IMG/VR virus record: IMGVR_UViG_3300035501_001483
Origin: a virus
Taxonomy: Duplodnaviria > Caudoviricetes
Strand: one strand, 5' to 3'
DNA: 64,000 bases
Shown: positions 1-64,000 of the stretch, one piece after another
How positions within the stretch are numbered: the first letter of the stretch is position 1
Layout of the letters: each line of letters opens with the position of its first letter
Translations under genes and position numbers: made by a program
The notes under the pieces: generated by a model
Told to the model about the DNA's origin: nothing
The model's database searches: none
Seen by the model: the letters and a program-made list of their open reading frames with translations, nothing else

Positions 1-2
1 TC

Positions 3-1880
3 GAGTCCATCGTGACCGGCTACAGCCCCATCGTGGCTTACAACCCCTTCTTCCTGAAGAAGCAGTGGATCAGCACTGTGTTTAAGGACATCCTGATGAC
101 CGAGGTTCCCGCCTCTCCCGTCATCAACTATGCCGTTGAGCAGCGTTTCCTGCGCACTCAGGACGGCGTCGAGTATCCCATTCCCGACGTCTACTATGAT
201 CCCAATATTACCCGCAGCCTGAGCGCTGCGTGCACCGGCGCTGCCATCAAGGAGGAGCCCATCCCCCTGACCGACCTGCGCGGCCTGTCCCTGATCGACC
301 CCACCTACATTCCTGGCATTCTGAAGAATGACCCGGCCGTGGAGCTGACTCAGGATATCAGCATCTGCGCGGTGACCCTGTCTGATGGCACCGTGGTTCC
401 CACCAACATTCGCACCGACGTCACCACCCATCAGTGGGTCCATGGCAACATCGAGTACAAGCGTACCGATGCTTATGGCAACGTGACTGAGGTGATCAAG
501 GACATGCTGTTTGGCGGCGTGGACTTCGTGACCGGCAAGGTCACCGTCATGTCTCAGGAAGGCAATGTGACCGCAGTGACCCTGCGTGGCAAGATTGCCA
601 ACCGCTGGAATGATCGGTCTATCACCACCGTGCGGCGCGTTGAGCAGATTCAGTTCGTGATGCCTGAGTCTGGCCAGCGCCTGAACACCCCCATCACCCT
701 CGAGGACGCTGCCGACGCTCTGGTGACCCAGAACATCGACATCATCGCCGATAATGTGGATATGATGGGCCGCACCCTGGCCGAGTTCGAGGACTTCGAG
801 ATCCGTGACTTCCTGGATGCTTCCTGGGATGCCCAGGCCAACGCCGGCTCCATGGGCGTGTCCTTCCTGGACAGCAACAGCCTGATCGTTCGCGGTCACT
901 TCGACGCTGTGCCCTATGAGTCCTTCACCAACAACATCACCGACTGGATGCGCGACTCTCGTGAGTACTTCGAGCGTGTCCTGGCCGGCCTGAAGACCAA
1001 GCTCAAGACCCCTGATGCTGTCATCATCTGCTATGCGCATCCCAACCTGGTGCGTTTCCTGCAGAACGGCATCAACTGGGTGTTTTCTGACGATACCCAG
1101 ATCTCCGGCATGAAGATCAGCTACAACTTCGGTATCTATACTTCTGCCCAGGATCGTGTGCATATCGTCACCTCCATGTACGTGCCTGAGGATTCCGGCC
1201 TCCACTTCGTGGTGATTCCCACCACCAAGGAGCTGATCACCTACAAGCACTTCAAGTACAACGCGGTGATCGACCGCAACTATCGTGATCCCGTGCATCC
1301 CCTGACCCCCAACGTCATGGTGACTCAGCGCACCCTGACCTGCGAGGTTCTGCCCGTTCAGGGCCGGATGACCATCACCGGTCGCGATGCTTACAGCCCC
1401 ACCACGCTGAAGCGCGTTCTGCCTTCTGATACGGTCAGCGCCATCCTGGGCGTGTCCGTGTCCGACGCTGGCGTCATCACTTCTGCTATGAAGGGTGAGT
1501 CCGGCTATGTGGTGACCGCTTCTGGTACGGCTGCTGCCGGCTCTGCCACCATCGATGCCAGCCTGTTTGGCGCCCTGGAAGGCAATGCTGTTCAGCTGAC
1601 TGTCCAACTGCCCGGCGTCACCAACGGTGGTTCTTACGTTGTCAAGCAGTACAATGCTGCTCTGGCCAACTTCTCCACCGATCCTTCCATCAAGCAGGTC
1701 GGTTCTGACTGGGTCAAGACCAAGACCTACGCTGGCAAGGATATCCTGGACGGCTATGCTCTGCTGCTGGTGGAAGGTGCCGATGCAATCGTGCAGATCT
1801 TCCCGGCCGCTGGCTACATCGACGGCGCTTCTCAGCCCATGGCGACCCTGACCGTGAAGAACGGCGTCGTTTTCGGTTGA
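3..1880 (+). CDS. Major capsid protein (5' end outside window) with C-terminal accessory beta domain
   Basis: Frame open from the window edge; strong highly-expressed codon bias; resembles jumbo phage capsid proteins; lies near the terminase; last ~125 aa match two repeats in the tail sheath. Confidence 0.7.
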   Translation, partial: ESIVTGYSPIVAYNPFFLKKQWISTVFKDILMTEVPASPVINYAVEQRFLRTQDGVEYPIPDVYYDPNITRSLSAACTGAAIKEEPIPLTDLRGLSLIDPTYIPGILKNDPAVELTQDISICAVTLSDGTVVPTNIRTDVTTHQWVHGNIEYKRTDAYGNVTEVIKDMLFGGVDFVTGKVTVMSQEGNVTAVTLRGKIANRWNDRSITTVRRVEQIQFVMPESGQRLNTPITLEDAADALVTQNIDIIADNVDMMGRTLAEFEDFEIRDFLDASWDAQANAGSMGVSFLDSNSLIVRGHFDAVPYESFTNNITDWMRDSREYFERVLAGLKTKLKTPDAVIICYAHPNLVRFLQNGINWVFSDDTQISGMKISYNFGIYTSAQDRVHIVTSMYVPEDSGLHFVVIPTTKELITYKHFKYNAVIDRNYRDPVHPLTPNVMVTQRTLTCEVLPVQGRMTITGRDAYSPTTLKRVLPSDTVSAILGVSVSDAGVITSAMKGESGYVVTASGTAAAGSATIDASLFGALEGNAVQLTVQLPGVTNGGSYVVKQYNAALANFSTDPSIKQVGSDWVKTKTYAGKDILDGYALLLVEGADAIVQIFPAAGYIDGASQPMATLTVKNGVVFG

Positions 1881-1999
1881 AGCGAGAGCGTTGCAGCACT
1901 TCGTACTGAAGATGGCATAGACATCTACACATCTGATGGTGCGGAACTGCACGCAAAGGATGGCGGCACTGTCGTGCCCAAGGATTAAGTATGAAGCCA

Positions 2000-2035
2000 A
2001 AAGAGACTACTACCAGAAATGGTAGTAGTCTCTTT
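2000..2035. terminator. Bidirectional intrinsic terminator (CTACC/GGTAG family)
   Basis: aaagagactactacc-agaaat-ggtagtagtctcttt between convergent genes. Confidence 0.85.
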
Positions 2036-2039
2036 CCTG

Positions 2040-2393
2040 TCAGCCGGCATAAGAAGCGGCATAATTGATAATGGAACGCACCACAGAAGCAATCTCCGCA
2101 TCCTGCTGGTCAGCAGCACAGTCGCCGCCAATCAGGAAGGGCCGGATATCGGCAGCGCCTCTCATGCGAATGGAATCAGGCACGCCGTCCAGACTGATCA
2201 GTACAGTCACACGTGCGGTGGATTTCTTGTATTCCACGCGGAGAGCGACCGGCTTATGGCCATGGGAAATGGGGCCGAAGTTGAAGGCGACGACGCCGTC
2301 CTCTTCGGGCAGATCACAGTAAGCGCAGGCATAAATCATACTTCTGATATAAGGAGTCAGCGTTTCTTCATTGAAAGCAGTAACATGAATCAT
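2040..2393 (-). CDS. Hypothetical protein
   Basis: ORF with aaggaag SD, ends at the terminator. Confidence 0.65.
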   Translation of the reverse strand: MIHVTAFNEETLTPYIRSMIYACAYCDLPEEDGVVAFNFGPISHGHKPVALRVEYKKSTARVTVLISLDGVPDSIRMRGAADIRPFLIGGDCAADQQDAEIASVVRSIINYAASYAG

Positions 2394-2520
2394 GTCGGTT
2401 TCTTCCTTTCAAAAATATGTGGGCTTGCTATAAATTTTACATTAAATAAAAGTCGTCAAACTGGATTTACATCAAAAAAAGAAGATTCTCCACATTGGAA
2501 GAATCTTCTTTTTCGCATCT

Positions 2521-2745
2521 TCATAAGACCACCCAAGCCAGGATGATCACGAAGATGGCTAACCCAGTACCACCTTTGAACAGGCCTCGCCATTTCGGCT
2601 CGACATGCTCGCAGACGGTTTCCAATAGGACATAGAGCGCGACAGCTAAGGCCAGCGGCACGATGACCGTTAAGCCATAGCTGAGCAGCCAGAGCAACGC
2701 GGCCGCAATACCTATCACGGCGAAGATTGCGATGAGAAATGTCAT
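2521..2745 (-). CDS. Small membrane protein
   Basis: aaggagg SD before MTFLIAIF; hydrophobic segments. Confidence 0.7.
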   Translation of the reverse strand: MTFLIAIFAVIGIAAALLWLLSYGLTVIVPLALAVALYVLLETVCEHVEPKWRGLFKGGTGLAIFVIILAWVVL

Positions 2746-2756
2746 GATAAACCTCC

Positions 2757-2948
2757 TTAGCACCACAGGTTGAATCTGATTATGACTGCCAAGCATACGA
2801 GAATGATGAGCAAATTCCCGATGCTTGTCACTTTGCTCAGGACTGGATACTGGCTGGAATGCTGATGGACATTGATTGTGAGACAAACCCACATAGAGAC
2901 GAGCATGACGACTGCGAGGACGATGACCGAAATAATGATGAATGACAT
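2757..2948 (-). CDS. Small membrane protein (2 TM)
   Basis: Two hydrophobic helices; in operon with neighbours. Confidence 0.65.
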   Translation of the reverse strand: MSFIIISVIVLAVVMLVSMWVCLTINVHQHSSQYPVLSKVTSIGNLLIILVCLAVIIRFNLWC

Positions 2949-2968
2949 GGAAGCTTCCTTCTTTCTTT

Positions 2969-3283
2969 TTATTGGCTATTGCGCCATTTTGTGTATCTCT
3001 TTGCGAAGTCTGGTTTGAACTTCCTGATCTGGCCTCTGTACCAGATCGGATGCTGATGCCCAGGATCCTCAACGTCCCAGGCATCAGAGAAATCATATGA
3101 GCCTTCTTTGTCAGCCCACATGAAATGGTACCCTTCGTGGATTTGATACCGATTGCGGAAGGGTTTACCGCAATAGATATGAACCTCCTTTGGGTTCTTG
3201 ATCTTCGCCTTTACAGCCTCGATTAGGCAATTGGAGTAATATACCTTCGAGACATATGACCATCGGGATTTCACTTGTCCCAC
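2969..3283 (-). CDS. Hypothetical protein
   Basis: ORF in a minus-strand cluster behind the early promoter; start uncertain. Confidence 0.6.
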   Translation of the reverse strand: MGQVKSRWSYVSKVYYSNCLIEAVKAKIKNPKEVHIYCGKPFRNRYQIHEGYHFMWADKEGSYDFSDAWDVEDPGHQHPIWYRGQIRKFKPDFAKRYTKWRNSQ

Positions 3284-3453
3284 CCCTGCTCACGCATGCG
3301 GTTCTCCGCGATGATCGACTCCAAGCTGCGGTTGAGGATGACGCTCATGTCGGGCTCAACGATGGTCTTCTTGCCAGAGGATTTCTTGCTGGTTTTGGTT
3401 TCACCTTCGTAGATGCGCTCGATGCTCTTCTTGGTTCCTTCGATGTTATACAT
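3271..3453 (-). CDS. Hypothetical protein
   Basis: ggagg SD; first gene after the early promoter motif. Confidence 0.65.
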   Translation of the reverse strand: MYNIEGTKKSIERIYEGETKTSKKSSGKKTIVEPDMSVILNRSLESIIAENRMREQGWDK

Positions 3454-3497
3454 GGTATTTACCTCCGTAAAATTGATTTAGGGTTTCTTTTGCTTCT

Positions 3498-3537
3498 TCA
3501 TAAGAATGATATATGGCGGTCTTCGGGACAAATACGG
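3498..3537 (-). promoter_or_regulatory. Putative early promoter GTATTT-N17-ATATCATTYTTATGA
   Basis: Same bipartite motif with identical spacing at 13241-13280(-), 16937-16976(-) and 51523-51562(+). Confidence 0.7.
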
Positions 3538-3596
3538 AGTTTATGCCCCGTCCATCCCAATAAAATTGAGCCAGATGCCAGCATTTGACGCCCTTC

Positions 3597-3609
3597 AACA
3601 CCGATATAA
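3597..3609 (+). promoter_or_regulatory. Putative late promoter AACA-N6-TAA
   Basis: Matches the AR9 nvRNAP late promoter consensus; recurs before structural genes. Confidence 0.6.
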
Positions 3610-3629
3610 TCAAAAGGCAGGTGAAATAC

Positions 3630-4982
3630 ATGGCCACATTGAGCGTTGAGCAATCTGCTTATATCAAATCCCAACAGCAGTACCTGTCTGATCTGAAGGT
3701 CAGCCAGTTTGCAAAGTTCCTGGATAAGAATCCAACCTATGTGACCTATTACCCCGTCATTCAAGCGCAGTCTTCAACGGATGCGGGCACTGGTGCCATC
3801 TATGAAGAGATTGGCCCCAACTCCCCCATGCGTTACAATAAGATCCTGCAGTTGCCTGCATTCAATCTGCCTGAGCTGAAGCCTGACATTATCCAAGACG
3901 AAGGCGGTTATGATGCCGAAATGGATATCAACGATATCGCCTTCATTCCTGGAACGGTTCGCCCCAAACCTGGCGACTATATGCTGGTGGAAATCTCTGG
4001 CGTAGAGCCTTTGCTCTTCCGCTGCAATAGCTATCGGCACAATACCATCAAGTCCAATGACTACTACATGGGCGATTTCGACCTCGTGGACATCAATCAG
4101 CAGTACACGAAGCTTATCAATAAGCAGGTCGAGACCACCTATACCTGTCACTTTGAGAATATTGGCACCAATCAGAAGGTGTTCATCTCCGAAGATGAAG
4201 AAGACGAAATCAGCGATATTGAAGATTTGATCACCAAGTTGACTGATTTCTACTCCGATGCCTTCTACAATGGTGACATTGATGGGTTTGTGCTCTATAA
4301 TGCTTCAGTGAATGGTAGCAGCGGCAGCTCTACGTTGAATGGCAATGCGGCCAACATGGGTACGCAGTGGTACTATGACAATTATCTGACTCGATTTATC
4401 AATGAGAGCCAGATCTTTGCCAATGACTCCAGTGACACCACACGGGTCTTCCCATATCTGGAGTTACTGCCGCTCAACTTTGACTATCTATATAGCAGAA
4501 CGGTCTGGAATGCCGTTTTGAAACGGACGCGCGACTATCTCCATAAGTATACCTATGCGTGGAGCAGAATGCTGCAGAAACGGACATCTCCGCTGATGCT
4601 GGCGTCCTATCCCACGTTGCATCCGACATTGGAACTCTTCGATCACTATGTGAAACCGGAAGAACCAGTGCCGGAAAACTTAAAAGGTCTCATCTGGGAG
4701 CCTGGCACTCCATGTGGATGGAATGGCGCCGATCCCCAGCTGAGAACTTATTTCTCGATGAATCTCTTGCGTAGTCTGGCAGACAACAGTCAGACCGGTG
4801 ATCTCAACGTTCTGGAGAAGATGATCTTCGACTACGTGACGGCCGGTATTGACAATGTGGTGTTTGACAAGAAAGAACTGATCAACTTCAGCTTTACCCA
4901 GAACTACGAGAGTTTCTATCTCGTGCCAATTTGCATCTATATCTTAAAACAGCACTTGGCCAGTGTATCGGCCGACAGTTAA
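3630..4982 (+). CDS. Putative virion structural protein
   Basis: Long ORF after a late promoter, upstream of the terminase. Confidence 0.6.
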   Translation: MATLSVEQSAYIKSQQQYLSDLKVSQFAKFLDKNPTYVTYYPVIQAQSSTDAGTGAIYEEIGPNSPMRYNKILQLPAFNLPELKPDIIQDEGGYDAEMDINDIAFIPGTVRPKPGDYMLVEISGVEPLLFRCNSYRHNTIKSNDYYMGDFDLVDINQQYTKLINKQVETTYTCHFENIGTNQKVFISEDEEDEISDIEDLITKLTDFYSDAFYNGDIDGFVLYNASVNGSSGSSTLNGNAANMGTQWYYDNYLTRFINESQIFANDSSDTTRVFPYLELLPLNFDYLYSRTVWNAVLKRTRDYLHKYTYAWSRMLQKRTSPLMLASYPTLHPTLELFDHYVKPEEPVPENLKGLIWEPGTPCGWNGADPQLRTYFSMNLLRSLADNSQTGDLNVLEKMIFDYVTAGIDNVVFDKKELINFSFTQNYESFYLVPICIYILKQHLASVSADS

Positions 4983-4996
4983 AGGAGGAAATCACA

Positions 4997-5419
4997 ATGG
5001 CCCTTCTTGATATGATTCGGGAGAACTTGGCAGAGCCCAAGAAGGCGAAGCCGGCGACTGAGAGCTCCACCATCAACCGCTATGTGGAAGATGCGCCGGC
5101 TCCCTATGTTCCCGAAGGCATCGTAATGGACGCCGGCAGTGTCCTGTCTGCGTTGGAATCCCACATGGAATTGCGGGCTAGCATGAATCCCACCAATGAA
5201 CCCTCCGTGGCAAACCAGATCCACGCCGCTCTGGAGTGCGATCTGCCCGAAGGCGAAGCTCCCTACGATCCCTCTGAGGAGCTGGAGAACATCGCATCTA
5301 CCCTGGCTGGTCTGGACGCCGATGACGACGTAGATCCCGACCAGGCGCAGCCCGATGAAGGCATTGAAGACGGCTCTTCTCTGGAAGATCTGCAGGAGCA
5401 ACCCACGGACACCCACTGA
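4997..5419 (+). CDS. Acidic protein with several A-x-E sites (scaffold/head-like)
   Basis: aaggagg SD; ATE, ALE and ALE motifs; very acidic. Confidence 0.6.
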   Translation: MALLDMIRENLAEPKKAKPATESSTINRYVEDAPAPYVPEGIVMDAGSVLSALESHMELRASMNPTNEPSVANQIHAALECDLPEGEAPYDPSEELENIASTLAGLDADDDVDPDQAQPDEGIEDGSSLEDLQEQPTDTH

Positions 5420-5521
5420 AACCTTTAAGAAGATACTACCAATCCCGGTAGTATCTTCTTTCAATTTGATGTCTTTTGACAACCTGGATAATCATAGAAG
5501 AAATTAAGGAAGTGAAAGCTA

Positions 5522-6532
5522 ATGGCTGATGTAGTAAATCGAAGTAGAACCTACGATGTGATGGAAATCGACCCATATGCTCCCATGCTTTATGACGATA
5601 CATATGGGGACCATGATGAAACCGTTATATCTTCGAGATTCCACTCCGATCAAGGCGGCGCTTCTCCAGCGTTGGAAGACGATATCGATTCGTTACGCAC
5701 CGCTGCACAATCCACCTTCGCCAAGAGAAAGCCCATCATTGACTGGAAGACCACCAATCAATCCTTCATCGATGTGCATAACGACTTGCGAAGGCTTGGC
5801 ATCAAAAATAACACGTTCTTCCTCAAGCTTTATGATAGAGATCTCCAAGGCGTCGATCCTTTTATGCCAAACCTGCCTCTGGAGATGCAAATCAAGGTCT
5901 ATGTGGAGTGCGTTGTCAATCCTTGGTACTATCTAAGAGAGATTGCTAGATGCCCCGCTCAAGGTAAACCCATCGAGCCAGGCGGTGGTGATCGTTATGT
6001 ACTGGATCGTAATAACCTTGCGACCTGGTATCTGTACCTGAACCATATTGACAACTATGCATCCAAGCCTCGTCAGACTGGCAAGACCCAGGATGCGCTC
6101 CACAAGGTAAACTATGCGTATCACTTCGGCTCTACTTCATCATCGGCACTACTCTTTAACAAGGACTTGGCCCTGTCCAAGGAGAACCTTGCTCGTATGA
6201 AGGACCAGCGGGATCTATATCCCACATACCTTCAGATGAGAGTGGCATTTGATGAAGAGACCGGCGGCATCATCAAGGGCGCAGACAACATCACCACGAT
6301 GAAGAATCCTGTGACCAATAATACCATCAAGGTGATGCCATGTGCAACCTCCAAGGAAGCAGCGGACCGGCTGGGACGTGGTTATACCGCCCCCATCTTG
6401 CTCTACGATGAGGTTGACTGGGAACAGCACGCCATCACTGTTATGATGGCATCCGTGTTCGCATACTCCACCGCTTCCAAGAATGCAATCGATAACCACA
6501 GTATGTCATGCAGACTTCTGCTGTCGACTCCT
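5522..6532 (+). CDS. terL: Terminase large subunit, exon 1
   Basis: Walker A PRQTGKT, Walker B LLYDE, motif III STP at the exon end. Confidence 0.9.
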
Positions 6533-6885
6533 AAACTACCACTGGGAGTCTGAGCCAGTAATGGCTCTAAGAAAATACCTCTTTAATTGCGGGAAACTCT
6601 CGCTAGGCTCAGATTACGAAGCTTATCTAGTGATGGATAAGTTGCAATGGGTAATGCCAAAGGTATCGTAATAAAATCTGAGATAGAGACAATCCGCAGC
6701 CAATGATCTCGATCGAGATAAAGGTTCATCGACTATCGAAAGGAGATTGATAACTAGAAATACTATCATGAGAACTGAGTAGAGTAGGCTTCGGCCCAAA
6801 TAGGAGGCTCCAAGTATCCTGGTTACAGGGATCTTGGATGAAGATATAGTCAGGCTTATGGGAGACCATAAGGTTAGAAATTACG
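6533..6885 (+). ncRNA. Group I intron in terL (no ORF)
   Basis: P aattgcgggaa, Q aatccgcagc, R tcatcgacta, S aagatatagtc; P1 gactccU/Gggagtc; ends in G; splicing restores STP-GDLSTRDG in frame (853-aa product). Confidence 0.92.
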
Positions 6886-8436
6886 GGTGATTTATCTACC
6901 AGAGACGGTAAAGCCATGAATGATTACATTCGTGGCACAAAAGAGCAGCGTGGCATGATGATCTGGAATGATCGTATGCTAGATGACCCTATATCGGCAT
7001 TGAAAGCAGAAGCTCAGTCTACCAAATACAACGGCATTGTCTATGTCGAGCATACTTGGCAGCAGCTGAAGCGCTCTATGGAATGGTATGAGCGTCAGTG
7101 CAACCTCTGCGGTTATAACCAGGAAGTTATCCTTCGGGAAATCAACCTGCAGAGATTGGCCGGTTCTAGCTTATGCCCCTTCACCAGAGAGCAGCAGCTG
7201 TATCTTTCTACTCATATCCATAAGCCCGTGGAAGAGATCGACGTACGCTCCAAGGATACCATGTCAACCATTAATATCTACGAGAAGTTTGATCGTCGAA
7301 TTCCCTACATCATCGGCATTGACCCGGCTGAAGGTCTGAGTGAAGATAATAACGCCATGATCGTGATCAATCCCTTCACATACAAGATTGCAGCTGAGTA
7401 TAAATGCCCCTACATCTCTCCCAAGGAGTTTGCAAAGCTTATCACTGGTTTTATGGACCAGAGATGCCCTCATGCATTACTGGTCGTGGAGAGTAACCGA
7501 GGCCGTGACCTCATTCAGCGTCTGACAGATTCTCATTATGCCAGCAGAGTCTGGTATGATAAGGATCGCATGAACCAGATTCTCACGGAAAAGACCGATA
7601 GATATGGTGGTATTCCACAGTCTGTGCTGGCTCGTAAAGTGCAGGGATTCGTCACTGGGCCTAAGAGCCGCAATCTGCTCTTCAGTTGTCTGGAGCAGAT
7701 GGTCATGGAGAATATCGACTGTATATTCTCCAAGAACCTGGTCAATGAGATGCTGACGCTTATCAGAAAACCCACCACTGGTAAGATCGAGGCCGCTCCT
7801 GGAGAGCATGACGACTGTGTCATGGCGTATCTGATTGGGCTCTATGTCTATCTTAATGCGTCCAATCTTGGAGAGTATGGTATTAGCCGCCATATGAGAC
7901 GGCCTGATGAGAAGGTCGAGAAGACCGTCGAATCAGAGAGGCAGTATCGAGACCGTGTGAAAGCAGCCATCAATGTCCTGCCTGAGCAGTATCGCGGCAT
8001 CTTTGAGGACTTTGTGCGGGAACGTGATCCTATCACGGATGCCCATCAATATGCCAAAGACCTCAGGAAGGCGGAACGAGATGACCCCTTTAATCAGTTG
8101 AAGATGACTCGTCATCGGACCATGGAAGTGGACGAAGATCAAATCTCACTGGATAAATACATGGGTCGAGATGGAACCCAGAAAGTTCCCGAGCCCAAAG
8201 TTGGCATGGAGTATTTCAAGATGGGCGAAACTCTGCAGACACCTCATTACAATTACGGCAGAAGAGACGATGCGTTGTATATTGGAGATGAACCTGACGA
8301 CACTCTCGGGGAAGAAGAACGTTTCACCTTCGAGCAGGGTATTCTGGATATGAATAGGCCACATGAAGATGAATATGGTTATCCTTCTTACGAAGATGAC
8401 GATGGGTTTACCTTCGATCCCAACGATTATGCCTAA
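6886..8436 (+). CDS. terL: Terminase large subunit, exon 2 (nuclease domain)
   Basis: IGIDPAEG, VVESN and HDDCVMA RNase H-like motifs. Confidence 0.9.
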   Translation, partial: GDLSTRDGKAMNDYIRGTKEQRGMMIWNDRMLDDPISALKAEAQSTKYNGIVYVEHTWQQLKRSMEWYERQCNLCGYNQEVILREINLQRLAGSSLCPFTREQQLYLSTHIHKPVEEIDVRSKDTMSTINIYEKFDRRIPYIIGIDPAEGLSEDNNAMIVINPFTYKIAAEYKCPYISPKEFAKLITGFMDQRCPHALLVVESNRGRDLIQRLTDSHYASRVWYDKDRMNQILTEKTDRYGGIPQSVLARKVQGFVTGPKSRNLLFSCLEQMVMENIDCIFSKNLVNEMLTLIRKPTTGKIEAAPGEHDDCVMAYLIGLYVYLNASNLGEYGISRHMRRPDEKVEKTVESERQYRDRVKAAINVLPEQYRGIFEDFVRERDPITDAHQYAKDLRKAERDDPFNQLKMTRHRTMEVDEDQISLDKYMGRDGTQKVPEPKVGMEYFKMGETLQTPHYNYGRRDDALYIGDEPDDTLGEEERFTFEQGILDMNRPHEDEYGYPSYEDDDGFTFDPNDYA

Positions 8437-8719
8437 AATGACGGCTAAAGATCCACTACCCGTGATCAGGTAGTGGACCTTTATGCCATCAAGGAGGTAT
8501 CCCATGAAACTGTCTGGAAAGACAGGGAATTAAACCAGATTCATCAGATATTTCTCAGGATTAACGTTCTGTTTCTGGGAATATCTGTCTGTATTTCTAA
8601 ACTACGCCAGACAACTGCGGTAAATCGAGAGTATGACTTTTAAATTTTCAAGTTGTCGATTTTCAAGCCAAGTCCAAATTATACCGCAGAAGAAACTGTG
8701 AAAGGAAGCGAATACAGCG

Positions 8720-9463
8720 ATGGTTGATACCACCTATTTGGAAGTCTCCGACGTCGTCGAAACCTTCGACCTGGATGAGTCTAAGCGCATGCTGAGCACG
8801 CAGCTGGAAGCCATCCACGACGATGCTTGTGAGAGCATGATCGACAACTTAAAGTCTCTCTATGTCAAATATGCCTCGATCAGAGATCAGGAAGTCTCCA
8901 CCAGTCAAGATACCCGAGATCAGGTGGAGCAGATGTTCCATGAAGTCTGCGAGATGTACATCAGCAAGATCACTGATGCGTTCAACATCTCCATGGACGA
9001 GCAATTTAAAGAGGAGCATTACGCTGATCTCCCCAGCATTGCTCTGCAATTCTATCTTTTCTTCGTACTGGATTTGCGGAGTAATCTTTACAACGTCTTA
9101 CTATCCTATATCAGTCAACACACAGCGGGCCTTGCGGAACACTTTGAGAATCTCAAGCAGCGCAAGGATTCCATCACCGAAGTGAATCGGACGATGGAAG
9201 ATCAGAATATTGCACTGATTGCGTCCAACATTTACGACGTGATCGATTACGTCATGGAACTGCTCGATGCCGAAACCTTCTTTGCAAACATGGAGAGCGG
9301 CTACATCGCGCTGGCACCCATGCGTAACATGTACAATCAAGCTGTGATTGACGGTGGCTTTATCGATGCTTTACGAGATATCATGCGGGAGAATATCGCC
9401 ATGAAGGCGCGCATTGGATTTGATATCATCTGCCGCCTGAAGGGCTATGACTTCAACGTATGA
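8720..9463 (+). CDS. Hypothetical protein
   Basis: ORF with SD and typical codon usage. Confidence 0.75.
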   Translation: MVDTTYLEVSDVVETFDLDESKRMLSTQLEAIHDDACESMIDNLKSLYVKYASIRDQEVSTSQDTRDQVEQMFHEVCEMYISKITDAFNISMDEQFKEEHYADLPSIALQFYLFFVLDLRSNLYNVLLSYISQHTAGLAEHFENLKQRKDSITEVNRTMEDQNIALIASNIYDVIDYVMELLDAETFFANMESGYIALAPMRNMYNQAVIDGGFIDALRDIMRENIAMKARIGFDIICRLKGYDFNV

Positions 9464-9509
9464 CATCTTCCATGATAATTAAATTCACAGAAAGGACTGA
9501 AAGCACAAT

Positions 9510-11276
9510 ATGGCAGTCATTATCAATGAAAACACAACACCCCAAGAAGAAAACACCGCTGGCTATGTAGCGGTTGCCAACGATAAGGGAGAGTTCCCTC
9601 TCACACCCGTTGGCGTTACTACCACTTATGATGCCGGCGTTACAGCCATTGCCGGCCCTGGCACCATTGCCGAGAACGGCCTGAGCCAAGATGCTGGCGA
9701 AACTACCACAGCATCCACTTCCGCTGAACCTGTCATTGTCCATACCAATGAAGAGGATAAAGGTGAAGCCAATGAAACCGAGGTCGAAACCGGAGAAACC
9801 TCCGACGGAGAAGAAGCAGTGGCCAGTGAAGAAACCGACGGCGAACTTTCAGAAACGTCGACGCTCTACGAAGAAGACGTCGCTGACTTCGAAGTCCTGA
9901 AGAAGCTGCCCTACATTGACCTCTACAGCAAGTGCTCTGAGGCCAAGCACAACATCGAAGACCTGAAGAGCAGCAAAGAGATGATGGACCAGATCGGCGA
10001 CCTGAGCGATGAGCAGTACGCTGCCAAAGTCGCTCAGATGGACGAGGCCCAGCGTCAGAAGTACGAAGGCAGCGTGAAAGACTTCTACGCGAAGTACCCC
10101 CGTATGATGACACAGGCCCGTCGCGTCAAGGCCCTTCTGGAGAAAATGGTGGCCATTTTCCCTCAGGAGTTGGTGGGCTCTACAGCCTTCATTTCTAAAT
10201 CTATGGTGGAATCTGCTACCATCAGATTGGAGAATTTGAAGAATGCCAACCCTGTTCCCATCAACCAGAAGATGCTGGTGAAGCGCATGGAAGAGACGAT
10301 GGCGGCTTACGCTGATCGTACCAACTTCGATGTGCTCTTCCACAAGCTGCGCTATCCCAACCAGACGCTGGAGATCTACAAGCAGTTCATCAAGGACGGC
10401 CCTGAAGAGTCCATGAAGTACATCGACAAGGTCTTCATGCCGGTCTTCAACGACAAGTACATGACCCGGTTTCGGAAGTCCTTCACCGAGCAGGTGATGC
10501 TGGCCAAGGAAGATCCCGAGAAGGTCAATAAGAACGTCATTGACGTCATGGTCTTCTTCATGACCTACTGGCTGGCCAAAACCTATGAGAAGGAGTACCA
10601 GAACGGCAAGTGCGCTGTCGCCAAGGTCTTCGTGATGAACATCTACGACATGGATCCTTCTTCCGGCATCTACGATCTGCCCGGCGGCAGTGAATACATG
10701 ATCAACGTCGGCTACACCATCTACATGATTCTGATGGTTTCCACCGGCGGTCAGTTCAGTGAGAAGCAGATGCACAAGAAGATCAATGCTATTATCGATG
10801 ATCTGCTGCGCATTCTGGAAGCTGCCAAGAAGGACTGCACGGAGCGCAATCCTGGCAAGAACCTGGACGAGATCAACACCGTTTTGGAGACTGTCTTCCC
10901 TGATGCCAACGTCGATAACCTGATCGAGCTGGACGAGCGCGGCGAAGAGTGTTCCGATGCCGACCCCAGCGTTGAGGCTACGCCTGAAGATGCTGAGAAC
11001 GGTGGCGAAGATGACGGCGAAGATGCGGAGCCTGAGGAAGGCGACGATGCTGAACCTGAAGAAGACGGCGAACCTGAGGACGACTCTGAAGATGGCGACG
11101 ATGCCGAACCTGAAGTTCGGGTACTCGAGAGCCGCAATGATCCCAATCGCCCGCCCATTGAGGACGACGAGACAGTACCTGCGAGTAATTTCGATGCTGC
11201 CAAGCCGGAGGATCCTGATACGATCCCCGATACGGTGCCTGATACTGAGCCGGCCCGCAGAAATATTGCCAATTAA
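9510..11276 (+). CDS. Hypothetical protein with acidic low-complexity termini
   Basis: 588-aa ORF; DAEPEE repeats near the C-terminus. Confidence 0.8.
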   Translation: MAVIINENTTPQEENTAGYVAVANDKGEFPLTPVGVTTTYDAGVTAIAGPGTIAENGLSQDAGETTTASTSAEPVIVHTNEEDKGEANETEVETGETSDGEEAVASEETDGELSETSTLYEEDVADFEVLKKLPYIDLYSKCSEAKHNIEDLKSSKEMMDQIGDLSDEQYAAKVAQMDEAQRQKYEGSVKDFYAKYPRMMTQARRVKALLEKMVAIFPQELVGSTAFISKSMVESATIRLENLKNANPVPINQKMLVKRMEETMAAYADRTNFDVLFHKLRYPNQTLEIYKQFIKDGPEESMKYIDKVFMPVFNDKYMTRFRKSFTEQVMLAKEDPEKVNKNVIDVMVFFMTYWLAKTYEKEYQNGKCAVAKVFVMNIYDMDPSSGIYDLPGGSEYMINVGYTIYMILMVSTGGQFSEKQMHKKINAIIDDLLRILEAAKKDCTERNPGKNLDEINTVLETVFPDANVDNLIELDERGEECSDADPSVEATPEDAENGGEDDGEDAEPEEGDDAEPEEDGEPEDDSEDGDDAEPEVRVLESRNDPNRPPIEDDETVPASNFDAAKPEDPDTIPDTVPDTEPARRNIAN

Positions 11277-11382
11277 GTCTGCTACAAGACCAGTATATCC
11301 GAGTGATATACTGGTCTTTCCTCCGCATATCATTAGGATGAAGCCAATTAGAAAGCTTAAATAAAAATCAAGGAGGATCATT

Positions 11383-11889
11383 ATGAAAATTGGAAACTTT
11401 CTCGTGATGAGCAGTTATTCCAGAACTGGTAGTAACGGCAAGAAGCCCACTTACAAAGCCATGCTGGATGATCAGGTCATCTACGACATTGGCACGACGG
11501 TACCGGCTATCGTCACCGGCCAGGGGTGCATCGGCATCGCCGTCCCCTATGAGGTTCATCTGAACCAGTATGGAACCGTTGTGTTCTTCACGCTGCTGGA
11601 TGCGGCTCTGGTGAGCGACAAGATGAAGGCTCATCTCTACAAGCTCTACAGCTATCAGTCTGGGGAGTTTGATGCTCGGCCCACCGCAGGACGATCTGAC
11701 CGTGATACCGCTCGGACTGGCATGGACGCCGCTACCCGCATGATGATGGGCGCTGCACGTGACCCTGAGGAGATTGCAGACGGCAGACGTATCAGAAGTG
11801 CTTTCCGTCGGGATGATGATGATGACACCACGAGCCTGGCGGAGATGATGCGACGCGCCAATCCTGGCGACCCATTCTTTGACGATTAA
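11383..11889 (+). CDS. Hypothetical protein
   Basis: aaggagg SD; ATATCAT motif upstream. Confidence 0.75.
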   Translation: MKIGNFLVMSSYSRTGSNGKKPTYKAMLDDQVIYDIGTTVPAIVTGQGCIGIAVPYEVHLNQYGTVVFFTLLDAALVSDKMKAHLYKLYSYQSGEFDARPTAGRSDRDTARTGMDAATRMMMGAARDPEEIADGRRIRSAFRRDDDDDTTSLAEMMRRANPGDPFFDD

Positions 11890-12056
11890 AAAGTATCAAA
11901 CGCCGCACTAAATTTTAATTATTCTCGCATATCATCTATGCGAGATTCCACAACGTAACTGAGAAACCATGAATGAAGCAACTCGCGACTGCAACAGACA
12001 TCGTAGCTTGGCTATGGAGTGGAGAAATTATTTCTTTCTAGAAAGGATGCATAACC

Positions 12057-12317
12057 ATGAAGAAGATCAACTTGACCAAGAAGGACATTGGACTGGCCGC
12101 AGGTCTGGCAGTTGTCGGCGCTGGCGTCGGCGTGGCTGTCAGCAAGCTGACCACCAAGAAAGAGGAAGTTGCCGCGGACGAAGCCTATGAGGGCGACTCC
12201 TGCACCGATCTGGACGAGGCCGCTGCCGGCATTGATGCCGAAGAGGGCTCCCAGCCGGACGCTTTCGTGCCTGGCGCCCCTGTGGAGCCGGACGAAGAGA
12301 AGTCCTTCCAGGTTTGA
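12057..12317 (+). CDS. Small membrane-anchored acidic protein
   Basis: SD, single TM segment, terminator follows. Confidence 0.7.
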   Translation: MKKINLTKKDIGLAAGLAVVGAGVGVAVSKLTTKKEEVAADEAYEGDSCTDLDEAAAGIDAEEGSQPDAFVPGAPVEPDEEKSFQV

Positions 12318-12433
12318 TCCTGCTCCAAAGAGAGGACTACCCACCATGGGTAGTCCTCTCTTTATTGGGATGGGCAGATGTGAAACTTTCTTTTTTTGAC
12401 ATTTGGATAAAGTATTGCAAAGGAGCATGAAGC

Positions 12434-12685
12434 ATGTTTCTGGACGAATTGAAAGCCGCAGTCGAAAGTGACACCTCTGACGTGGATAATGCCAGGAAGT
12501 TCGTATGGGAAGTGGGAAAGCTCGCCAAGAAGTTTGGAGTGAACTACTTCGTGGTTACCGATGGTGCTTCTGGCATTTCCAATAGAGGGAATCCCGCGGT
12601 CAAAGCTGCTCGCGATGCTCATATCCAATGGGAGAAAGAACATGGCGGCGATCCTGATGAAGATTGGGCGGACACGATGAAATAG
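12434..12685 (+). CDS. Putative internal head protein
   Basis: GACA-N6-TAA at 12398; N-terminal MFLDELKAAVE propeptide-like segment. Confidence 0.6.
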   Translation: MFLDELKAAVESDTSDVDNARKFVWEVGKLAKKFGVNYFVVTDGASGISNRGNPAVKAARDAHIQWEKEHGGDPDEDWADTMK

Positions 12686-12725
12686 CAAAAAAGAAGAGAA
12701 TCCAAGTGGATTCTCTTCTTTCTTC

Positions 12726-13202
12726 TCAGAAGTGCACGCCGCAGACAGGGCACACTTTCGCGGTCTCTTCGATGTACTGCCCGCAGTTAGGGCAATCGAC
12801 TACGTGGTGCTGTAAGCTGAGGACTACGACCTTGACATCGTGTCCTTCGGCGTCCTTGTCGGTCTTCACGGATACGCCAGTGATACCCATCCACTGGTCG
12901 TATTCGCTGTAGACTTCCATCGGGAGGTGGTCAGGGCCAGGAATCACGCGACCAATGGAGATATTGGCCATGCTCTTGATGTCGTACAGGGAGTTGCAGT
13001 GGAAGGTTTCCTTTGCCAGGGGAATAAGGTCATTGGCGCCGTTGGAGTAGACACCGAGGCCGCGCAGGTAGACGCACTCGACCTCAAGTGTCTCGCCGTC
13101 CTCGGTATATTCACCGACGACATAGGCGTCTACGTCAGCCCAGTTTTCGCCGAGCTTGGATTTGAGCTCATTCATGAGCTCTGTGAGTGTTAGCACGTGC
13201 AT
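12726..13202 (-). CDS. Hypothetical protein with C-terminal zinc ribbon
   Basis: CPNCG...CPVCG; early promoter upstream. Confidence 0.75.
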   Translation of the reverse strand: MHVLTLTELMNELKSKLGENWADVDAYVVGEYTEDGETLEVECVYLRGLGVYSNGANDLIPLAKETFHCNSLYDIKSMANISIGRVIPGPDHLPMEVYSEYDQWMGITGVSVKTDKDAEGHDVKVVVLSLQHHVVDCPNCGQYIEETAKVCPVCGVHF

Positions 13203-13240
13203 AATGCAATCTCCTCTCTATAATTTTCTCTCGTGCTTCT

Positions 13241-13280
13241 TCATAAGAATGATATGTCGGCCCAACTGGCGTAAATACGG
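13241..13280 (-). promoter_or_regulatory. Putative early promoter
   Basis: ccgtattt-N17-atatcattcttatga. Confidence 0.7.
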
Positions 13281-13332
13281 TAGAAATGAGGCCAAAAACA
13301 TCCCCATAAATTTAAGGAAGGAGGTTCTTCCT

Positions 13333-14091
13333 TTGAACGAGTTTATTCGTCAAGAAGATAAAATCTATCTGAATGTGCCCTATGCTGAGGCATATCTTCC
13401 CAAGAAGCTCTTTGATGACCCCGATGATACCGAGACGGCATCTACCATTGCTACCCAATATGGCGATGGCTTCAAGATTGTGGGCATCTTCAACATCCGC
13501 TTCTTCGATTCGGATGATGCTCCTCGGGAATCTACTCCGCTGCGCACCTTCAACTATCCCAATATGATTATGACCTATCCGACCGATTTCACGGTCAAGA
13601 CGCTGATGCTGACGCCCACTCAAGAAGAGCCGGAACCCTACATGATTCTGCGCTACTACATGGGCGATGTCATCATGAACGCTGAAGAGGTGCAATCGGC
13701 TGGTAACTGCGCCAAACTGCTCAACATGATCACCAAGGGGAAGATCCCGAGCACCATTCCCTATGATCGATTTGTGGAGATTTGGCATGCCAACTTCGAC
13801 ATCAATAACTTCAATCCGCAGGTTCCTTCTGTGGTCATGCAAATGATCTGGGCTGAGATGTGCAGATGTCCCGAAGACATCACCAAGCCCTATCGTCTGA
13901 AATGGGGCCAAGGCAATGCCGATCCCAACGGCTACACTGAGACCAATATGAATAACGTTGCTGCCGCAACCTCCGTCTTCTCTGCTCTGGCATTTGAACG
14001 TGTGAAAGAGAAGTTGGCTTCCTCTATCAACATGAGCAAGACCGGTGTGGAGCAGCGGCGTTCTCCTGTGGAAGAAGTGCTTACCATGTAA
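13333..14091 (+). CDS. Probable small RNA polymerase beta' C-terminal fragment (virion RNAP?)
   Basis: TTG start after aaggagg; C-terminus (MQMIWAEMCR...TSVFSALAFE...SPVEEVL) resembles the end of beta'; late promoter at 13297. Confidence 0.5.
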   Translation: MNEFIRQEDKIYLNVPYAEAYLPKKLFDDPDDTETASTIATQYGDGFKIVGIFNIRFFDSDDAPRESTPLRTFNYPNMIMTYPTDFTVKTLMLTPTQEEPEPYMILRYYMGDVIMNAEEVQSAGNCAKLLNMITKGKIPSTIPYDRFVEIWHANFDINNFNPQVPSVVMQMIWAEMCRCPEDITKPYRLKWGQGNADPNGYTETNMNNVAAATSVFSALAFERVKEKLASSINMSKTGVEQRRSPVEEVLTM

Positions 14092-14130
14092 ACCAGCGTT
14101 GCATTCATTTATATTGAAAGGGTGATCATC

Positions 14131-14538
14131 ATGGCAGATTTTGCAGATAGCAGACTGCAAGTATTACGGGAAATTAACGATACCACAAAGACGGTGAGAG
14201 CTGGCTATAAAGCCAAGCATTACGTCCAATGCTCCAACGCCTTGATGAAAGGTATCGACCTGATGACAGACCTTTTGCATCACGCTGAACTGTACCCTGA
14301 TGATATTGACCAGATGAAGAAGTTGGCTCATGGCTTTAAGAAGCTGGAGTTCCCCACGATGAGCGGAGACTACATCATCTCCTCTAGTCAGTACATCAGT
14401 TATCCCAACACGGAGAATTTCGCAAGCCTTTGCTTCTATATGTATCAGAGTGGGTCCCTCTACAAAGAGTACGCCCATCAGCTGCTGCGCATCGTTGGCA
14501 AGAAGGCTGCGGAGCATCCCTACGTTCGTAAGAAGTGA
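14131..14538 (+). CDS. Hypothetical protein
   Basis: ORF with SD. Confidence 0.7.
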   Translation: MADFADSRLQVLREINDTTKTVRAGYKAKHYVQCSNALMKGIDLMTDLLHHAELYPDDIDQMKKLAHGFKKLEFPTMSGDYIISSSQYISYPNTENFASLCFYMYQSGSLYKEYAHQLLRIVGKKAAEHPYVRKK

Positions 14539-14641
14539 ATTTATGACGGCTATCTCTCGTAGATAGCCGTCATTTCCTGTCAAAATTCGTTTTTTTTTTC
14601 CGACATTTTCGTAATTCCCCAATACAGGAGGCTCGCTTACA

Positions 14642-15427
14642 ATGGACCAATTCCAATACATGAATGGTGCCGCAGAATCTCTGCTGAGTATCAACGGCAA
14701 GAAGTCCAAGACCGTATATGAGGCCACAGTCTTTGATAAGAGCAAAGGCATGCCCTCATTCAACGAGTACACCCGTTACCTGTACACCAATCCCGAGGAT
14801 GCGCTGATGAAGGAGCTCAACGTCCTGAATACCAGTTCCTCCGAGGATGTAAGCAAATCCAAGAAGATCCAGCTGAGCCCCGCCAAGTCCAAGAACGCTG
14901 CCAATATTTCCATTGTGATTTATCAGGTGGACGTGGAAGGCTACAAGCAGGGCCGCTTCCATCGCAATGAAATCGAAAAGGACGATGACGGCAAGTTCAG
15001 CAATGCTAAGGTCTACAAGACCTACACGCTGGAAGAAGCCGCCTCCAAGTTCGGCATCACTGTCGAGGCGAAGGCCATGGATGCCAAGGAACGTCGTGCC
15101 GTTCTGACTGCCGTCCGCAAGGCCATTACCGACGCCGTCAAGGGCTGCTCCTGGTGCGATACTCGCATCGACGCCAGCGACCGTGACGACTTCATCAACG
15201 GCGATGAAGATGAGCTCAGCATCGTGTCCTTTGATATCTTCAAGCCCAATGAGAAGAATATCCCCAAGGAAGATGGCGACCGGCGTCTGGAAGAGATGAA
15301 TCAGGCCATGATTGCTGGCGTGAAAGCTGGTCGTGATGCAATTCCGGCGGCTCTCAAGAGCAAGTACAAAATCGATACCGATGGCGATAAGACCGACGGC
15401 GTCATCTATATCCAGGCCAAGGGCTGA
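14642..15427 (+). CDS. Putative internal head protein
   Basis: GACA-N6-TAA at 14602; MDQFQYMNGAAE propeptide-like segment. Confidence 0.65.
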   Translation: MDQFQYMNGAAESLLSINGKKSKTVYEATVFDKSKGMPSFNEYTRYLYTNPEDALMKELNVLNTSSSEDVSKSKKIQLSPAKSKNAANISIVIYQVDVEGYKQGRFHRNEIEKDDDGKFSNAKVYKTYTLEEAASKFGITVEAKAMDAKERRAVLTAVRKAITDAVKGCSWCDTRIDASDRDDFINGDEDELSIVSFDIFKPNEKNIPKEDGDRRLEEMNQAMIAGVKAGRDAIPAALKSKYKIDTDGDKTDGVIYIQAKG

Positions 15428-15676
15428 TAGCAAATTACGCCAGCACTTACACCGAATTAACGATGGACGCATCGTGGCTAGCTCCCTGCATGTAGCTAGC
15501 ATGCTTGGTATGCAGGTTCACACGCACGCTGAACTATGGTCTGGCTGCCATAAATGACCGTGCCGGCAGGGGACTGCATGAATGGCACGGCGGGCGACGC
15601 TTTTCTTTCCTCCATAATCTCCTGTGTACCAGCAAAAAAGAAGACTACCAGAAATGGTAGTCTTCTTTTCAACTCC

Positions 15677-16891
15677 TCACGGAGCGTAGGTGTAGGTGCC
15701 AGAGGCATTCTCGGCGCCAGTACCACCTTCATCGTCCACAATCAGACTATACTGGCCATTTTCATTTAAAAACGTCAGGGACATTTGCTCGGTATCGCAC
15801 TGAAATTCGATCCACTCGGCGCCACTATTCCAGATATAGCCATAAGCGTCATAGTTCTCCACGGCCCCGCCATTGCCTCTAATGTAATGGAACTGATATT
15901 CGCCATCAGAGCCATTCGGATAAACAGGATAGAATACGAATCCATTGCCATCATCAGAGACATACGACTCACCATACTTGATGAGGGACTCGAAGGCAGC
16001 CATCGACTCGTCGTATACTTCAGAGACATCGGAAGTTTCATCATCGGGGTAATCAGGAGAATACGTTGTAGTACCAGGCGCTGCGAAGAAGTAGGTGTCT
16101 CCACTGTCCGTATAGGTGTAATCTCCGCCGCCATAAATCGTCCGGAATATACCATCGATAACGGCGAGATCCAACGCATTATTGGCACTGAAGGTGATGC
16201 CTGCAAAGTTCATCGTGATGCTATCAGCATTGATTTGCGTATAGTTCTTGGAGAGATTTTCGATGCTGAACCCAATGATGAAAGGTGAGGTGGTGTAACT
16301 TCCATCAGACGCGCTCACGATGTCGATTTCACCTTCCCATGTGACATCACAGCTACCAGCTTTCTTCAACCCATAAAGCGTGGATTCGCTGAATTCCCAC
16401 TCGCCGTTAGGGTCGAAGCGATAGAGAGTGTCGTAAAGACTCATGTCGCTGGAATAGGAAGACAGCTTGTAGCCCTTCACGACATCTTCCATGGACGTGG
16501 TAGCCGCACCATTGGTGAAATAGTGTGCTGCCAGTAAGCATGCCGTAACAAGAATGGCCAGGATTATCATGAACCTGGCAAATAGACGGTATGCATTCTT
16601 GACGTGCCGGATTCCGCCCTTGATGCCAATCTCTTCAGCGAGGTCATTGATGGGCGCGGGGTCGCCCTCAATCTGGATGATATTGCCCAAGCTCAGCATG
16701 CTGTTGAGATCTTCGATGAAGATCTGGTAATCGCCGATGCTCTTTTTGATGATCGGCTTCAGCACGTCGATAGCATTATCGCCCATGCAGGAATACTTGC
16801 CGGACCATCCGGACTTGTGAACTGTGAAGCTAAATTGATCGACGTCGATTGACCAGCCAGGGAACTCCATTCTGTTATTTGCTTTACTCAT
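15677..16891 (-). CDS. Membrane-anchored protein with acidic extracytoplasmic domain
   Basis: Single TM near aa 105-125; early promoter at 16937-16976. Confidence 0.75.
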   Translation of the reverse strand: MSKANNRMEFPGWSIDVDQFSFTVHKSGWSGKYSCMGDNAIDVLKPIIKKSIGDYQIFIEDLNSMLSLGNIIQIEGDPAPINDLAEEIGIKGGIRHVKNAYRLFARFMIILAILVTACLLAAHYFTNGAATTSMEDVVKGYKLSSYSSDMSLYDTLYRFDPNGEWEFSESTLYGLKKAGSCDVTWEGEIDIVSASDGSYTTSPFIIGFSIENLSKNYTQINADSITMNFAGITFSANNALDLAVIDGIFRTIYGGGDYTYTDSGDTYFFAAPGTTTYSPDYPDDETSDVSEVYDESMAAFESLIKYGESYVSDDGNGFVFYPVYPNGSDGEYQFHYIRGNGGAVENYDAYGYIWNSGAEWIEFQCDTEQMSLTFLNENGQYSLIVDDEGGTGAENASGTYTYAP

Positions 16892-16936
16892 GATAAATAC
16901 CTCCTTTATTTCTTTGGGCCTAATTTCTTTCTTGGC

Positions 16937-16976
16937 TCATAAAAATGATATCTCGATTAAACTGCGGCAAATACTG
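16937..16976 (-). promoter_or_regulatory. Putative early promoter
   Basis: cagtattt-N17-atatcatttttatga. Confidence 0.7.
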
Positions 16977-17077
16977 GGACATTGCCCTTACCTCCATTAA
17001 CAATCAGCTAACCACTGTAAAGATCCAAAGTTCGGTAATTTCCCGATCTCTATTACCGATAAAGGAGGTTAATCATA

Positions 17078-20014
17078 ATGCCTAGCACGACACAGATTGT
17101 GCCCGAGCACGACTATGCTCATGTGATGACAGTTGTTAATGATAACAGCGCCCGACCCACGGACAGTCTGGGATCTGCGACAACTACCTACTGCAACATG
17201 ATGTTCGTGTTCAGTTCTCCGAAGGGCATCGATCGTGAGCTGCAGACTGTCAGCGGCGGCATGAGCGCCTTCATTGAGAAGTACGGCACGGGCTCATTTG
17301 ATGCCTATGGTCAGCCGTACCTCAATGCATATGCTGCTGCTAGCACCAACGCAGCCACGCTGCACTGCCTGCGTGTGACGGCCGATGACGCTACCTATGC
17401 GGTAGGCGCACTGGTTGCCCACTATAAAGCAACACCCGGCTCTCCCTCTGTGACGCCGGAGCCTGTTTCCTCCGACCTGATCGACACCATGGACCACGAC
17501 GGCGTCATTGCAAGTGACGAAGTTGATGAGCAGACTGGTGCCGTCACCATTACCGTGGCGGGAACGGATATTGAGGCGGGCATCTCCGATGAAAACGCGG
17601 ACCTGTTCGGCGAAAACGCTCCCAGCGAGGTCATCGACCTGACCCTCAATCTGGCTAAGATTGCGGCTCTGGAAGATGATAAGACCTATCAGGTCACCCA
17701 GATCAACCCCGCTCTGGAAGCCTACGTTGGCAAGGATGAGTTCATCTCTGAAATTGACGGCGTCTTCCAGAAGGTGAAGACCTACACCGGTGCTGCCCTG
17801 AAAGAGGGTTACGCCATTATCGTGGGCGCCCAGACCACCGTCAAGCTGACGATCGTGGAGTGGGGCGCTCTGGATCCCGTGGTTGTGGTTGTTAACAACA
17901 CCGACCTGGGCATCACTCTGTCCGACAGCCAGGCCGCCGTTGAGGTGGAAGGCGTCGGCAGCAATTACACTGTCACGTTGAGCGGTGACGCCGTTCCCGG
18001 CGTGATCCATGCTGACCTGTGGGGTGCCATCTCTGGCAACCATGTGGAAGCTGACGTGATCTTCCCCAACCTGGATGCTGACAAGCAGTATCGGGTGATT
18101 CAGACCAATGCCAACTTGGAAATCTACAGCGCCGACCCTGACATCTCTCAGGTGGATGGCGAATGGAAGAAGACCAAGGAGTACAGCGGTGCTGATATTG
18201 CCGACGGCTATGCTGTCCTGGTGGGCGATGGCAAGGGCGACATTGAGCTGAAGGTCTTTGAGGCCGATGGCTTCGTGTCCGAAGCGGACAGCGTGCCTGT
18301 CTGCGATGTGACCATCGTCAACATGTACACGTTTGTGAGCCAGCATGACGAGGTTGAGACCACCGGCGCCATTGGCGATCCCATTGAGGTGACCGTCAAC
18401 GCTGCTGTTTCTTACACCACTACCAGCGCGAAGAGCACCATTCTGCGGGCCACTGCTCGTACCAATAGCGTTCTGCGCAGCATCACTCCCGATGCAGAGG
18501 AAGGTGTACCTGGCCAGATGGACGTGTACTACACGTTCGAGAGCGCTACGGGCGTCACCGATACCACTGCTCTGGGCAGCCTGGTGGATGTGGACGGCGG
18601 CCCCGATGCCGATGGCTACTATTCCACCAAGATCTTCGAGATTGCGGCACGTGGCCGTGGTTCTTGGGGTAACAACATCCGGTTCGTCCTGAACAGCTAT
18701 GCTCGTGGCGACCGGCTGTCTGACTACAAGCACTACACGCTGTCCATCTACGAGATTGACAATGCAACGATGACCAAGAAAGAGGAGTTCACGGTGGCCT
18801 TCAATCGCGACGCTGTTGACAGCGAGGGCAACACCAAGTTCGCCGATTACATCATTGGCGATCCCTATGATTCCTCTGCGTACATCAGCATTTCCTCCAA
18901 CTCTAACGCCATCACTGAGATGTTTGCGGCATACGTGAACGTGTTCCCTGACACCTCTCTGACTGAGAAGACCTTCGACCCCATTTGCGGCATGATGTTT
19001 GGCACCAGCCTGACTTATGTGGAAGGTCTGAATATTGACACAACTTCCAACGGCACCGTCTCCGTGTCTGGTGCTTCTGGCATCTCTCTGGAGAACGGCA
19101 GCGACGGCGCTTTCGATATTGCCAATCCCGACCGGCAGGCCGCGTTGAACGACGCTTACCTGAAGGCCTTCTCTGGTGAGATCGACCGCAACGTCCGTTC
19201 TCGGAAGCTGTTCCCCACCGATCTGATTCTGGACGCCAACTACAGCGTCGAGACTAAGATCGCCATTCACGAGCTGGTCACCGAGCGTCAGGACTGCATG
19301 GCAGCCTATGATCTGGGCCTGAACCTGAACACCTTCGCTTCCGTCATGGAAGAGCTGGCCGATGTGGAATCCTACATCTTCTCTCGTTCGGAGATGATCG
19401 AGGGTTACCGCGGCAAGATTCAGGATCCGACGACCTTCAAGATCGTGGATGTTACCTCTACCTATGCCCTCGCCCTGATGTATCCTCGTCACTTCCAGCA
19501 GAACGGCGACAAGCATGTGCCTCTGGCTGGCAGCTCCTATGGTGTCCTGTCTGGCTTTATCTCTGGTACGGCTTACCCCGTCTTCGATGACGATCTGGAC
19601 CAGACCTACCTGGATGAGCTCACTTCTTCCCACGTCAACTTCCTGAAGGTGAATACCAAGAAGCAGGTTGTGCGTGGCGCCCAGAGCACTCGTCAGGATG
19701 CGGACACCAACCTCTCCGAGGCCAATAACGTCTTCGTGCTGAACGATATCCGTCGGGATTGCGTCCAGCTCTGCGAGCAGTATGAGTTCAACTTCTCCGA
19801 GGCCTCCGATCTCCAGCGCTTTAACAAGGCTGCCAAGATCCTGGCTGAGAAGTATCAGGACGCTCAGGTCTCCTCCATCTCTGCTGAGTTCAGCATGAAC
19901 GATTGGGAGTCCGAGCGCGGCATTCTGCACCTGTACGTCGAATTCGTCCACAAGAACATCATCAAGCGTGCTATCGTTGAGATTGATGTGAATCGTGGCA
20001 CGGTCGTCGCGTAA
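17078..20014 (+). CDS. Contractile tail sheath protein with two inserted repeats
   Basis: Sheath-like motifs (CLRVTADDA, ARGRGSWGN, LENGSDG, C-terminal IVEIDVN); adjacent to the tube gene; AACA-N6-TAA at 16999. Confidence 0.85.
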   Translation: MPSTTQIVPEHDYAHVMTVVNDNSARPTDSLGSATTTYCNMMFVFSSPKGIDRELQTVSGGMSAFIEKYGTGSFDAYGQPYLNAYAAASTNAATLHCLRVTADDATYAVGALVAHYKATPGSPSVTPEPVSSDLIDTMDHDGVIASDEVDEQTGAVTITVAGTDIEAGISDENADLFGENAPSEVIDLTLNLAKIAALEDDKTYQVTQINPALEAYVGKDEFISEIDGVFQKVKTYTGAALKEGYAIIVGAQTTVKLTIVEWGALDPVVVVVNNTDLGITLSDSQAAVEVEGVGSNYTVTLSGDAVPGVIHADLWGAISGNHVEADVIFPNLDADKQYRVIQTNANLEIYSADPDISQVDGEWKKTKEYSGADIADGYAVLVGDGKGDIELKVFEADGFVSEADSVPVCDVTIVNMYTFVSQHDEVETTGAIGDPIEVTVNAAVSYTTTSAKSTILRATARTNSVLRSITPDAEEGVPGQMDVYYTFESATGVTDTTALGSLVDVDGGPDADGYYSTKIFEIAARGRGSWGNNIRFVLNSYARGDRLSDYKHYTLSIYEIDNATMTKKEEFTVAFNRDAVDSEGNTKFADYIIGDPYDSSAYISISSNSNAITEMFAAYVNVFPDTSLTEKTFDPICGMMFGTSLTYVEGLNIDTTSNGTVSVSGASGISLENGSDGAFDIANPDRQAALNDAYLKAFSGEIDRNVRSRKLFPTDLILDANYSVETKIAIHELVTERQDCMAAYDLGLNLNTFASVMEELADVESYIFSRSEMIEGYRGKIQDPTTFKIVDVTSTYALALMYPRHFQQNGDKHVPLAGSSYGVLSGFISGTAYPVFDDDLDQTYLDELTSSHVNFLKVNTKKQVVRGAQSTRQDADTNLSEANNVFVLNDIRRDCVQLCEQYEFNFSEASDLQRFNKAAKILAEKYQDAQVSSISAEFSMNDWESERGILHLYVEFVHKNIIKRAIVEIDVNRGTVVA

Positions 20015-20033
20015 GAAAGGAGGTAACTGAACT

Positions 20034-20903
20034 ATGGCACTCCAGACAATTCAGAGCAATCTGAAGACCAATACGAAGGATTATAACAAGTTTAGTTATT
20101 TCCTTCAGGGCATCGATGTTACCCAGCAGAACCTGTCCGGATTTGATCCGTACATTCAGGGTACATCTCGTATCTTCATGTATACGCCTCCCTTCTTCAT
20201 GACGGAAGGCTTCCCGGAGCAGACTCGCGTCTTCAAGTCCATCATCGAGACGGGCTACACCCGTGTGGACGGCATTGCCGACCTGACGGTGGACTTCGTG
20301 GAGTTCGAAGGCGGCTTTGCCGGCCAGAAGTTCTCCAACGTGTCTCTGGTCCGTGACGATACGGATACCTTCACCATCACGGTGTATGAGCAGAGCGGTT
20401 CTCCCGTTCGTGAGTTCCTCGACACCTGGGTGACTGGCGTCCGCGATCCTCGGTCCGGCGTTGCCACTTACCATGGCATCATGCTGGAGCACGGCGAGGA
20501 GTATCCCGCTGCTACGACCGTGAATGCGGCCGGTCAGACCGTTGCCAAGGTTCCCTATGGTGAGAAGTATCACACCGCAGAGTTCATCTACTACGATCTG
20601 ACGCCCAACATGCAGGACCTCGAGTATGCTTGCATGCTCGCTCACTGCTTCCCGACAAAGGTTCCCAAGAGCCACCTCAACTACGAGCATGGTGTCCGCG
20701 ACAACGTCAGCCTCGACTGCGAGTTCCGTGTCACCAAGTACGAGTCCAGCTACATCAACCAGATCGCCGAATGGTATCGCCAGGTGGACAAGCTGAAGTT
20801 CAGCTATCTGAACTTCGATCCCGGCATCACCCAGGACGAGGTCAACTCCAGCTATCAGCTGCAGCTTGATGGATCTGGTTCCGGCATTGCTTCGGAGGAC
20901 TAA
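20034..20903 (+). CDS. Tail tube protein
   Basis: Follows the sheath gene; YEQSGSPVREFLDTWVTG resembles jumbo myophage tube proteins. Confidence 0.75.
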   Translation: MALQTIQSNLKTNTKDYNKFSYFLQGIDVTQQNLSGFDPYIQGTSRIFMYTPPFFMTEGFPEQTRVFKSIIETGYTRVDGIADLTVDFVEFEGGFAGQKFSNVSLVRDDTDTFTITVYEQSGSPVREFLDTWVTGVRDPRSGVATYHGIMLEHGEEYPAATTVNAAGQTVAKVPYGEKYHTAEFIYYDLTPNMQDLEYACMLAHCFPTKVPKSHLNYEHGVRDNVSLDCEFRVTKYESSYINQIAEWYRQVDKLKFSYLNFDPGITQDEVNSSYQLQLDGSGSGIASED

Positions 20904-21109
20904 GGCTCAGTGGTTTCACCCATGTGATCTCCTTTATCGGTTAACATATACGCTCCTTAGCACAAAGAGAAGGCTACTACCAGAGATGGTAGTAGCCTTC
21001 TCAATGCTCTTATGAGAGAAGTGTAGTTCTTCACACGAAGATATGATAGATTTAGATTGAGGGTCGGACACTCTCAATAAAATTTAGGGTAAGAAAGGTG
21101 AGGTAAAAA

Positions 21110-22309
21110 ATGATTAGCATAGACTACAAGGGACACCCTAAGAAACCCTTCAAGCAACTGCTACACGAGTACACCAACACATACCTCATCCTGGATGACG
21201 TGCTTGCTAGTGAGGAGAGCTATAGCTACGTCTACCAGGATATTCTAGACATTCTCAAGTACGGTCTAGAGAAGAAGAACATTCGTGAACTCCCCATTCG
21301 TTTCAAGATCCATGATGAAGACCCTGGTGATGTGGAGCATCTGCATACCTTGCAATGCCGGCATTTCTTGTCCAACCTTGTCATGTGGTATGCCTTCATG
21401 AAGATGGAGCGCGTCGACGTGATGGACGAGTCTTACATCATTGACTGGGTTGGCAAAGATGTGAAATACATTGCGCACTACATCGACGAGATGATTATCC
21501 CCAACTACTTTGGCGATTTCCACAGTCTCAACGCCATCGTGGATGAGATCATCTTCCACATCAAAGCCATCTCCGACGCATTCTGTCTCATCTTCGGCTA
21601 CAGTGCCTCCATCTGGGACATCATGCAAGCGGAGCGTGCAGACCCCGAGATTCACGATATCATCTATGGCAATATCGATCTGAATATGCAGCCCAAGGAA
21701 CTTGAGGAATACCTCAAGGACCTCAATGAGCGTCTGATGGATCGCTTTGCCCATAGTGACAGCGACTTGCGGCCGTTGCTTCTCTCTGGCAAGAACATCT
21801 CTGCCAACCAGTTCAAGGAGATCTTCCTGAAGATTGGCTTGAAAGCAGATATGTCCAACCGCACCATTCCATGGTACATCAACAGCAATTTGCTCATCAC
21901 GGGCATCGACACGCCCGCAGGATTCTACATCTTGGCAGGATCGGGTCGTAAAGCCCTGATGGACTCCAAACTGCTGATGTCCAAACCTGGCGCTCTCTCC
22001 AAGAAAATGAATCACAGTGCTACCGCAATCATTCTTCGTAAGGATCACGAGCACTGCGATTCCACTCGTCCTGTGTATTATTACATCAAGGACGAGGACT
22101 TCCTGAAAGCGCTGGACAAGAGATGGTACTACGATGAACGTGGTAGCCTCCATCTCCTCAACTATAAGACCGATAAGGATCTGATCGGTAAGACCCTGGG
22201 CTTCAGATCCCCGTGCACATGCAGCTCCAAGGATGGCGTCTGCGAACTGTGCTACGGCACATTATTTGACATTAACGATGACCTGTTTTCACAGGGCTCG
22301 TTGGCGGCT
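21110..22309 (+). CDS. RNA polymerase beta' C-terminal subunit, exon 1
   Basis: Bridge-helix-like GRKALMDSK...PGAL; Zn site RSPCTC...CELCYG; size of spliced product (668 aa) fits an AR9-like nvRNAP subunit. Confidence 0.85.
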
Positions 22310-24294
22310 AAACTTACCCTCGGCAGCAATGCTGACAAGTTTCAATACTTGGTGGTCGCCTAAAACCGCTTGAACTGCGGGGAGGTCTCGATAAAGACAT
22401 TCAAATTACCAAGCCAGTGTGGTGACATGCTGGTGGCAAAGGGCAACGCCGGAGATATGGTAACAAGATTTGGATGAGGGATGATCCGCAACTAAGGGAC
22501 TGCTAGCCAAAATCATCGGGCAGTTTAAAGCTCAACGGCTATCGAAACGGTAACTGGGACGGTGACGCCTCAGGTAGAACGGAGTAGAGTAGGGGTTTAT
22601 TTTGAGTACGTTATCTCGTGAGCTATTTCTACTAGCAAGGCTCCTTTTAAAATGTTAAACTGAGCCATTGGTTCATCAAGTTAACGTAGAATTCTATTGG
22701 TATGAATATAATTCCAGTAAATACTTTCAGATTAGCAATGTTCTGATTATATGGAGGAATTTAATATGAATATCAATGAAGAAAACACTTTCTATCTGAT
22801 GTACGGTACGTCCGCATACTACATCACGACGGACTGCCGTATCTTTGGAACGAAGGAAGACCAGATCGTTCTGAATCCTTGGATTCAGAGAGTAAATCCT
22901 GAGCGCAAGTTCAGATTTACTGATACTCGGTATTCGACTGAACTTTCTCTCACCGAATTCATGGCATACACATTCTACGGCAAAACAGCAGCACGCGTCG
23001 CACTGCGTTACCAGGACGACGTACCTACCCTAGACAATATTATTCATATCGACCGGCCGCAATTCAAGATCCCGAACGACCGCACGTTGGTCGTATGCGC
23101 TGGCGAAGAGTATCGTAGATGCATCACAAATCCCCGTGCGAATGAGGCATTCTACATCAATCGTTATGGTGCAGTCATCCGGTCTCACGTTCGTCGAGCT
23201 GTAACAGAGTTCGAGTTCGTGCAATGGAAATATATCAATGGGTATCCGTACGTCTTCAGTCGCACTGTGCATCTTCTCGTATGGAAAGCATGGGGTGATG
23301 TAGAGCGCAGCGAAGAAACTGACGTGCATCATTCCGATGAGTGCCGCTGGAACGCCGATATTGACAACCTGCAGCTGCTTACGAAATCTGAGCATCGTCG
23401 TGTTCATGGTGGTACCAATGCTGGTAAAGCCGGAAAATACGATGAAGCAACGATTCGCCATGTATGCGAGATGATTGAGGCAGATGCGCACATCGATGAC
23501 ATCATCCAGTATCTCACTGATGGTGCGCAAGATAAGCGTAATGCCGCACGTTGCATGGTACAGCGTGTTCTCAAGGGTGGATATCCTGATGTCACATGTG
23601 ACTACGACTTCTCGAATTATCGGAAGTTCAAGGGAATCGTATTTGACGAGAGCGTCATTCGTGAGGCATGCGAGATGTTGTCGAGCAACACGCCGTATAG
23701 TGACTTGGATATCACTGCCGCTACTGGATTGAACCCTGCCTACATTGGGCAAATTCGGCACGGCAATGTGACCAATGCAGCGATTGCAGATATCGTCAAG
23801 GAGTACAAGGATAAGATTCACTGCGAAGTTCGCAAAGATGGAAAATTCAAGCCCCATCTCAGCGACCTTGATGTGCAAGAGATTCTTTCTCTTTGCATGC
23901 GTAGTAATCTCTGCAATAATGAAATTGGTGATCGTTATGGTGTATCATCTTCCACCATTTGTGGAATTCGACTTGGAGACTGCCAGGCATACAATCATAT
24001 GATTCACGGCGAGTGCCCGTGCATCTTTACGCCTAGCGAGAGAAAGTATAAAACCAGCATACTGATCGTCGATGAGAACGATCCTCGTGTCATTAGCCTT
24101 CGTGATGAGTATTACTCAAGATAAGCTTCCCAAGTGAGCGGCATTTAGGCGCATCTCTATAGGCCTTTGTATCGTCTATAGAGATGCTCTATTTGAAGAT
24201 ATAGTCTAAGTTTCTAGGAATAGGGGTAAATTCCTAGTAGGTATCTCCTACAATAAATTAAAGTCTTGAAATTTATCGGAGAACCATTGACTTA
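22310..24294 (+). mobile_element. Group I intron with HNH homing endonuclease ORF; predicted terminal nucleotide A
   Basis: P aactgcgggga, Q gatccgcaac, R tcaacggcta, S aagatatagtct; P1 ggcggcU/Ggtcgcc; P10 acttggt/accaagt. Confidence 0.88.
22766..24124 (+). CDS. Intron-encoded HNH homing endonuclease with C-terminal HTH-like repeats
   Basis: VHHSDECRWNADIDNLQLLTKSEHRRVH; lies between the intron R and S elements; ggagg SD. Confidence 0.85.
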   Translation: MNINEENTFYLMYGTSAYYITTDCRIFGTKEDQIVLNPWIQRVNPERKFRFTDTRYSTELSLTEFMAYTFYGKTAARVALRYQDDVPTLDNIIHIDRPQFKIPNDRTLVVCAGEEYRRCITNPRANEAFYINRYGAVIRSHVRRAVTEFEFVQWKYINGYPYVFSRTVHLLVWKAWGDVERSEETDVHHSDECRWNADIDNLQLLTKSEHRRVHGGTNAGKAGKYDEATIRHVCEMIEADAHIDDIIQYLTDGAQDKRNAARCMVQRVLKGGYPDVTCDYDFSNYRKFKGIVFDESVIREACEMLSSNTPYSDLDITAATGLNPAYIGQIRHGNVTNAAIADIVKEYKDKIHCEVRKDGKFKPHLSDLDVQEILSLCMRSNLCNNEIGDRYGVSSSTICGIRLGDCQAYNHMIHGECPCIFTPSERKYKTSILIVDENDPRVISLRDEYYSR

Positions 24295-25101
24295 ACCAAG
24301 TCATCAGAACCTTACTCACAAGGTCTTTTAGGTCAAAAGCACTCCCAGTTTACTACGTCGGACGAGATTAAGTTCGATGAAGATTTCTATAAGAGCTTTG
24401 ATATCGTCAATACTGAAGTTACAATGAGTGACTCTGTGGAAGACGGTCTTATGCTCCAGCTCGGCCCTGTCCAGGTTGAGGAAACCGATGATGGGGATGT
24501 CTACTATGTTGAGTATTTCGACCTGGTGGACTACAACGGTGAACTGAAAGCTCATGTCGAAGAAGAGCATAAGTTCAACCTCTATTTGTCCAAGGAAATG
24601 GAAGCTGCATGGAAGCAGTTTGGCGATAAACCTATCCCCGTGGACAAATTTGATGACGATGATGATACCACAATCCTTTTCAACATCGAAATCAAGTCTA
24701 AGAGCAATGGTCAAGGCTACACGCGTGTGACCGCGTTGCTCGACTCCAAGGACCACATGGGATACTCTGAGAACATCGATGGTATGTGCCAAGAGTTCGC
24801 GGAGACCATGCTGGATAGCGGCATTAACTACAACTTCGTGCATTATGAAATGATCATTCGCTCCATGATGCGTAAGAAGAGCAACGAGCTCGAGTATCCT
24901 GACTTCGGGCCCAATGGAGACCATAAGGATTACATCATCCTGAGATTGACGAGTTCTCTGAGTAAGAATCCCAGCCCCATGGTGCGGTTGAGCACTGGCT
25001 GGCTCAAGAAGAACCTGATCTCTACGCAGCTGTATAAGGCCCATCGGCCTTCTCATCTCGATGCGCTGTTTGTCCCTGTACTGACAGACGTCATCGACTG
25101 A
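24295..25101 (+). CDS. RNA polymerase beta' C-terminal subunit, exon 2
   Basis: Splicing gives LAA-TKSSEPYSQGLLGQKH, the trigger-loop motif; VHYEMIIRSMMR conserved block. Confidence 0.85.
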   Translation, partial: TKSSEPYSQGLLGQKHSQFTTSDEIKFDEDFYKSFDIVNTEVTMSDSVEDGLMLQLGPVQVEETDDGDVYYVEYFDLVDYNGELKAHVEEEHKFNLYLSKEMEAAWKQFGDKPIPVDKFDDDDDTTILFNIEIKSKSNGQGYTRVTALLDSKDHMGYSENIDGMCQEFAETMLDSGINYNFVHYEMIIRSMMRKKSNELEYPDFGPNGDHKDYIILRLTSSLSKNPSPMVRLSTGWLKKNLISTQLYKAHRPSHLDALFVPVLTDVID

Positions 25102-25144
25102 GGCCTTAAGAGACTACTACCGTGAGGTAGTAGTCTCTTTTTTT

Positions 25145-25564
25145 TTATTTCAGAAATGCGATCGCGATTGGATAGCCGCTCGTTGATAATTCATATACCG
25201 TTGATCCTGAAGATCCTTGCGAATTATAATATAATCCATATAGTGTGATCTGTGTGCCGCTATATATTCCACATATGGATAAATTGCCACTCACACCAAC
25301 CCCATATGAGATGGTTGCGGTTGGTAACGTTGTAATGCATGGGAAAATTACATAGTCGCCAGCTGTTCTAATCGCTGTAATAAGCGCAGTTCTTATTGTA
25401 GATGATGCAGATATTGATGATATGGATGTCCATGTGACTCCGCTACTCAATGAGTTCTTTAAAGTTACGCCAGATGATGGAACTAATGAGTAGATCTCGC
25501 ATGCCTGTCCACCTGTTGCAGCAACTGCTTGTAAATAGCTTTGAATAGTTAATCCATCTGCCAT
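25145..25564 (-). CDS. Cassette 1 ORF: AT-rich S/T/I/Y-rich adhesin-like protein
   Basis: Atypical codon usage, no SD, preceded by the conserved leader; adhesin role is inference. Confidence 0.65.
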   Translation of the reverse strand: MADGLTIQSYLQAVAATGGQACEIYSLVPSSGVTLKNSLSSGVTWTSISSISASSTIRTALITAIRTAGDYVIFPCITTLPTATISYGVGVSGNLSICGIYSGTQITLYGLYYNSQGSSGSTVYELSTSGYPIAIAFLK

Positions 25565-25770
25565 GATTTGTAAATTTGGCGCGGGCTTCCCGCGCCAGCT
25601 TCGTGTCTTTATATCTTATCGACTCTTCGTCAAATGCAATTCCGGGACTTCCAACACCACGCACTAAGCAGCAATTATCCCCGGATTCGGTCTTTCGCCA
25701 GGCCGTTGCATCCAACTTTAAGCGTCTAAGATATGGTTTTAAGCTTGAACAGTCGATCCTTGATCGACTC
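25565..25770 (-). repeat. Cassette 1 structured leader
   Basis: 91/101 identical to 54063-54163; covarying hairpins. Confidence 0.85.
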
Positions 25771-25809
25771 AAACGAGCAAAAAAAAGATGCCGCGAGGGC
25801 ATCTTCTTT

Positions 25810-26688
25810 TTAAACCATTTGCAAAGCCGCCAGCAACGTGTAGATAGTCACGTACGTCGTCCCATTCTTCAGCACTTCCTGAGAGATCACATAGTGGAAT
25901 CGCCCGCCAGATGTATCAATGTCAGGCTGGTCTACCTTGGCGATGGAGAAGATCTGGTCATTGCTCTTCAGGCCAGGGAAGAGATGCTTGGTGACTGCCA
26001 CTCTATCCCCATCCAGCGTCACAAACTCTGTGATGTCGTTGTCCAGCATGTCCTGAATGATCTCGCTCTCGATTTGCCGGAACTTCAGTCCTCTATTCAT
26101 ATACCCAACCAGGTACTGATAGGATGGATCATAGATGAGACTTTGCAACGCCTGCATGTAAGCATCTTCGCCGTCTCGTTTGCGGTTAGGCAGCTGCAGG
26201 AATGGAATCACCAGTTCGTCCTTTGCTGCGGTCTTATCCTCCCGCAGAATTAACGACTGGTTATATAGATCACCATTGCGTTCGCCCATGATCACCAACG
26301 GCTCCAACTTCGTCTTGTGGAACTCTTTCAGCTTGTCCGCTACTTCCACGGGATTGATCAGGAGCCCTCGCCAGCCAGACAGGTCGTATTGGTACTTACC
26401 CTTCTCATCAACGAAGGGCGTTACATACATGATGCGCTCCAGATACGGCACGGATGACCGCCCAGCCAAGATATAGCAGCTGGGATGTTCTGGATTGGTA
26501 GGGTCTACGTAGTAGGGCGGAGTCATCGTGCGCATCATAGACGATAACTCCGTGTTTCGATCGATGTCAATGTAGTACAGGTCAAACAGCTTGGCAGCCA
26601 TCGTGTTGATTGCTTTCATATCCATAAAGTTCTGAATTACGAAGTCCTCTCTGCTTGACAATTCGGTCGATTTGGGTCTTCTTGCCAT
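25810..26688 (-). CDS. Hypothetical protein
   Basis: ORF with SD and upstream ATATCAT motif. Confidence 0.75.
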   Translation of the reverse strand: MARRPKSTELSSREDFVIQNFMDMKAINTMAAKLFDLYYIDIDRNTELSSMMRTMTPPYYVDPTNPEHPSCYILAGRSSVPYLERIMYVTPFVDEKGKYQYDLSGWRGLLINPVEVADKLKEFHKTKLEPLVIMGERNGDLYNQSLILREDKTAAKDELVIPFLQLPNRKRDGEDAYMQALQSLIYDPSYQYLVGYMNRGLKFRQIESEIIQDMLDNDITEFVTLDGDRVAVTKHLFPGLKSNDQIFSIAKVDQPDIDTSGGRFHYVISQEVLKNGTTYVTIYTLLAALQMV

Positions 26689-26724
26689 TCAATCACGTCC
26701 TTTCTTCATATCAATGATATTTGA

Positions 26725-27297
26725 TCAAGGATACGTGAGGAATGCCTTGGGATTGTGGAGTCTCAATGCGCTGATGAACTCCGCGAAATCGTCGTTGATG
26801 CTGTCAGCTTCAGCCTCGGTGCAGTACCGGGCAATAACTGCGGCAGCGGTGGGGCCAAGCGCGTCGAGATGAATGATGGTGTACTCTTCGCCGGGTTTGT
26901 ACCATGCATCCATTCTGACCTTTTCAGGGTCAGACAGAACGCCAAGGATATGTCTATCACGCAAATAGGGAGGCAGAATATCGTCATGCATGATGAAGTA
27001 CTTTCCAATGTACTCTGAGACATCAATCTCAATCAGAACATTGGGCTGGTTTTTCTTGAAGCGACTCAGCACCAGCGCGTTAGACATGAATGACCAGTAC
27101 TCTGTGGCCAAACTGACGTCCAAGCCCTCAAGCGGATTACGCTGAGGGACTTTTATAGTGCCATACTCATTGGGACCGACTTTGACAATCTTCGCATGAT
27201 CGCCGACGTCCACCCCAACGTTCGTTCCTTCCACTTTAACAGTGACGGAGTCGCCACGGGGCTCTGTCTCGAACGTGAAATCAGAAATGTTACTCAT
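26725..27297 (-). CDS. Hypothetical protein
   Basis: ATGA overlap with the upstream gene. Confidence 0.7.
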   Translation of the reverse strand: MSNISDFTFETEPRGDSVTVKVEGTNVGVDVGDHAKIVKVGPNEYGTIKVPQRNPLEGLDVSLATEYWSFMSNALVLSRFKKNQPNVLIEIDVSEYIGKYFIMHDDILPPYLRDRHILGVLSDPEKVRMDAWYKPGEEYTIIHLDALGPTAAAVIARYCTEAEADSINDDFAEFISALRLHNPKAFLTYP

Positions 27298-27869
27298 CGA
27301 ATGATCCTCCCTTGGCATGCCGGCAGCAGAAATGCATCGGGGTGCGCCTCGATAAAGAGTTCAATCATATCGGACAGGACGTCGGCGTACTCCATGGCCG
27401 TGTCTTTCGTCATATATCGATTTACGAGGATACCACATTCCTTTCCAATGATGGGAAGAGGAATCACTGTGAATGTCTCATACAGGAAGCCATCCAGCGG
27501 TTCCGTAGCATCCCGGAAGAAAACGCAGACCGCGCCAAGCCTGCATGATGATGGCAGATATTCAGGTCGTATGAATACGGGATGGTCGGTATATTCTGAA
27601 ATTGAAATACCGATATGTGTCGTCGGATGCACTTTTCTCCACTGATGCATAGAATAGGCGCTGATGATCTCGGACCAGAAGTCAATAGCTTTCAGAACTT
27701 CCACTCCATCTTTGGTGTAGCAGAACGACGGATCCTTGATCTTTTCAGGAGCCTCTTCATGCTCGTCGTTGGTTTCTTTAGCAGCAGCCTTTGTGTAGGC
27801 CATTGCTTTAACCTCTTTCGGGGGTTTGCCAGCTTTGGCCGCTTCTAATTCTTTTTGAAATAAACCCAT
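27294..27869 (-). CDS. Hypothetical protein
   Basis: SD; in operon. Confidence 0.7.
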   Translation of the reverse strand: MGLFQKELEAAKAGKPPKEVKAMAYTKAAAKETNDEHEEAPEKIKDPSFCYTKDGVEVLKAIDFWSEIISAYSMHQWRKVHPTTHIGISISEYTDHPVFIRPEYLPSSCRLGAVCVFFRDATEPLDGFLYETFTVIPLPIIGKECGILVNRYMTKDTAMEYADVLSDMIELFIEAHPDAFLLPACQGRIIR

Positions 27870-27871
27870 GG

Positions 27872-28213
27872 TCAGTTCTCCTTTCGCATTTTCTCTAATT
27901 CGTACTGGGCTCGTTGCTGTTTCTGGTCAAGAGCCCGATAATATTCAAGGTCCCTGTGTAGGGTCACGGACGCATTATCAACGTCCTTTCTGGAGTGCCA
28001 TTCCCTCTCAGACACCAGCAAACATAGGCGTTCCAGGATGCGATATTTGAAACTTTGATTGCGGATCTCTTTTTGAATATCGAAGACATCCTGAATCATT
28101 TGGCCAATTCCCTTCACGATATATCGCCAGTCATCTTCTGTCAATGGCTCATACTTGGGTGCTGCCGGGACCTCGAAAAGATCGAGGTCCCAGTATTTGT
28201 CATTATTGGGCAT
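27872..28213 (-). CDS. Hypothetical protein
   Basis: SD; in operon. Confidence 0.7.
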   Translation of the reverse strand: MPNNDKYWDLDLFEVPAAPKYEPLTEDDWRYIVKGIGQMIQDVFDIQKEIRNQSFKYRILERLCLLVSEREWHSRKDVDNASVTLHRDLEYYRALDQKQQRAQYELEKMRKEN

Positions 28214-28231
28214 CTGGGCTAAGCTCCTCTC

Positions 28232-28795
28232 TTACGAGAAGTCATCAATGTGCTCCTCAATGTGAGCGAAAATTTGATCGGTAGTGGGGAGTTTCATGAA
28301 GATCTCCATCATCGCCCACCAATGCTTTCCAGTATAGCACTCCATGAAGAAGTCATTGGCATTCATTTTATACTCACGCTGCTCATTCTTATCGATGAAC
28401 TGAATTTGGTACTTGGGAATGTCAATGTGCTCCTTGAAGAAGAGCTTACCCACAAACGTCTTGGGAGACAGATTCTGGATAAGCATGATGGACGGATACA
28501 GAGAAGTCAAGTCCATATCGATCACAAAGTTGTGGATATGCTGCATGAGAGCACCAGCGATATTGAAGCCGGACTGCTTCTGCCGACGAGGCTCTGCCAC
28601 ATAGGCGCCATCATAGGCTTTGACCCGGCGTCTACCAGTGCCCGTTTTGGTAACGCCATCAGTTTTACTCGCTGTCTTGAAGCGATCGATCTTGGTCCGG
28701 GTACGACTCATGTGGTTCATACCCGGATTTCTGATGACGTCTAAGCGGGAGCGATAATCTTTTTGCTTCCCGTTGTTATCTTGAATATAAGCCAT
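28232..28795 (-). CDS. Family B DNA polymerase fragment carrying motif A
   Basis: YDGAYVAEP and DMDLTSLYPSIM...NLSP. Confidence 0.85.
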   Translation of the reverse strand: MAYIQDNNGKQKDYRSRLDVIRNPGMNHMSRTRTKIDRFKTASKTDGVTKTGTGRRRVKAYDGAYVAEPRRQKQSGFNIAGALMQHIHNFVIDMDLTSLYPSIMLIQNLSPKTFVGKLFFKEHIDIPKYQIQFIDKNEQREYKMNANDFFMECYTGKHWWAMMEIFMKLPTTDQIFAHIEEHIDDFS

Positions 28796-28798
28796 GAG

Positions 28799-29095
28799 TT
28801 AACCTCCTTGGCCCATCAGCTCCGCGCCCATCTCGATACGACCAGCAACTTCCTGGAGCTGCTCAATCTCTTCGGCATCCAGACCATCGGCACCCAGAAT
28901 CTGCTGAGCTAAGCTTGAATACTTCTGCTCAACGGTCTCCAGCTGTGCCTTGTCCATGCCGCGAATGGTCGCAAAGATGTCACAAAGCGCATCGATGATC
29001 TTGCGCTTTGCCATTCCGTTGATGTTGCGGGACTGGATGATCAGATTGCTGTAGCCAATGACCTTGGCCGCACATACAAATTGATCACTGTTCAT
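28799..29095 (-). CDS. Hypothetical protein
   Basis: aaggag SD; between the polymerase fragments. Confidence 0.7.
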   Translation of the reverse strand: MNSDQFVCAAKVIGYSNLIIQSRNINGMAKRKIIDALCDIFATIRGMDKAQLETVEQKYSSLAQQILGADGLDAEEIEQLQEVAGRIEMGAELMGQGG

Positions 29096-29110
29096 ATGCG
29101 TTCTCTCCTT

Positions 29111-29227
29111 TCACTTATTGCCGAAATTCTCCTTGATCGTCCAGACCAAGGCCCGGAGCAGATCAACGATCAGACTGACTGTGAGATAGATCGGAATCAG
29201 CTCCAGAAGATACAGAAACACTTTCAT
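29111..29227 (-). CDS. 38-aa membrane peptide
   Basis: MKVFLYLLELIPIYLTVSLIVDLLRALVWTIKENFGNK; fills the gap between genes. Confidence 0.5.
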   Translation of the reverse strand: MKVFLYLLELIPIYLTVSLIVDLLRALVWTIKENFGNK

Positions 29228-29244
29228 TACGATGCTACGTGTCA

Positions 29245-30747
29245 TTAGAAATCACCGCCTTCCTCAAAGCCGCCTTCAATGAGACTGTCGGCTTCATCAT
29301 AGGCATCCACGTCGTCGGGATCGGCCAGCAGTGCCTCTTGCGACATCAGGTCGAACTCCTCATGGGCCGCCTTATCATCGATGAACTTTCGATAATCAAA
29401 GGGCGCCATGATACGGTTGGCGTTGGTGCCCAAAATGAATCCCTCCTTGAAGAAATACTTGGTCAATGAAGTGGTCAACATCGTGGTGGACACAAACGCT
29501 TCAGGAATCAGCATACCGTGGTCGTAGCATCTATCGTATACGGCGTCAATGTCACCAGTGGTTCTACCAATGCCTTTCTGCAGAAGAACGTCCTTGATAT
29601 TGTACATGAAGTACTTCCAGAGGTTCTTATACATAAAGGTCTTGATGTTGCCTTCCTCTTCATAGTTGAGCTTCTCATCACGCAATTCCTTCTTGGCGAT
29701 GGCGTTCAACTTCATGGAAGGCAGTTTGCCGGCACCAGATCGCACGCCTGCATACATCCACATCTGACACATGATCAGTGGCTTGATAGAGATGACGCAG
29801 CGATGGTTCCGCTTATGGACTTGGATGTTGTCGTCCTCTTCAAAGAAGCAGGTCTTATACTTGAAGGCCGGGTCACAGATGATGGCTTCAGGCTCATAGC
29901 CCAATGCCAAAGGCCGTTCGATGAGGTTCCGGACATCATATGGAGCGTTCCACGCCATCAAATAATCCAGATTGGATCTTCTGATGAGCTCCCAGAAGAC
30001 CTGATGTAACTTGATCTCATCGTCAAATAAGATCAGATGATACGTCATCTCTCCATAGTATTCATCGAAGTTGGCATGACACTCTGCGATGAACTCGTCC
30101 ATGTGGTTCTTCAGGTAGTCCACTTGCTCATAGAAGTGCGCTTTGACTTCCTGTGTCTTTCCATAGTTGGGATTGGTCTCTGCCAAGATCGGCAGGTTGT
30201 CTTTGCACAGACCCAAGGTATACACGGTGTTCTTGGAATCGTCAATGAACGTGATGGCCGACGTCGGGGCCTCACCAGGAGCAGCAAAGCCATCGGCCTG
30301 AATGATATCAGATTCGATATCGAAGTATCCCACGTTGATGGGCTTGGGCAAGTCATTACCATACTCCAAAAGGAACTGAATCCAATACCAATGCTCGATT
30401 TTGATGTCATATCCAAATAAGAGCGGGGAATACTTGACATCATCGGGAGAGCACCCGAGAATATGGGCAATGTCGCGATCTCTATAGTGATAAGAAACGA
30501 CATGCTTATCGAGATTCTCCACCGATTCCCAGCAATCGATATACTGGGCTCTCGGCCAGAACTCTTTCTTGAGAATATAAATCTCATAGCAGGGGTGGTC
30601 GATCGTCTCAATGTAGGTCTGTCCTGTCACAATGTCCTTGAAAGTGATTGCGATGGCATCCCGAGCGCCCAACTCAAAGCAGTCGTAAGATACGATATGA
30701 ATGGGCATGAGACTTCGACCCTCAAATCGAGGATCTAAAAATTTCAT
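29245..30747 (-). CDS. Family B DNA polymerase N-terminal/3'-5' exonuclease fragment
   Basis: ExoI YFDIES, ExoII AWNAPYD, ExoIII YNIKDV. Confidence 0.85.
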   Translation of the reverse strand: MKFLDPRFEGRSLMPIHIVSYDCFELGARDAIAITFKDIVTGQTYIETIDHPCYEIYILKKEFWPRAQYIDCWESVENLDKHVVSYHYRDRDIAHILGCSPDDVKYSPLLFGYDIKIEHWYWIQFLLEYGNDLPKPINVGYFDIESDIIQADGFAAPGEAPTSAITFIDDSKNTVYTLGLCKDNLPILAETNPNYGKTQEVKAHFYEQVDYLKNHMDEFIAECHANFDEYYGEMTYHLILFDDEIKLHQVFWELIRRSNLDYLMAWNAPYDVRNLIERPLALGYEPEAIICDPAFKYKTCFFEEDDNIQVHKRNHRCVISIKPLIMCQMWMYAGVRSGAGKLPSMKLNAIAKKELRDEKLNYEEEGNIKTFMYKNLWKYFMYNIKDVLLQKGIGRTTGDIDAVYDRCYDHGMLIPEAFVSTTMLTTSLTKYFFKEGFILGTNANRIMAPFDYRKFIDDKAAHEEFDLMSQEALLADPDDVDAYDEADSLIEGGFEEGGDF

Positions 30748-30904
30748 AGGTTGATTTTCCTCTCCTTCCCTCCGGTAGTCGGGTTTACCACACATGTTAA
30801 GGGGTGCATAGCGTCTTAGAGACCAGAGAATTGTGGACCCTTCACAATCCCTTAATCTCAAGGAGATGATATACGCTCCATTTTAATTGAAAGGAGAATG
30901 AACC

Positions 30905-32023
30905 ATGGCTCCTAGAAAGAAAGATGTACAGCATCCTGCGCAGTCTAGCTTCAGCAGCTTACTGTCGCAGTTTGTGGGGCAGAACGAGGGGCTCTCCACC
31001 TTCAATGATGCTGCCACTGGCCTTTCCATCAGTCCAGCAATGCTGCATGAGACGGAAAAGCCAGCCAAGAAGAAACCTTCTGCCAAGAAAGGCAGTTATG
31101 ATGATATTCTGCTGGATGATGAAAAGCCGCTGGGTGATCTGGACGATATCGGATCACTTCTTCCCGATGACGATGACTACGATGAGAGCTTTGATACCCT
31201 GATTGAAAATGCTTTCATGGAAGATGAAGACGTCACTATGCGCAATAACCTCATTCGCATGGGACGAAAGTACGCTGTCAAGGGTATGGAAGAGGCCACC
31301 GAATCTTCCGAGGTAAACCGTGCTTTCATCAAGCAAGAACAGGCGTTGGAAGCTTTGATGGATGAGATGGACGCTGGTGCTGCCGCGCTGGATCGCGATA
31401 TTGAGCAGCTTCGCATGTCTCGTACCAAGAGCTTCAAGGCGCTATCTGATATGGCAGCTGTCCGTGCTTCTCTCTATAATAGCAAGCTGAGTGTCATCAA
31501 AGAGATGAGCAACATCACCAAGACCAAGTACGATATCAATATCAAGCTCAAGAAGGATTCTAACGCCGAATCGGCTGACACAGGTATGGCAGCTACCCAA
31601 GCTGTCCAGCGCTTGCTGTCCATCGGACGCCAGAACCTCATGGCTGGTGAAGAGGAGTACGTGTCGATGGGCGATTCGCCTGCCGACGCGCACTTTGATG
31701 ATGGGCGCGCCGAGACGGCATTACATCTGGCCGCTGATATCCCTCCTGCCGAAACCGATGGAGATAAATTCATTGAGCATGAGGGAGAGGGCGTGGAATA
31801 CGTCGTGGACATCAATTCCGAGGACGACTCCAAGATGATTTACGCTGTCAATAAAGATGGCAAGATCGTCGAGGATTATCCCATGCCCAGCAATCAAGAT
31901 CAGCTGTCTTTCTCTTTGAATGAATTGGCCGGTGAAGCAACCGATCAGCTGCAGCGCCGGTACAGACTACGGAGAGATGGTCAAGATGTACTACCTCGTG
32001 GATTTGGCGAAGACGAACTTTGA
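30905..32023 (+). CDS. Hypothetical coiled-coil protein
   Basis: aaggag SD; 372 aa. Confidence 0.75.
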   Translation: MAPRKKDVQHPAQSSFSSLLSQFVGQNEGLSTFNDAATGLSISPAMLHETEKPAKKKPSAKKGSYDDILLDDEKPLGDLDDIGSLLPDDDDYDESFDTLIENAFMEDEDVTMRNNLIRMGRKYAVKGMEEATESSEVNRAFIKQEQALEALMDEMDAGAAALDRDIEQLRMSRTKSFKALSDMAAVRASLYNSKLSVIKEMSNITKTKYDINIKLKKDSNAESADTGMAATQAVQRLLSIGRQNLMAGEEEYVSMGDSPADAHFDDGRAETALHLAADIPPAETDGDKFIEHEGEGVEYVVDINSEDDSKMIYAVNKDGKIVEDYPMPSNQDQLSFSLNELAGEATDQLQRRYRLRRDGQDVLPRGFGEDEL

Positions 32024-32075
32024 TCCCTGAGATGCCTAAGAGCACCTACCTAGAAGACTAGGTAGGTGCTCTTTG

Positions 32076-32235
32076 AAGTCATTCAAGGAATGACTGTTTT
32101 CAGATTAAGCTTTTCAAATTTGGCCTTACAATCCCGAGTTTTCAAGGCGATTTTTAGGCTCGGAATCTGCGTAAATTTTTAAGCGGGTTTACCAGACGGG
32201 ACGGCGCACTCCGTGCGCCATTCTTTAGCACTTAA
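32076..32235 (+). repeat. Cassette 2 structured leader
   Basis: agtcattc-aag-gaatgact-gtt hairpin; 20-mer identical to cassette 4; ggcgcac-tcc-gtgcgcc hairpin before the ATG. Confidence 0.8.
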
Positions 32236-32706
32236 ATGGGTGCATGTGTTGGATTACAAACGGGTATCGCCGGCGCTGGGCTCAAATTATCACAAACTCT
32301 AAAATACAACACGACTGCACAATCGTCCATATCGGCTTGGCAAAGCATTACAATACAATCATTTGCATTTAATTCGTACTCATTTGCATTTGCTCAAATA
32401 TCGTTCCCAGCAATCACAGTTACGAAAGCATCTTGCGAATTTTATAAAGCAGCAACTCTCACATATCGTGAATGGATTAAATCTGATATTGGAACTGTGT
32501 ATATCAGCTACACTTCTAGTGGCGTAGACATAATCTCTAACAGTTCCTTTACAATCTCGGCTTTAAATCAAATTCTTCCATATAGTTCAACGTATACGTA
32601 TGGAATATCTGTAACACTCAGCAGTACAACGACAGTCGGAAGCTCGGCGTATATAACCTTTTCAATGCCGAGTGTGACATGCACCGTCAATATGTACAGC
32701 ATCTAG
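32236..32706 (+). CDS. Cassette 2 ORF: AT-rich S/T/Y-rich adhesin-like protein
   Basis: Atypical codon usage; no SD. Confidence 0.65.
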   Translation: MGACVGLQTGIAGAGLKLSQTLKYNTTAQSSISAWQSITIQSFAFNSYSFAFAQISFPAITVTKASCEFYKAATLTYREWIKSDIGTVYISYTSSGVDIISNSSFTISALNQILPYSSTYTYGISVTLSSTTTVGSSAYITFSMPSVTCTVNMYSI

Positions 32707-32748
32707 CAAAAAAGAAGCTACTACCGCAAGGTAGTAGCTTCTCTTAGC

Positions 32749-34503
32749 TCAATCTTCCTCTTTCTCGTGAATCTCAATGGGCATATACTTGAGATCCTCG
32801 GAATAGGAGTCGTGCTGTTTCTTGGTGTACTTGATGAAGCTGTCCAGGTCAGTCATGGCCCGAGCAGGGATCTTGGCGATCCAGCTGGTCTTCAGCTCCG
32901 GATACTCCTTCAGAACTTCAGGGTGTTCCTTGAGATACTCATAGAGCACTTTGACGTACTCATATTCCGCATCGCAGGGGTCGGGATTGGGATTGAAGAA
33001 GAACCGGTCATACAGCTTCACGAAGGGCACGAACGACCCGGACATACCAGGATCGCTGTTGGAACTGACATTCAGGTCCAGAATGCCCAGCTGACTGGGA
33101 TGCAGATAGCGATACTTGGCAGAGATCATCTTGGAAGAAGTCTCGCCCAGAGAGTTGGGACCCTTGGAGCTGTACATGAGATCCTGCAGGAACGTCATGT
33201 CGTTCACGATGTCGTCGCTCTTCACCACATCGGATAGGTTCTTCATACCAGAGAGGATGATGTCAGACGGGAAGTTAAACAGCTCCAGCAGCGTGTCCAT
33301 GGTATTCATCTTGGACTTACTCTTCTTTTCGATGAGCTTATTGATGTTCTCGGAGACTTTCTTGCCGAGAGAGGACATGACGATGTATTCGTTCTTACGA
33401 ACTCTTTTATTCATCATATCCATGTTATTGCGCGTCTTCAGGGTGTTGAAGTTCAGAATCATCCAATACAGGATGTAGTAGATATTCTGGGTATAGAACT
33501 CCGGCAGACGCAGATCCTTCTCGGAGACGTGGTCATAGAGGCGCTCGATCATGTGCAGCGTCGTATAGCCCTTATCCCGGAAAGACTGGATATTCTTATT
33601 CTTGATAGACCCGATGTAACCGATGCGGCACACCCAATACTCACGGTCCTCCAGGTCTTTCCACTCGACCGGGAAGTCCTTATTGGAGCAGTAAATGAGC
33701 ATGCAGACTACATGACGCACCAGGTCATACTTCTCCATCAAGGTGGTAGGCACTCTGATGAAGACGTTATCCATGGGGAAATAGGTATAGATGGACAGCA
33801 GGTCTTCATCGACACGATCTACCAGCTCAATGATTCCACCCATATCGAAGAACTCGATAGCTCTGTGCATGCCCATCTTGGCGGCAAAAATCATCATGGG
33901 GTTAATGAACTTGGTCTTTTTCTTCGCACCCCGCCGCTTGGTCTTCGTATCCAGAGCATAAGAGTGAGAGGTCAAGTTCCATTCCTTGCCGGTCGAATCA
34001 CACAGCAGACGATTCTTGGTCTGATAGATGATGATAGGCATGCGGGATTTAAAGGTAACTTTGCCTCTCTGCGTATAGGTGTTGGCGTCGCACAACTGCC
34101 AAATGGGCTTCCAATACTTGCTGTTGATCAGCATCATGCCGTCCTCTTCTTTGGGGAGCAAGATGTGCTTGGTGATGACTGCCTCATTCAAATTGGTGTG
34201 AATGCGGTACGTGAAGCGCATCTCGTAGAAGCGGGTATCGGCCACAAACTTATTCTTGGGAATCTCAATCTGGTCCAGATGCTTCTTCTTGAAGTTGATA
34301 TTGATCGTGTGCGCATTGTAGTCAACATCATCCTGGTCATAAATGGTCTCAATATTGAGAATTTCGATATTTTCTATTGTCTCGAAATCCCTCATCACCA
34401 TCGTGACCAATTCTTCCAAGGGGATGTCTTCCTTCGCGTAGATGAAGTCCTCATTGAACTCATCTACGGCAGGGTTTGGGTATTCGTGAATGTATTCAAG
34501 CAT
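32749..34503 (-). CDS. RNA polymerase beta N-terminal subunit
   Basis: YSSKGPNSLG...RYLHPSQLGILDLNVSSNSDPGMSG matches the beta fork-loop region. Confidence 0.85.
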   Translation of the reverse strand: MLEYIHEYPNPAVDEFNEDFIYAKEDIPLEELVTMVMRDFETIENIEILNIETIYDQDDVDYNAHTININFKKKHLDQIEIPKNKFVADTRFYEMRFTYRIHTNLNEAVITKHILLPKEEDGMMLINSKYWKPIWQLCDANTYTQRGKVTFKSRMPIIIYQTKNRLLCDSTGKEWNLTSHSYALDTKTKRRGAKKKTKFINPMMIFAAKMGMHRAIEFFDMGGIIELVDRVDEDLLSIYTYFPMDNVFIRVPTTLMEKYDLVRHVVCMLIYCSNKDFPVEWKDLEDREYWVCRIGYIGSIKNKNIQSFRDKGYTTLHMIERLYDHVSEKDLRLPEFYTQNIYYILYWMILNFNTLKTRNNMDMMNKRVRKNEYIVMSSLGKKVSENINKLIEKKSKSKMNTMDTLLELFNFPSDIILSGMKNLSDVVKSDDIVNDMTFLQDLMYSSKGPNSLGETSSKMISAKYRYLHPSQLGILDLNVSSNSDPGMSGSFVPFVKLYDRFFFNPNPDPCDAEYEYVKVLYEYLKEHPEVLKEYPELKTSWIAKIPARAMTDLDSFIKYTKKQHDSYSEDLKYMPIEIHEKEED

Positions 34504-34641
34504 GAAAATGAAACCACCCTTCCTTTAAACTAATACGATGATATCCGTACTTAGTTATTTAGGGGAGAGTACATCTTCAAGTGGAAAACTAATGGTTAGA
34601 AGACCTATCCCTAAGATATTCTGAAGGAAGGAGACTATACC

Positions 34642-35262
34642 ATGCTATCATCAGACATCAATTATCTCGATTTCAGGCAGTTCCCGCACATGGAGGTCAT
34701 TGGCATCACTAGCAAAGAGAAAGTGATTGCATTCAATCAAGGCCTCAAAGAACGGATCCTCGGTCTCCGCAGCGTGGAACTGGATAACATCATCAGCCAC
34801 TGCGACCATCGCATCTCTCTGATCAGACTGTGCCTGGCCGATGAACAGCTCACAAATCTCATGAGAGAAACACTGCCCAAATTTGCCACCGACCAGGGTC
34901 GCATTGCAATTGACGTCGAATTTCGCAAGCGCGAATTTCCCGGCCGTACGTACATTGAAGAATACGAAAAGTATGTCGTAGCCAAAATGCTGGTTGCATG
35001 TAAGCGCAATTCCAAATTTGGCCCGAAAACGGCTGGTCGATACCTCGACATGAAAGATTCCATCAATGATAATGATGGCGAAAGCTACTTTGAGTTCTAC
35101 GTCGATGACCCTGAAGCTGTTGCATGGTCAATGGAACAGCCGATCGTCTACTTACTCTGCATGGACTTGCTCTGCGGTGGCAATGGCGCCGGCTCAAGCT
35201 TTGCCAACGCAGCCAATGCTGGTCCTATCAGTAGTCGCTCCATGCAAAATATTATCGATTAA
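34642..35262 (+). CDS. Hypothetical protein
   Basis: SD; clean ORF. Confidence 0.7.
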   Translation: MLSSDINYLDFRQFPHMEVIGITSKEKVIAFNQGLKERILGLRSVELDNIISHCDHRISLIRLCLADEQLTNLMRETLPKFATDQGRIAIDVEFRKREFPGRTYIEEYEKYVVAKMLVACKRNSKFGPKTAGRYLDMKDSINDNDGESYFEFYVDDPEAVAWSMEQPIVYLLCMDLLCGGNGAGSSFANAANAGPISSRSMQNIID

Positions 35263-35273
35263 GGAGATCCATC

Positions 35274-35720
35274 ATGTACGATGCACTGAATGCCAAGAAT
35301 AACGACTTTGGAAATGAGGTCGTTGAACTTATCAAGAAAGCCTGGGTTCCCATCTGCCGCAAGGTGGAGAAAATGCCAATCGCCGAGGTCAACTTCTACG
35401 TGAAGGGCGATGGATTTGACACCATCTTCTCCAAATACCTGCAGGGCTATGAGAAAGGCTCTATGCTGGTCAACGTCAGAGCTGTCCGTAAAGACGTTCC
35501 CTATGCCGAAGGCTATGATCCCACGGCAACGTCTCTCTTTGACGCCAATGAGATGACCTTCTACTACAACGATGAACCCATCATGGCCGATTTTGAAGGG
35601 TCCGTGGGTGTAGACACAGACCTACCTTCATTATTGGCCATTTTGCAAGAATGCATTGTCCAGAACTCAGCAAATCCCGTCATGCAGACGGGTGATTCTA
35701 CGGAAAAAGAGCCCGAATGA
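35274..35720 (+). CDS. Hypothetical protein
   Basis: aaggag SD. Confidence 0.75.
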   Translation: MYDALNAKNNDFGNEVVELIKKAWVPICRKVEKMPIAEVNFYVKGDGFDTIFSKYLQGYEKGSMLVNVRAVRKDVPYAEGYDPTATSLFDANEMTFYYNDEPIMADFEGSVGVDTDLPSLLAILQECIVQNSANPVMQTGDSTEKEPE

Positions 35721-35771
35721 AATCAAAAAAAGAGAATGAATCATGTCGATTCATTCTCTTTCTTTTAGCCC

Positions 35772-36314
35772 TTAGATGCGAATCTCGTCGGGCATGGTAG
35801 ATGTCTTGCGATCAGGGTCCAGCGCTTTCAGCCGAATGTGCTTCAAGCGCCAGACAGTCACGCCGGGGTCACTCTTGACTTCCAGCAACTCCATCGTATA
35901 ATCTTGGCATTGCATGGTATAGCCATCGGTCAGCTCCTTCAGAGCCAACACGAAGTCATGATCGCCGCCCTCTTTCTTGGAAGCATCAAACTGCTCCTTG
36001 TTATTGGCAAAGAGCCGCAGCAGGATGACATCCTTGGCGTAGGGAGAGGTCTGACTTTCATCGTAGTCGACCTCCTGGTCGTCAAAGGTGAACATCATGC
36101 GATTGGGGATCTTATTCATGACCTCGGTGGGCATCTGCTCAAAGAGGGAGTAGATGGCGTCCTCCGGTGTCATGGAGAATGTGTCTGTGCTTGTGTCCAC
36201 AATCATGTCAGGGTCCTGCTCGGGGAAGCAGAACGCCTTATAGAAGAAGTCCGATTTTTCATTGATGACGAGCTCCCCAAACTCTTTCTTCACTTTCTTA
36301 TAGTGCGCCATCAA
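35772..36314 (-). CDS. Hypothetical protein
   Basis: Overlaps the stop of the upstream gene. Confidence 0.7.
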   Translation of the reverse strand: MMAHYKKVKKEFGELVINEKSDFFYKAFCFPEQDPDMIVDTSTDTFSMTPEDAIYSLFEQMPTEVMNKIPNRMMFTFDDQEVDYDESQTSPYAKDVILLRLFANNKEQFDASKKEGGDHDFVLALKELTDGYTMQCQDYTMELLEVKSDPGVTVWRLKHIRLKALDPDRKTSTMPDEIRI

Positions 36315-37057
36315 TCGTCATCTCCTTCATCTTCGCTCTCGGTGACCCAGTCGTCCTTGATCAGGAGCTTGGCCTGGAAGCCGGGCAGCATCTTGATCGT
36401 GAACTGCTCATGGGTCAAATCCGGATTATCCGCGTTTTGCACAATGTCCAGGGCACAATGTGCTTCAAACATCTCCAGGAAGTTGATCATGGCGGAGCTG
36501 ACGCCGTTATCATGCGCCACTTTGGCCATCATCTTCAGCGTCCTGAAGAAATAATTGAAGTAGCAGAATGCCACCAGCGTGTAGTTGTGGATGTTGGAGC
36601 TCATCATCCGGTGCTTCTTCTCCAGGATGACGTTGCACTCCTTCTCGACTTGCTCGATGATGGTGCCCTTCCACATCTCTGGCGTGATAACTGGGCAATA
36701 ATCCCGGTCCACAATCTCAGCGACGAGCTTGCCGGGCACGAATTTGACATTGATATTGCCGTCCTTGTCGGCATCATCGTTCTCCCGATTCTCGGAGCTG
36801 ATCGTAAACAGATCCAGGAAGTTGATGCTGGACTCACCACGGTTCTCCCGCATGAGGCGGACCAGCGTCCGAATGATGCCTTCGACGTAGACGCAGGCGA
36901 TGGTCGTCGTATAACCCGGATTCAGTCTGATCTTGTAATCAGAGATCAGGTTGTTACGGCAGACCTGCTCAATCTTTTCAGTGACAGCTCTTTGCGCCGG
37001 ATCCGATGGGGTGATCAGATAGTGCTGGCGCTCAGCATTCAAATCATTCATTGCCAT
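36311..37057 (-). CDS. Tandem HU/IHF-like DNA-binding protein (putative)
   Basis: Two internal repeats: INFLDLF...VKFVPGKLV and INFLEMF...IKMLPGFQAK. Confidence 0.5.
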   Translation of the reverse strand: MAMNDLNAERQHYLITPSDPAQRAVTEKIEQVCRNNLISDYKIRLNPGYTTTIACVYVEGIIRTLVRLMRENRGESSINFLDLFTISSENRENDDADKDGNINVKFVPGKLVAEIVDRDYCPVITPEMWKGTIIEQVEKECNVILEKKHRMMSSNIHNYTLVAFCYFNYFFRTLKMMAKVAHDNGVSSAMINFLEMFEAHCALDIVQNADNPDLTHEQFTIKMLPGFQAKLLIKDDWVTESEDEGDDD

Positions 37058-37168
37058 ATTGATTTTCTCCTTTGCTTTCTAAAAGTTATGTGCATTGTGA
37101 GGGAGCCCATCGATCTTTAAATCAACAGACTCCCTCACAGTATGCCGTGGTAATGATATGCGGGTCAA

Positions 37169-39325
37169 TCAGACCTTGTAGTACTTTACGTGTTTCCTGA
37201 TATCCTTCATCAGAGAATAGCGAGAATACTCAATGTCTTTCTGCTCGAGCTCCACTGCCCGCATCTTAAGCTCTTCCACCAGAGCGTCCATTTCGCCCAC
37301 ATGAATGAGCGGGACATCTTTGGCAATGGCCTTCTTGGCATTATTGCTGGTGATGTCTCCAGCATACACACATGCGACCGTGTCCTTGGTGACTCGGTCA
37401 TTGGCCGGAAATCCGATCTCTTTGAAGATCTCGGCATATTCCTTATTGCGGAATCCCGTAAAGCAGACCGTGCCATAGATGATCTTGTCGTCCACGATGC
37501 GCATGTGATCTTGCAGGAACTGAATCAAGTCTCGATTTTCATTGAGCCAATCTGCAAAGACCTGCGCCGTCGTCATGCCAACACTTCTGGTCTCCAACAG
37601 GCACATCTCGACCCGGCTCTTCTTCATGCTCAACAGATAATCCAGCGTTACATCGCTGAAGATATTCTGGCAGAGACGCTTGCCGATGTTGTCGATGCCC
37701 AGTGAGCCAATGACCTGAGAGACTTCAAATTCTCTGGTTCGCAATTGCTTCAGGCCATTCATGAGCTTGTCAGTCTCGATACGACTTCCCAGGACATCAA
37801 CGACCTTATCATACTTAGTCTCCAGGTCGAAAAGATCTTCGATGGTCTCTACCAGGCCCGCATCGACCAACGCATAGAATGTCTGGTCTCTGAAACCCTC
37901 TGCAACGTCCATCTTGTCCAAGAAATTGGCAATTTTACCAGATAAGACACGAGGACATCTCGGATTGAGACAGAAATAGTCCGCTCCATTGGCGGTCTTG
38001 GGCCGCAGCTTCTTGCCACAGTATGGGCATTTGATGTCCATCTGCAGCCTCTTGGCGCCCTTGGGATAGACCCGAGGCTCCGGCAGACGCATTTGCGGAA
38101 TGACATCGCCCGCTGCATAGATAATGACTTCTTCTCCTTCATGAAGGCACAGAGAGCTGAAACGTGCCATGGAGCCCAACGCCACATCTTTGACGATGGT
38201 TTCATTGACTTCCACAGGCTCCACATGAAGCATCGGCATCGCCATGCCCAGTCGACCGACCGACATGTAGATGTAGTCGATCTTGGTGCGATTCTCCTGG
38301 GTGTTGACCTTGTAGGCCAGGCAATGTGCCATCAGGTCTGTCGTGTTGGGCTCTTCATCAAAGGTACGAATGGGGAAGAGCACCACGCCATCTACCCGAA
38401 TGGGATAGTCAGAAGACCGGATGTGTGCTAGGACTCGCTCGATGTTCTCATAGACGATGTCCAGGTCGAAGCATTCCGGATGCTCTACCAGGCCGTCGGC
38501 ATACTGCCAGGCCAGATACTTCATCTTGTGGCCATCGAAGTTGACCCAAGCCAACGGAATCACCGACAGATACTCGGCATAGGCCACGTTGGACGGATTG
38601 GAAATGATGGCCGACGTCGCAGAGCGGCGATTTTTATACTCCTTATTTTTAACCAGCTCTTCAAAGTCCTGACTAGAGACCACAACTTCGCATTTATAAT
38701 AGCCATCCGGAAGCTCGGAATTGAAGGTTTTCTTTCTTCGATTCATTCGCCGGATGACTTCTGTGATGTCCTGGCCTTCTACGCCATCATTTCGGGTAAC
38801 TGCGCGTTCGATGTGCCCGTTGCGGAGCGTGATACAGGTAGACACGCCATCGAACTTGGGCGCATACAGGATCCGCTTGTAGCCGTCAGCACGCATAGCA
38901 TGTAAATAAGCATCCAGCGTGTCCAGGTCATAGACCTTTCTGCTGATGGTGCCTACCATGAATGGCGCTTCATGCTTCACAAAGGGCCAAAGTGTGGTCG
39001 ACATGATATAGTCGGAGTACACCAGTCTTGCCGACCCGGTCAAATTGCAGAAGATCGTCATGCACTGATCGTACGTGTAATCAGGAACGAGCACCACGCC
39101 GTCATCGCTGTAGGTGTAGACATCCAGACAGATCATCAGATAATCCTCCAGAGTGTCCCGCAGATTCTGGTCGATGCCTTTCCCTGCACGATCTTGGTCG
39201 ATCAATGTCATGGCATAAGCCATGAAGTCGTCATGTTTCTCTTCCACTTCTTTGACCTGCATCGTTCCTTTGCAGATCTTCTTTCTAATGGAGGGTATGC
39301 TTTGTACGAATTTTCGTTCAACCAT
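37169..39325 (-). CDS. ligA: NAD-dependent DNA ligase
   Basis: KFDG adenylation motif, TRNDGVEG, DGVV, AGDVIP, Cys4 zinc finger, HhH and BRCT (VCFTG). Confidence 0.93.
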   Translation of the reverse strand: MVERKFVQSIPSIRKKICKGTMQVKEVEEKHDDFMAYAMTLIDQDRAGKGIDQNLRDTLEDYLMICLDVYTYSDDGVVLVPDYTYDQCMTIFCNLTGSARLVYSDYIMSTTLWPFVKHEAPFMVGTISRKVYDLDTLDAYLHAMRADGYKRILYAPKFDGVSTCITLRNGHIERAVTRNDGVEGQDITEVIRRMNRRKKTFNSELPDGYYKCEVVVSSQDFEELVKNKEYKNRRSATSAIISNPSNVAYAEYLSVIPLAWVNFDGHKMKYLAWQYADGLVEHPECFDLDIVYENIERVLAHIRSSDYPIRVDGVVLFPIRTFDEEPNTTDLMAHCLAYKVNTQENRTKIDYIYMSVGRLGMAMPMLHVEPVEVNETIVKDVALGSMARFSSLCLHEGEEVIIYAAGDVIPQMRLPEPRVYPKGAKRLQMDIKCPYCGKKLRPKTANGADYFCLNPRCPRVLSGKIANFLDKMDVAEGFRDQTFYALVDAGLVETIEDLFDLETKYDKVVDVLGSRIETDKLMNGLKQLRTREFEVSQVIGSLGIDNIGKRLCQNIFSDVTLDYLLSMKKSRVEMCLLETRSVGMTTAQVFADWLNENRDLIQFLQDHMRIVDDKIIYGTVCFTGFRNKEYAEIFKEIGFPANDRVTKDTVACVYAGDITSNNAKKAIAKDVPLIHVGEMDALVEELKMRAVELEQKDIEYSRYSLMKDIRKHVKYYKV

Positions 39326-39489
39326 GTCCTTTATCCTTCCTTTCTGGAATTTTTCTCCAAAGAAATAATATGTTTTTACGAATTGTGAATGATTATGTAG
39401 CATTCCACATCCGCTTAATATTGATTAGAAGATTGAAGAGGGAAGCAATCTGTTATCTTTAGCAATTTTAAGAAGGGACTGATTAGTTT

Positions 39490-39894
39490 ATGATTCTCTA
39501 TAGGGTGAACATCCCAAAGCAGTCGACATATGCGGCTGTGGATGGAAAATACTATGATGCCGTGTGGGTTGAGGCCAATAACCCCAATACCGCCGTGTTG
39601 GACGCCATTCGCTGGTACGATCTCTTCATTGGAAAGAGAGATCGTACCGCTCGAGAAAAACCTGCCGCCTTTATGGCACCTCCCACTGTTCGTTTGAGTC
39701 CCGATGAAATCAGGCTTCATCAATACAATGTCTGGTATGCCGTGGATGGCTTCAAGAAGCTCGACAAGATCGCGGTCTTTGCCTATGGACGCAATAAGGA
39801 TGACGCTGTTCGTATCGCACTGGAATATGGACGTTACGGTGTCTCTCGACACCATGTGACAGGATTATCTTACGTAGAAAGGGCTGCTGACTGA
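39490..39894 (+). CDS. Hypothetical protein
   Basis: First gene of a plus-strand operon. Confidence 0.65.
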   Translation: MILYRVNIPKQSTYAAVDGKYYDAVWVEANNPNTAVLDAIRWYDLFIGKRDRTAREKPAAFMAPPTVRLSPDEIRLHQYNVWYAVDGFKKLDKIAVFAYGRNKDDAVRIALEYGRYGVSRHHVTGLSYVERAAD

Positions 39895-39895
39895 C

Positions 39896-40717
39896 ATGAA
39901 CTCCAAACTATCCAAAGATCAATACTACCTTGGCATCGCAGAAGCGGTTGCCATCAAATCCACCTGTTTGCGGCGCAAGTATGGCGCCATCATCGTCAAG
40001 AATGACGAGATTATCTCTACGGGTTACAATGGAAGTCCTCGTGGCTGTATGAACTGCGCAGAGACGGGATGCATGAGAGAAGCCATCGGAATTGGCAAAG
40101 GCGACGCTTACAACCTCTGCGTCTCCGTCCACGCTGAGCAGAATGCCATCATCTCGGCAAGTCGTCGGGACATGATTGGCTCCACCATTTACATTGTGGG
40201 CCTCAATGCCAAAGAAGAGCTGACGGCCAAAGCGCGTTATGCGGACCCATCACCCTGCCTGCTGTGTCATCGCATGATCATCAATGCCGGCATCACCAAA
40301 GCTGTGGGCATGGTCACCGATGAACTTGGCCAGGATAAAGGTATCTACATCGACATTACCCAGGAACGTTTCATGGAACGCATGCAAGCAGAATACACCA
40401 AGACCATCAATAAGATGGAAATGGACATGGCTGACCCTAAAGTCATTGAGAATGCCAAAAAGCTGGTGCAGATCCGCTCTCAAATGATTGAGAAGACTTA
40501 TCATCCGGATTACAGCGATCCCAATGTGCTGGCGGCTATGCAAATCTGCGCATTCCGTACCAAGGACAGAAAGTGCTCCGCCTTTAGATGCTCCGTGAAG
40601 CCCGATGGGGAATGTGTCAGCAAAGAATACTTCGACTGTATCGCTCGCCAGTGCCCCATCATCAATAAGGACATGCTGGGCGATGCGACGCTGACTTTGG
40701 AAGATCACGCAAATTAA
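39896..40717 (+). CDS. dCMP deaminase with Cys-rich C-terminal extension
   Basis: STCLRR, GYNG, HAEQNA, PCLLC. Confidence 0.9.
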   Translation: MNSKLSKDQYYLGIAEAVAIKSTCLRRKYGAIIVKNDEIISTGYNGSPRGCMNCAETGCMREAIGIGKGDAYNLCVSVHAEQNAIISASRRDMIGSTIYIVGLNAKEELTAKARYADPSPCLLCHRMIINAGITKAVGMVTDELGQDKGIYIDITQERFMERMQAEYTKTINKMEMDMADPKVIENAKKLVQIRSQMIEKTYHPDYSDPNVLAAMQICAFRTKDRKCSAFRCSVKPDGECVSKEYFDCIARQCPIINKDMLGDATLTLEDHAN

Positions 40718-40739
40718 CATCGAGTGAGGTATAAACACT

Positions 40740-41933
40740 GTGGCGTTAAAACGAGACGCTCATGTCGAACTGACAGAAGAGCAATCGGAGCTCGTCAAAC
40801 GTTTGAAAGACTGGTATACCAAGAGTGACCGCCAGTGGTACTCCTACACAGGAGCGGCTGGCACTGGAAAGACCACTGTTGTGGAAGCGGTGATCGAGGA
40901 ATTGGGAATTGAGCGCTACATTGCATGCGCCTACGTCGGGAAGGCTGTGACCGTCTTAGCACGGCATGGCCTTCCCGCCTCAACCATTCACAGCATGATT
41001 TACAACGTCATTTGGGTACCAGTATTGGACGAGCATGGAAATCGAGTAATCAAAGAGGACGGGAAACCTAAGATGAGAGTGGAGTTTTCATTGAAGCCCT
41101 CCATTAAGGGAGACCCGCAACTCATCATCGTAGATGAAGCCACCATGGTCAATGACGATTTGGCTGCCGACATTTTATCTTTTGGCATCAAGACCGTCTT
41201 TATCGGCGATAATAACCAGCTCCCGCCAGTATTTGGCGTATCTTCAGTGATGCTCAATCCAGATTTCTGGCTGACCCGCATCATGAGACAGCAGGAGGGC
41301 AATCCCATCATCTATCTGTCTCAGAAGATCCTCAAGAGGGAGTTTATCCATTACGGTCAATATGGAAATAGCTCCGTAAGACCTTATATTGAGCTGGGTG
41401 CCAACTATAAGAACTATGACTGCATCATAACAGCAACCAATAGAGCGCGCGATGATATCAATCATCATATCCGAAAGAACGTCTTACAAATCAAGTCAGA
41501 TTTGCCCATTGTGGGAGACCGGCTGATTTGCAGGCAGAATGACTGGGATCGATGCATTGATGGTAACATCTATCTGACTACCGGCATGACGGGAACTGTC
41601 ACGGACATCAATAGAAGTCTGGCAGCCAATCGCTACATGTGCATTGACTTCCAGCCAGATATCTCAGACAGTGAGTTTGTGAACCTCTTTCTGGACAGTG
41701 CATACATCCAAAAGGATTATGAAGACAGAAAGCTGTATGGATTTAGCGCCTATGAGAAGTTTGAGTACGGCTATGCGGTGACTTGTCATTCCATGCAGGG
41801 CAGTAGTGCCGATCATGTACTCTTCTTTGACCAGTGGTTTCATGATGTAGATATGACCAGGAAAATCCGTTATACTGCCATCACACGAGCAGTGGAAAGC
41901 ATCGATATTGTGTCGTCGGTGCGATTCGTGTGA
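40740..41933 (+). CDS. Dda/RecD-like SF1B helicase
   Basis: GAAGTGKT, DEATM, GDNNQLPPV, YAVTCHSMQGS, YTAITRA. Confidence 0.9.
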   Translation: MALKRDAHVELTEEQSELVKRLKDWYTKSDRQWYSYTGAAGTGKTTVVEAVIEELGIERYIACAYVGKAVTVLARHGLPASTIHSMIYNVIWVPVLDEHGNRVIKEDGKPKMRVEFSLKPSIKGDPQLIIVDEATMVNDDLAADILSFGIKTVFIGDNNQLPPVFGVSSVMLNPDFWLTRIMRQQEGNPIIYLSQKILKREFIHYGQYGNSSVRPYIELGANYKNYDCIITATNRARDDINHHIRKNVLQIKSDLPIVGDRLICRQNDWDRCIDGNIYLTTGMTGTVTDINRSLAANRYMCIDFQPDISDSEFVNLFLDSAYIQKDYEDRKLYGFSAYEKFEYGYAVTCHSMQGSSADHVLFFDQWFHDVDMTRKIRYTAITRAVESIDIVSSVRFV

Positions 41934-42034
41934 CCTAAAAGAGACTGCCAACCAGTGTTGGCAGTCGCTTTTTTTGCCCTGAATAGGGTCCAAAACATTT
42001 CCATAAGAATTACCCAAAGTGAGGTGACATTCCA

Positions 42035-42724
42035 ATGAACGGTGAAATCCTAGCTACCATCATCGTGGCTTTGATTGCGCTCTTCGGTACGATTGTCACT
42101 GCCGTACTACAGTACAGGGCTACCGAAGAGGCCAAGAAGGCCAAGCATTACGATGAAGAAAAACAGAGGGCAGACGCGGCCGAGCGTAAACTTGAAAAGG
42201 AGCAGCGTGATAGGGAGCACGAGCAAATCAAAGCCGAAATGGAAAGTCTTCATAAGGAGATTGCCAAGGTGCATGAAGATGTGCAACACCTTGGGGACCG
42301 AATCGATGCGGTCAAGAAGACGACAGATGCTCATCTGTCTTCCCATGATGATACTCTCGCCAAGATTTCCGATATTCTGTCGAGAGACGCACGGACCTAT
42401 TCGGGTCTGATGAAGATGCACTCTCAGACGGAGTCTCGACTGCAGGCCTTGCTCAACATCCAGATCTGCAGTATGCAGTTTGCCAATGACACTGCGGCTA
42501 CTCTTCATGTTGTGGGTGACATTCTCGGTCATACGCTGGAGGACGAAGAGGCGCAGGGTAAACTCTCTGAAGCGGTCTCCAAACACGAGGGCGCTCAGAA
42601 TAACTTCATCAAAGAGCTGATGAATCAGCAGCAATCACTGTTTAACTCCAATATGATGGACAACGCATCTGAATCTGCTGAAGAACGCTCCGATGACGTC
42701 AAGAATCGGCTATCTAACCGTTAA
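42035..42724 (+). CDS. Membrane-anchored coiled-coil protein (holin-like?)
   Basis: N-terminal TM; late promoter AACA-N6-TAA at 41994. Confidence 0.55.
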   Translation: MNGEILATIIVALIALFGTIVTAVLQYRATEEAKKAKHYDEEKQRADAAERKLEKEQRDREHEQIKAEMESLHKEIAKVHEDVQHLGDRIDAVKKTTDAHLSSHDDTLAKISDILSRDARTYSGLMKMHSQTESRLQALLNIQICSMQFANDTAATLHVVGDILGHTLEDEEAQGKLSEAVSKHEGAQNNFIKELMNQQQSLFNSNMMDNASESAEERSDDVKNRLSNR

Positions 42725-42762
42725 AAGAAGACTACCATCTCTGGTAGTCTTCTTTTTTGATG

Positions 42763-43458
42763 TCATCTGAGACCTCTATTCTTGAGGTGATCTCGTTCAT
42801 ACTCGTAGAAATTGCTGTCCCTATTGGCTTCTTCAATATCCTGGAGACTCATCTTACGAGTAGCGCCTCTGGTATAGGCAATCACACGGTACTTGATGCC
42901 TTTCCAACAGGCGATGTCCAGAACGGACTGCATGAGCGTTCTGAAACGCGTATCGACGCGAGTTAATTTTGCCGGGTCATAGTCCTCTGGCAGAAGCCGA
43001 GGTTCTTCGAGTTCTTCCACATTGCAGTTGTAAACCGTTGCAATGTAGGTAGCAATATTCGATTTATAAAGCTTATAGATGCCCGCTCCACCGCAGATAA
43101 AGACGCTGCAGTCGCCATAAGATTCCACGGCTTCCTTCAAGCCTTTGATGGGTTCACTGGAGACCATGGGAAGAGGAGTTGATTTTGGAAGCTTCATTTC
43201 CGCAATTTGCTTGGCGATTTCCTCCACATTGTGAGTGATCACCAGCGTCTGCCTCTTGGGAAGAATCTTGCCAATGGATTCAAACGTTTTACGTCCCATA
43301 ATGCAGACATGACCTTGCGTTTTCACCTTGAAGAATTCCAAATCGGCCGGATTATCGAAAATCAGATGGTTGTCATAGCCAATGATACCAGCGCGATCCA
43401 TTGCTAAGATGGCTCTCACTAATATGGGATGGCCGTCCGATGTTACTAAGTTGGGCAT
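42763..43458 (-). CDS. folA: Dihydrofolate reductase
   Basis: IMGRKTFESIG, LPKR, ICGGAGIY. Confidence 0.9.
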   Translation of the reverse strand: MPNLVTSDGHPILVRAILAMDRAGIIGYDNHLIFDNPADLEFFKVKTQGHVCIMGRKTFESIGKILPKRQTLVITHNVEEIAKQIAEMKLPKSTPLPMVSSEPIKGLKEAVESYGDCSVFICGGAGIYKLYKSNIATYIATVYNCNVEELEEPRLLPEDYDPAKLTRVDTRFRTLMQSVLDIACWKGIKYRVIAYTRGATRKMSLQDIEEANRDSNFYEYERDHLKNRGLR

Positions 43459-43515
43459 ACGTACGGATTCACTCCTCTCAATTCCACTATAGTTGAACTT
43501 AGACGATTATTGGGC

Positions 43516-44532
43516 TTACTTCTTGGCGGTCTCCCGCAGCTCATAGTAGACAGTGCTGCAGACAGATTCCGAATCCATGAAGTTGCAGTACCCATTACAG
43601 GTATTGCAGCGGTCGCAGTCAAAATTGCGGTAGCGATTTTCGCCTCTCACAATCTTGACGCGTTTGAAACCAGCTCTGCGAAGGGCAGATTGGCAGGCAT
43701 CTTTATTCATGCCATCCTTCATGATGCTCTTGGCCTGAACTGTGGCGGCCGGATGGTCATTGAGCAGATCCATCACGGATTTGCGCAAGCATTTGCTGAC
43801 AAGGCTCAGCCCTCTGTAGTTTTCAGCGGTGAGCATCATGGACACTTCATAGTCGCTGTCATCACGGGGGTTTTCGCTGATGGATGCCACTGACACGATG
43901 CCATACATGGGATCTTCGCAGACTGTGCAATACTGCAGCAGCTTGGAGATATTGCGGGGATGGTAGCACTCATGCGGCCCAAAGACCGTTTGACACATAC
44001 CAGCGATGTAGGGATAATCATTGACAGTAGCTTTGCGATACCGCAGAGGATGCTCCTTGGTATTGACATGGTCCAGCTCGTAGAAGGAGCGCACCATATC
44101 TGAAATATAGTCAGGTCTGGCCATGTTGCCTCTCTTGAAAGGCTCCTGGTTGGGCAGACGAGAATTTACAGTCATTTCAAAGTGGCGCTGGGGATAAATG
44201 ATGATCTCCATGGTCTGCCACTTATCACGAGGCGCATGAGCCTTCATGTAAGTGAGTTTGACAGTGCCGTTGCTCAGCGGGGTCACATCGGGAGCGACTG
44301 GCATGCGGAGAATCAGATTGTGGATAAAGTTGACAAAGGTCTTTTTGAAAGGTCGATTTTGGTTACGCGGTTCTGTCCACTCAGGGTGTCTGCTTTTCAG
44401 ATGCTCAAGACGCATGAGAAAATTATTGAATGCAGCATGGGGAGTGAACATGGCATTGGGCACCACGTCCTGCTGAACTACCGCAGGACGAGTGGCTGCC
44501 TCAGGACTAGGCTGCTTATTCAGCTCATCCAT
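43516..44532 (-). CDS. Protein with C-terminal GNAT acetyltransferase domain
   Basis: MLTAENYRGLSL...LRRAGFK. Confidence 0.65.
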   Translation of the reverse strand: MDELNKQPSPEAATRPAVVQQDVVPNAMFTPHAAFNNFLMRLEHLKSRHPEWTEPRNQNRPFKKTFVNFIHNLILRMPVAPDVTPLSNGTVKLTYMKAHAPRDKWQTMEIIIYPQRHFEMTVNSRLPNQEPFKRGNMARPDYISDMVRSFYELDHVNTKEHPLRYRKATVNDYPYIAGMCQTVFGPHECYHPRNISKLLQYCTVCEDPMYGIVSVASISENPRDDSDYEVSMMLTAENYRGLSLVSKCLRKSVMDLLNDHPAATVQAKSIMKDGMNKDACQSALRRAGFKRVKIVRGENRYRNFDCDRCNTCNGYCNFMDSESVCSTVYYELRETAKK

Positions 44533-44814
44533 GGGGTGTCACGTCCTTTCTCTTGAATGAAAATGATGGAATCGCTTTCCATCTTAGAGGAGAGTTAGAT
44601 AGTGATTAAGTCTTAAAAAGAAAATCTATAACACGTCGATAATCTTGCGGCCACGCCAGCCGTAAGAGGCGACATGGATCGCTGCTGTTATCCCAGGCAG
44701 TGATGTGCATTGTATCCTCCAAAGGTTCTCCAATCATATGAACCTCCTCTTCTTTCTTTCTGGTAAGAGAGTCAGTACCATTTCCCAGGTACTGACTCTC
44801 CTTAATGTCGTTTT

Positions 44815-45207
44815 TTATTGCTGATTATGCACATTTGACAGGATTTCGGTGACGGCCACTTGCATATACTCGGTCACCAGCATTCTCGAGAAAGCCGAGG
44901 CGAGAGCTTCCAGCATGATACCTTTCGGGTCTTCTTCAACTTTGGCGATGAGCTTGTCCCGGATGTCCTTGAAGGGATCAGTATCAGGCGGACCAGCCAT
45001 GAGGCGCTTACAAAGCTCCGTCGGAACTGGCGGATCACTATAGTAGCGCTTGTAGAAGAAAAGATTCTCGACGTTCTCTTGTCTATCGAAGAATGCAGTG
45101 ATTGCGGCCTTCGTCACTTCTTTAATATCGTCTGCGCTGAGTTGATCAACGCCTGAGGAAATGAGTTTATTGGCCATCTCGTCAGGTATGTTAATTGTGA
45201 CATTCAT
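44815..45207 (-). CDS. Hypothetical protein
   Basis: aaggag SD. Confidence 0.7.
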   Translation of the reverse strand: MNVTINIPDEMANKLISSGVDQLSADDIKEVTKAAITAFFDRQENVENLFFYKRYYSDPPVPTELCKRLMAGPPDTDPFKDIRDKLIAKVEEDPKGIMLEALASAFSRMLVTEYMQVAVTEILSNVHNQQ

Positions 45208-45313
45208 AAGACTTCTCCTTTCTAGTTTCATTATTTTATTGGCATGGGCAAGATGAAAACTTAATCAAAAAAAAAGAAGACTGCCAGAGGCGGCAGTCTT
45301 CTTTTCAGCCCTC

Positions 45314-46192
45314 TTACGAGAGTAAGTCCTTGATGGGGCCGGACTTCTTGACGTCATGTACTGCAAGGCGTTCACGATGCCAGCCCATTTCGATGTACTC
45401 ATAGGCCTCAAAGAGGGTGTGGCCGTACTTAGAAGCGCAGAACTCGCTGAAGCCGTGCTCGTAGGTGGAATTAACCATAACACGCCGCTCCAGATAATTA
45501 CATACATCATAGAACGGTTCGAGAGGCGCGTTGGTCGGATCGAGCACGGTACTGTGCGCGTAATGATCAAATCGCTCATCGATACGCAGAATCACCTGAG
45601 ACCAATCTTCGCCGGCGTCTGGATCTCCATGCGTATTGGAGATCTCTACCTCAAGAGGCGAGGTCGTATATTCTTTGCCCTCCCGATCAACCCAATTGCT
45701 CTTGCACACTTCCTTCAGCGAGTGGTAAATGGTGTAGGGCATGTCGAACATGAACTGGATATAGGGACAGCTGTACGTATCGTTCAGCGCATGCCCCTGG
45801 CAGCTGTTCTTCGTAAAGAAGTGGATCTCATTCAGTCGAGCAAGAATATCGGCCATGCCAGGGTCCACTGCGATCATGATAGGCTCAACAGCGAGACCCA
45901 TGTGCCGCTTTTGACGACGACAACGTACGACCAGAGGCGTGTACTCCTCATAGGGCCCGCCCGTGATGACGGGAGAGGATGTGATGTTATTGGGGTTGAA
46001 CGTGTACATGGAAGGATCGGCGAAGGTATCAAACTCCATATCGAAGTTGACCCTGACAGTACCGCCAGTCTCACTTCTGTAGCAGATAGGGCACATGTAT
46101 GCCACGCGCTTCTTGTACTCAACGACCTTATGTTCTTGAATCTTATTGCGAATCATTTCTGTCCAACCTTTCTCAGGAACTCTTGTTCCCAT
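45314..46192 (-). CDS. Hypothetical protein
   Basis: ORF with CPIC and TKNSCQGH motifs. Confidence 0.7.
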   Translation of the reverse strand: MGTRVPEKGWTEMIRNKIQEHKVVEYKKRVAYMCPICYRSETGGTVRVNFDMEFDTFADPSMYTFNPNNITSSPVITGGPYEEYTPLVVRCRRQKRHMGLAVEPIMIAVDPGMADILARLNEIHFFTKNSCQGHALNDTYSCPYIQFMFDMPYTIYHSLKEVCKSNWVDREGKEYTTSPLEVEISNTHGDPDAGEDWSQVILRIDERFDHYAHSTVLDPTNAPLEPFYDVCNYLERRVMVNSTYEHGFSEFCASKYGHTLFEAYEYIEMGWHRERLAVHDVKKSGPIKDLLS

Positions 46193-46875
46193 TTCTTACC
46201 TTTGATGGTCTCGTGCAGCTTCTGGGCTGCTTCAAAGAACTCTTCATCGGCGTCAATTACTGCCTGGTCGATGACACCAGTGCGGATCTTATTGCCGTAG
46301 CTCTGAAGGTTTCTCATGGCGATGACGCAGTTCTTGTAATCGACTGATACGGAACTCATCTCACGGAAACCAGGGACGGGCTTGCCAATCTCAGCCATCT
46401 TCTTGCATAGCTCATCTAAAGAGCCAATGCCGACGCCGTACATCTTGGCCAGCTCGTCATAACCAGCACGCTGCACATCTCTCACGGTACTAATTCCGTT
46501 ACTCAGCAGCGTATTGCGCAATCTGGGATTCACGCCCAGGGTCTGGATCGGCCTATCATCAGGTGCGCACTGACTGGTGGTCTTCAAAAGGCCGGCGATC
46601 TCGCTCATTGCCTGCCGGCATCTGTCAGCGATGGTGGCAGCGCTGAGTGGCTTATTGGTGATCCCATCCTGACGCTGTGTGATACTGCTGATGTCAATGA
46701 GCTTCATGTTCCTCTCATAGCGGTAGTGGACAACCTCCCTGAAGGATTTGGTAGGCATGTTATTGACCGCTTCCAGAAGCTGCTCATCGGTGTACTCTCC
46801 GACGCTCTTGTAGTGCTTCATCATGTCATTGCGAAGCCTCTTCAGCCACAGTGCTTCTTCATAGGTGACTGCCAT
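46153..46875 (-). CDS. Sigma-region-4-like HTH fused to an RNAP alpha-CTD-like domain
   Basis: IQTLGVNPRLRNTLLSNGISTVRDV...ELAKMYGVGIGSLDEL matches alpha-CTD. Confidence 0.75.
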   Translation of the reverse strand: MAVTYEEALWLKRLRNDMMKHYKSVGEYTDEQLLEAVNNMPTKSFREVVHYRYERNMKLIDISSITQRQDGITNKPLSAATIADRCRQAMSEIAGLLKTTSQCAPDDRPIQTLGVNPRLRNTLLSNGISTVRDVQRAGYDELAKMYGVGIGSLDELCKKMAEIGKPVPGFREMSSVSVDYKNCVIAMRNLQSYGNKIRTGVIDQAVIDADEEFFEAAQKLHETIKGKKWEQEFLRKVGQK

Positions 46876-46886
46876 AGATTACCTCC

Positions 46887-47624
46887 TTACTCTTTATACT
46901 CTTCAGCCATCTTCTTGTCATGAGCGATCTGCTTATCATAAAGACGATCGGCTTCTTCCAGAGGATGCCGAAGCTGTTCAATGGTATGAACCAGCTCTGC
47001 CTGGCGCAGCTTTCCATGATGTAAGCCAGCTCTGATTTGGCGGCCCATCCGAGACCGCATGGGCGTATACACAATGGCCTTGTGGAACGCCGCCTGATGA
47101 TATGGTTTGAACATGGTGCCCTCGCTGGGAGAGAGGACCCATTCGCCGTTATTCTCGACGGTGAAGAACTCCGAGAGAATGCCGACCAGCTCTTCATCAA
47201 GGCTCTGATGGACCTGAATCAGGTCCAGGGTGACGACGTCGCCAGACGGCATGGTATACGACTCGACCGAGTAGCCGCTAGGCATCACGTCAATGCTGAT
47301 GAGATCTACCATCAACTTGGCCAGTCTCTCAGGGACCACAAAGATGTCCTTATGACCGCATTTGGTGCATCCGAAATTGATCAGATGGCGGTTCAGGCCA
47401 AAGCCGTAAAGAGGATCGATGCGATTGGCGTGAACGACATTGTACTTCATGTCGTCAGCGAGCATCTCGGGGTCATAAGCGCCATCGGGTTCCATGAGAT
47501 CACCGGAGTCCATCTCCAAGGTGACCTTGAAATTGGGGATCTTGATGATGCGATTGCAATGCATGCAGATGCCGGCCATGTCTTCATACTTGGTAATGCA
47601 GGAAAATACTGGATTCTGATTCAT
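46887..47624 (-). CDS. Hypothetical protein (Zn-binding Cys pairs)
   Basis: CMHC...CTKC. Confidence 0.7.
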   Translation of the reverse strand: MNQNPVFSCITKYEDMAGICMHCNRIIKIPNFKVTLEMDSGDLMEPDGAYDPEMLADDMKYNVVHANRIDPLYGFGLNRHLINFGCTKCGHKDIFVVPERLAKLMVDLISIDVMPSGYSVESYTMPSGDVVTLDLIQVHQSLDEELVGILSEFFTVENNGEWVLSPSEGTMFKPYHQAAFHKAIVYTPMRSRMGRQIRAGLHHGKLRQAELVHTIEQLRHPLEEADRLYDKQIAHDKKMAEEYKE

Positions 47625-47641
47625 GATGCGCTATATCCTTT

Positions 47642-48373
47642 CTAATCTTTATTGCGTTCTCTGTCTCGAGCCATGCTGGACTCAATGGATGCGATGATCT
47701 TTGCACAGTGCGCTTGAATAGACTTCATCTTCCGCAAGAGATTGCCGTAGTTACTGTGGCAATACACTTTCTCGCCAGCGTAGATGACTTCTTTCGCTTC
47801 TTTGCTAAAGTCCTTCATCTCATCGGCAATCTCCAGGTGCTCCGAGTCGTATTTGTCCCACTGAAAGCCATTCTTCAGTACTGCTTGATACATGACTTCT
47901 GCCAAATAGGTAGAGTGTAGCATTTCAGCAATCTGATCTCCAGTGCGATTGGTAACGTCCCAGAGACGATAGATACCCTTCTTGTAAAGAATTTTGGCGA
48001 GATCTTTTGAGAAGAGCCTAGCGCACGCCGGATTGATATTGACTATATAAGGGTCAGGTGCGCCAGTGCCCTTATACAGTATATCTAGAATACGCTTGTG
48101 CTTGGCAGCGATGACTCGTCTGTTAAACTCAGTCACGTGCCAGCGGGTATTCCAGACGTTTGCCAGTTCTCGATCTGATGTGATTCCGAGGACATAGCGA
48201 TCTCGGAGCAACGTTTGCTCCATGGGGATCATGTCTTTGATGAGGTCATAATACGTCTGCGGTGAATATCCAGCAGCCTCAAAGTCATGCGTTTCAGCAA
48301 CGGCATCTTTAATTGCTGCATAGGTCTCATCGGTGAACTCATTCACACAAGGCGGGATATATTCATTGACCAT
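47642..48373 (-). CDS. Divergent paralog of the sigma4/alpha-CTD protein
   Basis: LLRDRY...RELA; ILYKKGIYRLWDV; shared YGN motif. Confidence 0.6.
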   Translation of the reverse strand: MVNEYIPPCVNEFTDETYAAIKDAVAETHDFEAAGYSPQTYYDLIKDMIPMEQTLLRDRYVLGITSDRELANVWNTRWHVTEFNRRVIAAKHKRILDILYKGTGAPDPYIVNINPACARLFSKDLAKILYKKGIYRLWDVTNRTGDQIAEMLHSTYLAEVMYQAVLKNGFQWDKYDSEHLEIADEMKDFSKEAKEVIYAGEKVYCHSNYGNLLRKMKSIQAHCAKIIASIESSMARDRERNKD

Positions 48374-48466
48374 GTTTTGATGCCTCCTTTCTACCAGAAT
48401 GATATGTGGTTAGGTAATGGGCAAAAAAGAAGAGACTAGATTCAATCTAGTCTCTTCTTTGCGGGG

Positions 48467-50356
48467 TTAGCAGATGCTCAGGAACAGCATGAACTCAGAC
48501 ACCAGGATATCGGTGTTGACATCGTCGCAGATTCGTCCATTGATCTCAGGGTCCGTATCCACAAATTCAAAGGTGGAATTGATCATGGTAGACAACATCT
48601 TCACGATGGGATCCTCTTTGAGGCCTAACTCGGCAATGTACCGATACTTGTCGGAGATGATGTGCTGATACACGGAAGAAGTTGTAAACTTCTCCAGGAA
48701 CTTGGCGTTCTTGATGCAGGTATCCTTGAATTTACCACGAACCATGGCGGTGCAGATCTGCGGCAGAATCACCATACCTCTGTACTGGAGGAACTTCTTC
48801 ATGTAAACTGCCAGCTCGACCGCATTGCGCTTATCCAGCAAGCGGATGGCGTTGGTATCGTGGAAGTACTTGGAGAAGAATGCGTGCAGCAGTCCTTGCG
48901 TCAGAGAGTTGAACTTCATATGCTCGAAGTAGAAGTCGATCTCCTCTTCGGTCGCATTGACATTGAAACGCTTTCTGATCTGCGCCATAACCTGGATGGT
49001 ATTGGTCTCGTTGACCAGCTGGTTGGATTCGTCGACCCGGGAGATCTGCATCTCCAGCGTCTCCACATGAGACAGATAATCATCGGAGTCGCTATCTTCC
49101 ACTTCAATCTCCACGGGCTTGAACTTGAAGTTCTCGTAGCGATAGTGCGTGTAGCTGTGCGTGATGATGCCGTCAATGAAGGAGACGATAGACCGATTGT
49201 ATGCCAACTTGTGCAAGCTCTTGACCAGAATTACCTCATGAATGAGCGATGCTGCATAGAGTTCCACGGTCGTGCCATACAACTGCTTCTTCTTCTCCCA
49301 GATGATGGCATCGGAGGTATGAGAACGTTCCACACGATATGCCACAAAGCGGCAGATAGGATTCCAGATCTCCGTGTCACCCTCTTCGAACTTCTCCACC
49401 ACTTTCATGAAGATACGATCGAAGCAATCGATGTAGTCCCTCTTATTGATGAAAGTGGCGTTGGTGTTGCTGAAATGGATGCAGGTCGGCAGAATCAATC
49501 TGATACAGAAGGAAACTGCCACGATCATACGGGCATGATCATTGGTGATCTTGGGCGTAGTCTTGTATTTCCCATCCACGTCGGTGTTGATGTTGAGCTT
49601 ATACAGATCCAATGCCATGTGCTTGACCTTATATACCATGGACTTGGTGACCATTCTGTTGATGATCATCTTGGTAAAGGCCTTCTGTGGCATGGTAGGA
49701 TGCCGGTCGATGTAGTTCTTCACCGAGAGCGCAGCTACCAGGTACTCATGGTCAGGGTCATAATGCGAGATGAAATAGTTGATGTGCTGGAGAATGTCGG
49801 GAATGCGCTCCTTATAGTGCCGCTTGGCAATGATATACTGGAGCATCTGGCGATCTTCAGGGACGTTAAACATCCGAGTCAGATAGTCAGCGATAATCAT
49901 CCCATCTCGCTCTGTGAAGAAGACTTCATCGGGGGCGGGTTGCCATGCCATGATGTCAGGTACGTCAGGATGATCATAGAACTCCTCATGGCCTTTTAAG
50001 GTCACGGGAGCTGCTTCGGGAATGCGATAGGTGAGCGGGTCCTCTGCATCTTCCACGCCATCAAAGATGGTGATCTTCGACAGACGCGTATCAGGATCGG
50101 TGATGGTCTTAACAGTCACCACTTCTCCTGCCGGCACTGAGTGGATCACATCGTCCGGTGTAACGTATGGAGAATCTCCCGGTTCTACCTTGATATTCCC
50201 AATCAAAGTGGGCTCAAAGGCCTCTTCTGAAGGAGGGTCTGTATCTACACACGGACTCTCGTCTACGAGAGGCTCCTGAGCGATTTCGACCTCTCCAGAG
50301 GCCGGAGTTTGCTGGGTTTCCAGAGACCCTTCTTTCGATTTTTTAGCTCTTGCCAT
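48467..50356 (-). CDS. Non-virion RNAP promoter-specificity (sigma-like) subunit, AR9 gp226-like
   Basis: Blocks KRHY, IRLILP, SDAIIW, NRSIVSFID, LSHVETLEM and ILPQI match AR9 gp226 as recalled; extra acidic N-terminal extension. Confidence 0.75.
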   Translation of the reverse strand: MARAKKSKEGSLETQQTPASGEVEIAQEPLVDESPCVDTDPPSEEAFEPTLIGNIKVEPGDSPYVTPDDVIHSVPAGEVVTVKTITDPDTRLSKITIFDGVEDAEDPLTYRIPEAAPVTLKGHEEFYDHPDVPDIMAWQPAPDEVFFTERDGMIIADYLTRMFNVPEDRQMLQYIIAKRHYKERIPDILQHINYFISHYDPDHEYLVAALSVKNYIDRHPTMPQKAFTKMIINRMVTKSMVYKVKHMALDLYKLNINTDVDGKYKTTPKITNDHARMIVAVSFCIRLILPTCIHFSNTNATFINKRDYIDCFDRIFMKVVEKFEEGDTEIWNPICRFVAYRVERSHTSDAIIWEKKKQLYGTTVELYAASLIHEVILVKSLHKLAYNRSIVSFIDGIITHSYTHYRYENFKFKPVEIEVEDSDSDDYLSHVETLEMQISRVDESNQLVNETNTIQVMAQIRKRFNVNATEEEIDFYFEHMKFNSLTQGLLHAFFSKYFHDTNAIRLLDKRNAVELAVYMKKFLQYRGMVILPQICTAMVRGKFKDTCIKNAKFLEKFTTSSVYQHIISDKYRYIAELGLKEDPIVKMLSTMINSTFEFVDTDPEINGRICDDVNTDILVSEFMLFLSIC

Positions 50357-50480
50357 GTTATTTCAGGTCCTTTCTGTGCGTATTTGAAATGACGCTGCGG
50401 AAGCGCCAAATCTTTCATAAATTAAAATGTATTACGAGCTTCCTCCAAGGACATGATATTGCCATGTAGAAATATACGGG

Positions 50481-51278
50481 TCAATGACGACCTATCTTCT
50501 TGATCTTGGAGATGAAACTGCTCTTCTTCGTCTTGGGTGTTTTGGAGCTCGTCTGTACCTTGGGCGTCTTGGGAGAAGCTTTCACTTTATTGGGATCTTT
50601 TCCCTGTGCAATAAGCTTCTCTCGTCTGGCCTCCTCTTTGGCTTTACGAGCTGCTTCAGCATCAGCTTTGCGCTTCCTGACCGCTTCGGTGTCGGGTGCT
50701 CTTTCGTACTGATCTTCTACCTGGTCTTGCGTCTGGACATTGGCAAAGATGTCCTTTTCAGTGCATCGCAGGCTCTTCTCCAAAAGATCGGAAGCATGAG
50801 TGCTGCGAAGTTTCTGGAAGACGTACCACATGGACGTGTATACGGTTCTTTCATAGCCCACAATGCGAGCAGGATTCCTGGTATTGGGATCCTTGCGCAT
50901 GATCTTACGGTCATACTTCTTCTTTAGCCAAGAGCAAAACAGCCCTCGTTCTTCAAACACTTTGGCATAGGTGTAATAGAACGACGGACTATTGGAGAAC
51001 ACGCGAAATGGCAATCTAGCAATGGAGACTTTGGAGTTGGGCTCCAGAGCACTGCAGTCCAGTTCAATCACGATATCATAATGGACGCCCTTCTTTGTAC
51101 GAGAGGGCAGCTTCACATGAATCATGAGACGCTTATCCTTGGTGGAATAGACGCTGTGCTGAATGGGCTCAGGATAATCATTTTGAAGTTCGCGGGTAAC
51201 GGTGTCTCTGATCATTGCGGTGGGCGCAACGTTGGAGCCTTTCCCATAAGGATTGGCCAAATATTCACCTAAAGTCAT
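50481..51278 (-). CDS. Hypothetical protein with basic C-terminal tail
   Basis: YDIVIEL...FSNSPSFYYTYA; start uncertain. Confidence 0.7.
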   Translation of the reverse strand: MTLGEYLANPYGKGSNVAPTAMIRDTVTRELQNDYPEPIQHSVYSTKDKRLMIHVKLPSRTKKGVHYDIVIELDCSALEPNSKVSIARLPFRVFSNSPSFYYTYAKVFEERGLFCSWLKKKYDRKIMRKDPNTRNPARIVGYERTVYTSMWYVFQKLRSTHASDLLEKSLRCTEKDIFANVQTQDQVEDQYERAPDTEAVRKRKADAEAARKAKEEARREKLIAQGKDPNKVKASPKTPKVQTSSKTPKTKKSSFISKIKKIGRH

Positions 51279-51522
51279 AAGAGACATACCTCCCTTCTTT
51301 AGTGTGATGTATGTGAAAGAGTTTATTTTAAAATGTATTACACTTGTGACTTGGATAAATTTGAGGCGATTTGAGTTTTCTTTATATATCATCCTGATGA
51401 GAATAGCAAACCATTGAATAGAATGATGGAATTTGCTTGAAAGTGTAGCATGAGCGTGGAAATAGCCTACGCTTCAGCGGCATAGAAAGAACCCTGGCAG
51501 AGCAACTTCACTTCAGAGATTC

Positions 51523-51562
51523 CCGTATTTACCCGCTTTTCACTCGTATATCATTTTTATGA
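51523..51562 (+). promoter_or_regulatory. Putative early promoter driving the tRNA-like RNA
   Basis: ccgtattt-N17-atatcatttttatga. Confidence 0.7.
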
Positions 51563-51570
51563 GAAAGAAA

Positions 51571-51643
51571 AAGACCATAGCTCAGATGGGAGAGCGTCAG
51601 TCTAATAAACTGAAGGTCGTCGGTTCGAGTCCGGCTGGGTGGC
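51571..51643 (+). tRNA. tRNA-like RNA or pseudo-tRNA, anticodon AAT (Ile), broken acceptor stem
   Basis: D arm gctc/gagc; anticodon arm tcagt-ctAATaa-actga; T arm gtcgg-ttcgagt-ccggc; acceptor stem pairs at only 3-4 of 7 positions. Confidence 0.7.
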
Positions 51644-51735
51644 TGGCGCCCGAAAGGGCGCTGGCTTCTTTCTTGCCGTCAACTCAAAAAAAATTGAGAA
51701 GGATATGCTACCATGAGCATATCCTTCTTTTCATC

Positions 51736-52257
51736 CTAATCATGCCAGAGGTAAATGGTTCCATCGCCAGTACCCCACTTGGTCTTTTTCATATCGATCA
51801 GGCGTTGGTTACTGCTGCCTCTAAAGAGTAGACTGATATCTTTCTTTTCTTGTATGAAGGGGCCGTCTACCAGCACATCAAGATATTCCATCATCAGTTG
51901 GGCACATATACCTACGCCGCCGCATCTGATGTCTTCATAGGTGTATCCAGTATATAGCCAAATGGAAGTATTGGGCACCTCTTCACGCACTCTCTGCACA
52001 AACTTCAACACAGTTCTCTGGTTGGGAGGTGCCAACGGCTCTCCACCCAGAAGGGTAAGACCATTGATCTCCGGCGTTTGCAGGGCAGTGATGATGCTAT
52101 CTTCTACTTCCTTGGTGAAAGGGTCGCCATAGTTGTAAGGCCAGGCAACCTCATTGAAACAGCCAGGGCAATGATGAGGGCATCCAGAGACAAATACTGA
52201 GACTCTCACGCCAGGTCCATCGGCAATGTCAGTCCATTTGATATTTGCATAATTCAT
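51736..52257 (-). CDS. nrdG: Anaerobic ribonucleotide reductase activase
   Basis: DGPGVRVSVFVSGCPHHCPGCFN, LLGGEP, RGSSNQR. Confidence 0.95.
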   Translation of the reverse strand: MNYANIKWTDIADGPGVRVSVFVSGCPHHCPGCFNEVAWPYNYGDPFTKEVEDSIITALQTPEINGLTLLGGEPLAPPNQRTVLKFVQRVREEVPNTSIWLYTGYTYEDIRCGGVGICAQLMMEYLDVLVDGPFIQEKKDISLLFRGSSNQRLIDMKKTKWGTGDGTIYLWHD

Positions 52258-52352
52258 AATGGATAACCTCCTTCAAGAAAGAATAAATGATTGCTCTAGA
52301 TAGGGAATGTAAAAGAGTCTATGGAAATTCGTTCCCATAGACTCTGTTCAGA

Positions 52353-53660
52353 TTAAATGGTGGAGCTTCCGCCCACAAAGGTGGCTTGGACTTGGACTGT
52401 ATACATGGAGCTCTCCTTGGTGAAGGTAGCTGCCATGTTGGAGATCCGATAATGGCCAATATAGTCCTGATATTCCGTGTTATCTGTGGTGAAGATGTAG
52501 TCCTTATTGGGAGAAAGAGCCCGGATATTTACATCTTGCGCCACGATATTGAGCGTTTTCTGAGACTGCTCCATGGTTGTCTTGGCGTGCTCGGCTGTAT
52601 CTTCACCTTCATCCTGGACAACCACACGATTGACGAGGCCTTTCTTGGACGTGGAAAGCTCGGAGACTTTCAGGTCACTATTGAGCGTAGTGACTTCACC
52701 GGTGTTGGAGTTGATAGACAGGATATTGCCACCTACCAACTGATCTCCAAACATAGATTCGTTCGTCACGGAGATGGAGTTGCCGATGATATTGATCGCG
52801 CAGTACTTCTCCTTACCATTGGCATAGAAACCAGACTTCATCGTTGCACTGTCGCCCTTAGCCGGGAAAGACGTTAAGTAGACCGTCTTGATCTCGTTAT
52901 TGATCCAGGCGGTTGCGCCCAGCTTTTTATTGAGGACGTAAATGAAATCATAGTCAAAGAAGACTGTCGTACCTGCCTTGTGAAGGCTGTAGATGTTACA
53001 GGTTCGCAGCAGGCCTTGAGAGGCTGCCAGTGGAGGCAAGATGAGCTGATCGAAGGTCTTTACGTTGTCACTGGGGCTCATCAGAACGTTGGAGAGACCC
53101 AGTTTGGACATATAGTATGCCACGGCATCGGTGGCCGTCGCACCACTCAGCACCTTATTGATGATCTGGTTGGAGTTGAAGATGTGATCGGATCGATAGA
53201 GACCCATCACCAGGGACTTGTTATTATCATAGGCATACTGAGTCGAGGTCTCATCATTATCTTCCAGCTCAGATTTGGCCTTCTCACCAGGAGATGCGCT
53301 GGTCAGCTTTGGGGACTGGTTATCAATGAATGCATAGAAGCGGGTATCCAAGATGGTGCCCATCATGTTGATGGCGGTGTCGGGGTCCATCTCATAAATG
53401 TCTTCAAAGAGGCCATATTCGATCTTCAGGTCTACATAGACATCTTCAGAAGCTTCCATAACGTCGGAGTAGACCTGGTCAGGCACGATGCAACGGAACT
53501 CCAAATAGGGATAGAGATAGTTATCATAGTCCTTCTCAATCACCCAGTTACCAATACGAGCTGGATTCACTTCATAGGGCTCGTCATAGCCAGGGATAAT
53601 CAGGTTGAATTTGCTGATCTTATATTTGGCAAACTTAAACTCTATATCTTTAACATCCAT
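52353..53660 (-). CDS. Putative virion (baseplate/tail) protein
   Basis: Late promoter GACA-N6-TAA at 53703-53715(-); beta-rich. Confidence 0.55.
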   Translation of the reverse strand: MDVKDIEFKFAKYKISKFNLIIPGYDEPYEVNPARIGNWVIEKDYDNYLYPYLEFRCIVPDQVYSDVMEASEDVYVDLKIEYGLFEDIYEMDPDTAINMMGTILDTRFYAFIDNQSPKLTSASPGEKAKSELEDNDETSTQYAYDNNKSLVMGLYRSDHIFNSNQIINKVLSGATATDAVAYYMSKLGLSNVLMSPSDNVKTFDQLILPPLAASQGLLRTCNIYSLHKAGTTVFFDYDFIYVLNKKLGATAWINNEIKTVYLTSFPAKGDSATMKSGFYANGKEKYCAINIIGNSISVTNESMFGDQLVGGNILSINSNTGEVTTLNSDLKVSELSTSKKGLVNRVVVQDEGEDTAEHAKTTMEQSQKTLNIVAQDVNIRALSPNKDYIFTTDNTEYQDYIGHYRISNMAATFTKESSMYTVQVQATFVGGSSTI

Positions 53661-53825
53661 TTCAAAGATTCGCCTTCTTCACTTCGAGGGATTGCTTCTT
53701 GATTAGCCGATTGTCAATGGGCTCGAAATTGGTGTGAGAGATGAGAATAACAGAGCGATAAAATTCTGACTTTTATCGTACTATGTACATATAGAAGATA
53801 ATACCTTTTGAAGGAGGAGAATTTT

Positions 53826-54017
53826 ATGGCACTTCCTGACGTAAACACCATTCGTGAGTACTACCTGAGTGGTAAGTGGAACGATAGAATGCTGCAGGTG
53901 GCGTTGGTCTGCAAAGCCATCACCAAGGACGATGTGGAGTCCATCAAGGCCGAGAAAGCCGCCGCTGCTGAGAAGTCTACCAAAAAGAGCAGCAAGAAGA
54001 GCAAGGCTACTACCTGA
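53826..54017 (+). CDS. XkdX-like small phage protein
   Basis: IREYYLSGKW...AITKDD pattern; aaggagg SD. Confidence 0.6.
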   Translation: MALPDVNTIREYYLSGKWNDRMLQVALVCKAITKDDVESIKAEKAAAAEKSTKKSSKKSKATT

Positions 54018-54061
54018 AAGAAGAGACGATACCTGACGGCGCAGGTATCGTCTCTTCTTTT

Positions 54062-54265
54062 AAGTCGTTCAAGGAACGACTGTTCATGCTTAAAACCATA
54101 TCTTAGATGCTTAAAGTAAGTAGAAACGGCCTGGCGAAAGACCGAATCCAGGGATAATTGCTGTTTACGCTTAGTGTTGGAAATTTCTGGAAATATATTT
54201 ACTTAATGGTTGATAGGTTATGGCTGCACACCGACTGGCGCGGATACCGCGCCAAAATACAGTTT
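54062..54265 (+). repeat. Cassette 3 structured leader
   Basis: Near-identical to the cassette 1 leader in inverted orientation. Confidence 0.85.
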
Positions 54266-54604
54266 ATGGCAAATAGTATAAGCATGAATCCATTCAATAT
54301 AACGTCGAATATAGCAAATTACAAAGGATACTGGGTAGCAGGGAGTCCTTCCAAATCAATAACTGTTACACTTAGTCCAGTTGCTATTTATGCGGTTTGC
54401 TGGGCATCGGGTCCGTTTCCTGTCTTATTCAGCAATGGATTTCCATTAGCACCTAGCGGTTCTGTATACTTTTCAACGAGCGACTCAACTATTGCAAATC
54501 CTCAGGCTTGTGCATCCATGAGCGCCACTGGTGATACAATATCATGTGCATGTTCGACGTATAAAGTATGCATAATAGCATTTATCGTAACGGATATTTC
54601 ATAA
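54266..54604 (+). CDS. Cassette 3 ORF: AT-rich adhesin-like protein (MANSISMN...)
   Basis: ATG placed by alignment with cassette 1; no SD. Confidence 0.65.
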   Translation: MANSISMNPFNITSNIANYKGYWVAGSPSKSITVTLSPVAIYAVCWASGPFPVLFSNGFPLAPSGSVYFSTSDSTIANPQACASMSATGDTISCACSTYKVCIIAFIVTDIS

Positions 54605-54668
54605 TTGCATCTCTTTAATACTCACAACCCAAAAGACAACCCTCCAAAATATAAGGAGGGTTGTCTTT

Positions 54669-55565
54669 ATGGACAAGATTTCTATTCCGGAGATGGCTTA
54701 TACGCATTCTGGCATTTTCCATGCGGATGATGTCTGTGCTTATGCCTTTCTAAGCATTATCAATCCTCAAATTACGCTGACTAGACTTACCCGCGTCGAT
54801 CAGGACGTCTGGGATCTGGTCGCACAGTCTCCTGAGAAGATCATCGTATTTGATATTGGAGGAGGCAAGTATGATCACCATACCAAAGAGACCATCGAGT
54901 ACCGTGACCAGGAGAATAAGCTCAATCCATATTCATCTTTTGGCAAAATTGTGCGGGATTTCTGGCCTTATGTGCTGAATAACGAGAAGGCGTATGAGGT
55001 CTTCGATAACAGTTTTGTGCTGGGAATCGATATGCAAGACGCATCGGGCTCCATGTGGCATGGCGTCGTGAATACGTTTTCTATGTCCATTGGTTCATTT
55101 AATGGCCTTTGGACAGAGCCGCAGTCTGATGAGTTACAGCTCAAACGTTTCAAGAAAGCCACCTCTTATGCCAAGGAAGTCATCTTGCGGTATATCGCAC
55201 GTGCCAATTCCACTGCAGAAGCCGATTCCATCGTACTAAAAGCGTTGGAGAGTAAGACGCCTGGCGCGCATCATCTGTATCTAGATAAATACGTACCTTA
55301 CGCATCCACGCTGAATCGCGTCAATGCCGATGTCAACTGGGTCATTTATCCGTCTATGCGTATCGGCTGGCAGATCTATGCCGTCGTTGATCTCCATAAT
55401 AAAGACAAGCAACTTATCCCTGAGGATATGGCAGAACGTTGGCGCAAAGATCCGGACTGCATCTTCGTGCATCCTAGCGGCTTTACGGCATGCTTTAAGT
55501 TCCCTGATAAGGCTATCAAAGCATGCATCGAATTGGACGACCTTTATGACGACTTAAACTCATGA
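54669..55565 (+). CDS. MYG1-family (DHH-like) exonuclease
   Basis: THSGIFHADD, DIGGGKYDHH, FVHPSGF. Confidence 0.88.
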   Translation: MDKISIPEMAYTHSGIFHADDVCAYAFLSIINPQITLTRLTRVDQDVWDLVAQSPEKIIVFDIGGGKYDHHTKETIEYRDQENKLNPYSSFGKIVRDFWPYVLNNEKAYEVFDNSFVLGIDMQDASGSMWHGVVNTFSMSIGSFNGLWTEPQSDELQLKRFKKATSYAKEVILRYIARANSTAEADSIVLKALESKTPGAHHLYLDKYVPYASTLNRVNADVNWVIYPSMRIGWQIYAVVDLHNKDKQLIPEDMAERWRKDPDCIFVHPSGFTACFKFPDKAIKACIELDDLYDDLNS

Positions 55566-55688
55566 ATTTACGAGTCCCTTGGATTTCCAAGGGACTCTTT
55601 ATCCGTATATCATTCTTGTGGTTGAAGAAAGAACTGTTTACAGCGAGATTCCTTGAATCCTCATAGTCATAAAAGTGACGATGAAAGG

Positions 55689-56435
55689 ATGGATAAGCAC
55701 AACATGTGGAATGCTATCAAGGAAGCTGTAAAGGCCGGCCTGGAAGTTATGTCCAAGGCTCCGGTCAGCGGCATCATTAAAGCTGGCATCTTCGTGGGTG
55801 TTGCCGGCTTCACTCTCTGGGTGATGATTCGCCGCACCAAGAAGATGCATGAAGACGCACAGGAAAAGCGTTATACCTCTCCCGTGGATGAGATCCTGGG
55901 CAAGAGCTATGCGACCGATCCTGACGTCTATGATGATATGGATCCCATCGCCAAGAAGATCTGCAAGAAGCTGAATCGTGGCTGGAAGAGCAAGAAAAAG
56001 CGCAAGAAAGAAGCCGCCAAGCGTGCTCAGCGCGAAGTTCGCTATAAGACGGTCTCCGTGTTTGACGATGATGACTTTGATCTCAATGCTGACGAAGAAG
56101 CTGAAGAAGAGGCGCCTGCTAAGAAGAGCACTTCTAAGAAGGAGTATCACTTCTATGAGGACGCCAATGATATGCTCATGGCTGAAAGCGCTCGTCGTAA
56201 GCGCAAGAAGAATCCCGCCAAGGTGAAGAAAGCCAAGGAGAACTATCGCCGGAATAAGGCAAAGAAGAGCTCCATGGAGACTTTGGCCAAAGAGTGGAAG
56301 GAAAGCGGCGTTGCCGACTCCAAGACCGCCAAGAAGCGCCTGGACGAGATCGCTCGTGAGCTGGGCCTGCCCGTTGACGATATCGACGACAGAATCAGCG
56401 AAGAGACTCGCAAAGCTAATCCTTCCCTGTTTTAA
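55689..56435 (+). CDS. Membrane-anchored lysine-rich protein
   Basis: Single TM; ATATCATT motif upstream; start uncertain. Confidence 0.7.
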   Translation: MDKHNMWNAIKEAVKAGLEVMSKAPVSGIIKAGIFVGVAGFTLWVMIRRTKKMHEDAQEKRYTSPVDEILGKSYATDPDVYDDMDPIAKKICKKLNRGWKSKKKRKKEAAKRAQREVRYKTVSVFDDDDFDLNADEEAEEEAPAKKSTSKKEYHFYEDANDMLMAESARRKRKKNPAKVKKAKENYRRNKAKKSSMETLAKEWKESGVADSKTAKKRLDEIARELGLPVDDIDDRISEETRKANPSLF

Positions 56436-56526
56436 GGGAGAAGTCAAAGGGTAAAGCGCCAAAGAGGACCACTGCCGTAAGGTAGTGGTCCTCTATGTTT
56501 CTGAAATGGGAAAGTGCGCTCTTTTT

Positions 56527-57006
56527 TTATTGGAGGGTATAAAAGATAAGATCATATTGAATTTTCAATGTTACGCCAGATGATCCCAAGCTTGACCATA
56601 ACATATAATCCTCACCAGGATATGCTATAAGAGTACCAGTTGATGTTAGATTATACGTATTGGTCGTAACACTATAAATACTGCCGTTATATGCGTTGGC
56701 ATAGTACACATCAAGCCCGTTAGGATACCATGTATTACCGTCCGACGACAACTTTGGAGTCATCCTAGAGAAATGAATGTAGAAATTATTATATGACGAT
56801 ATTGAAAATGACATGTTATGAAATATAAATACGTACGTGAATGGACTGTATTGTATGAAACTGCTACTGTATAATGGTAATTGGGTATATGGTATAGCAT
56901 AATACGAAGACCCTGATTGCGCACTAACGGTGACGTTTTGAGCAACAGTAACTGATTTTATTGATACACCTAGCGTCACATCATGATTGAGAATTGCATT
57001 GCCCAT
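56527..57006 (-). CDS. Cassette 4 ORF: AT-rich S/Y/T-rich adhesin-like protein
   Basis: Atypical codon usage; no SD. Confidence 0.65.
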   Translation of the reverse strand: MGNAILNHDVTLGVSIKSVTVAQNVTVSAQSGSSYYAIPYTQLPLYSSSFIQYSPFTYVFIFHNMSFSISSYNNFYIHFSRMTPKLSSDGNTWYPNGLDVYYANAYNGSIYSVTTNTYNLTSTGTLIAYPGEDYMLWSSLGSSGVTLKIQYDLIFYTLQ

Positions 57007-57144
57007 TGAGGTCTGTGGCGACGCCGAAGGCGTCGCCCGGATGAGCCTATACGGCGCCCTACCCTGGAAATTCCGCTTAAAAATTTACGCAGGCGGGCCA
57101 ATTCCGCTTAGAAAGCTCCACTTGGAACAGTCCTTACAGGACTT
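57007..57144 (-). repeat. Cassette 4 structured leader
   Basis: agtcct-gta-aggact-gtt; 20-mer identical to cassette 2; ggcgacgcc-ttc-ggcgtcgcc before the ATG. Confidence 0.8.
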
Positions 57145-57180
57145 AAAAGACTACTTACCTTGCGGTAAGTAGTCTTTTAT

Positions 57181-57783
57181 TTACCCTTCAATGGAGTATT
57201 CGGTATTGGCGGTCTTGACGAAGCGGCCACTCTGCGGGTCATTGCAATCACTGAGCACGATCACGTGCCCGTACCACAGGTTGTCATCGTCGAACCAGTA
57301 ACTGACGGTCACCCCGTCATTGTGCACGTCGAATGACATCGTCTCCAACTTGATACGAGAAGCAATATCGGACGCTTTCTTGGGCGTATATGCCTCGCCA
57401 GACTCGCTCCATTCCCAAGGGCCGTTCTTGCCGTTGGTGCTGTTGGAGTCCTCGATGATCATATCCACCAACGTTTTGTGCGCTTGGCCAATGGCCGCAA
57501 AGGCAGTCTTGATCGCTCGGGCATTGACATCGGTAAGTTCAGCATCTCTGTCAATGTAGATGGCCACATTGAAGCCTTCCACGATACCGCCGACACGATG
57601 CTTGCCAAATCGATCGTCGACGTCGCTTTGTCTGGCATCCTCAATAAGAGCGGACAGATTGGAATATTTCTTCAGATTTTTAACGAACTCACGCTGGACT
57701 TGGGAAACTTTGCGGTTCTTGAATTTGCTGATGATGCCTTCAGTGGCAGCGACATATTCGCTCATTGATTGAATTCGATCCAT
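57181..57783 (-). CDS. Putative internal head protein, paralog of 59382-60005
   Basis: Shared EG(I/V)ISKF, GKNGPWxWxESG and FDDxxLWxGH; AATE propeptide-like segment. Confidence 0.75.
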   Translation of the reverse strand: MDRIQSMSEYVAATEGIISKFKNRKVSQVQREFVKNLKKYSNLSALIEDARQSDVDDRFGKHRVGGIVEGFNVAIYIDRDAELTDVNARAIKTAFAAIGQAHKTLVDMIIEDSNSTNGKNGPWEWSESGEAYTPKKASDIASRIKLETMSFDVHNDGVTVSYWFDDDNLWYGHVIVLSDCNDPQSGRFVKTANTEYSIEG

Positions 57784-57892
57784 AATTGTAGTCTCCTTTA
57801 GAAGGTTTGGTAGTGAATTTCATTTATAGCGCCCCATGCCTCTGAGCCGAGGCGGAGCCCGGCGAAGAGGCATGGGGCGCTAACAGGCTCGC

Positions 57893-58771
57893 TTACGAGC
57901 CGCTCTTCACTGATTGCGCGTTCTTGAAAGGCGGAACCAGATCAATCAGCACATCTTCATACACGAATTCATCGGAGATATGCTCATAATCCCATCCCTC
58001 AACTTTGACGCCAAGTTTATTGAGCTCTCGTACGAGAGCATCCACGTGCTTCTCTACAATAGCGTTGCTTGCTTTGGCATATGCCATGAGCACTTCGTGC
58101 GACTTAGACTTCAACTGCTTCTTCTCGTTCTCACTGGCATAAAATGACGTACCGATCGCATCATCGTCGAGGTAGTACTCTTTGACCATGTAGAACGGGA
58201 TCGCCTGGCCAACCAGCAGGTGACTGAAGTTGGTATCGGCGTACTTCAAGTAGCTCTCAGCCGTCATGTAGTCGAACCACATGTCAGCATATTCGCTTTT
58301 CTCCGCTCGATACATGACCTCAAAGTCTTTGAACTCTTTCTTCTCCGTAAGATATTTCAAGTCTTTGAGAATCGCATCGTTGCACTGCTTGTGCAGACGG
58401 CTGATTGTCGGGCCGTATTTGGCCTCATAGGCTTTCATCTTCTCGATATATTCAGGATAAGGCATGCCAAGTACTACTGTAGACTGCAGCTTTGCCTGGG
58501 CTTTGGCATCACGTTTGGCAGCGGCGTTGGCTTTTCGTTGCTCTGTCCGTGCCTTCACCTTGGGGTTATTCTTGTAAGCGTTCCAGGCTTTGCTTGCGAT
58601 CATATCAACGATCTTGGCGCAGAGTTCATACGCCTTCATAATCAGATAGCCACCGCCCACAACGATGCCCGTCGCGAGAATGCCAGCTGTAAGATCCTCA
58701 TTGGCTGGTGCGCAATTGTAATACTCAGCAAAGCCAGCAATACGGTCATATTTTTCATCAGAGAAATTCAT
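57893..58771 (-). CDS. Hypothetical protein (possible internal head protein)
   Basis: PANE followed by a hydrophobic segment; overlaps the Nudix stop. Confidence 0.7.
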   Translation of the reverse strand: MNFSDEKYDRIAGFAEYYNCAPANEDLTAGILATGIVVGGGYLIMKAYELCAKIVDMIASKAWNAYKNNPKVKARTEQRKANAAAKRDAKAQAKLQSTVVLGMPYPEYIEKMKAYEAKYGPTISRLHKQCNDAILKDLKYLTEKKEFKDFEVMYRAEKSEYADMWFDYMTAESYLKYADTNFSHLLVGQAIPFYMVKEYYLDDDAIGTSFYASENEKKQLKSKSHEVLMAYAKASNAIVEKHVDALVRELNKLGVKVEGWDYEHISDEFVYEDVLIDLVPPFKNAQSVKSGS

Positions 58772-59298
58772 AATTCTGACCTCCGATATTGATTGATGGC
58801 GTCCTTATGCTCTTTGCGGAGAACCTTCATCGCTTCATCTAAGGCGATCCAGTCGCCACTTGCGATGGAGTCACTTCGATCTCGTGGATCTACATAACCC
58901 GTGAACTTGTCATGGTATTCTCCGACATAGACATCGGTCACCATGCCGTCGTACTTCACCGGCAGTTGAGCCATCCACTTGGGAGCAGCTTTATCTGTCC
59001 CATAATTTACCATGTAGCGGCCATACTTCTTCAGATGGCGTGGTGTAATATGCGCTTCTTCCTGGCACTCATTGACGGCCTGTGCTTGATCATCAACGTC
59101 CTTCTCCGTAGAGCCACCAGGTACTGCATATCCTTTATCTTTCTTGGCGATATAGACGCTATCGCCATTGAGAATCAAGCACTCCACCCGATGCCTATAG
59201 TTCTTACCATTGATTTTCACCAGAGAGTTCCAGGTTCCGTCATGGTAGAAACCCGCATCAGATTCCAGTGCTTTCATAAATTCCGCAATTCGATCCAT
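58768..59298 (-). CDS. Nudix hydrolase
   Basis: PGGSTEKDVDDQAQAVNECQEEAHI Nudix-like box. Confidence 0.8.
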   Translation of the reverse strand: MDRIAEFMKALESDAGFYHDGTWNSLVKINGKNYRHRVECLILNGDSVYIAKKDKGYAVPGGSTEKDVDDQAQAVNECQEEAHITPRHLKKYGRYMVNYGTDKAAPKWMAQLPVKYDGMVTDVYVGEYHDKFTGYVDPRDRSDSIASGDWIALDEAMKVLRKEHKDAINQYRRSEL

Positions 59299-59381
59299 GA
59301 AAATCCTCCTTTACGGTATTAGGAAAATGTCGGAAGACCGTGCATTGCGACACTTTTCTAATAGCATAAAGGAGGATTCTA

Positions 59382-60005
59382 ATGGATATTATTCAGGATT
59401 TCACCTCTATGGTTGCCATGGAAGGCGTCATCAGCAAATTCAGAAATCGTCATGTGTCTCAGAAGCAGTATGCCAATGCTGCCGGCAAGACGCACTACGC
59501 CAATATCAATGCTATGATTCAAGACCTTATCAATAATGGCGAGACTGATTCATCGGGCTGGAAAGTGGTCGACGGCTACTGCGAAGGCCTGAGCATTACG
59601 CTCAATGCTGATAAGGATCTCGATACGATCACGCCGGAGCATCAGCGCGCCATCAAGACCGTATTCTCCAGCATTGGCCAAGCACAGAAGATGCTCGCCG
59701 AGATGATCGTTAAAGAATATAACGATTCACAGGGCAAGAATGGCCCGTGGGTATGGACGGAATCTGGCGCAGAATTCTCGCCTAAGAAAGCCAGTGACGT
59801 TACTTCCAAGATCAAGTTGGAAGGCGTCGATATCCGCATTCACAGCAAGGAAGGAATCTATCACGCCGATGGGATCGCTGCGGATTTCTACTTTGACGAT
59901 GGCGATCTCTGGTGGGGTCATTGTATCATCCTGCACGATATTGCCGATCCCAAATCTGGCCGTTTGACGGTCACTGATAAGACTGAGTATGAAATTGCTG
60001 GTTAA
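59382..60005 (+). CDS. Putative internal head protein, paralog of 57181-57783
   Basis: Clear similarity to the paralog; late promoter at 59349. Confidence 0.75.
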   Translation: MDIIQDFTSMVAMEGVISKFRNRHVSQKQYANAAGKTHYANINAMIQDLINNGETDSSGWKVVDGYCEGLSITLNADKDLDTITPEHQRAIKTVFSSIGQAQKMLAEMIVKEYNDSQGKNGPWVWTESGAEFSPKKASDVTSKIKLEGVDIRIHSKEGIYHADGIAADFYFDDGDLWWGHCIILHDIADPKSGRLTVTDKTEYEIAG

Positions 60006-60019
60006 ACCGGGAGGCTACA

Positions 60020-60526
60020 ATGGACGTTATTACACAATTCCACGAAATGGCCATGGAAGGCATCGTTGATGCTGTAAAAGCCAAGTATCGGGCAAGTTCC
60101 GGCAGTGAGCGTTATCCGAGATATGCCAGCGTGAAGGCCATGGTTGCCAATGGCGCCAAAGAAGGCATGGTAAATGGCGTTCCAGTGGAGCTGGATGACG
60201 AGTTCCTGATGGGCGCCAGTCATACAGCGGCCATTGCTGAGTGCCAGAACTTCGTAAACATGAGCAAGACCGTGGAGAAGGAGTTCATCCAGCATCTGGA
60301 AGGCATCGAGTTTGACCCCGAAACGGACTTCCATAAAGGCATGGAATTGCAATATGTTCGCTGCATTTACTGGGATAAGTCTGGTCATGCTGAAGCTGTT
60401 TGGTGCTTCTGGCATCCATCTTTCCACGAGCATCTGGCTTATCTGGAGGATTATATTGATCCCAGAACTGGCAAACCGCGTAGCGGTGACCTTGATGAAC
60501 GTACGCAATTCAGCTATGATGGCTGA
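60020..60526 (+). CDS. Distant paralog of the same family
   Basis: MDVITQFHEMAMEGIV; DPRTG near the C-terminus. Confidence 0.65.
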   Translation: MDVITQFHEMAMEGIVDAVKAKYRASSGSERYPRYASVKAMVANGAKEGMVNGVPVELDDEFLMGASHTAAIAECQNFVNMSKTVEKEFIQHLEGIEFDPETDFHKGMELQYVRCIYWDKSGHAEAVWCFWHPSFHEHLAYLEDYIDPRTGKPRSGDLDERTQFSYDG

Positions 60527-60570
60527 TAAAGAAGACTACCAGAAATGGTAGTCTTCTTTTTTGACGGCAA

Positions 60571-61941
60571 TTAAGGCAGAATGAGCTGCTGCGGGGTCTT
60601 GCACAAATCTTCTTCTGGAATAATAATCGACTTGCGTTTGCCTAGCAGGCCGCAGCAAAAATCATCTCCTTCGAGATGATCAAGATCAAGCGTTGTAATG
60701 ACATCATTGGCAGGGTCTTCGCCATACTGTGTCTGAACGAGATCCATCATATCATCCCATTGGTCTTCACCAAATGGCGGAAGGACGTCTTCGTAGGGTA
60801 GGTCATGTGAACGCGCATACATTTCAGCATCGCGCTCTTTGCGTGCTTTTCGATATGCTTTTCTGGCCTCAAGCATTGCTCGTTCACTTTCATATCCATA
60901 GTGATCGAGCTTCTTGATACGTTCTACGAGTTCATCCTTGGTATATTTTACGTATTTTGACATGTAGGTGTAACTGTCGGAGTGATCCAGATATCCATAG
61001 TAGCTCAGCATTGACATGAGTGCATGTTTACTGGCTGGTCTATTGACCTTCTTAATGGCCGTACGGATCTTGCTAAGAATAGCTTTGCGGATCGTGGTTC
61101 TATCATAAAACATGCGGAAGCCGCAGAAATCGATTCCACGAGGCGCGATGCGGAATACTTGCCAATTGCCTTTCAATTCAAGGTGGCGCTTTTCTTCGAG
61201 ATAGTTCTCGAGACGAGCACGAGTTAAGTGCAAGCGTTTCTTATTACTGTCACATATGACGAGGTCATCAACGTATCGGACATACATTCTCGCCTTTAGC
61301 TGCTCTTTGATGTAATGATCCATCGGCTCGAGGTAAAAATTGGCCAGCCATTGGGATGTATAATATCCGATAGGCAGTCCGTCCATCACGCTCATGATGA
61401 TATCATTCAGAAGAGCTAACATCTTTTGATCTTTAATTTTATGGCGCAAATCCTTCATCAGAAGGTCATGATCGACACTTTGAAAGAAGTGATGTATGTC
61501 CATCTTGAGGCAATATTTGTAATTGGTTTGAGCATGGTCGCTGCGGAGGTGTTTCTCCACATAATGCACGGCGTCAATTTGTCCACGACCAGGAATGCTT
61601 CCACAAGACCATCGATACATGCCACGATAAAAGATCTTATCGATAGCTAGAATGATAGCCCAGTGTACGATCTGGTCTGGATAAGGTTTGGGAGCCTGAA
61701 TGAGACGTAGTTTATGACTCACGCCTTCTTCAATGGTGAATGAACGCGGTGGAGCGGGTACAAATGCTCCATCACGCAGCATTTCAAGTACTGACTGTAC
61801 AACCTCGGTTTCGTGATCGATCACGTATTGAGTCTCAGGAGTAGGAGCCGATTTCTTTCTCCTCAAAACACTATAGAGCGCACGTAATAACAGAACTTCA
61901 TCTTCCATTAAATTGTAAAGGTAGCCTTGTCGCTTGGGCAT
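60571..61941 (-). CDS. DGR reverse transcriptase with C-terminal extension
   Basis: KMDIHHFFQSV, GLPIGYYTSQWLAN, YVRYVDD, GIDFCG; next to TR. Confidence 0.95.
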   Translation of the reverse strand: MPKRQGYLYNLMEDEVLLLRALYSVLRRKKSAPTPETQYVIDHETEVVQSVLEMLRDGAFVPAPPRSFTIEEGVSHKLRLIQAPKPYPDQIVHWAIILAIDKIFYRGMYRWSCGSIPGRGQIDAVHYVEKHLRSDHAQTNYKYCLKMDIHHFFQSVDHDLLMKDLRHKIKDQKMLALLNDIIMSVMDGLPIGYYTSQWLANFYLEPMDHYIKEQLKARMYVRYVDDLVICDSNKKRLHLTRARLENYLEEKRHLELKGNWQVFRIAPRGIDFCGFRMFYDRTTIRKAILSKIRTAIKKVNRPASKHALMSMLSYYGYLDHSDSYTYMSKYVKYTKDELVERIKKLDHYGYESERAMLEARKAYRKARKERDAEMYARSHDLPYEDVLPPFGEDQWDDMMDLVQTQYGEDPANDVITTLDLDHLEGDDFCCGLLGKRKSIIIPEEDLCKTPQQLILP

Positions 61942-62184
61942 GCTAATGCCTCCTTCATGGTTAATTTCGGTGTGATTATCTAATGTCGACTCGCAGTTGC
62001 CTCTTGCGCAGTCACAAGGGTAATTCTTAGAGAAACCTCTAAAGGTGTGCTAGCTTTTTCGAGAATGAACCTACTAGAGCGAGTCCTCACCACCTAATTT
62101 TTGGAACAGTGCCAAGGCAGTCAAAGCTGGTCACTAGCCCGAGCTATAGTGGGGATAGTAGCCGGAAAATGTTTTTCTTTAGAT

Positions 62185-62343
62185 GTGTCAGCAAGCCGAC
62201 AACCGAGCGCCGATGTTGGAGTTCGTGTTCGACGCCGAATTGTTCACGTTGCAATAGAGCGGGCCGGCATTCAGGTCATTGTTCCAATTGCCGCCCACAT
62301 TGCACACGTAACCGGACGAGGTGTTCAGGTACCAGTTGTCGGG
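62185..62343 (-). repeat. DGR template repeat (TR)
   Basis: 159 bp, AAC/AAT-rich; differs from VR only at adenines. Confidence 0.97.
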
Positions 62344-62540
62344 CGCCCGCTTTGTTCCGCCTGGGACTTTCCACCTCTTATAAATGTGAAATGGAAATGT
62401 CTTACCACATATGTTTATTGCACTAAAATGTACTATAAATTTACACGACTTACATTTAGCTAAGCGAATGTAATCAATCTTAGTAGTTTGGCGCGTTTTT
62501 ATGCCAAATGAACTGATGGAAGCAATTGCTCATCCTTTAT

Positions 62541-63728
62541 ATGGCAGAAGCATATGTAATTCAACCTACATTAGGCGAACCCAATATCAAGAATAAGCTC
62601 ATGGAAAACGTGTACGGCATTTGTATTGACATGACCAATACTGACCCTACATCTGCAGTGACCTACACTGAAGATGCGGTTGGTATGGAGCCATTGGCCA
62701 ATAACTCTAGCACTGGCGTGTGCTCGTATGGCGACTGGGAAGACGTGATCACCGAGGTTTTCGGTTGTGCTCCGTGCCTCTACTTAAGTGGAGCACGGTC
62801 CAAGTATCTGAAGCCCACAAACTATGCGTATGACGTCGATGGAAATTCGGTCGATATCACATCAGGTAGTGCTGGTGATGTCATGGTCGAGTTCTCCAAG
62901 TGCTGGTACCGTTGGCGGGTGAGTGGCAACTACCTGTATTTTGAGGTGACGGGCAAGGATATGTCCGGTACTTCTGGGTGGTGCTGCGAAGCCTTCAAGA
63001 CAAGTGGCGGCACGGTCAAAGACTACATGTACTATGGCGCGTATGAAGGATACGTTCTCTCTAACAAGCTCCGTTCTCTTTCCGGTAAAACTCCTACAGT
63101 AAGTACGACCATTGGTAACTTCAGAACCTATGCAACTGCAATGGGCAGTAATTACCAGCAGGAAGAAATTGCTAAGCGGATGTATATCATCGGCTTGCTG
63201 TTCCTGGTTACCAAAAGCCGGGACGGCCAAGCAACGTGCGGCAATGGCTGGGTTGGTCAAAGTGCTGCGGCAACGACCGGTACCCAAAATACTGCTGGCC
63301 TCTTCTTCGGGTCGAGCTCCAAGACCACGGTGGTCAAAGTTTTCGGCATCGAGAACTTCTGGGGTTCACTGTGGAAGTGGTGCGATGGCTTCGTAAGCGC
63401 CGGCAGCACCAGTATGTACTATAAGAGCTACGGTCCTTATAATGATACTGGTAGTGGCTATACTACAGCAACCGGTATCTATAATGGCAGCGGATATCCG
63501 AAGACCATGACGGTGCTGGGCAACGGTATCATCGCGGCAACTGCCGGTGGCGGTTCCACGACTACATGTTTCCCCGACAGCTGGTACCTGAACACCTCGT
63601 CCGGTTGCGTGTGCTATGTGGGCGGCTATTGGAACTATGACCTGGGTGCCGGCCCGCTCTCTTGCCGCGTGAACTGTTCGGCGTCGTACGCGGACTCCGG
63701 CATCGGCGCTCGGTTGTCGGCTTGCTGA
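62541..63728 (+). CDS. DGR target protein, CLec-fold receptor-binding protein
   Basis: GIENFWGSLWKWCDG and a C-terminal GGYW...GARL VR; ATG start chosen over the upstream TTG. Confidence 0.92.
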   Translation: MAEAYVIQPTLGEPNIKNKLMENVYGICIDMTNTDPTSAVTYTEDAVGMEPLANNSSTGVCSYGDWEDVITEVFGCAPCLYLSGARSKYLKPTNYAYDVDGNSVDITSGSAGDVMVEFSKCWYRWRVSGNYLYFEVTGKDMSGTSGWCCEAFKTSGGTVKDYMYYGAYEGYVLSNKLRSLSGKTPTVSTTIGNFRTYATAMGSNYQQEEIAKRMYIIGLLFLVTKSRDGQATCGNGWVGQSAAATTGTQNTAGLFFGSSSKTTVVKVFGIENFWGSLWKWCDGFVSAGSTSMYYKSYGPYNDTGSGYTTATGIYNGSGYPKTMTVLGNGIIAATAGGGSTTTCFPDSWYLNTSSGCVCYVGGYWNYDLGAGPLSCRVNCSASYADSGIGARLSAC

Positions 63729-63731
63729 CAC
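63573..63731 (+). repeat. DGR variable repeat (VR) including IMH
   Basis: 17 mismatches to TR, all at TR adenines; last 31 nt identical. Confidence 0.97.
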
Positions 63732-63758
63732 CTCATACCCTTAGGAGGGCCGAGGGGT

Positions 63759-63820
63759 CCAGGGGGCGAGAGGAGGGCCGCAGCCCTCCTCAGCCCCCCT
63801 GGTCGATCGCCCGAAGGGCG
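63759..63820 (+). other. GC-rich hairpins downstream of VR (DGR target-recognition cruciform)
   Basis: ccagggggc...aggagggc-cgca-gccctcct...gcccccctgg and cgccc-gaa-gggcg. Confidence 0.75.
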
Positions 63821-63887
63821 AGCGAAACGAAACACCGTCGTGAACTAGCACGGGCAGAGATTGAAGCAAATTGGGGAGAAACATCGT

Positions 63888-63934
63888 AGAAATACAAGAG
63901 CGAATTACAAGTTCGCTCTTGTATTTCTTTTTTA
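63888..63934 (+). terminator. Intrinsic terminator after the DGR target
   Basis: agaaatacaagagcgaa-ttacaag-ttcgctcttgtatttct plus T tract. Confidence 0.85.
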
Positions 63935-64000
63935 TCGTGAACTTTAAACATGATGCCGCGCGAAGCGCGGTTTGGGTCGGCGAGTGCGAAGCACGAAGCA

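Follow-up and report, generated by a model that had tools for sequence, protein, structure and literature searches.

Four loci in the window (the whole analysed stretch of phage DNA, 64,000 nucleotides) carry small gene cassettes of one shared layout, which are best read as a structurally novel form of the promoter-early stem-loop (PeSL) type of regulatory cassette, serving one clade-specific orphan gene set. Probably they are self-contained expression cassettes of the 'moron' type, specific to one clade, with leaders used for recombination, a small hairpin as the start signal and beta-sandwich proteins as products. Cassettes were seen in this phage (at least 4-5 copies) and in its two closest relatives, G001 (the closest IMG/VR relative, at least 14 copies) and G002 (at least 6). 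As suspected from the sequence, the design appears to be undescribed, with no match in Rfam (E<=5) and no sequence match of the cassette proteins in Pfam, PHROG or PDB.

Architecture of the cassettes

The predicted layout of six elements was located at C1 (25145-25770, minus strand), C2 (32076-32706, plus strand), C3 (54062-54604, plus strand) and C4 (56527-57144, minus strand). All four loci follow the same order, with a terminator, a perfect triloop hairpin and GTT, a leader of subtype A or B, a GC triloop hairpin, an ATG lacking a Shine-Dalgarno (SD) sequence, a low-GC3 ORF and a further terminator.

25779-25810, minus: C1 upstream terminator, intrinsic, of gene 25810-26688
25748-25769, minus: C1 small hairpin, 8-bp stem, AAG triloop, then GTT
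25565-25747, minus: C1 leader, subtype A, no SD
25578-25596, minus: C1 GC triloop hairpin, 13 nt between its end and the ATG
25145-25564, minus: C1 ORF, 139 aa (P0001), N-terminus MADGL, GC3 0.30, 6% charged residues
25108-25139, minus: C1 downstream terminator, 14-bp stem, bidirectional in appearance
32040-32074, plus: C2 upstream terminator, of gene 30905-32023
32077-32098, plus: C2 small hairpin, 8-bp stem, AAG triloop, then GTT; identical to hairpin b of contig L016
32099-32235, plus: C2 leader, subtype B, no SD
32203-32219, plus: C2 GC triloop hairpin
32236-32706, plus: C2 ORF, 156 aa (P0002), N-terminus MGACV, GC3 0.36
32709-32746, plus: C2 downstream terminator, common to the convergent DNA polymerase gene 32749-34503
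54019-54061, plus: C3 upstream terminator, of gene 53808-54017
54063-54084, plus: C3 small hairpin, 8-bp stem, AAG triloop, then GTT
54085-54265, plus: C3 leader, subtype A, no SD
54237-54253, plus: C3 GC triloop hairpin
54266-54604, plus: C3 ORF, 112 aa (P0003), N-terminus MANSI, GC3 0.30; uncalled on the identical public contig L011
54634-54668, plus: C3 downstream terminator; its 3' arm contains the SD of the MYG1-like gene 54669-55565
57145-57178, minus: C4 upstream terminator, of gene 57181-57783
57126-57143, minus: C4 small hairpin, 6-bp stem, GTA triloop, then GTT; CCTGTAAGG core as in 13 G001 hairpins
57007-57125, minus: C4 leader, subtype B, no SD
57017-57037, minus: C4 GC triloop hairpin
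56527-57006, minus: C4 ORF, 159 aa (P0004), N-terminus MGNAI, GC3 0.34; uncalled on L011
56461-56493, minus: C4 downstream terminator

The original prediction called the cassettes terminator-abutting, and this holds at all four window loci. It is not obligatory, as in the metagenome contig L016 and in parts of G001 the hairpin follows directly after the stop codon of the preceding cassette.

Small hairpin and leader

The pattern AGTC-N(6-14)-GACTGTT occurs four times in the window, exclusively at the four loci. Shuffling predicts 0.42 occurrences, and 0 of 100 shuffles reached four. A set of 15 distinct stem-loops, drawn from the window, G001 and L016, confirmed the compensatory stem changes that had been claimed. 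Their six loop-proximal pairs are 100% Watson-Crick, and double substitutions are found at pairs 1-4 in the AAG-loop type and at pairs 4-5 in the GTA-loop type. Among about 90 base pairs in the stems of the small hairpin there is not a single G.T; in the GC hairpin, by contrast, sense-strand G-U pairs are tolerated. The small hairpin is strand-specific, with a sense-strand loop that is always AAG or GTA, and an invariant GT follows it at the 5' boundary of each unit.

The leaders vary in sequence and in length, from 47 to about 190 nt, with the two hairpins as their sole common parts. The proposed division into two subtypes is supported by 87% identity between C1 and C3 over 128 nt; C2 and C4 share shorter blocks, one of them 20 nt long and identical. 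Leaders fold better than their shuffles, with z-scores of -2.0 to -4.4, and the stem of the GC hairpin covaries. Rfam gave no match at the gathering score, nor at E<=5 over the four loci. The SD core is found at none of the four cassette ORFs compared with 37 of the 62 other ORFs of the window, where it is mostly AAGGAGG. A promoter scan of 24900-33000 revealed no sigma-70-like promoter in the C1 or C2 leader, and all four leaders, read by eye, lack a -35/-10 pair. The terminator, which has no conserved sequence, lies 0-10 nt upstream of the hairpin and so leaves no space for a promoter ahead of it.

Cassette ORFs and their products

The ORFs are indeed more AT-rich than the others, as they have the four lowest GC3 values among the 66 ORFs of the window (0.30-0.36 against a median of 0.60; Mann-Whitney p = 1.4e-6). 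Their fraction of charged residues is also the lowest of the 66 (5-6% against a median of 26%), and the N-terminal motif M-[AGS]-[DENA]-[AGSC]-[ILVFM] is exclusive to them. A compositional filter (charged residues <10%, S+T+N+G+Y >35%) picks exactly these four ORFs in the window. The same filter yields six ORFs in G002 and, in G001, six low-GC3 ORFs together with three non-family ORFs of ordinary GC3; one more G001 cassette ORF, the seventh, was recovered by its position at 83896. The claim that the four ORFs are mutually dissimilar stands in so far as very different ORFs follow conserved leaders, but not entirely, given the common N-terminal motif. In general, the cassette proteins have in common the N-terminal motif M-[AGS]-[DEN]-[AGS]-[ILVF], a charged fraction of about 6% and a hydrophobic last strand.

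Comparison of the window proteins with the G001 subfamily gave an hhalign probability below 1% for all four and pairwise E-values of 0.006 or worse. Because sequence homology between the window and G001 proteins is thus undetectable, the term 'one family' is based on context, the N-terminal motif and composition. The G001 paralogues align with one another as proteins, and dN/dS between alleles of the G001 lineage is 0.25-0.33 for ORF 29143 and 0.07 for ORF 28563. The cassette ORFs are real genes under purifying selection.

AlphaFold2 gave no usable model for the window's own proteins (pLDDT 41). The sole usable model, of a G001 paralogue, is an 8-stranded beta-sandwich (pLDDT 70, pTM 0.66). 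Its best fold matches, with Z of 4.7-5.9 and hence below kinship level, are enriched for phage fibre, baseplate, decoration and H-type-lectin domains, including a monocin side fibre (Z 5.9), phage K gp144 (Z 5.7) and Helix pomatia agglutinin (Z 4.7). Foldseek TM for this model was at most 0.49, and the ESM feature score was 0.82 to the H_lectin and Gp53-like_C clusters. The predicted fold weakly suggests that the cassette products may be receptor-binding tips or adhesins.

Copies in relatives, variation and synteny

The search for further leader copies in relatives, which the prediction called for, was successful in G001, in G002 and in L016, where cassettes stand in tandem as ORF-hairpin-ORF. 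In G001, a leader and a low-GC3 ORF with the start M[AED][EDAS] stand behind 11 of the 14 hairpins, and no family-like ORF was recovered at the remaining three (15086, 53517 and 167693). The G002 cassettes are of a hairpin-less form, and some members have an SD and no leader. Three more distant relatives yielded no credible cassette candidate. At orthologous positions, next to the same flanking genes, the G001 cassette holds a different ORF, as the idea of interchangeable ORFs had anticipated.

When strains are compared, near-identity extends over the leader, the terminators, the first 25-40 codons and the last strand, but the interior of the ORF diverges at up to about 50% of its nucleotides. 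The supposed hypervariability applies to ORF interiors in related lineages, but not to the phage's own lineage, where C3 and C4 show 100% identity among three independent samples. An empty site, which had been proposed as a check, was found in L050. Exactly one cassette is missing there, and the junction joins two leaders at corresponding positions. It maps to leader homology of 15 nt plus 7 nt, some 60 nt downstream of the hairpin; the deletion was seen in the G001 lineage and not in this phage. In addition, all four window cassettes are located at synteny breaks relative to G001, accounting for 4 of 7 breaks among 34 junctions (hypergeometric P = 7.5e-4), and ends of G001 blocks adjoin cassettes. 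This association could mean merely that operon boundaries tolerate both cassettes and breakpoints.

Proposed model of cassette function

We propose that the repeated leaders would provide portable homology for homologous recombination, by analogy with the PeSLs of T4-type phages. Recombination between leaders may delete, duplicate or replace cassettes and join genome blocks. The small hairpin with its TGT is the putative transcription-start signal of the cassette. It might be read in the DNA by the phage transcription machinery and serve, through its structure, as a promoter element that is analogous, not homologous, to the hairpin promoters of phage N4. A reading at the DNA level is proposed because of the adjoining terminator, the lack of a sigma-70-like site in C1 and C2, and the complete absence of G.T pairs. 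The rest of the leader would then be a 5' UTR, in which the GC hairpin may set up SD-independent, probably regulated, translation. The products would be small beta-sandwich proteins, possibly binding modules attached to the virion and docked via their shared N-terminus.

Counting against a hairpin promoter, the RNA polymerase subunits encoded in this phage clade are of the multisubunit type, and to our knowledge hairpin promoters are not known for such polymerases. The full combination of an extruded-hairpin promoter used by a multisubunit polymerase, an SD-independent leader, swappable tag-docked lectin-like virion modules and leaders as recombination scaffold is unlikely as a whole.

Alternative explanations

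The small hairpin could instead act in the RNA, as a 5'-terminal or processing stem-loop (a stabiliser, or a site at which a phage or host protein binds or cleaves) in a cis-regulatory leader whose transcripts run past a leaky upstream terminator or originate in its T-tract. This is possible, though we doubt it. It would agree with the strand-specific AAG or GTA loop, with leaders that out-fold their shuffles and with the covarying GC stem; moreover, the hairpin must be transcribed in the tandem arrays, because no terminators are present there. Against it, no G-U occurs among about 90 stem pairs, and leaders of 47 to about 190 nt with two hairpins alone in common are unlike an aptamer and find no Rfam match at E<=5. 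A site-specific mobile cassette, in which a recombinase recognises the folded single-stranded hairpin and cuts at GT(T), is very unlikely. The conserved hairpin with invariant GT at each 5' boundary, the tandem arrays and the presence or absence of whole units would all suit such an element. Integron attC sites are imperfect inverted repeats with an R''(RYYYAAC)/R'(GTTRRRY) pair, used together with IntI, but here the GTT after the hairpin has no AAC partner before it and no integrase is among the listed window Pfam hits. Elements of the IS200/IS605 type carry a Y1 transposase (TnpA) or TnpB and subterminal hairpins at both ends, whereas neither TnpA nor TnpB is among the listed hits of the window and the 3' ends of the cassettes are ordinary terminators. 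The Pfam families listed for 53 window proteins, 25 of the 26 matched, include no integrase, Y1/HUH transposase or resolvase, and the genes flanking the cassettes include none of recombinase type. The G001 cassettes keep their position relative to the same flanking genes, and the sole mapped junction lies in ordinary short homology, off the hairpin. The earlier notion of mobilisation by the leaders, or of an IS end, is thus not borne out.

That the ORFs are not genes at all, but accidental open frames beside conserved non-coding RNAs, is scarcely credible. Public gene callers skip C3 and C4, the ORFs have no SD, unusual codons and no database family, and AlphaFold2 fails on the window proteins. 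Nevertheless, every copy holds an open frame of 95-176 codons in DNA of about 40% GC, always in the orientation of the leader, with a shared N-terminal motif, and the dN/dS values (0.07-0.33), the protein-level alignment of G001 paralogues and their beta-sandwich model all speak for coding. The suggestion that the cassettes work alongside the diversity-generating retroelement (DGR) of the window was not supported:

62182-62343: DGR template repeat (TR), matching the following VR alone
63573-63734: DGR variable repeat (VR)

Both repeats belong to gene 62526-63728, and 18 of their 18 mismatches fall at TR adenines. This functional-looking DGR lies 3.5 kb from C4, and cassette ORF interiors are highly variable between strains in related lineages. 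However, TR and VR pair with each other alone, no cassette resembles TR, the allelic differences of cassettes are not adenine-specific and affect synonymous sites to the extent expected (dS 0.21-0.44), and C3 and C4 are unchanged in three samples. The DGR as diversifier of the cassettes is effectively refuted, and another targeted hypermutation system is very unlikely.

Comparison with known systems

The PeSL cassettes of T4-type phages (Arbiol et al. 2010, PMC2839356; Comeau et al. 2014, PMC4122927) are the closest counterpart of the cassettes described here. Both are short composite regulatory units including a stem-loop or terminator, present in many intergenic copies directly upstream of small orphan genes, and both are associated with indels, replacements or rearrangements bounded by repeats, represented here by the L050 deletion and the four synteny breaks at four cassettes. 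PeSLs contain a consensus or near-consensus sigma-70 early promoter and have an SD at their 3' end, whereas no such promoter was seen in the leaders here and the cassettes lack an SD. The hallmark here is instead a covarying triloop hairpin with TGT and a folded leader of 47-190 nt. Furthermore, PeSLs precede unrelated ORFans, unlike the single recognisable low-charge set with a common N-terminus found behind these leaders.

The N4 virion RNA polymerase hairpin promoters (PMC4496689) likewise have a stem of 5-8 bp and a 3-nt loop just upstream of the transcribed gene, with a mix of fixed and freely covarying stem positions that is present here too. The N4 polymerase has a single subunit, and its promoters have a G-N-A loop on the template strand, closed by G:C, with the start about 8 nt downstream; in contrast, the loops here are AAG or GTA on the sense strand and the polymerase seen in the window is of the multisubunit type. 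As independent terminator-bounded units between two genes, with a base composition unlike that of their neighbours, the cassettes also resemble phage 'morons', a concept reportedly due to Hendrix and colleagues. A moron is usually acquired singly, as an unrelated gene under a host-type promoter, whereas the present unit is multicopy, clade-wide and equipped with its own leader.

In this clade of uncultured jumbo phages, the cassettes would thus give a second, structurally different form to the PeSL principle of repeated regulatory cassettes as recombination scaffolds for accessory genes. Possible novelties are structure-dependent promoter recognition beyond N4-like phages and systematic initiation without an SD in a phage that otherwise uses strong SD sites for its genes. 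If the products are virion-bound binding modules, the cassettes would form a recombination-based host-range repertoire beside the mutation-based DGR. Protein databases barely contain the cassette proteins, with 8 matches among 1.84 billion representatives, and the hairpin with TGT offers a simple search handle for such genes missed by public gene callers.

Architecture of the cassettes

Four loci in the window carry a feature that is real, non-random and unannotated:

25145-25770 (-), cassette C1, subtype A leader, ORF product P0001
32076-32706 (+), cassette C2, subtype B leader, ORF product P0002
54062-54604 (+), cassette C3, subtype A leader, ORF product P0003
56527-57144 (-), cassette C4, subtype B leader, ORF product P0004

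Reading of the loci confirmed the order of elements first described in all four: the terminator of the upstream gene, a small hairpin (AGTC..GACT triloop stem) with GTT, the leader, a GC-rich triloop hairpin, an ORF starting with ATG and a terminator. The small hairpin begins 0-10 nt after the upstream intrinsic terminator and is perfect, with 8 bp and an AAG loop in C1-C3 and 6 bp and a GTA loop in C4, GTT coming next. The GC hairpin ends 10-16 nt before the ATG, and the ORFs are 112-159 codons long. The pattern AGTC-N(6-14)-GACTGTT is found in the window solely at the four cassettes, against 0.42 occurrences expected. The two leader subtypes could also be recognized: the C1 and C3 leaders share 87% identity over 128 nt, and those of C2 and C4 have shorter blocks in common. 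All four leaders fold more stably than shuffled controls (z -2.0 to -4.4). A CTGTT-N6-7-TAAG..CTTT element, spotted by eye only, is possibly common to the C2 and C4 leaders and those of the related phage G002.

Many terminators belong to a family that recurs across the intergenic regions of the window and is not cassette-specific. They have the theme ..ACTACC-N4-GGTAGT.. in common (25108-25139, 32713-32742, 57145-57178, 56461-56493 and others), and a 33-nt repeat with this theme lies at 60528-60560, 15637-15669 and 42723-42755.

The cassette ORFs are AT-rich as originally noted, holding the four lowest third-position GC (GC3) values of the window (0.30-0.36; median of the other 62 ORFs, 0.60). 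They also have the four lowest contents of charged residues, 5-6% against a median of 26%. The N-terminus M-[AGS]-[DENA]-[AGSC]-[ILVFM] is found in these four ORFs and in none of the other 62. An SD core is present in none of the four; most window genes carry AAGGAGG. Gene calls on public contigs identical to the window skip the C3 and C4 ORFs (L011 5812-6464 and 8230-8976), and the protein set is therefore under-represented in protein databases. Searches of Pfam and PHROGs gave no match to the cassette proteins, and the leaders matched no described Rfam family, even at E<=5.

The phage and its relatives

The window comes from a large tailed phage, as its gene content indicates: it has genes for a major head protein, terminase, the sheath and tube of the tail, pieces of a B-family DNA polymerase, helicase, ligase and beta-type subunits of RNA polymerase. 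It also contains a DGR (RT/TR/VR system) and a group I intron. Segments identical to the window occur in three independent samples, and the cluster record of its MYG1-like protein has a longest contig of ~138 kb. No intermediate relatives of this phage were found, the next MYG1-like homologue being 47% identical. Relatives were traced via the polymerase adjoining C2, yielding G001 (176 kb; 79% amino-acid identity in this polymerase), G002 (a 78-kb fragment; 73%) and three distant AT-rich phages, G003-G005 (49-56%). The intron, at 6523-6872 (+) (Rfam, 76.9 bits), has ORF 5522-6553 on one side and ORF 6916-8436 on the other; homologues of the flanking halves are ~30 nt apart in G001 and G002, which thus do not have it.

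Cassettes in related phages

Leader BLAST against the five related IMG/VR records, proposed originally for finding further copies, returned chance matches only, inside coding regions. GenBank phages contained no close DNA relatives of the leaders, and IMG/VR neither exact leader blocks nor the hairpin pattern. Further cassettes came from composition and structure. A filter for small ORFs with <10% charged and >35% S/T/N/G/Y residues selected the four cassette ORFs and nothing else in the window. From G001 it selected six low-GC3 ORFs plus three of ordinary GC3 outside the set, and from G002 six ORFs, most with GC3 near 0.3, although the GC content of the genomes varies between 44 and 55%. A seventh G001 cassette ORF (83896-84426) was located by its position adjoining the polymerase.

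The structural scan of G001 revealed 14 hairpins, all with one or the other of these two loops: 12 with the CCTGTAAGG core of C4 and two of the AAG type followed by CTGTT. Behind eleven of the 14 come a leader of 47-108 nt and an ORF of low GC3 that starts MAEA.., MADA.., MEA.., MDS.. or MDA.., and eight of these 11 leaders contain the covarying GC hairpin. No family-like ORF was recovered at the hairpins at 15086, 53517 and 167693. The leader of the G002 members is of another kind, 50 nt long and lacking the hairpin, with conserved GCTGTTGC..TAAGAGCTTTGTC, and some members have an ordinary SD. Neither profile search nor the compositional filter gave a credible cassette ORF in G003, G004 or G005.

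Scanning metagenomes with the hairpin pattern gave 20 loci, among which L016 (ERZ1664526 NODE-3120) is the sole true relative; L024 and the remaining loci look like chance. L016 carries at 1-1356 (-) three cassette ORFs in tandem, two beginning (M/L)DALGL, with hairpins overlapping or directly following the stop codon of the previous ORF and a terminator at the last ORF only. In one hairpin copy a G-C stem pair is replaced by C-G. In a set of 15 different small stem-loops, all of the six pairs closest to the loop are Watson-Crick with zero G.T, and TGT comes next in every one. The compensatory stem changes noted originally are evident as several fully compensated double changes.

The cassette proteins

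G001 cassette paralogues align convincingly with one another, and alleles of two G001-lineage cassettes from other samples show dN/dS of 0.07 and 0.25-0.33, indicating that these ORFs are coding. Searching 5.8 and 1.84 billion proteins with profiles gave matches solely from these same phages. The four window ORFs had been described as without evident similarity; this holds for their pairwise similarity, which is marginal, but not for the N-terminal motif, which is common to all. Comparison of the four proteins with the G001 subfamily by hhalign gave no connection (probability <1%). We therefore call the cassette proteins one set by context, N-terminal motif, size, composition and hydrophobic last strand, rather than a proven homologous family.

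In the AlphaFold2 model of a G001 paralogue (pLDDT 70, pTM 0.66), a short helix at the N-terminus precedes a beta-sandwich of eight strands. Fold search with this model gave middling matches to a monocin side fibre (Z 5.9), phage K gp144 (5.7), a phiKZ baseplate protein (5.5), a phage cement protein (4.8) and Helix pomatia agglutinin (4.7). Foldseek gave TM <=0.49, and a language-model search weak pointers to the same domain kinds. We take these matches as no more than a lead towards virion-surface or lectin-like modules. The P0002 prediction (19-row alignment; pLDDT 41) was unusable, the P0001 model in the ESM Atlas has a pLDDT of 0.38, and the best E-value in a PDB sequence search with the family profile was 0.24.

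The capsid C-terminal domain (aa 479-621; window 1446-1877) is 40% identical to a tail sheath insertion (aa 277-419; 17906-18334), and the sheath has another, weaker copy at aa 125-257. Kinship with this decoration domain was considered and rejected, as the cassette proteins show no similarity to either copy.

Putative start signals

The small hairpin with its TGT is most likely part of a start signal acting at the DNA level. Only 0-10 nt separate the hairpin from the upstream terminator, which is not conserved, and this leaves no place for a promoter ahead of the hairpin. This lack of room, together with a small stem that never uses G.T, unlike the GC stem with its G-U on the sense strand, favours a signal read in DNA. 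Such hairpin recognition exists in the N4 hairpin promoter (PMC4496689), although not all defining N4 features could be recognized in the cassette hairpin. No sigma-70 consensus was found by promoter scan in the C1 and C2 leaders, and a k-mer search of the window's intergenic regions gave no shared promoter motif linked to the cassettes. That the small hairpin acts instead in RNA, as a 5' or processing element, is nearly as likely as the DNA-level signal. As the AUG has no SD and is preceded by the GC hairpin and an A/U-rich spacer, we infer that the ORFs may be under special translational control.

The octamer AATGATAT / ATATCATT, missing from the cassette leaders, occurs in six intergenic regions (16892-17077, 11277-11382, 37058-37168, 48374-48466, 51393-51735 and 55566-55637), one of them upstream of the sheath gene, and may be a phage promoter element.

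Probable cassette exchange and comparison with known systems

Allele alignments in the G001 lineage revealed a sharp mosaic. The upstream terminator, hairpin and leader, the first 25-40 codons, the last strand and the downstream terminator are nearly identical, and the ORF interior differs by up to ~50% of nucleotides. dS is 0.21-0.44 in the mosaic ORF versus 0.09 in the neighbouring cassette. A pattern of this kind is the signature of alleles being replaced through recombination within the conserved flanks. Targeted mutagenesis is disfavoured, because the interior differs at synonymous and non-synonymous sites alike between such flanks. The 'empty' variant sought was found in L050, a G001-lineage contig from which exactly one cassette is missing (the ORF with its terminator, together with the hairpin that comes next and most of the leader behind that hairpin), whose crossover lies within leader homology, inside a 15-nt plus 7-nt stretch common to two leaders. 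Within the lineage of the window phage itself, three samples show no variation in C3 and C4.

Synteny between the window and G001 is broken at 7 of 34 testable junctions, and all four cassettes lie in broken ones (P = 7.5e-4); the matching G001 block ends also adjoin cassettes. In both phages a cassette follows the homologue of gene 25810-26688 and another faces the polymerase gene. Orthologous loci had been expected to keep the leader and change the ORF; the ORFs at corresponding positions do differ, but so do the leader types.

The closest described system is the promoter-early stem-loops (PeSLs) of T4-type phages. These terminator/promoter units, found repeatedly upstream of ORFans, bring about modular shuffling (PMC2839356, PMC4122927). 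The cassettes show the same evolutionary behaviour. However, they have neither a sigma-70 consensus nor an SD, and instead combine a long, folded leader with a triloop hairpin that covaries. They are a structural variant of known phage regulatory/recombination cassettes, coupled to unknown clade-restricted small proteins; new here are the design of the hairpin, the starts without an SD and the set of proteins. Mobilization, or an origin as an IS end, was not supported: no recombinase was among the Pfam matches listed for the window's proteins, and neither attC-type pairing nor IS ends were seen. Nor are the cassettes linked to the DGR, which comprises:

60571-61941 (-), RT
62182-62343 (-), TR
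63573-63734, VR, at the 3' end of gene 62526-63728

Over 162 nt the identity between TR and VR is 89%, and each of the 18 mismatches falls on a TR adenine. The DGR is intact and serves gene 62526-63728.

A tRNA-like sequence at 51575-51638 (+) (49 bits, Rfam tRNA model positions 5-66; not called by ARAGORN) lies within 343 nt of intergenic DNA where synteny with G001 is also broken. Beside C4, two small genes are flanked by inverted DUF2262-like paralogues, 57181-57783 (-) and 59382-60005 (+), with 68% nucleotide identity over 176 nt.

Follow-up and report, generated by a model that had tools for sequence, protein, structure and literature searches.

Genomic setting of the leader

The DNA analysed here, a stretch of 64,000 nt to which we refer as the window, comes from an uncultured giant (jumbo-type) phage that is a distant relative of AR9. 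Its genes include those for a major capsid protein, the tail sheath, terminase, a split DNA polymerase, an NAD ligase and subunits of a multisubunit RNA polymerase, and a group I intron, a tRNA and a diversity-generating retroelement (DGR) are present as well. The capsid protein is 22% identical to those of the Bacillus phages AR9 and PBS1. A duplex with the anti-Shine-Dalgarno (anti-SD) sequence of -6 kcal/mol or below is predicted for 42 of the 66 ORFs in the window, with AAGGAGG being the typical motif.

Several elements in the same window deserve mention in their own right. An HNH endonuclease ORF (22751-24124) separates the two parts of a split gene for the RNA polymerase beta' subunit (21110-22363 and 24424-25101); in many relatives beta' is a single gene of ~665-690 aa, and in others (matches of 410-436 aa, e.g. 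P0008, P0010-P0012, P0014 and P0015) it is apparently split as in the window. The group I intron (RF00028, 76.9 bits, 6523-6872) lies between the ORFs 5522-6553 and 6916-8436, the latter of which matches the terminase large subunit. The DGR occupies window positions 60571-63734 and comprises a reverse transcriptase (RT) gene on the minus strand (60571-61941), a template repeat (TR, 62182-62343) and a variable repeat (VR, 63573-63734); the TR and VR are in inverted orientation and 89% complementary, and the VR is located at the 3' end of an ORF on the plus strand (62526-63728). Finally, near-identical and apparently bidirectional terminators of the form AAAGAAGACUACC..GGUAGUCUUCUUUU are reused at 5428, 15637, 42724, 45273 and 60528.

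Two copies of a leader upstream of unrelated genes

The subject of this study is a non-coding leader on the plus strand, which lies between a terminator and a small orphan ORF, and a second copy of it on the minus strand ~28 kb away, which precedes an unrelated gene. Each leader and its ORF form one of four cassettes in the window, and the two copies belong to cassettes 3 (C3) and 1 (C1). In 5' to 3' order both leaders consist of a 5' hairpin followed by GUU, a three-way junction of ~140 nt and a GC hairpin before the AUG. Their features are as follows:

Cassette 3
54018..54061, + strand: intrinsic terminator of the upstream gene 53826-54017 (sequence and terminator scan)
54063..54084, + strand: module 1, 8-bp hairpin AGUCGUUC-AAG-GAACGACU and invariant GUU (pattern search)
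54087..54228, + strand: module 2, three-way-junction core (MFE fold, z -2.3; comparison with C1; covariance model R1, 168.5 bits)
54236..54254, + strand: module 3, GC hairpin UGGCGCGG-AUA-CCGCGCCA (sequence and MFE fold)
54255..54265, + strand: A/U-rich spacer of 11 nt lacking a Shine-Dalgarno (SD) sequence (read directly; no purine-rich match)
54266..54604, + strand: ORF of 112 aa, Ser/Thr-rich orphan (no Pfam or PHROG match)

Cassette 1
25779..25806, - strand: intrinsic terminator of the upstream gene 25810-26688 (sequence and terminator scan)
25748..25769, - strand: module 1, hairpin AGUCGAUC-AAG-GAUCGACU and GUU (pattern search and comparison with C3)
25598..25745, - strand: module 2, the same three-way junction (MFE -70.8 kcal/mol, z -4.4; covariance model R1, 204.3 bits)
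25577..25597, - strand: module 3, GC hairpin UGGCGCGGG-AAG-CCCGCGCCA (sequence and MFE fold)
25565-25576, - strand: spacer of 12 nt lacking an SD
25145-25564, - strand: ORF of 139 aa, orphan (no homologue found)

The segment 54063-54163 aligns with the reverse complement of 25669-25769 without gaps and with 91 of 101 positions identical, a count reported in the initial annotation of this DNA that our recount reproduces exactly. The downstream ORFs are unrelated (BLASTP E 0.5), again as had been stated there. In a window-wide repeat search the two leaders form a single pair (I2, 112 nt, 88%), each of them pairing only with the other. Their similarity reaches, with few indels, the ATGs at 54266 and 25564 (85% mean column identity over ~280 columns of a MAFFT alignment); it is higher in the 5' half than in the 3' half, and includes an invariant block of 37 nt (54126-54162). 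Cassette 3 starts 1 nt past the T tract of the terminator upstream of it, and cassette 1 ~9 nt past its own. On neither strand does a reading frame persist through the leader, and a coding explanation for its conservation was rejected on this ground. The initial annotation described the ~200-nt leader as a single RNA; of its parts, only the middle domain is particular to cassettes 1 and 3, and both the initial 22 nt and the final hairpin are generic modules that recur in cassettes across the clade, as detailed below.

Fold of the core and evidence for pairing

When folded separately, the C1 and C3 leaders adopt the same predicted architecture, namely an 8-bp 5' hairpin, a junction domain, a GC hairpin and a spacer, with the large domain being closed by long-range helices. 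In C3 the elements of the junction domain are:

54087-54089/54226-54228, 54096-54105/54214-54223 and 54109-54111/54208-54210, + strand: closing helices
54114-54122/54196-54204, + strand: long helix (C1 counterpart 25706-25716/25629-25639)
54127-54144, + strand: invariant hairpin
54147-54155/54183-54191, + strand: helix
54159-54163/54172-54176, + strand: G-U-rich inner helix

After two registers of the sequence alignment had been adjusted by hand, the independent folds were found to have 48 pairs in common, from totals of 59 and 63. Five pairs are changed on both sides with pairing kept, and seven further changes are one-sided and accommodated via G-U. The two-sided changes map to the 5' hairpin (one), the long helix 54114-54122/54196-54204 (three) and the helix 54147-54155/54183-54191 (one). 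The long helix, which was absent from the pairings listed in the initial annotation, displays the strongest covariation: of the 11 differences in alignment columns 0-100, five fall on its 5' strand and are matched on the 3' strand ~80 nt away, and two more constitute the compensatory pair in the 5' hairpin. The helices that had been listed are likewise present in the folds. These include a helix with UCCAGGG/UUUCUGGA in C3 and UCCGGGG/UCCCGGA in C1, with its A-U/G-C swap and G-U/G-C change (pairs 88-127 and 90-125), and a weak, G-U-rich inner helix (UGCUG/UAGUG as against UGCUGC/GUGGUG), which is thermodynamically marginal.

We evaluated the conservation of pairing by introducing 43 random substitutions, the number observed, into C1 under three placement schemes, with 400 trials each (1200 in total). 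The simulated divergence left a mean of 6-16 shared MFE pairs, with a maximum of 44 in the 1200 trials, as compared to the 48 observed; likewise, a mean of 44.9 pairs remained canonical as against 53 observed. With the mutated columns fixed to those observed, the retained-pair counts were not significant (P about 0.12), because this control itself places changes on both sides of pairs. In both leader copies the sense strand gives a stabler fold than its complement, by 5.6 and 8.8 kcal/mol, and the wobble changes between C1 and C3 become A-C mismatches on the antisense strand. The compensatory and G-U changes, the mutation simulation and the difference in stability between the strands support selection on a sense-strand RNA fold, as had been proposed from the first alignment. 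Since there are only two copies, the covariation of the core amounts to one pairwise comparison, and the model of selection is to be read on that basis. Part of the similarity between C1 and C3 may also be due to recent gene conversion.

Such conversion is central to an alternative in which the locus is solely a DNA-level mobile regulatory cassette, i.e. a promoter and terminator module that spreads by recombination, in which C1 and C3 represent a recent gene-conversion tract and the fold of the core is without function. We regard this as unlikely. Neutral conversion fails to explain why five of 11 differences are compensated ~80 nt away in a helix, or why the wobble changes pair only on the sense strand, and the sense strand has no sigma-70-type promoter. 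The observations that favour it come from the exchange of cassette parts and are presented with the relatives below.

The 5' hairpin is a clade-wide module

The 5' hairpin and its GUU are found in all four cassettes of the window, the two further instances being:

32077..32098, + strand: same 5' hairpin and GUU, cassette 2 (leader 32077-32235, ORF 32236-32706)
57126..57143, - strand: shorter 5' hairpin AGUCCU-GUA-AGGACU and GUU, cassette 4 (ORF 56527-57006)

Relative to C3, module 1 of C1 carries one compensatory U-A/A-U swap, and the leader of cassette 2 differs from those of C1 and C3 in its middle part. A pattern search for the hairpin yielded three matches in the window as against 0.02 expected, and four of the six occurrences of GACTGTT in the window lie inside cassette 5' hairpins.

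Using the RNA polymerase beta' fragment 21110-22363 as a query, we recovered more than 100 metagenomic relatives (39-86% identity, contigs of up to 279 kb) and examined loci from nine of them. Ahead of similar cassettes the hairpin is found again on at least five related contigs of AR9-like jumbo phages. It is present in relatives whose beta' is 70-86% identical to that of the window and was not found in the more distant relatives examined (beta' 65% or less). Its clade-wide consensus is AGUC, 3-4 variable pairs, a YAAG loop and GACU, followed by GUU. Taken over 16 instances the hairpin is 93% paired, and the alignment contains 15 cells changed on both sides as compared to 4.5 +/- 1.7 in shuffles, with none of 500 shuffles reaching 15; controls in which the pairing was slid collapse. 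In IMG/VR the hairpin pattern gave 14 matches, none of them palindromic and all attributable to chance. As a separate observation, AAGGA, which is the SD core, spans the loop and 3' stem in 10 of the 16 aligned hairpins.

Several established types of site were considered for the 5' part of the leader and rejected. An integron attC-like site was discarded as the GTT does not pair to an upstream AAC, and a sigma-70 promoter in the conserved 5' half as no sigma-70-type site exists on the sense strand of either leader. The AR9 late promoter has the form AACA-N6-T-A/G on the non-template strand and ends at the start site (PMC5312081, PMC7598289). No such motif was seen by eye in the leaders and the 45-50 nt upstream of them, the nearest approach being AACC-N6-TA at 54094-54105. 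The leaders also have no match to the AR9 early consensus (AT-rich early box).

Because nothing else between the upstream terminator and the ORF is conserved, transcription of the cassette would start at or just past the 5' hairpin. The hairpin would thus serve either as a promoter or entry signal or, on transcripts that read through the terminator, as an RNA site. Both possible starts are upstream of the core and the GC hairpin, which can therefore form in the mRNA either way; if transcription were to start inside the core, its outer helices could not form in RNA.

A hairpin acting in the DNA has a precedent in phage N4. The N4 virion RNA polymerase, a single-subunit giant virion protein, acts on short extruded DNA hairpins (5-7 bp, 3-nt loop). 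The cassette hairpin, with its 6-8 bp and its AAG or YAAG loop, is N4-like in geometry: both kinds have stems within 5-8 bp, loops of 3-4 nt centred on a purine and conserved bases just 3' of the stem, and both would lie at the start of transcription units devoid of an upstream consensus. We treat this likeness as an analogy. In contrast to N4, the polymerases of this phage are multisubunit, and no ORF for an N4-like giant polymerase is found in the 64-kb window (largest ORF 978 aa). It is conceivable, though we give it little credence, that the hairpin and GUU are a hairpin-form promoter or entry signal for the multisubunit jumbo-phage RNA polymerase, with the leaders being dedicated SD-independent translation platforms. 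If true, this would place an N4-like recognition principle in the AR9-like lineage and provide a private expression channel for orphan genes that are exchanged rapidly.

A stable hairpin at the place of the Shine-Dalgarno sequence

The final hairpin, described in the initial annotation and recovered here in both leaders (UGGCGCGG-AUA-CCGCGCCA in C3; UGGCGCGGG-AAG-CCCGCGCCA in C1), is separated from the AUG only by the SD-less spacer. At three cassette starts the anti-SD scores are +1.9, +1.3 and -1.7 kcal/mol as against values that are typically -8 to -13 for other genes; these three exclude the C3 ATG at 54266, the C3 ORF having been scored at an upstream TTG (54158). In its predicted accessibility the start region does not stand out. 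Neither GC hairpin is followed by a U tract; the sequences at this point, AAAUUUACAAAUC in C1 and AAAAUACAGUUU in C3, are A-rich.

These 3' ends bear on the idea that the leader is a stand-alone or 5'-UTR-derived sRNA of ~190 nt, which would end at the GC hairpin, exist in two gene copies and act in trans via 54126-54162. The A-rich rather than U-rich sequence after the hairpins in the window speaks against such an RNA; moreover, no target was identified, and the element never occurs apart from a downstream ORF. On the other hand, the jumbo phages 201phi2-1 and phiKZ do produce 5'-UTR-derived sRNAs via premature termination (PMC11512511). A U tract after the pre-AUG hairpin of several relatives lends it the look of a terminator, and the higher conservation of the 5' half over the 3' half would also suit an sRNA. 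On balance we hold this origin to be rather improbable.

Cassettes in relatives and the exchange of their parts

Fifteen cassettes for which an ORF was called, from the window and five related contigs, have the layout of a 5' hairpin, folded leader, pre-AUG hairpin and orphan ORF, and this layout precedes about 20 similar genes in related phages. The folded leaders span 100-245 nt, and across the 15 cassettes z is between -1.5 and -7.3. The pre-AUG hairpins are strong (8-26 bp) and end 0-17 nt before an AUG that lacks an SD, and the ORFs encode Ser/Thr-rich orphans of 74-159 aa. Within the window the leaders are mosaic, those of cassettes 2 and 4 sharing other blocks; a shared fold for these two was considered and rejected.

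Evidence of exchange comes from a locus whose flanks are near-identical in two related phages (L019, 6990-7580; L020, 6970-7580). The 5' hairpin together with 12 nt beyond it, the apex of the pre-AUG stem-loop and the initial ~8 codons have been kept, and the body of the ORF is unrelated. The pre-AUG stem is longer in one by matching 9-nt insertions in both arms. In both phages the 5' hairpin begins 4 nt past the stop codon of the upstream gene, which is annotated as Tad8. Another contig (G001; L038, 14218-15630) has three tandem cassettes exactly 433 nt apart with no terminators between them and a terminator-like hairpin plus U tract directly before each of the three ATGs, and L016 (12056-13150) likewise has tandem cassettes, two of which have no terminator between them. 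At the position orthologous to C1, the closest relative (L021, beta' 86%) has a different and shorter leader that shares only ACCAUAUCUU. The core is thus a phage-specific elaboration that has been reused for two genes and is unnecessary for the gene class.

These arrangements recall the PeSL (promoter-early stem-loop) cassettes of T4-type phages, which are ~70 bp long and consist of a sigma-70-like early promoter and a stem-loop that is the terminator (Arbiol et al. 2010, PMC2839356). As in that system, short conserved stem-loop modules are repeated before many small orphan genes and would act as recombination joints that shuffle them. Numerous dispersed copies before orphan genes with recombination between the copies, a trait of PeSLs, are seen in the four window cassettes, in L019/L020 and in G001. 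Unlike PeSLs, the leaders here are 100-245 nt long and folded, have no sigma-70 promoter, precede SD-less genes and occur in a phage that encodes a multisubunit RNA polymerase. The PeSL cassette is nevertheless the nearest described system in its logic. It is from this side that the purely DNA-level cassette gains its support: the mosaic leaders with other blocks shared by C2 and C4, the ORFs exchanged behind conserved leader ends in L019 and L020, and the tandem cassettes of G001 at 433 nt all fit it, and PeSLs are documented to mediate such shuffling (PMC2839356).

The same loci also bear on the idea of an antitermination or attenuation leader. Its 5' hairpin would be an RNA site of the nut/boxB kind, at which a phage factor is loaded onto the polymerase so that the latter passes the pre-ORF hairpin and perhaps the upstream terminator too. 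This would accommodate a small conserved hairpin with a conserved loop and 3' tail, the terminator-like hairpins directly before the AUG in relatives, the terminator-free succession of cassettes in G001 and between two cassettes of L016, and the position of the L019/L020 hairpin 4 nt after the stop codon of the Tad8-annotated gene. Set against this, the pre-AUG hairpins of C1 and C3 have no U tracts, no antiterminator gene was identified and the loop is unlike boxB. Transcription of the hairpin would, furthermore, need read-through of the strong terminators 1-9 nt upstream. We consider both parts of this proposal, the loading of a factor at the hairpin and the passage of the polymerase through the terminators, to be quite improbable.

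Searches for the core and for known RNA families

At the gathering threshold, a search of the whole window with Rfam 15 returned only the group I intron and the tRNA and no match in the leaders. At E values up to 10 both leaders gave only chance fragments of miRNAs and sRNAs of 24 bits or less; the Rfam check suggested by the initial annotation hence assigns no family to either of them. The core of C1 and C3 had no blastn match among 50,697 GenBank phages, and an exact 22-mer from it had none in IMG/VR; an exact 20-mer had three matches in JGI metagenomes, in unrelated contexts and judged to be chance. Searches with nhmmer across the related-phage loci examined, and with the covariance model R1 (175 positions, 54 pairs) over 510 kb of related phage DNA, each recovered just the two window copies. 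The proteins that flank C1 and C3, used singly as queries for related loci, recovered no relatives. The three-way-junction core is found only in these two copies within the collections searched.

This distribution is relevant to the view of the leader as a riboswitch, as a self-cleaving ribozyme or as an RNA that the DGR reverse transcriptase recognises. A three-way junction with an invariant internal block is the kind of structure that would invite such a view, as is the RT gene in the window (60571-61941). Riboswitches and ribozymes are, however, widely conserved, whereas the core is absent from all relatives searched and has no Rfam match even at E up to 10. As for the reverse transcriptase, the DGR has its own TR and VR (62182-62343 and 63573-63734), the window-wide repeat search did not match its TR to the leader, and the leaders are 6 and 35 kb away from the RT gene. 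We consider all three identities very improbable.

A probable structured leader for genes lacking a normal ribosome-binding site

In our assessment the region is probably a cis-acting structured 5' untranslated leader, a paralogous copy of which serves a second, unrelated gene. It displays the generic features of a structured cis-regulatory leader in being non-coding, folded on the sense strand with compensated changes and placed ahead of a start codon. Among the four functions that had been offered for it, only a cis-regulatory leader fits this anatomy, and a ribozyme or an RT-recognised RNA finds no support. Most likely it provides a reusable means of expression control for genes without a normal ribosome-binding site, with control of translation or stability being what we infer from the predicted structure. 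The folded leader would act in cis as a platform for ribosome loading without an SD, either of a standby type or assisted by a factor, and may protect the 5' end of the mRNA. A cis role in SD-independent loading is favoured because SD-less genes occur in a system that uses SDs and have a stable hairpin at the place of the SD. Being shared blocks, the leaders could double as recombination joints for swapping unrelated orphan ORFs. We class the element as a structured leader of the cis-regulatory kind, carried in a mobile regulatory cassette.

Long 5' leaders are known from other jumbo phages. The 5' UTRs of AR9 range from 26 to 491 nt and have unexplained conserved motifs (PMC5312081), and 201phi2-1 and phiKZ have conserved folded 5'-UTR RNAs (PMC11512511). 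The leaders described here resemble these in being long and folded, and they belong to a phage that is itself a distant relative of AR9. They differ in having no sequence or Rfam relationship to them, in lacking the AR9 promoter motifs and in being modular leaders for SD-less hypervariable genes. Outside phages, the tisB mRNA of Escherichia coli offers a parallel that is functional only: a far-upstream 5' structure is needed for loading of 30S and S1 in the absence of an accessible ribosome-binding site (PMC7708055). The highly structured 5' UTR is common to both, whereas tisB has a real but sequestered ribosome-binding site and a pseudoknot, and the cassettes have no SD at all.

The promoters and translation signals of AR9-like and phiKZ-like phages, which have their own multisubunit RNA polymerases, are poorly understood. 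The leader offers a defined and modular case in which a covarying clade-wide hairpin, a strong hairpin replacing the ribosome-binding site and a reused three-way junction can be told apart. Should it direct SD-independent translation, or should its hairpin be a promoter, fast-evolving genes would be expressed apart from the SD-led core genes, and the leader would constitute a portable expression module.

The cassette ORFs and their surroundings

The cassette proteins have no match in Pfam or PHROG. No homologue of the C1 protein was found either in an exhaustive search of 1.84 billion representatives or in a word-indexed search of 5.8 billion proteins. A profile built from 14 cassette proteins recovered one further protein, and atlas scores of 0.85 for the cassette proteins serve as leads only. 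The motif M-[DAG]-x-x-[ILV]-G at the N-terminus and an aromatic strand at the C-terminus are all that the proteins have in common.

Downstream of cassette 3, the SD of a MYG1-like gene (54669-55565), AAGGAGGG, lies within the 3' arm of a terminator-like hairpin (region 54633-54668), which ends 3 nt before the ATG of that gene. With the SD inside this hairpin, there may be coupling between the termination of cassette 3 and the translation of the gene that follows. Finally, all 15 cassette ORFs examined (from the window, L015-L024 and G001) begin with AUGG, their second codon specifying Ala, Asp or Gly.
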